Positions 1-41,275 of a stretch of DNA of 41,275 bases are shown here, in pieces. The notes beneath the pieces are model-generated. The model did no database searches and had not been told where the DNA came from. It worked only from the letters and a program-made list of their open reading frames with translations. The stretch covers positions 1 to 41,275 of the IMG/VR virus record IMGVR_UViG_3300048819_000110; one strand, given 5' to 3'. The stretch is from a virus. Taxonomy: Duplodnaviria > Caudoviricetes. Positions within the stretch are counted from its first letter, which is position 1. The number at the start of each line of letters is the position of its first letter. Position numbers and translations under genes: made by a program.

Positions 1-930
1 TTTGCCGTTGCCGGTGCGAAAGTCCGCCTGACCGCCGAATCCCTCGCCCGCATTCCAAGCGAACACCTGCCAATCGTCTGGCATTTGGTGTTCGCCTTCG
101 TATCCAGCCAAACAGATTCGCATCAGAGGTTTTTTGCCCTCTTCAATCGCCCATTCGCGGACGGCATGAGCAACGCTGGTTGAGTCAATGCGATAGAGTG
201 TCTCGTTTCGGTTGGCGGTGTCGGCGTAGGGTGGGTCTAAAAAAACCGCCGTCAATCCATGCTTGAAGGTGACGGACAGCCCGCAGACTCGCGACCAGTC
301 ACCACAGCACACGCGAACGCCGCGCAGGCGGTCGGAAAGCGCCCTGAAATAGTTTTTCAAATCGTCATTGACTGGCAAAGGTGCGTTTCCTCCTGCTGGT
401 CCGGCGATGGAAACACGCTTCCGATTGACCCCTCGCCCGTTGTCGCCGAGGTGGACGAGCTGCCGATTGACCCCTCGCCCGTTGTCGCCGAGGTGGACGA
501 GCTGCCCGTCAACCACTTGCCAAGGACCATCACCCGAACAAAATCCGCTTCCGATCCAGCAGGCCATTCCCCACACCCACCAGCCGGCTATTTTTGCGTC
601 ATGAAATTCGGGATCACCCTCCAGCTTTGATTGCAGTGGTTCTTTTTGCCCGACCAGCCATGCGTGCCGAGCGTGGAGATCGTTTTCATTCACCGGCCAG
701 TCCGCGTATTCAGCAACTTTGTCTGGGTCCGCCTTCAATGCGCGCCAGAAGTTGCTCATTAACCCGTCCGCGTCGTTGACCGTCTCAAGCGTGTGGGGAG
801 CGGGGCGGTTCAGCAGCACGGCGCCGGAGCCGAAAAATGGTTCGACGTAATTCTTGACCGAGCCGAATCGTTTCCAAATTTCCGCCGCGACTTTTCGCTT
901 TCCGCCGAAGTATGGGAATGGCGCTTTCAC
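1..930 (-). CDS. DNA adenine methyltransferase, D12/Dam class (3' end runs off window; absent from ORF track)
   Basis: Hand translation from GTG at 930: MKAPFPYFGGKRKVA...YVEPFFGSGAVLL...VNDADG...AVFLDPPY...LAGYEGEH; open to position 1; GTGA overlap with upstream ORF. Confidence 0.92.
   Translation of the reverse strand, partial: MKAPFPYFGGKRKVAAEIWKRFGSVKNYVEPFFGSGAVLLNRPAPHTLETVNDADGLMSNFWRALKADPDKVAEYADWPVNENDLHARHAWLVGQKEPLQSKLEGDPEFHDAKIAGWWVWGMACWIGSGFCSGDGPWQVVDGQLVHLGDNGRGVNRQLVHLGDNGRGVNRKRVSIAGPAGGNAPLPVNDDLKNYFRALSDRLRGVRVCCGDWSRVCGLSVTFKHGLTAVFLDPPYADTANRNETLYRIDSTSVAHAVREWAIEEGKKPLMRICLAGYEGEHQMPDDWQVFAWNAGEGFGGQADFRTGNGK
421..504. repeat. 42-bp tandem repeat x2 inside the MTase (QLVHLGDNGRGVNR)
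   Basis: ccgattgacccctcgcccgttgtcgccgaggtggacgagctg at 421-462 and 463-504. Confidence 0.95.
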
Positions 931-1118
931 TTCTTTTGCTCCTCGATGGCGCGGCGGACAGGGAGCCACTTCATGGTGCAGTTTTCGGCGGTTCGAGCTG
1001 ACTCGAACGCGAGGGATTTTACGTCCTGGGCGCTCTCTGGGTCAGAGTGTTCGAGCTGTCGGAAAAGTGCCCAAAGGTCTTCCGCCTCTTTTTTGTGCGC
1101 GAGAGCGAGTGAAGTCAT
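927..1118 (-). CDS. Hypothetical phage protein
   Basis: Fits the operon; stop overlaps the MTase start. Confidence 0.7.
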   Translation of the reverse strand: MTSLALAHKKEAEDLWALFRQLEHSDPESAQDVKSLAFESARTAENCTMKWLPVRRAIEEQKK

Positions 1119-1132
1119 AAATTTAGGTGACT

Positions 1133-1165
1133 ATCCCTTCATGGCAAGTAACGCCATGAAGGGAT
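1133..1165 (-). other. Perfect 13-bp intergenic hairpin
   Basis: atcccttcatggc-N7-gccatgaagggat between co-directional genes; no U-tract on the coding strand. Confidence 0.6.
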
Positions 1166-1169
1166 GTTG

Positions 1170-1436
1170 TTATTTTCCAGCGGGACGTTTATCCAGCCCT
1201 TTTTCCGCGAGGATGGCCGCGAGGTCATCCACATGGAGACAGTCACACATACACGCACCGATGATGATGGCCGGGCCTTGTGGGCCATAGCCGGTTATCA
1301 CCAGTTCGCCGTTGCAGTGGTCGTTTCCAGCGACTGCGTTTTGCAGTTGTCCGCTGGCGGCAATCTTGCCACTGGACGATTCCAGTTGGATTACCTTGTC
1401 TCCGTTCTTTGCTTCTCTGCCGTTTCTGTAGTGCAT
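1170..1436 (-). CDS. Conserved hypothetical phage protein (MHYRNGREAKNGD...)
   Basis: ORF with AAGGA upstream; protein-like composition; fits the operon. Confidence 0.8.
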   Translation of the reverse strand: MHYRNGREAKNGDKVIQLESSSGKIAASGQLQNAVAGNDHCNGELVITGYGPQGPAIIIGACMCDCLHVDDLAAILAEKGLDKRPAGK

Positions 1437-1494
1437 TTTATTTTTTCCTTTCTCTTTTGTTGTTTACTTGCCGTCAAGGGATACTCGCCTAAAT

Positions 1495-2169
1495 TTATCG
1501 GTCGGACGGGGGCAACTGGTTGTGCGCGGTCGGTGGTCGGTCGTTCAGCATGCGGATCGCGTGACTCATGGTCTGGATTTCGACGCAGATGTTCGGCCGC
1601 CGTATCATGCGGTCAGGTATGCGCGGGTCGATTGCCCCCAGCTGCTCCAGCATCAGATTGCTGGTGATGATCGTCCAGCGATTTTCCCGCGCGCCAACCA
1701 GCGCGTTTAGCTGCTCGGTGGCAAAACCTGTGGTGTCGCGCTCGGCACCGATGTCATCCAAAAACAGCACAGGCCATCGGGCCATGTCGCGGAGCAACTC
1801 AAACGAATTCCCGGCGCGCAGGTCCGACACAAAACAGGGCCAATAAATTTCGTGGTGGTTGAATTGCGACCCGCGCCAGTCCAGGCGGTTGGAGAGGTGC
1901 ACCCACAGCCGGCGGCCACAATGCGTCTTTCCGGTGCCGGTATTTCCGAGGATTGTAATCCATCGCGGGTAATCGGGGAAAAGCTTAAACCCCAGGGCAA
2001 AATTAGCGCAGGCGTTTATTAGCGCGGTGATGTCTTTGTCATTGTGGGGTTGGATTTTCAGCCATGCGGCCCAGCCTTCCAAGGCCTTTGTACTGAGAGG
2101 CAAGTCCCTCGTTGGCGGTTCCGATACTTCGGTCAACGTGTTGCGGAGGATGGTGGCTGCGTTTTTCAT
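1495..2169 (-). CDS. DnaC/IstB-like AAA+ helicase loader (alternative start 2190)
   Basis: Walker A GNTGTGKT, Walker B LFLDDIGAE, TIITSNL, RIPDRM; downstream of the initiator. Confidence 0.9.
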   Translation of the reverse strand: MKNAATILRNTLTEVSEPPTRDLPLSTKALEGWAAWLKIQPHNDKDITALINACANFALGFKLFPDYPRWITILGNTGTGKTHCGRRLWVHLSNRLDWRGSQFNHHEIYWPCFVSDLRAGNSFELLRDMARWPVLFLDDIGAERDTTGFATEQLNALVGARENRWTIITSNLMLEQLGAIDPRIPDRMIRRPNICVEIQTMSHAIRMLNDRPPTAHNQLPPSDR

Positions 2170-2848
2170 TGGATTTGTTGTCGGGTTCATGGATGGATTG
2201 CCAGTTGGCGGTGATTGAGTGAAGAATGGCTTTCAAAGCGCGCTCCGGTCCCATGGCTTCGAGGGCTTTGATTTGAGCTTCGGCTGAGATGATCGTCGGT
2301 GTTTTTCGGAGCTGCTTCAGGTGTTCGAGCCATTTTCTCCATGCGTCTTGGATTGCCGGCGAGTTTATGGACAGTGGCAGCTTGTAGGGGTCGGATTGTG
2401 GTTCGACTTCTGGAAAATCATTAAAGCCGATGCTACAAGCATGCTCCAAGCAATGCTTGTCTCCTATACTGTCTTTATTTGGAGACGGAGACGGAGACGG
2501 AGACGGAGAGCTTTTTCTAGGTTCGTTTCCATAAACCACTAGGTTATCACTAGCTTTCCTAGGCCTTCCTCCTAGCTTTCCGTTTTTTGCCCTACTTTCC
2601 CTGAAAATACGCTGTTTTTTGCGCTCGAGCTCCAGACGCTTATTTTTTCCGCTCGGAAACTTGCTTAAAACATGCTCGGAAACTTCTCCCTTCGCTACAA
2701 TTTTCATGCGTGAAACATCTTCCGAAAGTTTACCGGCTGACCACTGGTGGCAAAGCAATAGGATATACGCCCCGACCTCCTCTTGAGTCATGGTCGATAC
2801 GCCCGCCACAAAGTCGTCTGGGTAGAATTGAAAAGCAGGTGGATTCAT
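2039..2848 (-). CDS. Phage replication initiator, YdaU/DUF1376 family
   Basis: N-term PAFQFYPDDF...EEVGAYILLLCHQW, RAKNGKLGGRP, SPSPSP linker, C-term helical domain (SITANWQSI). Confidence 0.88.
   Translation of the reverse strand: MNPPAFQFYPDDFVAGVSTMTQEEVGAYILLLCHQWSAGKLSEDVSRMKIVAKGEVSEHVLSKFPSGKNKRLELERKKQRIFRESRAKNGKLGGRPRKASDNLVVYGNEPRKSSPSPSPSPSPNKDSIGDKHCLEHACSIGFNDFPEVEPQSDPYKLPLSINSPAIQDAWRKWLEHLKQLRKTPTIISAEAQIKALEAMGPERALKAILHSITANWQSIHEPDNKSNEKRSHHPPQHVDRSIGTANEGLASQYKGLGRLGRMAENPTPQ
2430..2580. repeat. Putative replication origin iterons inside the initiator gene
   Basis: ATGCT(A/C)CAAGC x2 plus a partial copy (2430-2459); (GGAGAC)n 2481-2509; five CTAG-centred repeats 2517-2575. 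Confidence 0.6.
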
Positions 2849-2864
2849 TCGCAACAACTCAAAG

Positions 2865-2966
2865 GACGCCCCAACGTGAAACCCAGCTCAGGGCCGCCCG
2901 CAAGGGCAGTGAAGGCCATGTGGCGTTGGAGCGTCTTGTGAATTTTTGCCATATCGCTGGGTTTCA
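2865..2966 (-). ncRNA. Structured leader upstream of the initiator (c4/CI antisense-like candidate)
   Basis: 2865-2876 complements 2924-2935; 2877-2887 (tgaaacccagc) complements 2956-2966; internal gccc-gcaa-gggc hairpin. Confidence 0.5.
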
Positions 2967-2993
2967 ATCAGCAAAGGAAATTTAGCATGGTGT

Positions 2994-3092
2994 TTATGCG
3001 GGGTCAAATTGAAACTCACTGGCCGCGTCCGCGTTGGCCTGGGTCAGATAATCACAAGCCGTCTTGAAATACGACGGCTTCAACTCTACCAC
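2994..3092 (-). pseudogene. C-terminal remnant of an N4/N6 DNA methyltransferase
   Basis: VVELKPSYFKTACDYLTQANADAASEFQFDPA* resembles the GIELKPSYF tail of phage N6_N4 MTases. Confidence 0.55.
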
Positions 3093-3093
3093 G

Positions 3094-3600
3094 TCAGGCG
3101 CGTGTAAAGGGGTCTTGGTCGATTGCAACCCCAACAGTGCAGGATCTTTTAGTTTCGAAGCTATAAAAATTAGCGCTTATTCCCTCCACAAGAGCGCCTT
3201 TCATCCGGCGCATGGCGGACATTAGGATTCCAATTTCGACCATCTTATTCCATTCAGACAAAATTATAGCCTCACGAATGACCCGCACCTTGCTGCCGGT
3301 GAGTTCGATAAGTCCCCAATTTTCGGGCAGCATTTCTGGCATAATTACCCCCGGCAAACTCAAATAATAGCGGTATGCTCCGATACCTTTTTGGGGATGC
3401 AATCGAAATGGTTTTTTGGCATCAGCATAAAAATCTGATCGACTTGCTTTGCATTCAACTAATGTGGACACGCCGGGGCATCTCCAGCCAATTGCGTCAG
3501 GTCTCTCAAATCCGACTGAAGCCATTTCGGTTATTATGATGGAGTGTTTTTGCTTAGCCAGCCAACCAGCCGCTGCTAAAACAAGATGTTTGTGGTTCAT
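3094..3600 (-). CDS. Phage PD-(D/E)xK-fold (MmcB-like) protein
   Basis: ERPDAIGW...LVECKASRSDFYAD.KKPFR...YRYY...LPENWGLI. Confidence 0.75.
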   Translation of the reverse strand: MNHKHLVLAAAGWLAKQKHSIIITEMASVGFERPDAIGWRCPGVSTLVECKASRSDFYADAKKPFRLHPQKGIGAYRYYLSLPGVIMPEMLPENWGLIELTGSKVRVIREAIILSEWNKMVEIGILMSAMRRMKGALVEGISANFYSFETKRSCTVGVAIDQDPFTRA

Positions 3601-4256
3601 AATTCAGTTTTGCGCTCGAAGGCCAGGACCCACACCCAAGGGTTCAAATCCCATGACCCATGGCCGTTTATTGACTCCCAAAGTTCGCGGAAGGCGGCTT
3701 TTGCTGTTAAGTGTCCAACTCCGGGAGCGGTCGCGTAGCCTAAATAAAACGTGCTGCCCGGCGTTTCGCCTTGGTCGTTCCACCATTCTCTAATGCCCTC
3801 CGCGATTGCATCCTCCTCGCTGATGTCCTGCAACCGCTCGATGCGAACAGCTTTCAACTTGAGCGTGATCCGGCTGGCGGCTCGCGGCATGAAGATTGAC
3901 GGCTTCCAAGGCGGGTCGCCATCCTCGCGCTCAAAACCACATGTCGCCCGGTAAATCGGAACCCCAACCTTGCAGGAGCACGGTTCATAGCAGGCACAAT
4001 CATCCTTTGTGCTGAATCGAAAAGTCTCGCGAACCCAAATCTCGTCGCCAGGGCATCCGAATGGGCAGACTTGCACCCCACGCCGCAAAGCTGAGTTAAT
4101 TTCGTAGGAGTAATTGGGGTTAATTGGGATAGTAGTACCGTGCCGATCAATCCGCCCGCCCGCTTGGTATTTTGTAATTCTGCGCGTCTGCGTCTTGCTT
4201 CCATCGAGGATGCGCAAGACGTTAGGTCCGGTCATTAGGAGAGGTGTCGATTTCAT
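3597..4256 (-). CDS. Conserved phage protein, ASCH/PUA-like
   Basis: ILDGSKTQTRR...GDEIWVRETF...WKPSIFMPRAASRITL...ERLQDISEEDAIAEG...NPWVWV. Confidence 0.88.
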   Translation of the reverse strand: MKSTPLLMTGPNVLRILDGSKTQTRRITKYQAGGRIDRHGTTIPINPNYSYEINSALRRGVQVCPFGCPGDEIWVRETFRFSTKDDCACYEPCSCKVGVPIYRATCGFEREDGDPPWKPSIFMPRAASRITLKLKAVRIERLQDISEEDAIAEGIREWWNDQGETPGSTFYLGYATAPGVGHLTAKAAFRELWESINGHGSWDLNPWVWVLAFERKTEL

Positions 4257-4258
4257 GT

Positions 4259-4570
4259 TTAAAGTAATTGTTCTGGGTTTGCGACGACGCGCCAGCATTT
4301 TTTCCCATCGTAAATTTTATTCTTGAACATCCCTCTTTTGAGAACTGAACCAATGTGAACACCGGTCGCTTTAAAAATCTCATAATCAGTGCTGAAGGGA
4401 TTCTTTTTCAAAAAACGCACGACAGCGCCACGGGCTTGGGAGAGTCGCTCGTATCTGATCCGCCGCGAAATGCTCCGCCGGATGCGGCCCGGCGCCGTGC
4501 TCGTGCCCGGGGCCAGGGCGCCGAAGCGCTTCCACGCATCAGCTTTTGGAATCGGGTTTAGAGGTTTCAT
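4259..4570 (-). CDS. Hypothetical basic protein, possibly winged-helix
   Basis: Fits the operon; basic composition. Confidence 0.65.
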   Translation of the reverse strand: MKPLNPIPKADAWKRFGALAPGTSTAPGRIRRSISRRIRYERLSQARGAVVRFLKKNPFSTDYEIFKATGVHIGSVLKRGMFKNKIYDGKKCWRVVANPEQLL

Positions 4571-4593
4571 GTTTCGTGAAGCTTTTTAGCGAA

Positions 4594-4818
4594 TTAGTTG
4601 GCCAGGATTTCCACCTTTGGAACGCACCCAAGCGAATGGCATTTTGCAAAAATTTTGCCATCAGAAATAACGGCCCATGAAAGATTTTTCTTTCCGCACT
4701 CAGGGCAAAGCATAAGTCCATAATTCAATCCCTGCAAAACGCCGCGATTCTTCGAAGCTGTCTTAATCGGGTTTTTAGATTCTTCAAGAATTACCTTTTT
4801 GAGTGCGTCTATTGTCAT
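4594..4818 (-). CDS. Small Zn-ribbon protein
   Basis: CPEC...CHSLGC. Confidence 0.7.
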   Translation of the reverse strand: MTIDALKKVILEESKNPIKTASKNRGVLQGLNYGLMLCPECGKKNLSWAVISDGKIFAKCHSLGCVPKVEILAN

Positions 4819-4828
4819 AGTTTTAATT

Positions 4829-4856
4829 GCCCCGCCGACCTTTCAGCCGGCGGGGC
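4829..4856 (-). other. Intergenic GNRA hairpin
   Basis: Minus strand gccccgccggct-GAAA-ggtcggcggggc, 10 nt before the next ATG. Confidence 0.65.
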
Positions 4857-4862
4857 GCTGGG

Positions 4863-5141
4863 TCAGGTCTTGGGCGCGTCGGAAGGTTTAGTCGGCTTGA
4901 CCGGCTTCGTGCTCTTCGGCTTGCGGGGCTTGCGGGCGCGCTCGCTGAGGATTTCGGCGAATTCTTGCGCATTATCCACAAGCACTTCAGCTAAGGTGTC
5001 AACCGTTGCTGCATTGGAATCAGTAGCCGACCACGGCGCAAGTCGGGTAAAGCACAATTTAATTTCCTGCATTTTGGCTGCTTCAAGCGTCAGATGCACC
5101 GCGCCGTCACTGGTTTTGTAGCTTTTCGTTTGTTCGATCAT
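4863..5141 (-). CDS. Hypothetical protein with Lys/Pro-rich tail
   Basis: YKTSDG..H.TLEAA N-terminus typical of small phage proteins; A/C-rich leader. Confidence 0.75.
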   Translation of the reverse strand: MIEQTKSYKTSDGAVHLTLEAAKMQEIKLCFTRLAPWSATDSNAATVDTLAEVLVDNAQEFAEILSERARKPRKPKSTKPVKPTKPSDAPKT

Positions 5142-5163
5142 GTGTTTTTTGGTTGGTTAAATT

Positions 5164-5477
<314 letters not shown>

Positions 5478-5496
<19 letters not shown>

Positions 5497-5786
5497 TTTA
5501 TGAAGCTGATTACGGCTCGCATCGGGAGTACAACTTCGCCGACCATGTCCAGTTTCGTTTCGGGTTTCGGGCCGTCGATCAACTCCCCAAGACCTTGAGT
5601 CGTTCCCCATTTGCGAATGTTTCGGGCGTTTGTGATTGTCGCAAAGTCGCCATCAGTTGCGACGGTTCCGACATAGACAAATCCGCGATCAGCCACGACG
5701 ATTTGAGTCCCCCATTCTTTTGGGGCTGGATGTTGCGTTTGTTTTCCGCCGACGGCGGACAACAGTTCATTTAGTTCGATTTGCAT
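5478..5786 (-). CDS. DUF6948-like phage protein
   Basis: IVVADRGFVYVG...NARNIRKWGTTQGLGEL..GP. Confidence 0.8.
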
Positions 5787-5837
5787 TGTGTTTTTTGGTT
5801 CAGCAGACTGCCGGCCTGCCAGCGGGTTAACGCACCG

Positions 5838-5866
5838 ACATTAGCGCTGGCCGGAAAATAAGTCAA
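5838..5866 (-). promoter_or_regulatory. Leftward sigma70-type promoter
   Basis: TTGACT (5866-5861)-N17-TAATGT (5843-5838). Confidence 0.7.
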
Positions 5867-5877
5867 TAAAAAAGTTG

Positions 5878-5905
5878 TTGACTTTCATTTGCGACATGAT
5901 AATCT
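5878..5905 (+). promoter_or_regulatory. Rightward sigma70-type promoter, nearly leaderless to the HTH gene
   Basis: TTGACT (5878-5883)-N16-TAATCT with extended TG; ATG at 5915. Confidence 0.6.
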
Positions 5906-5914
5906 ATTTTCGCA

Positions 5915-6094
5915 ATGGCAAAACCAACCTCAATCCCCGACGCGCTGAAGGCTTGGCGCAAACGGAGAAAGCTGACGCAGAACCAGGCGGCGCTGATTAT
6001 CGGCGTGCAGAAGGAAACGTACATCAACTGGGAGTACGGTCGCAACAAACCCCTGCATCTGGCCAAAGAGGCGATGCTGAAAAAGATCAAATAA
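5915..6094 (+). CDS. Cro-like XRE helix-turn-helix regulator (59 aa, not in ORF track)
   Basis: MAKPTSIPDALKAWRKRRKLTQNQAALIIGVQKETYINWEYGRNKP... Confidence 0.9.
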   Translation: MAKPTSIPDALKAWRKRRKLTQNQAALIIGVQKETYINWEYGRNKPLHLAKEAMLKKIK

Positions 6095-6097
6095 TTT

Positions 6098-6271
6098 ATG
6101 ACACCAAAACAAAAACACATCCTGAGGTTCGTTGCGGTATTGTTGGGAATTGCTTTTTTGATAGCGATTGGGATTTTTATGCCAGCCGTATTCGGCATTA
6201 TGGCGCTTTCAGTGCTTACTGCCGCTATGGTCATAGCTGTCTTTTTGTCTCTTTGGATAATGACTAAATAA
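6098..6271 (+). CDS. Small 2-TM membrane protein (57 aa, not in ORF track)
   Basis: MTPKQKHILRFVAVLLGIAFLIAIGIFMPAVFGIMALSVLTAAMVIAVFLSLWIMTK; exactly fills the gap between neighbours. Confidence 0.75.
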   Translation: MTPKQKHILRFVAVLLGIAFLIAIGIFMPAVFGIMALSVLTAAMVIAVFLSLWIMTK

Positions 6272-6272
6272 C

Positions 6273-6749
6273 ATGATCTCCCAGCAACAATTCGACGAGA
6301 TGAAGGCGCGAACGGATCGGGCGAGGCGCAAGCTAAAAGGCGAAAACCCGTTGCAGCCTTTGGCTGCTGAGGTTGTCGCCAAAGAGGCCCAGCCGCCGAT
6401 CAAAAAACGCATCAGGCAGAGCGCAAAACCGCTAATGAATAAGCTGGAGCAGGAATTTTTTAAAAGACTGGAGACCAGAGGAGCGGATTGTTCGACGTTC
6501 CCACTCATCGGCAGTCTTCGCGCGCAGGCTCTAAAATTCAAGATTGCCAACAACGCTTTTTACAAGCCGGACATAACTGGATTTTGCGATGGACGATTGC
6601 ACGCATGGGAGGTCAAAGGCAACAAAGGCAAAAACATCGACCGTGGAAAGCTGGCGCTTAAAGTCGCCGCCTCAGCATGGCCGGAGGTGGTTTTTATCCT
6701 CGCTTGGAAAACTGACGGCCAGTGGAACGAGCAGCGCATTTTACCGTAA
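6273..6749 (+). CDS. PD-(D/E)xK endonuclease (DUF1064-like)
   Basis: MNKLE..F...YKPD...AWEVKG...KLKVAA-type motifs. Confidence 0.8.
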   Translation: MISQQQFDEMKARTDRARRKLKGENPLQPLAAEVVAKEAQPPIKKRIRQSAKPLMNKLEQEFFKRLETRGADCSTFPLIGSLRAQALKFKIANNAFYKPDITGFCDGRLHAWEVKGNKGKNIDRGKLALKVAASAWPEVVFILAWKTDGQWNEQRILP

Positions 6750-6774
6750 TTGAAATCGTCCAAACCACACAACC

Positions 6775-8070
6775 ATGAACACTGAAAACACTGAAACACC
6801 AAAAACCGTTGAAGTCGAAGTCGTCCAAGACGACAAACTTGTAAAATTCGCCAGCCAAACCGGGCTTGAAGCCGCGAAGGTTGCGAGTCTTGCTGAAACA
6901 TTCCGCCCCCTATTTAACAAGAGTCGGGCCGCAATTGATGAAGCGAAAGGCGTTGCCGAATCCGTGAAGGATGCGACCTGCGTAAGGGAAATCCGAAAGG
7001 CTCGCGCTTGCCGCCTGGCCCTGCGCGCTGTGCGCCTGGAAAGCGATGAGACCCGAAAGCGCGAAAAACAGTCAGCCCTGCTTTACGGCAAGGCCGTCGA
7101 TGGCTTCCACAACATCCTGATGGCTGATCTATCGCCGGTCGAAACCGCCTTGCAGGAAGCCGAAGACACCGCCGAGCGTGCCGAGGCTGCGCGTCTGTCC
7201 GCGCTCAAGGCGTCCCGCGAGGCCGAGTTGCGCCCGGTGACGGATGGGCCGATCCTTGGCGACCTGTCGGAATTGTCTGAGGAGCAGTTTGCCAAGATGC
7301 TGTCTGACGCCAAGCTGTTACGCCAGGCGAAGATTGAAGCGGCCGCGAAGGCTGAGGCCGAGGCGAAAGCCAAAGCAGAATCTGACCGTGCCGAGCGCGA
7401 GCGCATCGCTGCTGAAAATGCGCGATTGAAGGCCGAGGCTGAGGCCCGCGAGGCCACCGCGAAAGCCGAGCGCGAGGCTGCTGCCGCCAAGCTGGCCGAG
7501 GAGCGTGCTGCCGCTGAGGCTGCCGCGAAGGCTGCCGCTGAAAAGGCGCGCAAGGAACGTGAGGCCATCGAAGCGAAGGCGAAGGCCGAACGGGAAGCGG
7601 CGGAGGCCAAAGCCAGAGAGGAGCGTGCTGCCGCTGAGGCTGCCGCGAAGGCTGCCGCTGAAAAGGCGCGCAAGGAACGTGAGGCCATCGAAGCGAAGGC
7701 GAAGGCCGAACGGGAAGCGGCGGAGGCCAAAGCCAGAGAGGAGCGTGCTGCCGCTGAGGCTGCCGCGAAAAAAGAGCAAGCCAGACTCAAGGCAATCGCC
7801 GACGAAGAGCGAAGGAAGCTTCAGGAAGCCGAGGCGGAAGCGCAACGACTGCGCGATGTCGAGGCCAAACGACAAGCGGATGCTGCCGCCGCGAAAAAGA
7901 AAGCCGAGGCCGCGCCGGACAATGCCAAGGCACAGGCATTTGCAAATGCGCTGCGCGCCATGCCGCTGCCCACATTCCAGCATTCGCCGCAGTTCGCGAA
8001 TCTGGGAAACTACGTCGAGTCGCTCGCAAAATGGATCGAAGGCCAAATCAAGGACGGGGAGCTGATATGA
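6775..8070 (+). CDS. Long Ala/Glu/Lys/Arg coiled-coil phage protein
   Basis: Helical N-domain plus low-complexity stalk and APD..K C-terminal motif; typical neighbour of recombination genes. Confidence 0.85.
   Translation: MNTENTETPKTVEVEVVQDDKLVKFASQTGLEAAKVASLAETFRPLFNKSRAAIDEAKGVAESVKDATCVREIRKARACRLALRAVRLESDETRKREKQSALLYGKAVDGFHNILMADLSPVETALQEAEDTAERAEAARLSALKASREAELRPVTDGPILGDLSELSEEQFAKMLSDAKLLRQAKIEAAAKAEAEAKAKAESDRAERERIAAENARLKAEAEAREATAKAEREAAAAKLAEERAAAEAAAKAAAEKARKEREAIEAKAKAEREAAEAKAREERAAAEAAAKAAAEKARKEREAIEAKAKAEREAAEAKAREERAAAEAAAKKEQARLKAIADEERRKLQEAEAEAQRLRDVEAKRQADAAAAKKKAEAAPDNAKAQAFANALRAMPLPTFQHSPQFANLGNYVESLAKWIEGQIKDGELI
7501..7769. repeat. Perfect 120-bp tandem duplication plus 29-bp partial copy
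   Basis: 7501-7620 identical to 7621-7740. Confidence 0.97.
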
Positions 8071-8324
8071 GCGAGATTCACGTCCAAACCATTAATAACT
8101 TCATAGATCGCGACACCGGATTGGTTGTCGGTAAGAGGATTCACCAAACCCGCGAATCACTCCGCGACCAGTTCGCCGGGCAGGCACTGATGGGGATGGC
8201 TGCAAGTGAATTCTGGTCGGAAAACATCGATAAACCAAACAGCTCAGCAATTAACGCTATGGCAGAAATGGCCTACGCTGCCGCCGACGCGATGCTTGCC
8301 GCTCGCGAGAAGGGGGCCCAATGA
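8067..8324 (+). CDS. Hypothetical phage protein
   Basis: SLRDQFAGQALMG...AYAAADAMLAAR, a common phage motif; ATGA coupling. Confidence 0.85.
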   Translation: MSEIHVQTINNFIDRDTGLVVGKRIHQTRESLRDQFAGQALMGMAASEFWSENIDKPNSSAINAMAEMAYAAADAMLAAREKGAQ

Positions 8325-8557
8325 CCGTCACAATTACCGTCGAGAGGGAAGTTGAGGTTGAGATTGAATACACGCCAGCGTGCCGAGGTGCCCGCGATTC
8401 GTGCGGAGGGGTGCGCGGCGCAGGTCCGCCGCTTGAACCAGACACGCCGGCAAGCTGGGAATTCGTCAAGGCAACTTTGGACGGGATGGAAATCGAACTG
8501 ACTAGGTCGGAAATCAAAGAGGCCGAACAACAGGCCAGAGAGGAAGGTGAAGAATGA
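8321..8557 (+). CDS. Hypothetical phage protein
   Basis: ATGA-coupled on both sides. Confidence 0.75.
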   Translation: MTVTITVEREVEVEIEYTPACRGARDSCGGVRGAGPPLEPDTPASWEFVKATLDGMEIELTRSEIKEAEQQAREEGEE

Positions 8558-9501
8558 ACTTTACACCCAAACCAGCAACCCGAGTTGGGATTAACCCGCT
8601 GATTGTCGCGTACTCCGAAAGCGGTTGCGGCAAGACGTACTCCGCGCTCCTGCTGGCCCGTGGCATGGCCGGTCAATCTGGAAAGATAGTTGTAGCTGAT
8701 TCCGAATCAGGCCGCGCCAGCCTTTACGCCGACGTGCTGCCGGGTGGTTTTGATACGTTCGATCTGTGTTCACCGTTTTCACCTGATCGCTACATCGCCG
8801 CCGTGGACGCCATCGAGGCGAGTGGCGCGGTTGTCGGTATCATCGACAGCGGAAGCCACGAATGGGAGGGTCCAGGGGGAGTTCTGGACATGGCTGGCGA
8901 GATCGAGGAAAAGAGCGGCAAATCTGGCCTTCACTGCTGGAAAAAGCCGAAGTTTGAACACGCCAAATTTGTGCAGCGGCTTTTGCGGGTGAAAATTCCG
9001 ATCATCGTCTGCCTGCGAGCCAAGTACAAATCGCGGCAACTGAAAGAGAATGGCAAGACTGTCATCGTGAAGGACGAAACGACTTCACCAATTCAGGCTG
9101 AGGACTTCATTTTTGAGGCCACCTGTCACTTTGAAATTCTGCAAAATCATTCGATCATCCTGACGAAGTGCAGTCACCCATCCTTGCGCGATTGCTTTCC
9201 CAAGGACAAGACGACTCCAATAACCGAGGATCATGGGCGAATGCTGGCCGCGTGGTGCCGGGCCGCTGGAAATCCGCCAGCCGTCCAGCCGGCAAAAAAG
9301 ATTCCGTCCGAAGTGGACGCGCTAAAAAAAGAGGTTTGGGCAATGTTGAAAGCTAAAATCGGTCCAGACATCACGCCGGATTCGGCGAATCAATTCTTGT
9401 GGGACAATGAAATTTTAGACGGCGGAAATGTGGATCATGTGCTGTCAAAACTGAACGAAGCAGCCCTTCGGATCGTGATTGAGAAAGTGAAGAATTTATG
9501 A
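8554..9501 (+). CDS. Sak4-like AAA_24 ATPase / recombinase
   Basis: SESGCGKTYSAL, VADSE.GRASLYAD, IIDSGSHEWEG.GG. Confidence 0.88.
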   Translation: MNFTPKPATRVGINPLIVAYSESGCGKTYSALLLARGMAGQSGKIVVADSESGRASLYADVLPGGFDTFDLCSPFSPDRYIAAVDAIEASGAVVGIIDSGSHEWEGPGGVLDMAGEIEEKSGKSGLHCWKKPKFEHAKFVQRLLRVKIPIIVCLRAKYKSRQLKENGKTVIVKDETTSPIQAEDFIFEATCHFEILQNHSIILTKCSHPSLRDCFPKDKTTPITEDHGRMLAAWCRAAGNPPAVQPAKKIPSEVDALKKEVWAMLKAKIGPDITPDSANQFLWDNEILDGGNVDHVLSKLNEAALRIVIEKVKNL

Positions 9502-9749
9502 ACGAAAAAGATATAATTATAAAACTTGATGGAAATCAATGGTGCGCGCATCGTGGTGATTTTATCAACTTGCAAGAATCTACCGCCGCTTTCGGGAGCG
9601 ACCCAATCGAAGCAGTTTTACGCCTTCTGAAAGAAGAAACTCCAGAAAAAAAATGTTCCTGCCACATCAACCCGCCTTGCAATGATTGTGTTGAGCATGG
9701 TTTTGCACGGGATATAATCGAACAGTACGGCTCAAAAACAAACCTATGA
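9498..9749 (+). CDS. Hypothetical protein with CSCHINPPCNDC motif
   Basis: Coupled ORF; Cys/His cluster. Confidence 0.8.
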   Translation: MNEKDIIIKLDGNQWCAHRGDFINLQESTAAFGSDPIEAVLRLLKEETPEKKCSCHINPPCNDCVEHGFARDIIEQYGSKTNL

Positions 9750-10834
9750 GCATCGTCAAAGCAAAATTCGCCGGTCAGGTCATCCTGTACGAAGCTTACT
9801 CGCGCCAAGAAGAGGGCGTTAACCGGGGCGACCTTGGCTATATAATGTCGCGCAGCGAACTGACGGAGTTCGCCCTGAACCCGCGCCGATGGAAGGACGG
9901 CTACGGTCTGGAAAAGAAAGACACGAAATCGACCTTGTGGGGCAGCCTGATCGACTGCCTGTTGACCTCGCCGATCACGTTTGCATCGCGCTACGCTGTT
10001 TCGCCGGAAACTTATTTCAGCGAAAAAATGAAGTGCCCCAAGTGCGGGTCCATCACAGATGCGAAGTCTTGCCGTGCGTGCAAATGCGACCGCGAAAAGT
10101 TCATCGCGGAAAAACCTTGGGACGCGAAGGCCGGGCAATGCCAGGAATGGGAGGAAGGCGAAGAAAAAACCGGTCATATCGTAATAAAATCAGAGCTTAA
10201 GAAGCAGGCTGATTTAGCGGTTGCCGCCATCCGATCAAACCCCGTCACGGATGAGCTTTTTAGCACATCCGATTGTCAGGTTATGATTGTAGGCTTCTGG
10301 CACGATGAAGCTACGAATCTGGAAATACCCATCCGATGCCTGATCGACCTGGTGCCTCCGGTCTCCGGCCAGCACGGAAAAAAGATTGGTGACTTCAAAA
10401 CCGCCCGCGACGGAAACCCCGAAAAGTGGGCGCGTGTGGTGAATGACGAAGGCTACGACGTTCAAGCCGCTCTGATCATGGACCTTTACAAAGCCGCTCG
10501 ACCGGACGAGGACCGAGTGGATTTTATCCACATCATTCAAGAAAATGTGTTTCCGTTCCACGTCGTCAGTCCGATTCCCGCCCTATCCGCTGAATTCTTG
10601 GAGTGGGGCCGGGCGAAGTACAAAGCCGCGCTGAGGACATACTGCCAATGCATCGCCACTGGCATCTGGCCGTCTTACAAACCGGTCGGAATGCCTTTTG
10701 GTCAAACGCAGATCATCAGCCCTGATACGCTTTGGGTGTATCGCGAGACTGCCGGGATGGTCGATGGTCCGCAGCCTCAGACTCCATACCGCGAAGAACC
10801 CGAAACCTCCGACAATCCCGACGTGGGAAATTAA
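9746..10834 (+). CDS. RecE-like PD-(D/E)xK exonuclease (DUF3799 type) with Zn-finger insert
   Basis: SRSEL..F..NP, GSLIDCLL, RCLID.V...IGDFKT, GYDVQAA, W.SY; CPKC..CRAC insert. Confidence 0.85.
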   Translation: MSIVKAKFAGQVILYEAYSRQEEGVNRGDLGYIMSRSELTEFALNPRRWKDGYGLEKKDTKSTLWGSLIDCLLTSPITFASRYAVSPETYFSEKMKCPKCGSITDAKSCRACKCDREKFIAEKPWDAKAGQCQEWEEGEEKTGHIVIKSELKKQADLAVAAIRSNPVTDELFSTSDCQVMIVGFWHDEATNLEIPIRCLIDLVPPVSGQHGKKIGDFKTARDGNPEKWARVVNDEGYDVQAALIMDLYKAARPDEDRVDFIHIIQENVFPFHVVSPIPALSAEFLEWGRAKYKAALRTYCQCIATGIWPSYKPVGMPFGQTQIISPDTLWVYRETAGMVDGPQPQTPYREEPETSDNPDVGN

Positions 10835-10835
10835 T

Positions 10836-11177
10836 ATGACCGACCAAGACCAAATCGTAGCGTTGGCGGAGTTAGATGGACTTGAGCCAACATTTGTTAC
10901 CGGAACGAATGATATCGTATACCGGAACGATCCAAAAGAAAATGCGCGGCTTATAAAGTGGATGGAATTGCCAAAATGGCTTAACTCGCGCGATGCCAGC
11001 GTTGAGTTGCGGCTGAAGGTGTGCGGCGGGAAAAACGGGCGCGTCTTATGGCTGAACCACGCCCGCGTTATTCTCCATAGCAGAACCAAGCATGCGAGCG
11101 ATTTTGACGTAGCCGGAATCACGCCCCGCGAAGACTGCGAAGCGATCCTTCGCGCAACCGGAAAGTGGAAGGAGTGA
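10836..11177 (+). CDS. Hypothetical phage protein
   Basis: MTDQDQIVALAELDG...LPKWLNSRDA...CEAILRATGKW. Confidence 0.8.
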   Translation: MTDQDQIVALAELDGLEPTFVTGTNDIVYRNDPKENARLIKWMELPKWLNSRDASVELRLKVCGGKNGRVLWLNHARVILHSRTKHASDFDVAGITPREDCEAILRATGKWKE

Positions 11178-11178
11178 T

Positions 11179-11574
11179 ATGAAACAACCGTCACCTGAAG
11201 CCATAAAGGCCGCGATAATTACATTCAACCGCTCCGGCATGGCGGTAAAGCCGCTACTTAACGAAAGGGCCAAAATAATCGACGAGCAATTTGCTCCGTT
11301 GCGCGCCGAACTGGACAATCTTCGATCAGATAACAATCTAATGCGTGACACGCTCTCTAAAATCGCAACGGACTGCGGAGGGGCCGCCCCGCCCGCTTCG
11401 TCTGTCGAGTTTCTGTGCGAGGTGCGGAAGGAAAACCTTTTCTCGATACAGGATAATACGAAGCTCCGCGAGGCATTAAAACGAGTCCTAAAATACCTTC
11501 GCACGCCCGAGGAAGAATCTGCTGAATTCATCGAGCGCCTGATTGAGAAAGCACTCAACCAAACATCAACATGA
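11179..11574 (+). CDS. Hypothetical coiled-coil protein
   Basis: GGAG RBS; fits the operon. Confidence 0.75.
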   Translation: MKQPSPEAIKAAIITFNRSGMAVKPLLNERAKIIDEQFAPLRAELDNLRSDNNLMRDTLSKIATDCGGAAPPASSVEFLCEVRKENLFSIQDNTKLREALKRVLKYLRTPEEESAEFIERLIEKALNQTST

Positions 11575-11852
11575 AAACTGGAATCGAACAAATTTTAAAT
11601 TGGCGCATCAAACCCGAGCCTCCGCCCAAGAAGCTGCGCGAGTGGAGAGCTGAAGAAATTCAACTCGATGCGTGGTATGCCAAAACTGACGCATCGAGAA
11701 CAATGTACAAAACTCAATTAACTTATATGTCCAATGGCCAGCGTTACATTATGTTAAGAGGTACCGATTATAGCACAAATGATTTGTTGCGTCACTGGAT
11801 GCACTCCCTAGACCAAGGCAAAACCTGGCTCCCTTGCGGAGTCGAAGAATGA
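11571..11852 (+). CDS. Hypothetical phage protein
   Basis: ATGA coupling; C-term HS.D.GKTWLPCGV motif. Confidence 0.75.
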   Translation: MKTGIEQILNWRIKPEPPPKKLREWRAEEIQLDAWYAKTDASRTMYKTQLTYMSNGQRYIMLRGTDYSTNDLLRHWMHSLDQGKTWLPCGVEE

Positions 11853-11857
11853 ATTTT

Positions 11858-11977
11858 ACCCTCCCATCGCCGGGCCGGTCCTCGGGCGCTTCAAATGTCG
11901 CCCGCTGGTCCGAGGGAATCGGATGGCTGCACGGCCTGTCGCCGTTCGGTCGCCGGGGTCGGCGAGGGAGGGTTTTT
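11858..11977 (+). ncRNA. Candidate four-way-junction structured RNA
   Basis: Long closing stem enclosing three hairpins, followed by a T-run. Confidence 0.5.
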
Positions 11978-12014
11978 GCAATTCGGATTAACTGATTTGA
12001 ATCAATGAAACCAT

Positions 12015-12794
12015 ATGAACGAACAATGCGAAATAGAATCAGCTGAAGCGGTTGGAGAACTTCCTTTTTTGCAGCGGTCTGCTATCGGCGAGCTTGCCAG
12101 GCTTAGAGGCGAATTAGCACTGCACCGTGGCGTCCTGCGTGATCAACGCCGCCACTTTTGGGAGCGTGATCGGGCGTGGCAGGTTAAAAAGTTCGAAGCC
12201 ATTAAAGAGACCAAGCTGCGTATCCAAAAAGCTGGAAAATCTCTGACTGATTTCGTTCATCACCATAAGATTTTCATTGGCGATGTTCCGAACAAAGGGC
12301 GGCTTTGTTGGCATTGTTTCCTTGGTGGCCTGCCAATCGATACCCATTATTGTCAATTACCGGAGGGCCATGATGGAGCGCATCGCAATTCGGTTGGAAC
12401 ATGGGTTGGACTTCCGAAACATCCCGAGCCTAAAGTGGCAAAACCCATCATTCGGTTGATTATGGCTGAACGCACTGACAACATGGCCCGGTTCGGCAGT
12501 GAATGGGGAAAACGCAGCGGCCCTTCAATTCTACTTTTCCGAGATACTAGTTGGTATCAGCATCCATTCCGCCGCGCCTTGAGTTGCCTGGGTTGCGTTC
12601 ATTTGGTTATTTCAGATGACAAATACCATTCACCTCGGTGCGCGCATCCTGAAATGTTGTCGAAATACGGCTGCGCTCAAGCGGTTGCGGCTAGTGGCCC
12701 AAAATACCTAACAACACCATGTCAATGCAGCGCATTAACCAGCGAAGTTGAATCTCTGACCCAGCCACACCCTTGCCTAATCAAATCCCAATAG
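12015..12794 (+). CDS. Hypothetical Cys/His-rich protein
   Basis: CQLPEGHDGAH motif; C-terminal Cys cluster. Confidence 0.65.
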   Translation: MNEQCEIESAEAVGELPFLQRSAIGELARLRGELALHRGVLRDQRRHFWERDRAWQVKKFEAIKETKLRIQKAGKSLTDFVHHHKIFIGDVPNKGRLCWHCFLGGLPIDTHYCQLPEGHDGAHRNSVGTWVGLPKHPEPKVAKPIIRLIMAERTDNMARFGSEWGKRSGPSILLFRDTSWYQHPFRRALSCLGCVHLVISDDKYHSPRCAHPEMLSKYGCAQAVAASGPKYLTTPCQCSALTSEVESLTQPHPCLIKSQ

Positions 12795-12803
12795 CCGGGT
12801 TTC

Positions 12804-12873
12804 GATTGTAGCGCGTCGGCGGACGTTAATCGCCGGAATAAAATAGGAGGTGAAATCCTCCCGCGCTAAAATC
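12804..12873 (+). ncRNA. Candidate tRNA-like mini RNA
   Basis: Closing stem tagcgcg/cgcgcta, one hairpin, T-arm-like ggagg-tgaaat-cctcc. Confidence 0.4.
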
Positions 12874-12915
12874 CTTTAACCGTCAACGTTGGCAGTTTAA
12901 TTTTAGAAAATACAA

Positions 12916-13296
12916 ATGAAAACAGCATCTAAACAAAGGCTAGAAGCCGCCCGCATGGCGGCAGATCGTCTCCACGCCAAGATTGTTGGCAGGCGGCTTA
13001 TTATAAGCATTGGCGTCGAAACTCTCGCCTTTGCCGCCGAGGAATGTGATGGAAACCCAAAGGTTAAGATTTTGGATGCTAAGAAATTGGCATTGGATGT
13101 CATCCGCGAGATCCAAAAGGAGGATGAAGTTGGAGCATCAAAACTGACTGAATTATTTGATAATGCGGTTTATGCCGCGATGGAAAACGGGAGCGTAGCT
13201 TTTGCCGATTGCGAAAACTGTAAAGCCTGCGGGGAAACAATAACGAAAGGGGCTACATCATGCCCACACTGTTTAGCAACGGACGCTGATAACTGA
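12916..13296 (+). CDS. Hypothetical protein with C-terminal Zn ribbon
   Basis: LIISIGVETLAFA...EDEVGAS.LT.LFD.A; CKAC...CPHC. Confidence 0.8.
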   Translation: MKTASKQRLEAARMAADRLHAKIVGRRLIISIGVETLAFAAEECDGNPKVKILDAKKLALDVIREIQKEDEVGASKLTELFDNAVYAAMENGSVAFADCENCKACGETITKGATSCPHCLATDADN

Positions 13297-13373
13297 AATA
13301 GATCAATCGCTCGTCAGGTAGTCGGGCGGGTCTTCGTCGGGGTCGTCGGTCATAAATCAGGTGATAAGCGCCA

Positions 13374-13727
13374 TCAATTAGCTGGCCACATTCCCTTCGG
13401 GCAGGTAGTCGTGGTAAGATTCAAAAGCACCTCGACTGGCACTCGTCCGCCGCAACATGTTGACCCGTGACAAAGTCCGCCAACATTGTGCTCGCACGAG
13501 CCGCAGATGGCCCGCAGCCTCGTCTTTTGCTCCGGCGCGCGCAATGTGGCCTTGAATCCATGGGCCCTCAAAGTCGTTGCTGGCGGATCAACGCATCTGG
13601 ACAGAATCCCTCCAGCCACAATGTCTGGTACCAGCAATATCCCGCCATCCAATCGCCCGGCCAGCAAGAGGTCGTGCCACAAATTAGGGCATTTACTCTC
13701 ACGGATTGTTTCTAGCTCAAAAATCAT
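13374..13727 (-). CDS. Cys-rich small protein at the end of the tail operon
   Basis: R.AICGSCEH...C...CC...CPKGMW; ATGA coupling. Confidence 0.8.
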   Translation of the reverse strand: MIFELETIRESKCPNLWHDLLLAGRLDGGILLVPDIVAGGILSRCVDPPATTLRAHGFKATLRAPEQKTRLRAICGSCEHNVGGLCHGSTCCGGRVPVEVLLNLTTTTCPKGMWPAN

Positions 13728-15580
13728 GCGGGTGGGATCGGGATTGTTTGGCTGAATGCCGGCAACGCCAGCCCGTTAAAACTGAACGTGCATTGCACCG
13801 GCACATTAGCCGCCACGGAACCACCAGCGATGTCCGGTTCCATGTTAAAACCCGCGTAAGTTGAGCCTGCAATGCTCGCCACAGATGTGCATGGATTGAT
13901 CGGATCGTTCGACAGTTGAGGAGAACCTCCCACCACGGTGAATGCATAGGCGAAATTCTGACCCCATGCCGATGGAAAAACGAGGCAGCTCCCACCTGCC
14001 GGCCAAGAGACATCAATCGACAATTTATTGTGCCAGACTTTTGGCGAGCAGCCTCCGCGCTCGAAGTCCGCGACATTCAGGAACGACGCCACAATGACCG
14101 GATATAGCGGATAAACTAGTGTGCCCATGCTGACTCCATTGCGTGTCAACGCCAGAGTTGCCGTGATCAACGCGCTTGATGGGTCCGCCGTAAACGTGAA
14201 TAGCCCCACGCCCGTCGATGCCCCCGGCGACAGATCGATGACAATCGGCGCGGATGGCGAGGAGATTCCGCCAGTTGATTGCAATGTGACGGTGGTGCCT
14301 GTCAGATCCGCCAGCCCTGTGTTTTGGATATAAAACCCGATTGACCAGGAAGTGCCGCTGCCGGAGAAGCTGTAGAAACCCTGAGTGGCATTCAACTCCG
14401 GCGGATAATAAATAAGCTGAACCGTCGGATTGTTGTTGCTGTTCGCAGTGCCGGGTATTATCGCGGCCGGGAAAACCATCCCCACGATGCCGCCCGTGTG
14501 CGTGAATTGCGGGCTGTAGCTGCAACGCGCGTCCGTTCCCGACCACCCCATATGATTGGCGGCTGACGGATAGCCTGGGAATGGACCGCTCGACCCCGCC
14601 GTGAAAACTTGCACCGCAAACTCATTATAAACGGCCCAACAATTGCCACCCGACCAGCCAGTCATGCTGCCGCCTTGCGGCCAGACGCCGGCAGATCCCG
14701 GGTTAACCGTCGCGGTGGCCACCAAGAGATAAACATAATCAAACGTGACTCCCAACGCGCCGGCGCTGCCGTTACCAAACACGCGATCCCCAGAATGATA
14801 CGTTGTGCCTCCGGTTGGGTCCCAGACTTTGATTGCGCCCGTCCCCGCCGCAACAATCTCATAGGTCCCAGAAAAACAAACAACGCCCGGAAAATAATAA
14901 AGCGGCAACACCACACCACCGATCGTCGTCGTCGTCGTCGTGCAGCCATTCGTCCCGCCGACGAATTTTACCACAAACACCCCCGCCAATTGCGCAATCG
15001 TTCCAAACGGATAATATCCATCATTCGTGACATCCGTGATGGTCACAGTACCAAAGCAAATCTGGCTAAATCCCAGAGTCACACCAGCACTGCAACCGCC
15101 AAAGGTGATTGGCTGGAACGGTCCCCAAGTCAACTTGAAATTCCCGGTGACCCCGGACCCCCGCCCATCGACTTGAATATAATATGTCGTGCCCGAGGTG
15201 GCCAGAAACGCGATGCTCGCGCCATTGTCGGTGCCCCAGCCATCACCGACACTCTGATCCATGATCGCCGTGACCGCAGTCAGTGCATTCACCGCGCTGC
15301 CCGTGAAGACCTGGACGGAAGATTTGAAATTTGTGGCCAATCCACCGGTTTTGTCCAACGTCGTAAAAAAATATTCCGCCGTCGCCGGGCATGTCCACGC
15401 ATACCAAACCGTCGCGTAAGGGCCCACGATCGCGAGCGCGACCGGGTAGGACGGCCCCGGCGCATAATTATAATGTCCCGGCTCGCCAGATTCAACAGTC
15501 GCGCCCGAGTTGGTCCCCGTGGTCGAGCCGCTTGCACCACTGATCGTGCTCGCGCTGGCAAAATTGTCATTCGACGGCAT
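13724..15580 (-). CDS. Tail-tip / receptor-binding protein with PPC-like and Ig-like domains
   Basis: Last large gene of the tail operon; PSNDNFASA...GATVESGEP...VWYAWT...GTTYYIQVDG; Gly/Thr/Ser-rich beta composition. Confidence 0.7.
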   Translation of the reverse strand: MPSNDNFASASTISGASGSTTGTNSGATVESGEPGHYNYAPGPSYPVALAIVGPYATVWYAWTCPATAEYFFTTLDKTGGLATNFKSSVQVFTGSAVNALTAVTAIMDQSVGDGWGTDNGASIAFLATSGTTYYIQVDGRGSGVTGNFKLTWGPFQPITFGGCSAGVTLGFSQICFGTVTITDVTNDGYYPFGTIAQLAGVFVVKFVGGTNGCTTTTTTIGGVVLPLYYFPGVVCFSGTYEIVAAGTGAIKVWDPTGGTTYHSGDRVFGNGSAGALGVTFDYVYLLVATATVNPGSAGVWPQGGSMTGWSGGNCWAVYNEFAVQVFTAGSSGPFPGYPSAANHMGWSGTDARCSYSPQFTHTGGIVGMVFPAAIIPGTANSNNNPTVQLIYYPPELNATQGFYSFSGSGTSWSIGFYIQNTGLADLTGTTVTLQSTGGISSPSAPIVIDLSPGASTGVGLFTFTADPSSALITATLALTRNGVSMGTLVYPLYPVIVASFLNVADFERGGCSPKVWHNKLSIDVSWPAGGSCLVFPSAWGQNFAYAFTVVGGSPQLSNDPINPCTSVASIAGSTYAGFNMEPDIAGGSVAANVPVQCTFSFNGLALPAFSQTIPIPPA

Positions 15581-15581
15581 G

Positions 15582-15998
15582 TCAGAAAGGTCCCGATGAT
15601 GCCACGTAGATCTGCTGCGTGCCAGCCGCCGTGCAGAGCGACGAGGTGCTAATCCCCGGCGCCAGCAGATACCAATAAATCGTGCCCGTCAACGGCAGGG
15701 GAAATTGAGGGATTTGGTTCGCCGAGCCGCTCGCCGCAACCGTATTCGCGCAAATATAAGCCCCGGGGATAATCGTGATTCCTCCCACCGTCACTGTTGT
15801 TAGCACGATCACCACGCTGCCGACGTTGTATCCATGTGAGTTATTGTACGGCTCCACCGTCGGACTGCCGCTGGCGGATACTTGAGCCCAGACGCTCGTA
15901 GTCTTGTTGCCAGACGTAATGCATCGATACAACACGGGAGCTGACGGCGTCGTGATGTCAACGTAATAGCTGCCGACATAATAGTATCCTGCGCTCAT
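15582..15998 (-). CDS. Minor tail protein
   Basis: Synteny; aromatic beta motifs (GSYYVD, YNNSHGYNVGSVV). Confidence 0.7.
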   Translation of the reverse strand: MSAGYYYVGSYYVDITTPSAPVLYRCITSGNKTTSVWAQVSASGSPTVEPYNNSHGYNVGSVVIVLTTVTVGGITIIPGAYICANTVAASGSANQIPQFPLPLTGTIYWYLLAPGISTSSLCTAAGTQQIYVASSGPF

Positions 15999-18166
15999 AC
16001 GAGGGTTGACGGGCCTGGGACACCCGTTCCGGAAAATTCGGCCATCACGGTAGCCGAGGTCAACTGAGTTCCTGCCGACGAATCAATCTGCGCCACGGTC
16101 GATTGCCCCGCGGCGGGATTGTGCGTGATTGCGTTCGTGACGCCCGTGTTCGTCGTGTCGGGCGCGGAGAAAACCTGCAAGGCCTGGTCTGGGATTCCGT
16201 AAATGCTGTTTTCCCGCACGGTGTCCGATGGCATCACGACTGTGTTTGTCGGTGCCGGCGTGCCGGTCAACCGCTCGCTGGTGTCGATCTTGGTAAGGTC
16301 ACGATTGGCGAACACGTTGAACAACTGCACCAACTGACCGGGTTCCAAATGCTCAACCGGGCCGCATTTCACCGTGAAATTATCGTATGTGTTTCCGCTC
16401 CCGTCCAAGTGCATCTTGTATTCGCTAACTTGCAGCGTCGCGTTCATGGACGCCCAAGCGGCAGCCGCAAGTGAACCGGTCAGGTTTATTGCGTGCTTAC
16501 CCGGCTTGACCCAACTGCTGAACGGCTTTTCGACGATGGTATGAGAAAATGAATATTGCAGCGTGGCGAGGCTGTTGTAAACGCTCTGGGCGAGGTTTGC
16601 CGGAATGGCTTCCCCAGTGGTCAGATATTGCGTGAACGATTCGGTGATGCTGGCCGAATTACAAAGCTTCACTCGCACGGAATGAATGTGATCGTTTGTC
16701 TGCGAATTGTTGAATGATCCGCTACCGATTGCCTTCGTTTTCGTGTACGAAAAGTGAGCCGAAACCGTCACCTCGAGAACCGACAATGATCCGCCACCGC
16801 TGGCGGTCATCCACGCCATTGGCGCGCTTTGTGGGAGCAGCTCGTAAGCGTACGTCGTCAAATTGGGTTGGTGCGTCGGATTCCCGTTGCCGTCAACCGT
16901 GGTCGCATCCAGCACGGTGATGTCCACTGGCCCGCCGCCGTTGACCGTCGTGGAAAGCAGGGCAAGCGCACCGGTGCCGCTTGCCGGGATGTCCTGGGCC
17001 AAGGAAGGCACCTTTTGCCGCCACCAAGCCAGTGATGCCGGGTTAAACGCGGTCGTGGTGATCGCGCTCGTCGTCACGGTCATTTTTGGGCCGGCAAGGT
17101 CAATTGAGAAATCCAATGCCCGCAGCCCGCTGGCCGCCCCGACCGCGATTGTCGCCGTGCCCGTGCCCGTGATCCCGGTCATGGCCGTCCCCTTCACGGG
17201 CGACCCGCCGACCGTGTACGGCGCTGACGCTCCGCCAACGCTTTGCCCTTGGATGACTGGCCCCTGACAAAGCAGGTTGGCGTTTGGGTAGATGTCAACC
17301 GGAGTCGATAGCAAATAGCTTCCGCTGATGATCCGATAAAACAGGGCAACTCGTAGCGGTTGAAGTTCTGGCCGAGGCTGTAGGTCTGTCGCGATGTGGC
17401 GGCGTCCGCTTCCATCCGTGTAGGAGTAGGGCAGAGTGACTCCGGTTAGGTTTGAGCGCTGCCGGACATTGAACGTCGGCGGCGTGGTGGTGTAATCGAT
17501 CTCCGTAAAGCAATCCGGATGCAACCGAAGGCAATGACGGATTGCATCGCCGCACTTCGCGTTAGTCAGTGGATACCATGCCTGATAGAGCGCTGGATTT
17601 ATCGTCCCAACTTGCAGGTTTGCGCCGAGGTAGATTGCCCAGTTCAGAATGTCGGTGATCTGCTGGCCAGTATTAATTATCCCGTTCACCGGCGCCGGCG
17701 AGTACGGCTCCCCCGGATTCGGCTGAAACAGCACCAAGCTCGAAAATGGAACATAATTACTCGCCCCACCCGACGTCAGCAATTGTACCCACATTTGCTG
17801 ATAAGGGCAATGATCCAGGAAATACCATTCGTCATCAAATTGATATTGGCTCGATGATCGGTTGGGGTCCGCTGTGCCTGTGCGGTCGGTCCTGAGCCCC
17901 TGAAACTGCTGCACCCCGCCGGAGTAAGGTCCGGCACCGGTGCGACCGCTCCAAATAGTGATTCGCGACTCAAACGGAATTGCCGGCGCGACATTGGGAG
18001 GCACCCCAGGCAGCCGCAGCGTGACCGTGCTGGCCTTGTGCGACTGGAAGCGAGCTTGCCACGCGTCCGCAACGACCTTGCCGCCCTCAAGGGCTGCCAA
18101 GGCCGGGAACGACACCTCTTGCAACGTGTTCGACACGTCGTAATACTGGATTGTCCAAACACTCAT
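15995..18166 (-). CDS. Tail hub / tail-tip protein
   Basis: 723 aa beta-rich ORF directly downstream of the tape measure. Confidence 0.75.
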   Translation of the reverse strand: MSVWTIQYYDVSNTLQEVSFPALAALEGGKVVADAWQARFQSHKASTVTLRLPGVPPNVAPAIPFESRITIWSGRTGAGPYSGGVQQFQGLRTDRTGTADPNRSSSQYQFDDEWYFLDHCPYQQMWVQLLTSGGASNYVPFSSLVLFQPNPGEPYSPAPVNGIINTGQQITDILNWAIYLGANLQVGTINPALYQAWYPLTNAKCGDAIRHCLRLHPDCFTEIDYTTTPPTFNVRQRSNLTGVTLPYSYTDGSGRRHIATDLQPRPELQPLRVALFYRIISGSYLLSTPVDIYPNANLLCQGPVIQGQSVGGASAPYTVGGSPVKGTAMTGITGTGTATIAVGAASGLRALDFSIDLAGPKMTVTTSAITTTAFNPASLAWWRQKVPSLAQDIPASGTGALALLSTTVNGGGPVDITVLDATTVDGNGNPTHQPNLTTYAYELLPQSAPMAWMTASGGGSLSVLEVTVSAHFSYTKTKAIGSGSFNNSQTNDHIHSVRVKLCNSASITESFTQYLTTGEAIPANLAQSVYNSLATLQYSFSHTIVEKPFSSWVKPGKHAINLTGSLAAAAWASMNATLQVSEYKMHLDGSGNTYDNFTVKCGPVEHLEPGQLVQLFNVFANRDLTKIDTSERLTGTPAPTNTVVMPSDTVRENSIYGIPDQALQVFSAPDTTNTGVTNAITHNPAAGQSTVAQIDSSAGTQLTSATVMAEFSGTGVPGPSTLV

Positions 18167-19545
18167 TGCGTACTATAGCCTGCATTTTTCTGCTGCTGCT
18201 GCAAGATGTCAATTTGCTGTTCGTGCTTCGTGGCCTGCTGGGCGAGAGTTTTCAGAACCTGCAAATGTTGATAATGGCCGTCGATAATCGCCTGGGCCAG
18301 CGCGATAACCTGCTCTTGCGACCGGCCAGTGGCCAACGCCAGCTCCGAAAACGTCTCGACTGTCCGCTGCCCATTCGCCCCCATGACCGAAATATGCTCG
18401 TTCAACTGCTGGTCAAGCCTCTCGTCGGAGGACTTCTGGCCCTGCAATTTGATGGCCCCCGCGCGCTCGGTCGTTTCGCTGGTGATCGCTTCCCGGTTGG
18501 CCTTGCCTGTGGCCGACGCCTGCGCCTGCGCTGCCTGCGCCGCCTGCAATTCCGATCCGATAGCTGGCACAGTTTCTTCAAGCTTTTGCCGCCGCTCGGC
18601 ATGTTCGTTTTGCTTTGCTGTGGCGGCCGCTAGGTCGGACTGAGCCGCGGCCAACTGCAGCTCGGCCAATACCCGCGCAGGATCATCACTCGCCATGCGC
18701 CCCACCACCGCCGTAATCTCCTCCACCGCCTTGCTTTGCTTGTCCACATTCTCCTGATCTTTTGCAATAAGTTCAGGGTTATTCAGCTCCTTTTGCTCGG
18801 ACAAGGCCCTATTCTGCGCATCCTTCGCGCGCGCAACGCGGTTTTCCTCCGCGTGTTCAGTCGCGTCAAAATCCTTCTGGCGCTCAGTTCGCGCCGCGAT
18901 GTCTTTGCCCAGCTCGTTGATCGAGTTCAGAGCCGAACCGCTCTTGATATTTTCGACCTGCCTCGCCCCGGCCTCCTCCGCGCCGGCAATCTGCGCCTCG
19001 CTCGCCCCGTGACCCTTCAGAAAAAGAACATATTCCTTGTTCAGCTGCTCTATGCGTTTGGCGTGCGCCTCGGTTTCGGCCGCCGACACCTCCTTGATGC
19101 TCTTCAACCGATCGCCAGCCGGATCTTTGCTAATGCTCGCCTGCTTGATTTCGGCGTCGTATTTTTCCACGGCCAGCTTGGCTTCCTCCCAGACTTTTTT
19201 GAAATTCTCGACCGCTTCAGCATGCGCGGTCATCTCCTCTTGCCCGAGTTTCTCCACTTCCTTGTCGGTCTCCTCGACTTTCTTGTGGAAAAATTCAAAC
19301 GCGCCCGCCAGCGCCAAGGAAACCCCAATCGGACCATAAGCCAGTTCCATCAGCGAATGCCCCAGACCCGGCACCACCACATTCCCCATCTCGTGAAAAA
19401 TCCGGCGTAGTTCCCGCGTGGAAAGTTCCGCCTTTTCCGTCCGGCTCGTCACCTCCTTGAGACCTTCGGACACCTGTGCCGCCCCCTGCTGCCCGGTGGC
19501 CTCCGTCTCAATCTTGATCCGCAATGTCTTATCGGTATCGCTCAT
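18163..19545 (-). CDS. Short tail tape measure protein
   Basis: LRIKIETEA N-terminus, hydrophobic GPIGVSLALAG patch, long helical Ala/Glu/Gln region. Confidence 0.7.
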   Translation of the reverse strand: MSDTDKTLRIKIETEATGQQGAAQVSEGLKEVTSRTEKAELSTRELRRIFHEMGNVVVPGLGHSLMELAYGPIGVSLALAGAFEFFHKKVEETDKEVEKLGQEEMTAHAEAVENFKKVWEEAKLAVEKYDAEIKQASISKDPAGDRLKSIKEVSAAETEAHAKRIEQLNKEYVLFLKGHGASEAQIAGAEEAGARQVENIKSGSALNSINELGKDIAARTERQKDFDATEHAEENRVARAKDAQNRALSEQKELNNPELIAKDQENVDKQSKAVEEITAVVGRMASDDPARVLAELQLAAAQSDLAAATAKQNEHAERRQKLEETVPAIGSELQAAQAAQAQASATGKANREAITSETTERAGAIKLQGQKSSDERLDQQLNEHISVMGANGQRTVETFSELALATGRSQEQVIALAQAIIDGHYQHLQVLKTLAQQATKHEQQIDILQQQQKNAGYSTQ

Positions 19546-19562
19546 GGATTATTTTTTCGCCA

Positions 19563-19958
19563 TCACTTTGAAATCGGCTTACCGGTGCGCTCAACGACTA
19601 TGGTCGACAAGACGCTAACATCGCTCTTGACCCCGTTCAGGTCCGTTTGCAGCGTTGTCAGTTGGAATGTGTGCTGCCTGGACGCCTCAGACAGTTGGTC
19701 GATTGTCCCTTGCAGATGGCCAATGTATATGAGGCACGAAACGGCGGCCAATATGATGGCCACACCGTCCAGTGTCAGCTTTCGTTCGAGGACAAGGTTT
19801 TTCATAAGGTACTGGTCGATGCGTTTATTTATGGTCGCCCATTGATCCTCATCCATAACCTCGATGGAATCACCCCGGTGCTGGTCGATGAAATATCCAT
19901 ACTTCGCGTCATGCTCTTCGCTGTTGCGAATGATAATTTCGTCTGGGTCGTTGGCCAT
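19563..19958 (-). CDS. Single-TM coiled-coil protein (possible holin-like)
   Basis: GVAIILAAVSCLIYIG helix followed by a heptad coil. Confidence 0.6.
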   Translation of the reverse strand: MANDPDEIIIRNSEEHDAKYGYFIDQHRGDSIEVMDEDQWATINKRIDQYLMKNLVLERKLTLDGVAIILAAVSCLIYIGHLQGTIDQLSEASRQHTFQLTTLQTDLNGVKSDVSVLSTIVVERTGKPISK

Positions 19959-20009
19959 TTCATTTGATGATATTGGTCAAAAACAGGATTGCGGTGGTTA
20001 GGGTCATAG

Positions 20010-22559
20010 TTAGAATCCAGTCACTGCTGTATGTGCATTCGTGGCTGCGTCATAATACGTCCGATACATTACCGGCACGGCTGTGTTGCCGACATTGTTG
20101 CTGCTCCATAGTGATGGAGCGTTGGATAGACCAGCCCAGCCAGGTGCCGTCTGTAGATTCGCAAAAACCGTGTTTGTATAGAGCACCATCGAGTCGACCA
20201 CTCGGATCAATTTATTGCTGACCGTAATCCCAATATTGCCGCTTTCAGAAAGCGCGAGCAAATGGGAATAGTGAGCGTCCAATGTGAGCGAAGAACTCGG
20301 GCCTTGATCCTGAATGCCTGTCCCGACCGCGATATAGTACGTCACGCTAAATCCAGCTCCGGTGGTCACCTGGACCTGGTTCGCGCCGAACACCACGTTG
20401 CCATTCCCGCTATACATTGTGCCGCCCCCTGTGATGATATTTAGCGTGTTCGACGCATTAAGAGTGATATTGCTCGCAGTCACTGAGACCGCCGGCAAAT
20501 TCCTGCCCGCATACAGGTTAGTCACAAGCTCAAATGTTTGCTGTGATCCCAGCAAACAACTCAGGTTCAAATTGGTCCCGAGAATCGCATACCCCAACGT
20601 GTTGGGATGCAGCCCATCCGATGTGATGTCTCCAGAAACCACCGACCACAAACCAGAATCCCGCGACGATTCCACGATGTCAGCTAACTCGAAATAGCCA
20701 GATATTAACCCGTTCGCCCCCTGACGCACCCAGTTATTCCATTGCACCCGCACAGGGTTTCCAGTGCCATACAATGTCTGATTCACCAACGTAGTCCAAC
20801 CATCGCTAGAGGTGGTGTACGGCGTGCATGTGCACAGGTACACTTTTTTGCCCGCTTTGATCTGAGGTAACGCCCAGCCAATGAATGCATTCGTCAGTTG
20901 CTGAAAGGTATCCGCATTGCCGTAAATTGAGTTCACGTCCAGCTGGCAAATGATCGCCGTGCTCGCCTGTGAAGTCACTGGCGCGTCCCAAATCAACACG
21001 TTCGATTCCGTCTCGAACGAATTTCCCGGCGCAGCCATGCAAATTGTTGGAATCCCCAACTGCACTAATTTTGTAGGGAAATACGAAATCCCCGCAATGC
21101 GTGAGTCCCCAATCAGTGACACCGACGTGATCGGTGTTGCGTTCGCGATTCCCACGCGACTCCCAACCACAATCGGGCAGTAACCATACAGCGTGCCGGT
21201 TTGCAAGCCGTTGGTGGCCGACATCGTCCAGTCTGCCGCATTCGTTCCAAGCAAATAATAATCCACAAATCCACCAAACGGATTGATCTGATACGGCGTT
21301 GGAAACGCGCAATTCGTGTATGTCCAGACATAGGTTCGGCAGCGATACACCGCATTAGTCGGCAGAATTGTCGGGATCACGTCCGACATCACCGTTTGAT
21401 TCGTTCCCACCGTCACCGACGCCGAACCACCAAACGTAACCCGAGTGAACGTGCCGATAGGATATTCCAGCGACCCAGTGTAAATCACCGCATTTGTGCA
21501 CCGCTGATCCGATGCAGGCCCTAATCCATGCACCGGAAAATTGCCAAATAGAAAATGCAAATTGTTAACCGCCGCGCCGGTCTGGTTCGTCTGTTGGATC
21601 GCGAAAAACCCCACGTTGCAATTCGATGGATAAAAAGACGCATTCGTGGAGCTCGTGCCCGTCCACGTCTGCCCAAATGCGATATTCCCCCATAACCCAT
21701 TCGTCACCACGCTCCCCGGCAGGCTGGCGGACTGGATATTTGTGATGTTGACACCGTTCAATGCTGGTGATGCGCCATTGGTGACAAACGACGGTAGGTT
21801 GGTCGGGTTAATGATGCCGACGATGTTAGGACCGGACAGATTAGTCCCAGCGCCTAGATTCGATGGCTCGACGAGGTTGAATCCGTTCGTCCATGTCGCG
21901 ACCAGGTTGGCGCTTGAATCTCTAAGCTGTCGATTAGTTGTATTAATTGCCTGAAAGCCACCAATGAAATCGAAGCCTGTTAAGCCGTAAACAGTCTCGC
22001 TGGCTGTCTGTGCCGTGCCATTCGTGGCCGTCAAATTGCCGCTCACCAGTAGCGTGTTGTTAACCGTCAGATTGTTGCTTAGGGTCACGGCGCTGGCGTT
22101 GTTGTTGGTAATGTAATAGCCCGGCAGTTGGGTGTTCAATGTTATGCTGCCGTCGCTGTTTGTAACAAAAACGAAATTCGTCCCCGCTATCAAGTTTGCC
22201 ATGCCATTGGTGCCGAAATAAAACAGCGGGCCAGAAACAAGCAACGTCGTGACGTCGAGCACGTTCGTACTCGCTGGCACCGTGAACCGAACCGGCTTGA
22301 CCACGCCGGGCACCGTGAGTAGGTAGGTGTTCGGGTAGAGACCGACCACCGGGTTCGTCGTGCTGGCCGGAACAAGTGTATAGGTGCCAGCCCAAAGGTT
22401 TTGGCCGTCCGAAATCAGCGTGTTGGCCGCCGTCAAAGTCAGTTGCCGGTTATAAGCCGCCCCGCCAAAGAGCGTGTTGAGCGGGAATGAAACCGAAGTT
22501 ACCTGCGCGCAGGCCGACAACGTCAAACAGAGCAAAGCGAATGTGAATAATTTTTTCAT
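20010..22559 (-). CDS. Signal-peptide/lipobox-bearing Thr-Asn-rich protein with SGNH/GDSL esterase domain
   Basis: MKKLFTFALLCLTLSAC|AQ; LIGDS...LDVNS...DGLHPNTLGY. Confidence 0.85.
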   Translation of the reverse strand: MKKLFTFALLCLTLSACAQVTSVSFPLNTLFGGAAYNRQLTLTAANTLISDGQNLWAGTYTLVPASTTNPVVGLYPNTYLLTVPGVVKPVRFTVPASTNVLDVTTLLVSGPLFYFGTNGMANLIAGTNFVFVTNSDGSITLNTQLPGYYITNNNASAVTLSNNLTVNNTLLVSGNLTATNGTAQTASETVYGLTGFDFIGGFQAINTTNRQLRDSSANLVATWTNGFNLVEPSNLGAGTNLSGPNIVGIINPTNLPSFVTNGASPALNGVNITNIQSASLPGSVVTNGLWGNIAFGQTWTGTSSTNASFYPSNCNVGFFAIQQTNQTGAAVNNLHFLFGNFPVHGLGPASDQRCTNAVIYTGSLEYPIGTFTRVTFGGSASVTVGTNQTVMSDVIPTILPTNAVYRCRTYVWTYTNCAFPTPYQINPFGGFVDYYLLGTNAADWTMSATNGLQTGTLYGYCPIVVGSRVGIANATPITSVSLIGDSRIAGISYFPTKLVQLGIPTICMAAPGNSFETESNVLIWDAPVTSQASTAIICQLDVNSIYGNADTFQQLTNAFIGWALPQIKAGKKVYLCTCTPYTTSSDGWTTLVNQTLYGTGNPVRVQWNNWVRQGANGLISGYFELADIVESSRDSGLWSVVSGDITSDGLHPNTLGYAILGTNLNLSCLLGSQQTFELVTNLYAGRNLPAVSVTASNITLNASNTLNIITGGGTMYSGNGNVVFGANQVQVTTGAGFSVTYYIAVGTGIQDQGPSSSLTLDAHYSHLLALSESGNIGITVSNKLIRVVDSMVLYTNTVFANLQTAPGWAGLSNAPSLWSSNNVGNTAVPVMYRTYYDAATNAHTAVTGF

Positions 22560-22561
22560 GG

Positions 22562-23023
22562 TTAAAATGGGCTGGTCAAACTGACCAAGCCGCCGACAAA
22601 ATTGTATTCAAAAGACGGTGCCGTGCCAAGCCAGTCAGCGAGATTCAGTCCATCCAGCGCGCAGTTGAGCAGGTACAGCGTGGTGTTCGTTGTCGTGCCA
22701 ACAAGCTTGATTTGCAAATTGCCGGTCGTTGGGAAGCTGGTCGGCTGCTGCAAAGCGAAACTGAAGGCTCCCTCGGGATCTGGGAATGCTACCGCTGAGA
22801 AGTCCACGCCACGCCGAACGCGGAGCGAGAGTGAGTTCTGCCAGTTCTGGTTGTCAAAAAACGCCTTCGCCGCCGACCCGAAACCTGATTCGGTTTGAAT
22901 TATCCGCGAGTGATTAAATTTGATGTCCATCTCGGTCAGAGACCGAGTGGTATTGCAAAGCGTCAGGACGCCGGCACCGCTCCACGAGGCGGTGCCGTCG
23001 GGGGCATATAGCAGCGTGAGCAT
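22562..23023 (-). CDS. Putative tail protein (distal-tail-like)
   Basis: Synteny; beta-rich 153 aa. Confidence 0.65.
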   Translation of the reverse strand: MLTLLYAPDGTASWSGAGVLTLCNTTRSLTEMDIKFNHSRIIQTESGFGSAAKAFFDNQNWQNSLSLRVRRGVDFSAVAFPDPEGAFSFALQQPTSFPTTGNLQIKLVGTTTNTTLYLLNCALDGLNLADWLGTAPSFEYNFVGGLVSLTSPF

Positions 23024-23032
23024 TCAAAGTGC

Positions 23033-23215
23033 CTAATTGAAAATTACGCCGTTGGTGAACGTCACGAACGAGGACTGGATCGGCGCATAAATATTGTTGG
23101 ATATTGATGTCATCTGGAACACGATCTGCGCGCCAGCTTTCGGTGTGAGCACCAGCGCGCAGGCCGCCGCCACTATCCCGATTTTGTTTTTAAGTTTTTT
23201 GATCAGTTTTTTCAT
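23033..23215 (-). CDS. Small secreted peptide
   Basis: Basic n-region, h-region, AGA|Q cleavage site; 31-aa mature part. Confidence 0.7.
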   Translation of the reverse strand: MKKLIKKLKNKIGIVAAACALVLTPKAGAQIVFQMTSISNNIYAPIQSSFVTFTNGVIFN

Positions 23216-23235
23216 GGTGTATTTTTGTTGGATGG

Positions 23236-24198
23236 TTAAGCAATTGGGTTTGCCCAGTAATCGCCACGGACGCCAGCGGTCAGGCTCGGCAGAGCTTCCC
23301 AGGCAACCTCGCCCTCGCGCAGTTGCTCGACGCCATTTTGGATTTTGGATTTCACGAGTTGGCCGAGCGGGAAGGAGAGATAGACTTTGCCGTCCGCGCC
23401 TGTGACGGAAACGGAAAATCCCTTTGCAAAACCACTGGCACCGCGCACCGCGCCGGCACCTTGGATCTGCAATTGAGTGTCGATCATGGTTCGGGTCACG
23501 CCGATGGGAATCCCGCGCAACATTCCGCCCACGGATTTGATTCGCCGATTGAAAAGGCCGACCGCCGCCACGTTGTCGTCCACAAATTCAACCTTCGGCT
23601 CGAAGGTCAATCCGTCGTAAAAATCCAAGCTGGCAAAGCCGGAAACGCTGCCCCAGGTGAGCTGATAATCTTGAGTGATTATCGACTGATTGGTAAACGT
23701 GGCGTCAACGAACGTCCCGCCCGAGTTGGCAAATGTCCGCAGCGATCCGGCCGTGGACCACGCATTGACCGCTCCGGCCGTCGTACCCCGCAGGCAGAGC
23801 AGCTTCATTTGCCCCACCAAAGTTTTTATCGGATGAAACATCATTTGAGGCATGTCAACCACGGCTACCGCCGCATGCGTGTCCAACGAGCTGTCAATTC
23901 CGTGGACCGAGGCCGGCACGTCAGTTGTCGGAAAGATGCCAGCGCCCAGAACTGGGTTAGCGTATGGCCACAGCACGGCCGCGATCGCCGTCGTCATGCG
24001 TCCGTCTGGCGTGATGCTGATTTCGTCATATGCCTCTTTGTCCCGGTTGTCGACCTTGCCGATGCCGGCCACTCCAACTGGCTCCTGACTGTAAACAAGG
24101 TCGGTGTCAATGGTGGTGCCATCCTTGGAATAGACGCTGATCCCGTTGAAGGATAAGCGCCCGGGGATTCGGTTTAGAGAAGATCTTTGCAGGCTCAT
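23236..24198 (-). CDS. Putative major tail tube protein
   Basis: 320 aa, downstream of head-tail completion genes; no sheath gene. Confidence 0.6.
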   Translation of the reverse strand: MSLQRSSLNRIPGRLSFNGISVYSKDGTTIDTDLVYSQEPVGVAGIGKVDNRDKEAYDEISITPDGRMTTAIAAVLWPYANPVLGAGIFPTTDVPASVHGIDSSLDTHAAVAVVDMPQMMFHPIKTLVGQMKLLCLRGTTAGAVNAWSTAGSLRTFANSGGTFVDATFTNQSIITQDYQLTWGSVSGFASLDFYDGLTFEPKVEFVDDNVAAVGLFNRRIKSVGGMLRGIPIGVTRTMIDTQLQIQGAGAVRGASGFAKGFSVSVTGADGKVYLSFPLGQLVKSKIQNGVEQLREGEVAWEALPSLTAGVRGDYWANPIA

Positions 24199-24201
24199 AA
24201 A

Positions 24202-24975
24202 TTAGTTCCAAAAGTTTGCTGCGGCGGTATCGCTGCCGGATTGGTTGCGGGTGAATGCTCGCGCCCGAAACAGGCACGGCTGAGTAATATTGACCGGTGC
24301 GCCAGTGTAAAGTGTCGCCTGCGCGTTCCCCTCGCGCGGGTGCGATCCATCAACCGTGTACCAGACGGAATCAGCAGTTGCTTTCACAAGTACGGTCGCC
24401 GTCCCGGTAAGCTGGTATGAATTCGGCGTGATCGCGGCCACAACCGAACCGCTAACGACGATCTGAGGTCGAGCCACACGCAGGAACGGGCGAAAATCAG
24501 CTTCGGACGCCGTGAATTTGAGTTGCCCGACCCGAAGGTTCGTGTCTCGATCCGGTGTGAATTCATAAATGGTTGGCTGGCTTGGCACCAGACTTTGAGT
24601 CAATCCGACCGGCGTGTAAAGCTTCAACAGCTTTTCGGCGAGCGCGGTCCACACGCGGCACGGCAGCATTGTCCCCCTGGGACCACGGTTTAGGGTCACA
24701 TTTTCGACGAACTGAACCAGAATTGTCAGCTTGAGTGGTCCCCCCGGCATGTTTGCATTTTCGTCGCTCGCCTCCTCGATTGGTAGCACAAGGAAGCCGA
24801 TGCCCATGAGACCGTCAAGGCCTGGCCCGATGGCCATCTGAACTTTGCGATTCAGCGCATCCTCGATGTCTCCCGGCTCGACGGCCACACCTACCCGCGC
24901 GCCGATGATGGCGTCCGCGAGTAGGCACCCGAGAATGTCCTGCTGAATCAGCGGCCAAAGGTCTTGATAGTCCAC
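24202..24975 (-). CDS. Tail completion/terminator-like protein with C-terminal chitobiase/Fn3-associated Ig-like domain
   Basis: VWYTVDGSHP...LYTG.P..I....FRARAF; GTG start at 24975. Confidence 0.7.
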   Translation of the reverse strand: MDYQDLWPLIQQDILGCLLADAIIGARVGVAVEPGDIEDALNRKVQMAIGPGLDGLMGIGFLVLPIEEASDENANMPGGPLKLTILVQFVENVTLNRGPRGTMLPCRVWTALAEKLLKLYTPVGLTQSLVPSQPTIYEFTPDRDTNLRVGQLKFTASEADFRPFLRVARPQIVVSGSVVAAITPNSYQLTGTATVLVKATADSVWYTVDGSHPREGNAQATLYTGAPVNITQPCLFRARAFTRNQSGSDTAAANFWN

Positions 24976-25643
24976 TATGCACCCCCCTTGATCTTGCGTA
25001 GTTGAAGATTCACCCAATCGGTCGCGCCGGCATTAACCGATTCGGACCATTCCTGCTCGCTGGGAAGGATGGATCGGTCTTGGGGCACCGTCACAGACTC
25101 GGCAAACCAGTACATTATCAAGCCGGGGCGGAAATATTCTGAACCCTTTTCGCCTTTCGACGTTTTGCGCGTGCGCGTGGTGGTGACCGCCTCAGCCAGT
25201 CCGCCAACCCTGCCCTTGCCTTTCCAGAACAGCACCAGGTTGCCGAACTCACGCGCCCGCATTCCGTACGACTCAGCCCGAGCCGGTATGGCAAGGTATT
25301 TGACGCCCGCCGTCTTTGTTCCAGGGAAAATTGTGATGTCACCAAACGCCCGCATCAAACCAGGCATGGTCGGGCCGCCCAAAGTAACAGTTGCGGAATT
25401 GGCCTGAACTTGAAGGCAGTCACCGGGATTGATCTTTTGCGCGATCCGACCCCAATAGTTCGTCCGGCGGCCGCCCAGCTTATTGGGGTGCCCGATGCCC
25501 CATTGCATGACGTGCAGTGAGGTGTCGTGAATCAATCGCCGCCCCATGGCACCGACGAGGGGCCCCTTGTTGCGCAGCATCGCGATGGTCTGCCGCAGTG
25601 CCGGCGTGGCCGTATCCGACACGATGGAAATCGTCATGTTCAC
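24975..25643 (-). CDS. Virion morphogenesis protein (Mu gpG/tail-S-like)
   Basis: Basic protein; DTATPAL, FG..TI.P...KYLAIPA, R.ILPS motifs; synteny. Confidence 0.7.
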   Translation of the reverse strand: MNMTISIVSDTATPALRQTIAMLRNKGPLVGAMGRRLIHDTSLHVMQWGIGHPNKLGGRRTNYWGRIAQKINPGDCLQVQANSATVTLGGPTMPGLMRAFGDITIFPGTKTAGVKYLAIPARAESYGMRAREFGNLVLFWKGKGRVGGLAEAVTTTRTRKTSKGEKGSEYFRPGLIMYWFAESVTVPQDRSILPSEQEWSESVNAGATDWVNLQLRKIKGGA

Positions 25644-26575
25644 GGGGTCACCTCCACCTTCACGCGAAATTTTAGGTCGCCCGATTCCAGGGATTCCTTT
25701 AGCGTCTTGAGTATGTCGGCGTCAAACCGGTCCTCGCCGACCTTCACCTTGTCGGATCCAAATTCAGTGTCATCCGCCTCGACGCCGTCAGGATCTCCGC
25801 CAAGAGCCTCAAAATCGGCAGCGGAAACTGGAACGCGAACCATTCCGGAACCGTAAGCGAACGGCTCGAAATCGTTTCCCAGCGTGTCGCTGTGGTCCCC
25901 GGCACCGTCGCCCAACGCCTGCCAGACCTCGCTGTCCTTGCGCGCTACCATGCGCCCAGACGATTCAAAGATCGCTGATGCCTCATCATCGTCCGCCTCG
26001 TCGAGAGCCGCCGCCCAGCGGCCTTCCTTGCCGTCCCATGCGTCCTCGGGCACTTCCTCTTCACCTTTCTTGGTCTCCTTTGTTCCGCGTGGAACTTCAA
26101 CAGAAAATCCTCGGACAAGCTCCCAGGCGGGGTATTCCTCCAATTCAGCAGCTTCATTGCCCCAAATGTTCTTGGCCGCGCCCTTCGTCATCTTGTCTTG
26201 CGTGTCCAAAATCAAATCCAGCCTTTGCGTGCTGAACAGGTCTTGCAGTGTTCCGGCCTCGGCAGTTGGAACTTCTGGGCCGCCTGGGAATCCCGTCGCC
26301 GGGTCGTATCCAAGCATTTGACCAACCGCCTTTAGCTTCAATCGGGCGTCCGCGACCGTGTCGGAGGTCTGATCTTCCATGCCGGACAGAATTGCCGTGA
26401 TGGCGTTGCGCACGCCCTGAACCGCCCCGGCATTAGTCATGCGAGCGCTGAAGAGCGATTGGCGGAGGATGTTTGAACCCAACTTGCGAAGCTCATCGGT
26501 CCCGAGCGAGGTCGGAAGATCCTCGCGGGCGTCGGCGACTTGTTGGGCGAGCGAAAGCATTTCAGGTATGACCAA
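25640..26575 (-). CDS. Head morphogenesis protein (MuF-like)
   Basis: SLFSARMTN...RLDLILDTQ...YPAWELVR...PFAYGSGM. Confidence 0.75.
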   Translation of the reverse strand: MVIPEMLSLAQQVADAREDLPTSLGTDELRKLGSNILRQSLFSARMTNAGAVQGVRNAITAILSGMEDQTSDTVADARLKLKAVGQMLGYDPATGFPGGPEVPTAEAGTLQDLFSTQRLDLILDTQDKMTKGAAKNIWGNEAAELEEYPAWELVRGFSVEVPRGTKETKKGEEEVPEDAWDGKEGRWAAALDEADDDEASAIFESSGRMVARKDSEVWQALGDGAGDHSDTLGNDFEPFAYGSGMVRVPVSAADFEALGGDPDGVEADDTEFGSDKVKVGEDRFDADILKTLKESLESGDLKFRVKVEVTP

Positions 26576-27002
26576 TGCGGTCGAAGCTGTGGGTGGACAT
26601 GTAAACTCCCCGGCGGATGGCGGCTACGCCCCCGGGCGCTTTGATCTCTCGCTTGGAAATCATGACAAAATATTCCTCGGCCTTTTTTGCGTCATCCTCG
26701 CGGTTTTCAGCAAGGGCTTTGCCGGTCGGGATTGCCAGCAGATAACGAAATCGTGCAATGGCAATTGCTCGATTCTTTTCGCCCGCCGGAATGGTTCCAG
26801 TAGCCGGAATCAGTCCGGTGGTTGAATCAAGCAGACGACCCGCGTTCAGGTAGGCGTCCGTGATCTGGTCCATCACCTTGATGATGATGTCCGGCAATGC
26901 CACGCTGTGCGCATCGCCCTTGGCTGAATCATACGCCGTCAGTTCAGAATCGTTGAATTGATTCAGAACTTCATCCGTGGTCAATGCGCTCCAGCCATTC
27001 AT
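26562..27002 (-). CDS. Head-tail connector (Mu gp36/DUF1320-like)
   Basis: TIPAG...AIAIARFRYL...RE.DAK.A..YF..I; synteny after the capsid genes. Confidence 0.7.
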   Translation of the reverse strand: MNGWSALTTDEVLNQFNDSELTAYDSAKGDAHSVALPDIIIKVMDQITDAYLNAGRLLDSTTGLIPATGTIPAGEKNRAIAIARFRYLLAIPTGKALAENREDDAKKAEEYFVMISKREIKAPGGVAAIRRGVYMSTHSFDRIGHT

Positions 27003-27014
27003 ATTTCTATTTGC

Positions 27015-27047
27015 AAAAAAAGGCGGCGGGCCATGACACCCGCCGCC
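27015..27047 (-). terminator. Intrinsic terminator after the capsid block
   Basis: Minus strand ggcggcggg-N8-cccgccgcc-TTTTTTT. Confidence 0.85.
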
Positions 27048-27068
27048 AGTATTAACCCACACTGAACG

Positions 27069-27593
27069 TTACGGCGTCACCAGCCAGTCGAGCTGCAAAT
27101 TGAACCCGCCGTAATTGCCCGGGTTGTTGGTTCCGACAACGGTGAACGAGTACCTGTACACACCGTACCCATCGCCCTGGGCCTGATTGATGTTCGTGAA
27201 TGATCCGACGTAGGTATTCGACGCCGTGATATTGTTATTCCAAGTCAGCAACGGGTTGTAGGTAAATGCGAAATTGGTGCCCGCCGCCGGGTTGGTGTAA
27301 TTGTTGTTCGGACCCACGACGCCGTAAAGGTTGAAGAAAACCTGATTGGTGCCGATGCCGTTAGTAGTGCCGCCATATGGCGAGTATTCAGACAGCAGAA
27401 AGTTTCCGTTGTGCCAGCCGATGGGGTTCAGCTGGTTCGTCAGAAACCCGGTGTACGTCACGTTGTTTGTCACAAAGCCGTTGAAGGCCGTGTAAACGCG
27501 CGGCACAACATAAGTTTGCGCCTGCGCCGGAGCGGCCATGAAGAGCGCGGCCAAAAGCCCGAGGCTGACCGTGAATTTTTTGAGCATGTTCAT
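27069..27593 (-). CDS. Signal-peptide-bearing Thr-Asn-rich beta protein directly after the major capsid gene
   Basis: MLKKFTVSLGLLAALFMAAPAQA|Q; nearly uncharged mature part. Confidence 0.85.
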   Translation of the reverse strand: MNMLKKFTVSLGLLAALFMAAPAQAQTYVVPRVYTAFNGFVTNNVTYTGFLTNQLNPIGWHNGNFLLSEYSPYGGTTNGIGTNQVFFNLYGVVGPNNNYTNPAAGTNFAFTYNPLLTWNNNITASNTYVGSFTNINQAQGDGYGVYRYSFTVVGTNNPGNYGGFNLQLDWLVTP

Positions 27594-27621
27594 ATTTTTT
27601 TCGTGTTAATGCTGAGTGGTA

Positions 27622-28644
27622 TCAGCTGATGGCCACAAGCTGTATGCCGGTCGTGTGTTGGGTGTGGAGATACTCGAAATTCTCCACCGTGAGGACGATT
27701 TTCTTGACGCCAAGTTCGTTGACGTAAACCGCATATTCGCCGCCGCCGCCGGCGCCGTTCGTGACGTGCCGGACAAGGTTGGAAGCGTCCATCGGGGTTA
27801 CGTCCTTGATGCCGGTGAAAATCAGGACGTTCTGGCCAATCAATTCCTGCTTGGCCGTCGCCGTGTTCTGGTAGCGTTCCATGTTGATCAGCGTGGAGGA
27901 AACGCCCAAGGCGGTCGCGAGCTGCTCCTCGTTGTACACAGAGGCCCGGGCCAGAGATCCGGCTGTAAGCTGGCTCTCGTAACTGGTCGCCCGCTTGAGG
28001 AACGCCGCGTCACCATACGCCACGTTTTGCGCATAGAAGCCGGTGGTGTTCGCCGTGTTCAGGATGATGTTGCGGATGTCCAAATCAGGATTTGCCGCGC
28101 TGTCCCAGGTCTTTCCGGAGTTGATTGCCGCCGCCGTGTAAATCGCAATGGCTTCCTGAACCGTGGCCCGGTTCAAGAGGTCGATCAACCACTTGGTGTG
28201 GATCTGCTGCCATTCGGGCTTATCCTTGAGCTCGTCCCGGTCAAGCACCACGGACAAGCCGCGATTGTTGATCTGGAAATCGCTCTTGGACGCAACGCGC
28301 TGACGAACCTCGGCGAAGTCGGCGAGGATTCCGCGCTTCACCTTGTTGTAATCAACGGTTTCCCATGGCTCGTTTTCGTTGTACGTCATCAGCCGGACGA
28401 TGCGCGAGTTGCTGGGGCGGGGCGGGGCGAGATAATCGCGCAGCCGGGACAGCCCGTTGCCCACCATGGAATCGTAGCTGGCGGCAAAGAGTGTCAGCTC
28501 CTCGATTTGCTCGACGGAGCGGAGGAGGGAATCGTTGGACAGGCAGACGGTCCCGGAGGCCATGCTGCCAATGTCGTTTGAGAGCACCACGCCCGCGCTT
28601 TGTAAGGCAGCCTGGCGGGCGTTGGAAAGGGCAATTTGTTTCAT
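27622..28644 (-). CDS. Major capsid protein
   Basis: 340 aa after protease/scaffold/decoration genes; W..ANPDLDI motif; strong codon bias. Confidence 0.8.
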   Translation of the reverse strand: MKQIALSNARQAALQSAGVVLSNDIGSMASGTVCLSNDSLLRSVEQIEELTLFAASYDSMVGNGLSRLRDYLAPPRPSNSRIVRLMTYNENEPWETVDYNKVKRGILADFAEVRQRVASKSDFQINNRGLSVVLDRDELKDKPEWQQIHTKWLIDLLNRATVQEAIAIYTAAAINSGKTWDSAANPDLDIRNIILNTANTTGFYAQNVAYGDAAFLKRATSYESQLTAGSLARASVYNEEQLATALGVSSTLINMERYQNTATAKQELIGQNVLIFTGIKDVTPMDASNLVRHVTNGAGGGGEYAVYVNELGVKKIVLTVENFEYLHTQHTTGIQLVAIS

Positions 28645-28655
28645 AATCGTATGTA

Positions 28656-29225
28656 TTAGACCGGGTTGGTGGGATAGGTCAGGGTGCCGTTAGTGTTCAC
28701 CAACTGGTAAGGGTCAACCGGCACATAAGGCACCTCCATCGTCGAATTCGTCGCGACGATGGTTGCGGCTGCGCGACCGACGACCCAGTAAGTGCCGTTG
28801 GCGACACCGGCTTGACTGATGTCCTGCACGCATCCGAGCGGGGCGGAGACCAACAGCTTGTCGATGGTGACAGCGGTGCCGCCGGCAGCGATGCCCAATT
28901 CAAGTCCGGGCCGAGCACCGAGCCGGCGAACTGCCATCACGTCGCCGATAGCGTACGGCGCGTCAGGGCTGGGTCCGAGAGGGAACGGGCCGCCCGCACC
29001 ACCGTTGCAGATATCGCCGTATTGGTAGCCAGAGGCACCGCGCTTGATCAGCAAATAACGATTCGAGAAAGGCAGTGAGGTTGAGGCCGGGTCAACAAAA
29101 AGCGACTCAATGCCGTGCTCGTTGAACATGCCCAATGCATTGGCAAGGGCGATCTTTTTAGGGCGGTCGAATAAAGCGCGAAGCGTGCAAAGCATGAGCG
29201 CCAGTTTAATTTTCGGTTGTTTCAT
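28656..29225 (-). CDS. Head decoration / capsid cement-like protein
   Basis: Gly/Ala-rich; position before the MCP; YWVVGRA motif. Confidence 0.65.
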   Translation of the reverse strand: MKQPKIKLALMLCTLRALFDRPKKIALANALGMFNEHGIESLFVDPASTSLPFSNRYLLIKRGASGYQYGDICNGGAGGPFPLGPSPDAPYAIGDVMAVRRLGARPGLELGIAAGGTAVTIDKLLVSAPLGCVQDISQAGVANGTYWVVGRAAATIVATNSTMEVPYVPVDPYQLVNTNGTLTYPTNPV

Positions 29226-29258
29226 TGGTTTGGTTGATGGTTGGTTTTGTTGTGGCGC

Positions 29259-29501
29259 TTACTTTTTTACGGCGGCGGCGGCAGCCGCTTTGACGGCGAG
29301 ATCGTGCTCGCGCTGACGCTTGATGACGCCAAAAGCCTGTTCGCGAGTGAGGCCCAGAATCATTTTAGAGCGGATCTCAATTTCGTCCGCGCTGGCTTGC
29401 TTCTGTTGGGCCTGATATTCCGCAATCAGCTGGTTGGCGGCGGTCAGTTCGACGGTAAGCCGGTCTATGGTCTGCTTTGGGGTTTCGGTTGCTTCGGCCA
29501 T
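29259..29501 (-). CDS. Small helical head-associated protein
   Basis: Fits the operon; GLTREQA motif. Confidence 0.7.
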   Translation of the reverse strand: MAEATETPKQTIDRLTVELTAANQLIAEYQAQQKQASADEIEIRSKMILGLTREQAFGVIKRQREHDLAVKAAAAAAVKK

Positions 29502-29504
29502 AAA

Positions 29505-30083
29505 TTATTGAGCTTTGGGGGTGATCTTGGTTGCGAGTCCGGCATATTTCGGCAACTTCATGACGTTGGCGTGCGCTTTGATAACGTTCTGGCCGGTGAC
29601 GATGAGTTCGGCTTGCAGGGCCGCATTGTATTCCGCTGCCGTCTGCTCGGCTTCGTTTTCGAGTGCGGAATTTTGTTTGCCGCCGATGGCGTCCATCTTG
29701 CGGATCGGCTTCGCGGCGAGCAACGCGGCGGAATCCTTCGCAAAGTCGGCGCTGTTTTCCAAAGCGGTAACGGTGGCGGCGCGGTCGGCCACATTTTTTG
29801 AGCCGCGCTGAATGGCGAGGTCGGCGGCCAATTCGGCGGCCTGTTTGCGAGCGGACTTGTGCGCGGCCTGCTCATTGGCGAGAGCGGTTTTCGATGCGCT
29901 CAATTCGTTTGCGAGCGCCACGGACTTGGTCTCAAAGCTGTCCTTTTCATTGGCGAGAGCGTTCGATTGCTCATCGTTTTTCGCCGCCACTTTTTGCACG
30001 GCGGCGACAACCGCTTGATCGGATGAGTCGTTGGCCAGGACGATCCCTTTCGCGGCCAACCAACCCAGAAGAATTTGTTTCAT
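29505..30083 (-). CDS. Scaffolding-like protein
   Basis: Ala/Lys coiled coil after the protease; multiple ALANE motifs. Confidence 0.7.
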   Translation of the reverse strand: MKQILLGWLAAKGIVLANDSSDQAVVAAVQKVAAKNDEQSNALANEKDSFETKSVALANELSASKTALANEQAAHKSARKQAAELAADLAIQRGSKNVADRAATVTALENSADFAKDSAALLAAKPIRKMDAIGGKQNSALENEAEQTAAEYNAALQAELIVTGQNVIKAHANVMKLPKYAGLATKITPKAQ

Positions 30084-30120
30084 AAGTGTTTTTCTAATGT
30101 TTTGGTGATTTTGTCAATGT

Positions 30121-30471
30121 TTAGTTTTTGAATCGCGCAGCCCGGCCCATGTGATAATTGGCGGCCGCTTTGTGGAACTCGGCGGCGTCGGTGTCGCCCG
30201 CCTTGTCGTGCGCCGCAGCCGCTTTCATGTGCGCCTGGGCGGCTGCATGATGACTCGCCTTGTCATTCGCGGCGGCGGATTTAAGATGCGCCTGCCGGCT
30301 CGCCTCATGCTCCTTGCCGTGCGCTTCGCCTCCGGCATATTGGTTTCCGTGAAATTCGTGACCGACGTAATCGCCATTTTGCAGCGCGGCCATGATTTCT
30401 TTTTCACCTGCGTCGTTGGCAAGGGTAACTCCCTTGCCGATCAGAAGCCCGATTATTTGTTCTTTTAACAT
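30121..30471 (-). CDS. Probable in-frame internal product of the protease gene (Mu gpZ-like start)
   Basis: ATG at 30471 preceded by aaaccaaccaaacact, like other gene starts here; N-terminus resembles that of 29505..30083. Confidence 0.5.
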   Translation of the reverse strand: MLKEQIIGLLIGKGVTLANDAGEKEIMAALQNGDYVGHEFHGNQYAGGEAHGKEHEASRQAHLKSAAANDKASHHAAAQAHMKAAAAHDKAGDTDAAEFHKAAANYHMGRAARFKN

Positions 30472-31314
30472 AGTGTTTGGTTGGTTTATTGGTGGAACGG
30501 TAATTGGAGTGGGCGAATTTTGATTCGCGAGACTTTCTACTCCTGAAATATTCGGGAACTGCGTGAGCGCAACAGACAGCAGCTTGAACGGTCGCGCGCG
30601 GATCGCGTCCCCGTCGTTGCCAATGGGCTGAACCAGCCAGAACGCGGACGGCAATTTCCAGCCGGAAGCAACTGCGTCCGCGCCGTCATTATCGAGCGAG
30701 AAATGAGCCTCGATGCCGCGAGCTGTCTTGCGAATCTGATCCACCACGCCCAGCTTTATTTTCTTCGTCTCATTGCCCAACGCCTTGGGGTCGTGATCGT
30801 TCAAATCACCGTGGCCTTTGAAAATCGGGATGCCAACAAACGCACGCTTGAGCTTTCGGAAAAATGAATTCTCGCCGTCCAACAGGGCGTCGGCGGATTG
30901 GTTGTCGAGCACCTGAATGAACTTCTGAGTTTTCAGCTGACCATTCTCGCGATACAAGCGCGTCTTGGGATGGTCGCCGAATGGAGCAATTAAAGCCCAT
31001 CCCTCATTATCCAGTGGCCCGGGCGCATCATTGGCCAGCACCGGCTCGTCGTCGCAACAGGCTGCCATGGCGTCGTGTCCGCACGCAATGCCTTCGTGCA
31101 TCGCAGCGTTGCCTGGCTTTCCGTCATCCGTCGCGCGTTTCGCCGCCACGCGATGAAGCTTGGCTGCCCGCGTATGCAAAACACTGTCCGACTTGGCATG
31201 CGCTTCACCGCTGGCACTGTGCGCCGAACTGGCCGCGTCGGAAAGTTCCGCGCTAAAATTGCCGGCTTCCCCGCGCGTCTGATCGGGGTCAAATGCGTTG
31301 GCTAATGGGATCAT
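30121..31314 (-). CDS. Mu gpI-like prohead protease with His-rich N- and C-terminal extensions
   Basis: W.LIAPFG, PIFKGH.D, PSAFW, RPFKLLSVALTQFPNI. Confidence 0.8.
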   Translation of the reverse strand: MIPLANAFDPDQTRGEAGNFSAELSDAASSAHSASGEAHAKSDSVLHTRAAKLHRVAAKRATDDGKPGNAAMHEGIACGHDAMAACCDDEPVLANDAPGPLDNEGWALIAPFGDHPKTRLYRENGQLKTQKFIQVLDNQSADALLDGENSFFRKLKRAFVGIPIFKGHGDLNDHDPKALGNETKKIKLGVVDQIRKTARGIEAHFSLDNDGADAVASGWKLPSAFWLVQPIGNDGDAIRARPFKLLSVALTQFPNISGVESLANQNSPTPITVPPINQPNTMLKEQIIGLLIGKGVTLANDAGEKEIMAALQNGDYVGHEFHGNQYAGGEAHGKEHEASRQAHLKSAAANDKASHHAAAQAHMKAAAAHDKAGDTDAAEFHKAAANYHMGRAARFKN

Positions 31315-33308
31315 GTTTTTTTGGCGAGTGCTTTCGCCAGCTTTTGGGTTGTGAAATCGTTCAAAACTTTTGCCGCCTTCGGATATGCGTTTATGTCGCC
31401 CAGCAGTTCAATCAGTGGACCGCGTTCGGCGACAAACTCTTTGAGTTTTTTCACCATGAGCGAATCATCCTTGATTTTTTCGATGGATTGCAAGGCATTT
31501 CTCACCGGGTCAAGATCGTCGGAGCGCGCAGCAGCCAATTGATTGGCCGGTTTCATTACTTCATTTTCCAGAGCGATCTTGCGGATTTTTGAGGTCACCA
31601 CACGCCGCAATGTTTGCGCGGCGCGCGTGTTGCCGAGGCCCAGCGAGTCCAACTCGACCAGCTTGGAATTCGGGATCGAGTAGCCCAACGCGGGCGATTG
31701 CAACCCGGCCTGACTCCATAGCCCGGCGTCATCAACCTCGGGCGTGCCCATGCGCTTTGGAATTGGCATTTGACGCGAGGCCGCCTGCGAATAATAGGGA
31801 GCGCCCGGCTTGGCAAGGTCGGGATTGCGTTTCGGATCAGCTCCAGCTCCAATGGTGGCGTCTTGCGATTGCATTGCCGGCTGCGTTTCTTCTTTCGGCA
31901 ACTCCCCATTAATGAGCGGGTCCGTCTCCTCACCGGTGGCATCGCTGGCGACAGGCGGCTTCGGTGGTGCCGCAGGTTTCGGCTTGGCCGCAGGTTTGGG
32001 TTGCCCGGGCTTGGCTGGCGCGTCCTCGTCATCCTCTTGCGGAGGTCCTCCGGCACCCATTGGCGGGGCGGGCGGTTGCAAGCACGGCTCGCCGGCCTGG
32101 GGCACCGACCAGCGGAAACGCTTGTAAACTTCCTTCATCATCACCTTGAATCCCATTGGGACCAGCCCCTGCAGCGCCAGCAAATCATCGGGCGACGTGT
32201 CGGCAAGCGGCGGCATCAGGACGAACCACGCGCGCGGCTCCTGGTTGAACAGGTAACGGATAACTGGCCGGTCAATACGTTCGTTAAAAACTCCAGTGCA
32301 CCATTTGGCGTCGCGGATCAGCAGAATGCCCGACTCCTCCTTTTGCACGCTCGCGCCAACGGCACCCTTGCCGCCGCCGCCAGATTGGCCGCCTTGACCG
32401 GCCTGAGAAGAGCGCGAACCGGTGGCGAGATCCACGCCGCGGTAGCACTTGGCGTAAAGCCCATTGATGAACTCAATCATCGGATGGAACGGGGTCTGGT
32501 TGCGTGATGCCTGTTCGAGGAATTTCAGCTCCACCCCTTTGTTGTGCAGCGATGCACCGTCATTGGCCAAAGTTTGCAAGGCGGTCATTGCCTGCGTCCA
32601 TTCAGGCGATCCCTCTTGCGCATCCGTTATCGCCTCCAAAAACCCGCTTCCGTAGCGCGTGTTGAACAGCATCCAGTCGCGCAACGAAAACATTTTCATC
32701 GCGTACGCAATTCCAAGCGAACGCATCCAGCCGATGTTAACCGCAGTCAACCATTCGCCTTGGACACACGGTATTCCGTACATGTCAAAGATGTGGGGCA
32801 TGTAGCCGAGATAACCGCGCCGGCATTCAAAAAACCAGAGCGGCGTGTGCCGGAATTCGGCGGTGACTTCGCGGGCGGCGGCGTTGTCCACGCGCAGCAG
32901 CATTTCATGGATGCTGAATTTGTAATCAACGGCCGAGAAAACCTGATAGATCAATTCATCTGTGCCGCCGGTTGTGTCCTGTTCTAGCGCCTCGGTCGCC
33001 TGAACATTCTCGTAAAAATATTGGAGCGCCGCCGCGTGTTCGTCGCCGTCCGATGAGCCGTCCGAAACGATTTGCCATTCCATGCCCGTGGCATCTGACT
33101 TTCGTTTGTCGGAATTGACGGCCAGTTCGCCATCACGTTCCATCATGACTTCCCAGGTCTTGCCGATCTGACGGAAATCACCAATCCGAAAGGCGTTCAT
33201 CTGCCTCGACAATTCGTCTATGTCGAGCGACGGCATGGGGGAATATTTGAGGCGAATGGCCCATTCGATGCGAGCCTGGTTGAACTGCGATGCGCCGGTT
33301 TGATTCAT
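31311..33308 (-). CDS. Portal protein (Mu gp29/DUF935-like) with Pro-rich C-terminal extension
   Basis: Follows terL; MERD..L....KRK, DW..F..RYG, P.IRYLF motifs. Confidence 0.85.
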   Translation of the reverse strand: MNQTGASQFNQARIEWAIRLKYSPMPSLDIDELSRQMNAFRIGDFRQIGKTWEVMMERDGELAVNSDKRKSDATGMEWQIVSDGSSDGDEHAAALQYFYENVQATEALEQDTTGGTDELIYQVFSAVDYKFSIHEMLLRVDNAAAREVTAEFRHTPLWFFECRRGYLGYMPHIFDMYGIPCVQGEWLTAVNIGWMRSLGIAYAMKMFSLRDWMLFNTRYGSGFLEAITDAQEGSPEWTQAMTALQTLANDGASLHNKGVELKFLEQASRNQTPFHPMIEFINGLYAKCYRGVDLATGSRSSQAGQGGQSGGGGKGAVGASVQKEESGILLIRDAKWCTGVFNERIDRPVIRYLFNQEPRAWFVLMPPLADTSPDDLLALQGLVPMGFKVMMKEVYKRFRWSVPQAGEPCLQPPAPPMGAGGPPQEDDEDAPAKPGQPKPAAKPKPAAPPKPPVASDATGEETDPLINGELPKEETQPAMQSQDATIGAGADPKRNPDLAKPGAPYYSQAASRQMPIPKRMGTPEVDDAGLWSQAGLQSPALGYSIPNSKLVELDSLGLGNTRAAQTLRRVVTSKIRKIALENEVMKPANQLAAARSDDLDPVRNALQSIEKIKDDSLMVKKLKEFVAERGPLIELLGDINAYPKAAKVLNDFTTQKLAKALAKKT

Positions 33309-34798
33309 GTCAGTGAGCCCACTTTAAGCCTACCCATGCCAAGATTTCCAGCATTATGTTGGATCGTCAGCCCGGTTACGCGACTGGACGACACCGGCAA
33401 GCTGCCGTGTTCTGCCGCGCGAACCGCCAGCGCCAAAGCCCAAAAATGATCAGCATGACCGCTCTCAGTGCGCGTGGCCGCAATGCTGGTTCGGCCACCG
33501 GGTGTCGTGATTCGCTCTGGCTTGCGCAAATCCTCGATCGCGTCAGAGTCGAGCAAGACCTCGATCGTCAAAGAGCGGTCCTCGAAAACTTTCAGCAACG
33601 CCGTGGCCATGTTTTCGGTCACCCTCGCCGTTTCCTGCTTGCGCCCTTCGGCGCGGATGAAGTCGTTTATAGGCTCAGTGCAGGCAAAGTTCACGCCGGC
33701 AATCCTCGCCCGCCCCCAAGATTGCGCCTGCGAAAACTCGACCAATCCCAACCCGAGACCAGTCATGTCGATGCAACCGCCGCGAAACTTTGGCATTCGG
33801 CAAATGAGTTCGAGCTGATTCTGTTGGTCGGGCAAACGCATCCCGGCCATGCGCAACACGCCCAACACGCGGCGGGATTGTCCCTGCCTCTCAAGGACGA
33901 TGATCACGGACAAATCGCGGTTACGACCAACGTCCTGGCCAAGGAACAAGTCGCCCTCCGCGCGGAACAATCGCGCTATGGTCACCGCCGACCAAGATTG
34001 ATCGTTCATCGGGATTCCATCACGCAACGCCTGCTGGATAAGTTCGTTAGTGAGCAAGCACATGTTTTCATCGTTGAACTTGCACTCGTAGTTCTGGTCG
34101 TAGGCGCGTTTGTCCAGGGCCCGGGAGCGGGCGACGTCGGGGGTGATCTCTTCGCGAGTGTTGGGGTCGTACACAGGGACCCCCATCTCGTATGCGCACT
34201 GCCGAGTCACGCGGCTTAGTCTGAATCCTGCCGGCGTTGTGAACACCTCGCCATTCTGCGGGCCGGCACCCGAGGTCATGCGGTGGAACATGTTGTATTT
34301 TCCGTTGCCGGTCGATGCGATGCGGCAAAGATAATCGCGATTGCTCGACAGGATTGGTTCGGCTGCTTCCCAGATGGCGCTGCTGTTTTCGTGGAAGGCG
34401 AATTCATCGAGGATTAGATCGCCGGAGAAGCCGCGGGCGGTGCGGGGATTGGCCGCCAGCACCTTGATGCGTCCGATTTTTCCACCGACTTTTATACGCA
34501 CCTCGAACCGCATGTTTTCGTAGGTGGCATCCGGTGAATCGTCCATCGTCTCGAACACGGCGCCAAGCTCTGTGCAGATGGCTCCGGCCCGCGCGGCAAA
34601 CTCACCACCATTGTCGCGTGAGTTACTCAGCACGGTGACAAGCCGGCCCGGGCGAGTCAATAGCCGGTCCACTGCCCAGGCTGCCAGCACAAAGCTCTTC
34701 CCGATCTGTCGCGACCAGTGAATAATGAGGATGCCGGTTGCGTTGTCGCGGAAGATCGCCAATTGATACGGACGGAACGTTAGTTGCCCCTTCAGCAC
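33305..34798 (-). CDS. terL: Terminase large subunit (Mu gp28-like)
   Basis: WSRQIGKSF, ANPRTARGFSGDLILDEFAFH, STGNG, GQDVGR.RD, HADHFWALALA. Confidence 0.95.
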   Translation of the reverse strand: MLKGQLTFRPYQLAIFRDNATGILIIHWSRQIGKSFVLAAWAVDRLLTRPGRLVTVLSNSRDNGGEFAARAGAICTELGAVFETMDDSPDATYENMRFEVRIKVGGKIGRIKVLAANPRTARGFSGDLILDEFAFHENSSAIWEAAEPILSSNRDYLCRIASTGNGKYNMFHRMTSGAGPQNGEVFTTPAGFRLSRVTRQCAYEMGVPVYDPNTREEITPDVARSRALDKRAYDQNYECKFNDENMCLLTNELIQQALRDGIPMNDQSWSAVTIARLFRAEGDLFLGQDVGRNRDLSVIIVLERQGQSRRVLGVLRMAGMRLPDQQNQLELICRMPKFRGGCIDMTGLGLGLVEFSQAQSWGRARIAGVNFACTEPINDFIRAEGRKQETARVTENMATALLKVFEDRSLTIEVLLDSDAIEDLRKPERITTPGGRTSIAATRTESGHADHFWALALAVRAAEHGSLPVSSSRVTGLTIQHNAGNLGMGRLKVGSLT

Positions 34799-35361
34799 AC
34801 CGCCTCCTCGCCAAACAGTTTGATTCGCGCCTGCTTGATCTTTTGTTCTTCCGTCAGGGTTGAATCGGCTTTGATGGACCGCAACGATTCGATTTGAGAA
34901 AGTGCCAGTTCGGCGGCGCGAAACTCGAACTTATCGCGATCCAGTTTTAGATTTTGCGCTGCCAGATCCTGCTTTATTATTGCGACCCCCAAATCAAAAT
35001 CACCAGTCTGCTCCGCTCGCCGGTATCCCTTGGACAATACCGCCTCGCGAGCCTGGTCGAGGCTCCATGTTGGATTATCTTCAATCGCACGCTTGAGCTC
35101 TTCGCGTTGCAGTTCGGCTTCCTCTCGATACCTCAATTCATGTTGCCACCACGACCGGAATTTTGAAATGGTGCTGTCATGCTTAATGTCGATATCAAGC
35201 CGCTTCAGAATTTCCGCTCGCACATCGAATAGAGTTTTTTCAGGGCTCAAAAATAAGTCCATCCAGAAAGCGCGCTCCTCGTCGGTCATGTCCAGCCAAG
35301 CTTTTTTCAGATCGCCGATGGGCCCGGGAATTGCCTTTCTCGAAAGCTGAGTGGAAATCAT
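34792..35361 (-). CDS. Putative terminase small subunit (Mu gp27-like)
   Basis: Immediately upstream of terL; helical; C-term I...R.KLFG. Confidence 0.7.
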   Translation of the reverse strand: MISTQLSRKAIPGPIGDLKKAWLDMTDEERAFWMDLFLSPEKTLFDVRAEILKRLDIDIKHDSTISKFRSWWQHELRYREEAELQREELKRAIEDNPTWSLDQAREAVLSKGYRRAEQTGDFDLGVAIIKQDLAAQNLKLDRDKFEFRAAELALSQIESLRSIKADSTLTEEQKIKQARIKLFGEEAVC

Positions 35362-36155
35362 AAAATCGGGACCGGATTGGTGATGCCATCCAAAGCGTCG
35401 ATGTAATTTCCAACGTGATGATCAACGATTGGATCAAGCGCGGCGGTAAAATGCGACGTGGTCCATTTGCGCCAGATGCCCCAGGCATCAGATGCGAGCA
35501 TGCGAATCAGCGGAGGATTGAACCAGAGATCATCAATTGATTTGGTCGGTTTCAGGCTGGAGATAAAAACTTCGTTTCCGCCGTGCCAGTAGACATCCCG
35601 AAATGATGGAATATGCGGAAACCTCGGAACAATGTCCTCCTCAAATACCATGCGCCAGGTTCGATCTTTAAGCGCGGAGTCGTACCAATCCGCGAATGCT
35701 TTGTTGCCGACGCGGGGTTGTCCGAACGTGTAAACTTGCGCGATGGTGAATCCTTTGCGGTGCAACTCCATTGCGGCGAGCACGGCCAGGGCACCGCCAA
35801 GCGAATGGCCCGTGACAAATATCGGCCTTGCGTGAATCGCGTTCGAGCATCCGCCCAGGGCTTCGCAGATGGCGATCAGCACAGAGTTTAGAGCCGCTTC
35901 AAAGCCGCGATGAACGCGCGCGTTTAGTCCGCCGGCTGACATGAGCAAGCGCCGCTCAAAGTCGGCATCGGTCAGCCAGTTGCGGATTGAGTGCGTGCCG
36001 CGAAACGCGATCACGGTTGAGTCCGGCAACTGCTGGATTGTCAAATGCGTGTCGGTCGCAATCTCGCTAATGTCGGATGTTGCGTATGCGCCGGCGCTCG
36101 CTTTGCAGCAGTACCGGGCGTTTTCGAGATCAAACAATTTGGCTTGAATGTTCAT
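35358..36155 (-). CDS. Class 3 lipase (alpha/beta hydrolase)
   Basis: IAFRGT, VHRGF, VTGHSLGGALA, YTFGQPRVGN, DIVPRFP, DH...Y; start MNIQAK is ATGA-coupled. Confidence 0.93.
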   Translation of the reverse strand: MNIQAKLFDLENARYCCKASAGAYATSDISEIATDTHLTIQQLPDSTVIAFRGTHSIRNWLTDADFERRLLMSAGGLNARVHRGFEAALNSVLIAICEALGGCSNAIHARPIFVTGHSLGGALAVLAAMELHRKGFTIAQVYTFGQPRVGNKAFADWYDSALKDRTWRMVFEEDIVPRFPHIPSFRDVYWHGGNEVFISSLKPTKSIDDLWFNPPLIRMLASDAWGIWRKWTTSHFTAALDPIVDHHVGNYIDALDGITNPVPIL

Positions 36156-36346
36156 GTGGTTCGAGTCGTGAATTTTGGCCAATCGAAAATCAGCACAGAG
36201 GTCTTGCGGCGGGCGTTCGTTTTGTACGGGCCGCCAACGCAGCCCGCTTCCTCCAATCGTTTGCACCGATCGCAAACTGGCGATCCCTTTTTCACCTCCA
36301 ACGCCAGCCGACCGCAATCACAGTGCATGATCTTGGCGGTCTTCAT
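36152..36346 (-). CDS. Small Zn-finger protein
   Basis: CDCG...CDRC; coupled to the lipase. Confidence 0.65.
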   Translation of the reverse strand: MKTAKIMHCDCGRLALEVKKGSPVCDRCKRLEEAGCVGGPYKTNARRKTSVLIFDWPKFTTRTT

Positions 36347-36349
36347 CGC

Positions 36350-36892
36350 TCAGAATGTGAAGCCCATGCCTCCGCGAACTGCCGGAGTGCCGTCGAATGT
36401 CACACCCTTTTCCCATGGAATCGAAAGCGAAGCCGTTGCGTAGGTGATCCGCGTCATGAATTTTGTGATCTTCAGTTCCGGCTCGACCTTGAGCCGCAAC
36501 GTGGTGGTGCCGGGAATCTTCTGCCCGCCGACCAACGCGTTTAATTCCATCTTGAAATCGTATTCCTGGATGATCGCAAAACCAATACCGCCTTCGCCGG
36601 CATTGAGCGCGGACCCGACGCCAAAACAGTCGCCCTCGGCCGTAACATTCCAACGTCTGAAATTGTATTGGGCGCGCAGGTAGTCGCTGGCCCCCTGGCC
36701 GGTTGTCTGGTTGTAGCCGTCCTCAAATTGCAGTGTGGCCGTCCATGTGAAATTCGTGTTGAAGCTGGTGCCCCAATCCGCCGCCTGGTTGAAAAAATTC
36801 AGCTCGACCGGCGCGTTCGTTTGACCGCGTGCTGATAAGGCGAACACAGTTGCGATTATGGCGTATGCCGCGATGATGAGTAGTTTTTTCAT
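36350..36892 (-). CDS. Secreted outer-membrane beta-barrel-like protein
   Basis: Signal peptide (ARG|Q), alternating amphipathic strands, C-terminal GMGFTF. Confidence 0.7.
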   Translation of the reverse strand: MKKLLIIAAYAIIATVFALSARGQTNAPVELNFFNQAADWGTSFNTNFTWTATLQFEDGYNQTTGQGASDYLRAQYNFRRWNVTAEGDCFGVGSALNAGEGGIGFAIIQEYDFKMELNALVGGQKIPGTTTLRLKVEPELKITKFMTRITYATASLSIPWEKGVTFDGTPAVRGGMGFTF

Positions 36893-37096
36893 ACTTAAGT
36901 TGTTCAATTTAAACTGGTTATGTGTTTGGACGGGGTTTTATTCCCGCTTTTGCTGACACACTAGAATTACCGTTTAAATAGTTAATGTCAACGGAAGATT
37001 TGGCACACTTTCTGTCACAAAGCACTTTGGGCTTGACAAGCTGTTGCCTGACCACCAATAGTATTCCACTCCTGACACGCGCATATTGTCTTTCGG

Positions 37097-37113
37097 TTGG
37101 CATGATATTCGCT
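37097..37113 (+). promoter_or_regulatory. Sigma54-like -24/-12 motif
   Basis: TTGGCATGATATTCGCT (GG-N10-GC). Confidence 0.45.
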
Positions 37114-37170
37114 TTCGCTCAATTCCAAATTTGGTACAGTTTTCCATCATTTGTCTTAAAGTTGGAATAG

Positions 37171-37210
37171 TGTCTCACGTAAAGTGGACATGTCTCACAG
37201 TAATTGGACA
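37171..37210. repeat. 20-bp tandem repeat of TGTC-N12-GACA (operator/enhancer-like)
   Basis: TGTCTCACGTAAAGTGGACA followed by TGTCTCACAGTAATTGGACA. Confidence 0.75.
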
Positions 37211-37249
37211 GAAATCGGGCGTCTGGCGGTAGAATCGTGCTCAAATAGG

Positions 37250-37266
37250 TTGGCACGCAAGCCGCT
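37250..37266 (+). promoter_or_regulatory. Sigma54-like -24/-12 motif
   Basis: TTGGCACGCAAGCCGCT (GG-N10-GC), about 80 nt before the first rightward gene. Confidence 0.45.
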
Positions 37267-37319
37267 ATACCACAATTGCGATTTACGAGCCCGATCCCGG
37301 GGCGAACCAACAGGGCGAG

Positions 37320-37341
37320 CGGCTGAGAGGCCGGATGAAAA
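37320..37341 (+). repeat. 22-bp direct repeat, copy 1 (GNRA hairpin before ATG)
   Basis: CGGCTGAGAGGCCGGATGAAAA. Confidence 0.92.
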
Positions 37342-37344
37342 AAT

Positions 37345-37728
37345 ATGACGACTCAAAACAAAAACACGGAATGGATTACAAACGAAGTCCAGGTTGATCG
37401 GTATGCTCGAATCCGGCTTGCTGGTATCAATTACAAAGAGGGAAGTGACCGGCCCGACGAATGGGGTGGTTTGTACGTTGCTCCGATCACAATGATTAGG
37501 GGTTGCGAAGTTCCGACCGGCCAGCTTTGCATTTTTTGCACCACGAACGGAGACCCGACTCGCATTGGTTTTATCACCGACGGGGATGTTGTCTTTGTTC
37601 AAGACAACGGGGATGGAATCAACGAGCAGTTGCTTGAGGTGTTGAATCGCGCGGACTGGGAAGACCCGCAATGCGGTGAGGGTTATTCTTATCTGGTTCG
37701 CGATGCGCTCAATGCGGTGGGGCTGTGA
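37345..37728 (+). CDS. Hypothetical acidic protein
   Basis: First ORF of the rightward block. Confidence 0.8.
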   Translation: MTTQNKNTEWITNEVQVDRYARIRLAGINYKEGSDRPDEWGGLYVAPITMIRGCEVPTGQLCIFCTTNGDPTRIGFITDGDVVFVQDNGDGINEQLLEVLNRADWEDPQCGEGYSYLVRDALNAVGL

Positions 37729-37785
37729 GGACGAAACGCGGGCAACCGCGTCCGGTGGTAGGTCCACCGCTGATGAGTCCAGCAG
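37723..37785 (+). ncRNA. Hammerhead ribozyme, type II
   Basis: GGAC-GAAA-CGCGG(GCAA)CCGCG-TC^-CGGTGG(TAGGT)CCACCG-CTGATGA-GTCC: complete core and three stems. Confidence 0.93.
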
Positions 37786-37794
37786 ACGCACGCA

Positions 37795-37816
37795 CGGCTG
37801 AGAGGCCGGATGAAAA
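37795..37816 (+). repeat. 22-bp direct repeat, copy 2
   Basis: CGGCTGAGAGGCCGGATGAAAA, exact match to 37320-37341. Confidence 0.92.
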
Positions 37817-37817
37817 T

Positions 37818-37973
37818 ATGAAAATCGAAATCTACGATGAAACTTACGCCGGCTTGAAACGCATCGCAATCCGAACCATGTCTGCAGACAAGCGCGTGCG
37901 GTACGGCGGGCGGACGTGGGTGGTCGTGCGCCGTGGGGGATTTTGGATGCTGGGGTATGTGTGCGCGAATTGA
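37818..37973 (+). CDS. Small hypothetical protein (start MKIEIY, not 37725)
   Basis: ATG right after the direct repeat; the longer ORF-track version would run through the ribozyme. Confidence 0.7.
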   Translation: MKIEIYDETYAGLKRIAIRTMSADKRVRYGGRTWVVVRRGGFWMLGYVCAN

Positions 37974-37981
37974 AACGCAAA

Positions 37982-38218
37982 ATGAACACGCGATACATAC
38001 ATTGTCCCGCTTGCGGTGTGCAGCTAGAGGTCGCAATCAACGCGGCCAACCGGCGCCCGCGAAAGGTGGTAGCCGACTGGACAGCGGTGGACTGGACGCG
38101 GCGCAACATGGACCTGGCCGCGCAACTCGGAGTGCATCCGATCTACGTCAGCCGGATGCGCCGTCAATTCGCGCCGGCAACATTGTCGGATGCGCGCAAA
38201 AGAAAACCCGCGGTCTGA
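37982..38218 (+). CDS. Zn-ribbon plus HTH DNA-binding protein
   Basis: CPACG; VDW.R.NMDLAAQLGVHPIYVSRMRR. Confidence 0.75.
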   Translation: MNTRYIHCPACGVQLEVAINAANRRPRKVVADWTAVDWTRRNMDLAAQLGVHPIYVSRMRRQFAPATLSDARKRKPAV

Positions 38219-38227
38219 TTCTCGCGC

Positions 38228-38250
38228 CCTGCCCCTCACGCGGGGGCAGG
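38228..38250 (+). other. Intergenic hairpin
   Basis: cctgcccc-N7-ggggcagg, extended by flanking cgc/gcg; no U-tract. Confidence 0.6.
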
Positions 38251-38288
38251 TTGCGGAAATTAACAAAAACTTAACAACAACGAAAAAT

Positions 38289-38474
38289 ATGAGCACAAAG
38301 AACCAAAACTACGTTGTCCAATATAACGGTGAACCGCTCACCCGCCTCTCGTTTGAGGGCAACAAGGCAAACGTGACCACGGGCGACATTATGGACGCCA
38401 TTTGGTACACGGCGGAAGAGGCCGCTGAGTGTGCGGCGGCCATTGGCACCGGAGCGGAAGCGGTTCGCCATTAA
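38289..38474 (+). CDS. Small hypothetical protein
   Basis: A/C-rich leader; A.WYT.EEA motif. Confidence 0.75.
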   Translation: MSTKNQNYVVQYNGEPLTRLSFEGNKANVTTGDIMDAIWYTAEEAAECAAAIGTGAEAVRH

Positions 38475-38509
38475 CCATTAACCATTAACCATTAACCATT
38501 AACCATTAA
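38468..38509. repeat. Simple sequence repeat (CCATTAA)x6
   Basis: Six exact copies. Confidence 0.97.
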
Positions 38510-38522
38510 TAACAAAAATATA

Positions 38523-38957
38523 ATGAAAACATATAACACAATTGAAGAAGTCAAAGCAGATATTAAGGATGGCGTTTTAACGGTCAACGAATCGGTCACG
38601 TTTAATTTTTCGCTAACAATTGAGGCAAACCTTAAGATCGCGGGGGACATCAACTCGAGGAACATCAACGCGGGGGACATCGACGCGTGGGACATCAACG
38701 CGGGGGACATCGACGCGTGGAACATCAACGCGGGGAACATCAACGCGATGAACATCGACGCGGGGAACATCAACGCGGGGGACATCAACGCGGGGGACAT
38801 CGACGCGATGAACATCGACGCGGGGGACATCAACGCGGGGGACATCCAATTTTACGCTGTCGCATTTGCTAATACTTCTTTTGCCTGCAAATCAATTATG
38901 AGTAGCCGCAAAAACTCAAAATTCTTTTGCCTGGATTCAGAAGTCAAATTCAAATGA
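38523..38957 (+). CDS. Five-residue repeat (G/W/M-D/N-I-N/D-A) beta-helix-like protein
   Basis: 15-bp tandem repeats, ~38640-38846. Confidence 0.85.
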   Translation: MKTYNTIEEVKADIKDGVLTVNESVTFNFSLTIEANLKIAGDINSRNINAGDIDAWDINAGDIDAWNINAGNINAMNIDAGNINAGDINAGDIDAMNIDAGDINAGDIQFYAVAFANTSFACKSIMSSRKNSKFFCLDSEVKFK

Positions 38958-39142
38958 AAGCAACCGAACTAATAAAATCGCCGTGCATGGTCGCGGTGTG
39001 CTCATTCTGTCGCAAATTCATCGGCTTCCGGCCGGTGGAAAAAGGCGACAAAATGAATGGTCAATTAACTCACGGCATTTGCGAGCGATGCCTGAAAAAT
39101 GAAATGGCAAAACTGACACCTGTGCCGGGGGAGTTGCTATGA
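38954..39142 (+). CDS. Small Zn-binding protein
   Basis: CSFC...THGICERC. Confidence 0.8.
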   Translation: MKATELIKSPCMVAVCSFCRKFIGFRPVEKGDKMNGQLTHGICERCLKNEMAKLTPVPGELL

Positions 39143-39321
39143 TCTATTATTCGCTCGTCCCGCTCGGTCATGTCGTCCGACCGGGTGATATATTTTGGTG
39201 GTCGACACGGGAAACATTTGAGCAGGCGGTATCGGTCCAGCTGTTAGTTTCGCAATCTGGATTGATGCCTGGCTATGAGGCGCTAGGAATGCGGTTTTTG
39301 CGGAGAATAAAACTCGGTTAA
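39139..39321 (+). CDS. Hypothetical protein
   Basis: GGAG RBS; ATGA coupling. Confidence 0.65.
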   Translation: MIYYSLVPLGHVVRPGDIFWWSTRETFEQAVSVQLLVSQSGLMPGYEALGMRFLRRIKLG

Positions 39322-39335
39322 CTAAAGGTGAATAA

Positions 39336-39992
39336 ATGAAAATGAAAATCTATTCGGTTTTTGGAAAACTTCTGTTTGAGGGTGATTTTGCGGACATAAA
39401 AGAGTGTTTTTTGGCGGCTTTAAAATCCCGTGCGGATTTGCGCGATGCGGATTTGAGCGATGCGGATTTGCGCGGTGCGGATTTAAGCGGTTCAAATTTA
39501 AGCGGTGCGAATTTGAGCGATGCGGATTTGAGCGATGCGGATTTGCGCGGTGCGAATTTAAGCGGTTCAAATTTAAGCGGTGCGGATTTGCGCGATGCGG
39601 ATTTGAGCGATGCGAATTTGCGCGGTGCGAATTTAAGCGGTGCGAGTTTGCGCGGTGCGAATTTGCGCGGTTCAAATTTAAGCGGTGCGGATTTAAGCGG
39701 TGCGAGTTTAAGCGGTGCGAGTTTAAGCGATGCGCATTTGAACGGTGAATTAAAAGCCAAAAAAATGCGCGTCTTCAACGGGCTGTACAAATATCAAGTC
39801 TGGGCTGTGCTGGCTCAGGACGGCACGCGATACGTCCGAATGGGATGCTTGTTCTACAGCCTTGGAGATTGGGGTAAAATCGGCATCCGAAAATCAAACG
39901 AATCGGAATTTCCTGATGACGGTTCTGAAAAATGCGAGGAGCGGGTTGCCGCGTTTGAGTTCGCGAAAGCGGCCGCGATGCGGCTGAAATAG
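39336..39992 (+). CDS. Pentapeptide-repeat protein
   Basis: (A/S)(D/N/S)L(R/S)(G/D) repeats ~39430-39740; VRMGC C-terminal domain. Confidence 0.92.
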   Translation: MKMKIYSVFGKLLFEGDFADIKECFLAALKSRADLRDADLSDADLRGADLSGSNLSGANLSDADLSDADLRGANLSGSNLSGADLRDADLSDANLRGANLSGASLRGANLRGSNLSGADLSGASLSGASLSDAHLNGELKAKKMRVFNGLYKYQVWAVLAQDGTRYVRMGCLFYSLGDWGKIGIRKSNESEFPDDGSEKCEERVAAFEFAKAAAMRLK

Positions 39993-40003
39993 AAAGGAAA
40001 ATT

Positions 40004-40231
40004 ATGATCACAAAAATTGTAAACGGAATACCATGCACGCGGATATGCGTGATGGGACTGGGCGGGGAACGCAGGCTTTGGTACCCGACGATCGGCCTGC
40101 CTCGGCTATCCGGTCGTGAAACTTACTGGCACGCGACCGATGCGCCGGATGACGCGGGGGCAAACGATGCCGCTCCCGAGCAGGTGGACGGACAGGCGGG
40201 GGCAATTGAGACCGCAGGAGGTGCCAAATGA
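40004..40231 (+). CDS. Hypothetical protein
   Basis: AAAGGA RBS; ends in GGAGGTGCCAAATGA coupling. Confidence 0.7.
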   Translation: MITKIVNGIPCTRICVMGLGGERRLWYPTIGLPRLSGRETYWHATDAPDDAGANDAAPEQVDGQAGAIETAGGAK

Positions 40232-40539
40232 ACGCTCAATTCAGCTGGCTGGATATGTTCAGGGTGGCCGACGTGTGCGTTGCACATTGGGCGGACCTGG
40301 TGAAGAGGAAACATATGATCGGTGCCGCAATGGCGGCCTTCGGCATCCGCACCTGCTGGCGGATGTCCGACGCCGAATCGCGGTCAATGATCGCGGCGCG
40401 CGTGGCCGTCTGGCGCTACCTCGGCAAGGAGCGCGTCGCCAAAATTAGCCAGAGCGTGCTCCGACGCGAGCGCGAACGCTTAATTCAAGTCCGCACTGGA
40501 GGTGCTTGGGGATTTGACGCACGCCTACCGGCTGCTTGA
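40228..40539 (+). CDS. Hypothetical protein, possibly frameshifted (true end may be 40588)
   Basis: Coupled start; the +1 frame continues to a coupled stop at 40588. Confidence 0.6.
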   Translation: MNAQFSWLDMFRVADVCVAHWADLVKRKHMIGAAMAAFGIRTCWRMSDAESRSMIAARVAVWRYLGKERVAKISQSVLRRERERLIQVRTGGAWGFDARLPAA

Positions 40540-40634
40540 GCTTCAGTGGATTCAGCGCCAGCAAGAGCGATTCGGAGGTGCAAAATGATTATTCCCCCTC
40601 CAACTCGACACGGATCGTTCGTTAAAAGCGCGTT

Positions 40635-40844
40635 CGGGTTGCCACCACCGTTGACGAACAGCACGCCCTGCAAAACAAAATCCGCGACCTCGAAAAAGTC
40701 CAGCGCACCCAGCGCCAGCAAATTTTCAACGTCGAGGACGAAATCAAGGGCAAGCGCGACTTGCTGATTGAAAAGCTGGAAAAACGGTTGAGCCAGAACA
40801 CGTCCAGCGAGCATTTGTTTTCCATCCGCTGGCAAGTGGTATGA
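40635..40844 (+). pseudogene. 3' fragment of an SNF2-family helicase of the kind found beside type III restriction-modification loci
   Basis: RVATTVDEQHALQNKIRDLEKVQRTQRQQIFNVEDEIKGKRDLLIEKLEKRLSQNTSSEHLFSIRWQVV*; in-frame TAA at 40623 and no start. Confidence 0.75.
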
Positions 40845-40969
40845 ATTTCATCGTCCCGGCCAATAAAATAAGAGCGCAAAAATAAATTTTTGTTTTGATT
40901 TCAGCCCCACAATTAAAACAAGATTGACCAAGACGAATCGTATTACATTTTTTGGAAACACCTTTGCCC

Positions 40970-41102
40970 ATGCCGAAACTGGTTTCTCGTGCCGGCCGTT
41001 TTGAGATGCAAACGGAAGGCTACCGGGCGTTTATTCCCGCGCCGCTGCCGCCCGAACCGCCCGTCTCCCGCGACGCGGAACTGGACGCCTTGCTTTCGCG
41101 AT
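40970..41102 (+). pseudogene. 5' fragment of a Fic-family protein (Fic_N region)
   Basis: SRAGRF..Q.EGYRAFIPAPLPPEPP...LLSR; resemblance is lost after ~41100 although the frame stays open. Confidence 0.7.
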
Positions 41103-41275
41103 CAGTGTGTACTGCCTTCTCCGCCTTGCCTGGTCCGTCATCACTGGTTTTGATTAAATCGAATTTTCCATGCGCGCCCGCGCCCGCGCCCGGTGGGGAG
41201 TCTCACCGGGCGCTATTGCTTTGCTCAGAACAGCGAGCCCTGTTCATTTGCGATGCACGCCGGAGAGAACCAGAG

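What the first reader, a model, noticed from the sequence alone, without database searches (positions are those of the whole stretch)
20010..36892. Four exported, Thr-Asn-rich proteins embedded in the virion operon: a possible extracytoplasmic step in phage assembly
Seen: 36350..36892, 27069..27593, 23033..23215 and 20010..22559 all have Sec-type signal peptides whose predicted mature chain starts with Q (ARG|Q, AQA|Q, AGA|Q, ACA|Q). The TN dipeptide is strongly enriched in the two that can be judged: by hand count 8 in the ~150-aa mature 27069 product and about 27 in the 849-aa protein, versus about 5 in the 723-aa signal-less tail hub. They are co-oriented and tightly packed among head and tail genes, with no own promoter visible. 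Established: tailed virions assemble in the cytoplasm and their structural proteins lack signal peptides. Inference: these proteins are exported, perhaps pyroglutamylated or glycosylated, and then either added to virions at lysis or used to remodel the cell envelope late in infection.
Basis: partly seen in the sequence, partly recalled or inferred. Interest (0 to 1): 0.85.

Follow-up and report, generated by a model that had tools for sequence, protein, structure and literature searches.

The report
Phage fibres carrying bacterial export signals
A peat-soil tailed phage, likely of a Verrucomicrobiota host, puts predicted secretion signals and its host group's Thr-Asn "exported protein" signature on a tail fibre and a capsid-linked protein, so these outer parts are likely made outside the cytoplasm and would join the particle only at lysis, a route I found no paper on for tailed phages.

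Summary
The four leaders are there, but the four genes are not one class.

- The 849-aa protein is a side-fibre-like receptor-binding protein. Right after its leader is a domain whose top five fold matches are phage fibre anchors. It is about 100% identical to a sister phage over residues 1-200 and 18-42% beyond.
- The 174-aa protein is a jelly-roll whose family follows capsid genes of four families.
- The 60-aa ORF is a 270-nt deletion allele of a 150-aa gene.
- The 180-aa protein looks like an outer-membrane barrel, not a virion part.

Leaders diverge (16% identity) while the domains behind them are conserved (73%). Thr-Asn is enriched 2.5-fold in the leader-bearing proteins, 1.07-fold in leaderless virion proteins, and 2.2-fold in secreted proteins of a prophage-bearing Verrucomicrobiota genome; two Acidobacteria controls show none. 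It is a host trait, not the canonical N-glycosylation sequon.

Likely model: export, periplasmic modification, attachment at lysis (0.62). Export, modification and presence in virions are all untested. The scan reported this route before in other genomes.

The parts
20010..22559 (-). 849-aa side-fibre-like receptor-binding protein: leader, fibre-anchor domain, stalk, beta-rich domain plus SGNH esterase cassette
22506..22559 (-). Predicted Sec signal peptide of the 849-aa protein (18 aa); no in-frame ATG/GTG/TTG in the first 22 mature codons
   Evidence: leaders in homologs
22230..22505 (-). Fibre-anchor domain (mature residues 1-92)
   Evidence: block pLDDT 52-90 here; the rest of the model is unreliable; 8keg_a Z 9.0 rmsd 2.7/89, 9d93_La 8.5, 9e7m_Ta 7.9, 9cod_A 7.6, 7kjk_A3 7.5
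20427..21581 (-). Swappable cassette (residues 327-711) with SGNH motifs GDS at 484-486 and DxxH at 648-651
   Evidence: PHROG 8480 E 1.4e-30; motifs; 34 phage records by tblastn
27069..27593 (-). 174-aa leader-bearing jelly-roll protein directly after the major capsid gene; probable capsid decoration
27519..27593 (-). Predicted signal peptide of the 174-aa protein (25 aa; my rule preferred cleavage after residue 23, the family alignment favours 25)
23033..23215 (-). 60-aa remnant of a 150-aa leader-bearing, TN-rich gene; in-frame 270-nt deletion with the joint near 23060
   Evidence: short form in runs X1 and X2 (possible sources), full form in X4, X6, X13
36350..36892 (-). 180-aa leader-bearing probable 8-stranded outer-membrane beta-barrel; not a virion part
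   Evidence: 8 alternating strands and C-terminal Phe; Atlas feature hits at 0.96 including a PagL cluster, shared features 158 of 256; alignment
27622..28644 (-). Major capsid protein (leaderless, TN-poor)
   Evidence: hhalign probability 98, E 1e-13 to PHROG 1005 major head proteins; family TN O/E 0.54
22562..23023 (-). 153-aa leaderless gene that precedes the fibre in relatives; distal-tail-like by position and size only
   Evidence: no library match
23236..24198 (-). 320-aa leaderless gene; tail tube by position only
   Evidence: conserved in 24 non-redundant loci; no library match
27022..27047 (-). Terminator-like hairpin after the 174-aa gene; no hairpin between the capsid gene and it in this window
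35358..36317 (-). Class 3 lipase next to the barrel gene; possible lysis or envelope module (start at 36317 or 36155)
   Evidence: PF01764 E 1e-33; synteny in L002, L003, L004, L014

Best explanation
This tailed phage encodes a fibre-like protein and a capsid-linked jelly-roll protein that begin with predicted Sec signal peptides, so they are likely exported to the periplasm, likely modified there by the host at Thr-Asn sites, and would dock on cytoplasm-built particles once the inner membrane is breached at lysis. Shown by sequence and calls: the leaders, their conservation in form but not in sequence, the anchor-domain fold match, the swapped C-terminal cassette, the gene order, and the TN bias shared with host secreted proteins. 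Inferred: cleavage and export; that TN marks a modification site (probably a sugar, enzyme unknown, not the N-x-S/T system); docking of the anchor as a collar at the tube/distal-tail junction, as lambda Stf does; binding of the jelly-roll to the capsid surface. The purpose would be to fold and coat host-facing parts in the compartment that holds the host's modifying machinery. The 180-aa protein is a separate outer-membrane barrel, and the 60-aa ORF is a broken allele.
For: (1) In 20 close anchor homologs picked from the 36, the last 18 leader residues average 16% identity and the domain 73%; leaders are 18-71 aa long; Q precedes the domain in 19 of 20 as computed. All 18 anchor hits in the loci held, and all 17 further genome hits shown, have a hydrophobic leader. 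(2) The top five of 48,161 chains matching mature residues 1-93 are phage fibre or collar anchors, each aligned from the target's start; BFVD hits include tail fibres. In Ur-lambda, 12 StfN domains form a collar at the gpV/gpM junction (PMC12617516, passages). (3) About 100% identity to L001 over 1-200, then 18-42%; homologs carry SGNH, LamG or galactosidase C-termini. (4) The 174-aa family: 19 matches in 18 of 401 genomes of the host order; 8 follow the window's capsid family, 8 directly follow PHROG 10, 283/267 or 1005 head genes, 1 lies one gene later, 2 are less clear. (5) TN observed/expected is 2.48 in the four mature chains, 1.07 in 13 leaderless virion proteins, 2.22 in 59 predicted secreted and 1.02 in 296 cytosolic G001 proteins, and 1.0 and 0.84 in secreted sets of two Acidobacteria MAGs (13 and 19 proteins). 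(6) Five of the 34 cultured-phage homologs of the SGNH cassette were examined: none has a leader, TN 14 vs 14.6 expected in total. (7) T4 fibres attach to finished fibreless particles (PMC3004832, passage).
Against: No virion proteomics, cleavage or localisation data exist. The signal call is my own rule plus conservation, not SignalP. The anchor Z-scores (7.5-9.0) are middling and only slightly above a bacterial adhesin (5cag, 7.5). The jelly-roll's best matches are generic (TPP II Z 10.5, PNGase 9.9, XepA 9.8); a phage capsid chain ranks 50th (9in6_c, Z 7.7), and one family member sits at the tail end of a locus (L160). Both genes are optional: the 174-aa gene is absent after the capsid gene in about 7 of 22 lineages (my hand grouping), and L014 and L048 lack the fibre. 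One SGNH homolog is TN-rich without a leader (L183, 5 vs 2.0). No holin or endolysin was recognised in 67 window ORFs scanned with Pfam, so the mixing step has no identified gene. Five of 36 database anchor homologs start inside or just before the domain and could not be checked on DNA. Tube and distal-tail labels rest on position.
Confidence: 0.62

Rival explanations
1. The proteins are exported but stay free: fibre-derived esterases and lectins that strip or mask the host surface receptor late in infection, or act as decoys, and never join the virion.
For: The SGNH motifs are intact; the genes are optional; prealbumin-like folds also occur in secreted adhesins and pilins (ranks 6 onwards).
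Against: The anchor is the most conserved part while the enzyme is swapped, which a free enzyme would not need; the position after the distal-tail-like gene or the capsid gene holds across capsid families; one copy per genome, beside phage genes in most of the 21 matches.
Confidence: 0.15
2. The leaders do not export the proteins. They tether nascent fibres to the inner membrane or are bypassed by an internal start, and assembly stays in the cytoplasm.
For: Some leaders are long (up to 71 aa); some database entries start inside the domain; in L222 and L215 a soluble domain precedes the hydrophobic stretch.
Against: No in-frame start codon in the first 22 mature codons of the 849-aa gene; basic N-region and small-x-small|Q ends are kept; TN bias tracks secretion in the host and is missing from the leaderless virion proteins.
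Confidence: 0.1
3. They are lysogenic-conversion or superinfection-exclusion morons that happen to lie in the late operon, like lambda Lom and Bor (recalled).
For: Fits the 180-aa barrel; several relatives look like decayed prophages flanked by host genes.
Against: Fixed slots in many relatives; gaps of 2-28 nt; no promoter excess; the fibre is retained and varied like a receptor-binding protein.
Confidence: 0.07
4. Finished particles enter an intact periplasm by a non-lytic step and are armed there before the outer membrane opens.
For: No recognised holin or endolysin in the window; a lipase and a barrel gene lie upstream of the terminase.
Against: Missing library matches are weak evidence for such divergent genes; no translocation machinery is seen; moving a tailed particle across an intact membrane has no precedent that I recall.
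Confidence: 0.06

Closest known systems
Lambda side tail fibre Stf N-terminal collar domain (PDB 9e7m chain Ta) and related anchors: cyanophage A-1(L) neck fibre 8keg, Bxb1 tail tip 9d93, DEV collar 9cod, XM1 neck 7kjk
   Same: A roughly 90-residue beta-sandwich at the very start of the mature chain (Z 7.5-9.0), followed by a variable receptor-binding part; optional gene.
   Different: Here it follows a predicted cleavable signal peptide and is TN-biased. In the five matched structures the domain aligns from target residue 1 or 2, with no leader in the modelled chain.
Phage SGNH-esterase 'minor tail proteins' (PHROG 8480; Shewanella vB_Sb_QDWS, Arthrobacter TripleJ gp31, Gordonia Wrigley gp32)
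   Same: 25-32% identical cassette over about 300-400 residues with SGNH motifs.
   Different: The five examined have no leader and no overall TN excess, and most lack the anchor and stalk. Their names are annotations, not tests.
Jelly-roll capsid cement or decoration proteins (BPP-1 Bbp16 and epsilon15 gp10, recalled; Vibrio phage VP1 capsid chain 9in6_c)
   Same: Single jelly-roll of similar size; gene beside the capsid gene; 109 of 111 residues of 9in6_c align (Z 7.7, rmsd 3.3).
   Different: The match does not stand out from generic carbohydrate-binding jelly-rolls; no Pfam or PHROG match for the window protein; it has a signal peptide.
Lambda Lom-type phage outer-membrane barrels (recalled)
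   Same: Signal peptide, about eight amphipathic strands, C-terminal aromatic residue, encoded in the late region.
   Different: No Pfam match for the window protein; the slot holds lipoprotein-like genes in other relatives (L004, L044).
Filamentous phage coat proteins with signal peptides (recalled)
   Same: Virion proteins routed through the host secretion machinery.
   Different: Those stay in the membrane and the particle is extruded through it; here the particle is a tailed, terminase-packaged capsid and the mature proteins look soluble.

Membership tests
Sec/SPI signal peptide | Basic N-region, uncharged hydrophobic core, small residues at -3 and -1 | tested here: met
   4 of 4 by my rule, 0 of 21 other late proteins; 3 acidic residues in 360 leader positions of homologs
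Sec/SPI signal peptide | Leader diverges while the mature chain is conserved from the cleavage site on | tested here: met
   16% vs 73% identity in 20 anchor homologs; same pattern in the 174-aa family
Sec/SPI signal peptide | SignalP call; actual cleavage and export | not testable with these tools
   No SignalP or proteomics available
Stf-type side fibre | N-terminal collar/anchor fold | tested here: met
   Top five matches are phage anchors, Z 7.5-9.0; middling scores, no sequence-level match
Stf-type side fibre | Conserved N-terminus with exchanged C-terminal modules | tested here: met
Stf-type side fibre | Made in the cytoplasm without a leader | tested here: not met
   Leader present in 18 of 18 and 17 of 17 loci read on DNA: works like an Stf fibre, not filed as an ordinary member
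Stf-type side fibre | Trimer; collar docked on tube and distal tail | not tested
   No complex prediction was obtained
Jelly-roll capsid cement/decoration | Single jelly-roll fold | tested here: met
   Model pLDDT 78, pTM 0.77; jelly-roll matches
Jelly-roll capsid cement/decoration | Specific kinship to Bbp16, gp10 or VP1 cement | tested here: inconclusive
   9in6_c Z 7.7 at rank 50 among generic folds; no profile match
Jelly-roll capsid cement/decoration | Gene adjacent to the major capsid gene | tested here: met
   16 of 19 genome matches directly after a recognised capsid gene; one further member lies at a tail end (L160)
Jelly-roll capsid cement/decoration | Binds the capsid | not tested
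   The planned capsid-plus-jelly-roll prediction never ran
SGNH hydrolase | Block I GDS nucleophile and block V DxxH | tested here: met
   GDS 484-486, DGLH 648-651; PHROG 8480; Pfam SGNH models gave no hit at E 0.01
Outer-membrane beta-barrel (Lom/PagL-like size) | Amphipathic strands and C-terminal aromatic residue | tested here: met
   8 strands in the window protein; 6-10 strands and terminal F or Y in 9 of 9
Outer-membrane beta-barrel (Lom/PagL-like size) | Barrel structure or family match | tested here: inconclusive
   Atlas 0.96 to unnamed, PagL and DUF481 clusters with shared counts under 170; not folded
PglB/STT3 N-glycosylation | N-x-S/T sequon enrichment in exported proteins | tested here: not met
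   NxT O/E 1.12 in host secreted, 0.83 in phage families; NxS 0.95 and 0.93
PglB/STT3 N-glycosylation | STT3 gene in the host | tested here: inconclusive
   0 of 2 incomplete MAGs; controls rang in 4 archaea
Moron | Own promoter and sporadic insertion | tested here: inconclusive
   Promoter-like sites at chance; genes optional but in fixed slots

The most novel reading that the evidence does not exclude
Tailed phages of a whole Verrucomicrobiota order, across at least four capsid families, build heads and tails in the cytoplasm but send fibres and decorations through Sec so that an undescribed host Thr-Asn glycosylation system coats them; particles are armed in the seconds between inner- and outer-membrane rupture and leave wearing host sugars.
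Probability: 0.3. Interest if true: 0.93.

Novelty: categorically new. Interest (0 to 1): 0.8.

Why it matters
Tailed virions are assumed to be finished in the cytoplasm (established knowledge), so annotation treats any signal-peptide gene as non-structural. If these fibres are exported, there is a second, periplasmic assembly stage, lysis timing becomes part of morphogenesis, and host-range genes in this host group are being overlooked. Separately, Thr-Asn is the most over-represented dipeptide in a Verrucomicrobiota secretome sample (z 13) and points to an undescribed protein modification in abundant peat bacteria; that can be tested in any cultured member without the phage.

Tried and rejected
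Complex prediction (capsid x2 plus 174-aa protein x2): never ran, the queue was full; no verdict on binding.

Full-length model of the 849-aa protein: mean pLDDT 44.6, only the first ~95 residues are usable; the stalk and C-terminus have no fold evidence.

Profile searches of the PDB, Pfam and PHROGs for the anchor, jelly-roll, capsid, tube, distal-tail-like and 189-aa families gave nothing significant. tblastn of the capsid and 723-aa proteins against cultured phages found nothing. The Atlas search of the jelly-roll gave only scores of 0.80 or less with low recognition.

'The 150-aa gene is a paralog of the 174-aa gene': rejected (hhalign probability 0.5; only 2 sequences on one side).

'The terminator groups the 174-aa gene with the capsid gene, so it is high-copy': weakened. 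Hairpins follow the gene in all 13 cases folded, but also lie between capsid gene and it in at least 4 of 6 relatives checked.

Cysteine content does not separate leader-bearing from leaderless proteins.

RNA-library contigs span the capsid gene and the 174-aa gene in two runs; contigs cannot rank expression and no silent control stretch was laid, so this is not used as evidence.

Literature: five full-text searches combining phage, signal peptide and virion, fibre or tailspike terms and two on Verrucomicrobia glycosylation returned no paper on this route, judged from listings and abstract starts only. All terms had to co-occur and the library lacks most subscription journals, so this is weak evidence of absence. 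No supplements were read.
Full report
Setting. The window is a 41-kb virus record with one late operon on the minus strand: lipase, terminase large subunit, Mu-type portal and protease, then the 340-aa major capsid protein, identified by profile alignment to PHROG 1005 head proteins (probability 98). The labels tube (320 aa), distal-tail-like (153 aa), tape measure (460 aa) and hub (723 aa) rest on position and size; libraries gave no match. All 20 sequencing runs listed as holding the DNA are peat or permafrost metagenomes. The closest genome-borne relative (82% capsid identity) lies on a 150-kb contig of a MAG titled Verrucomicrobiota, among host genes. Capsid homologs occur in 40 of 401 genomes of that MAG's order. 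The order is not named by the tools; Limisphaerales/Pedosphaerales is my recollection-based guess. Four other hits lie in MAGs with Acidobacteria or Bifidobacteriaceae titles. G002 has the TN-biased secretome (O/E 2.4); G403 and G404 do not, so their phage contigs may be mis-binned.

Observation. The four ORFs, leaders and TN counts are as reported. A crude signal-peptide rule flags these 4 and none of 21 other late proteins. TN exceeds shuffles in the 849-aa and 174-aa proteins but not in the 180-aa or 60-aa ones.

The leaders behave like signal peptides. In 20 close homologs of the 849-aa N-terminus (picked from 36 found), leaders of 18-71 aa share 16% identity while the next 90 residues share 73%, and Q precedes the domain in 19 of 20 as computed. 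Every anchor-bearing gene I could read on DNA has a hydrophobic leader: 18 of 18 and 17 of 17. Five of the 36 database proteins start inside or just before the domain and could not be checked. The 174-aa family has 44 representatives at 50% clustering; 40 show a hydrophobic core in the first 130 residues, and the other 4 look like fragments. The 849-aa gene has no in-frame start codon in its first 22 mature codons.

The 849-aa protein. Only its first ~95 mature residues fold with confidence. Their five best matches among 48,161 chains are all phage fibre or collar anchors (Z 9.0-7.5), tied at the low end with one bacterial adhesin. BFVD matches include annotated tail fibres. In Ur-lambda the matched StfN domain forms a 12-copy collar where tube and gpM meet (PMC12617516, passages read), and here the gene follows the tube and distal-tail-like genes, as in many relatives. 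Against L001, whose neighbouring genes are 95-100% identical, it is 98-100% identical over residues 1-200 and 18-42% afterwards, the usual sign of receptor-binding-module exchange. Residues 327-711 match PHROG 8480 with intact SGNH motifs. Five of 34 cultured-phage homologs were fetched: none has a leader, and together they hold 14 TN against 14.6 expected, though L183 alone has 5 against 2.0. L014 and L048 lack the gene altogether, so it is accessory.

The 174-aa protein. It models as a jelly-roll (pLDDT 78). Matches are generic, led by TPP II, PNGase F and PBSX XepA; a Vibrio phage capsid chain aligns over 109 of 111 residues but ranks 50th. The stronger evidence is position. Of 19 matches in 18 of 401 genomes, 8 follow the window's capsid family and 8 directly follow head genes of PHROG 10, 283/267 or 1005; one lies a gene later, one follows an unannotated 354-aa gene, and one lies two genes after a head protease. 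Among 29 genome loci of the window's capsid family (hand tally), the slot holds this family in 9, another leader-bearing protein in 3, a leaderless ~270-aa TN-poor protein in 5, the adaptor gene directly in 7, and is unclear in 5. One member lies at a tail end instead (L160). Capsid binding was not tested.

The other two. The 60-aa ORF is an in-frame 270-nt deletion of a 150-aa gene in L001 and L015. The short form is in runs X1 and X2, which may be the window's source; X4, X6 and X13 hold the full form. The full protein is TN-enriched (6 vs 1.9); its role is open. The 180-aa protein has eight alternating strands and a terminal Phe, as do its relatives, and its Atlas neighbours include PagL and DUF481 barrel clusters. 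It is best read as an outer-membrane protein of the envelope or lysis module. It is not TN-enriched in the window, although nine proteins from this slot together are (25 vs 11.3).

Thr-Asn. In 703 kb of G001, TN is the top dipeptide in 59 predicted secreted proteins (259 vs 116.5 expected, z 13) and neutral in 296 cytosolic ones. NT, SN, TD, NxT and NxS are neutral. Two Acidobacteria-titled MAGs show no bias in 13 and 19 secreted proteins. The window's four mature chains give 2.48, 13 leaderless virion proteins 1.07, and 80 database proteins of the two leader-bearing families 2.87 (these are related sequences, not independent). Eight leaderless structural families give 0.38-1.18. In a split layout (L146) the leaderless 215-aa gene has 0 TN and the leader-bearing fibre 20 against 8.0. 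STT3 was not found in 2 incomplete MAGs. So TN tracks export in this host group. That it marks a glycosylation site is inference; which residue and which enzyme are unknown.

Mechanism. Heads and tails assemble in the cytoplasm. The fibre and the jelly-roll are likely exported by Sec, cleaved to an N-terminal Gln, folded and modified in the periplasm, and would dock when the inner membrane fails. T4 long fibres attach to fibreless particles as a late step (PMC3004832, one passage), so late docking is feasible. The weak links are the lack of any protein-level data, the middling fold scores, and the absence of a recognised holin or endolysin among 67 window ORFs scanned. I give this 0.62, free secreted enzymes or decoys 0.15, no real export 0.10, morons 0.07 and non-lytic passage 0.06.

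Novelty. My searches found no paper on signal-peptide-bearing fibres of tailed phages (listings only, limited library). The scan's own notes report the same route in at least six other genomes, none a look-alike of the 174-aa protein. These are unchecked AI notes, seen after I had written my reading, and are not counted as support. The parts are of known kinds; the route is not, and it is still a prediction.

Noticed in passing
window 27622-33308 (portal, protease, 192-aa, 189-aa and capsid genes): L-A/S-N occurs 13 times in these head proteins against 4 times in 5,822 residues of the other late proteins, and N29 of the 189-aa family is invariant. Probable prohead-protease cleavage motif; inferred.
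   Followed up: partly
L222:1471-2121 (-), L215:1207-1965 (+), P0070, P0074-P0076: The jelly-roll is preceded by a soluble N-terminal domain and then the hydrophobic leader; in L222 that domain matches DUF7210 weakly (E 2.8e-4, below cut-off). It could tether a cytoplasmic phage domain to the membrane at the export site.
   Followed up: partly
L201, L202, L203, L204, L207: Leader plus anchor-domain genes directly after an HK97-type capsid gene or before a head-tail adaptor: possible exported neck or head fibres.
   Followed up: partly
L146:5216-8116 and L149: Split layout: a leaderless, TN-free gene of about 210 aa followed by a leader-bearing gene.
   Followed up: partly
L008 (G001:C209) and L038: Structural clusters flanked directly by host-like genes with no replication module seen; L038 shows no terminase. 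Decayed prophages or GTA-like elements.
   Followed up: no
window 35358-36317: A class 3 lipase sits where lysis genes often lie; no holin or endolysin was recognised in the window.
   Followed up: partly
window 13724-15580 and 13374-13727: A leaderless, TN-neutral 618-aa beta-rich protein with 11 Cys and a 117-aa protein with 8 Cys end the operon; probably the cytoplasm-built central tip.
   Followed up: no
window 5164-5786: A Gly-Asn/Gly-Asp/Gly-Tyr repeat ORF (148 aa) overlapping a 102-aa ORF; low-complexity, unexplained.
   Followed up: no
window late genes: Upstream regions are A-rich and mostly lack a Shine-Dalgarno motif.
   Followed up: no
L128, L131, L134, L136, L138: Capsid-like gene followed by a leaderless ~270-aa gene; in L155, L157 and L161 host-like genes follow with no tail module.
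   Followed up: no
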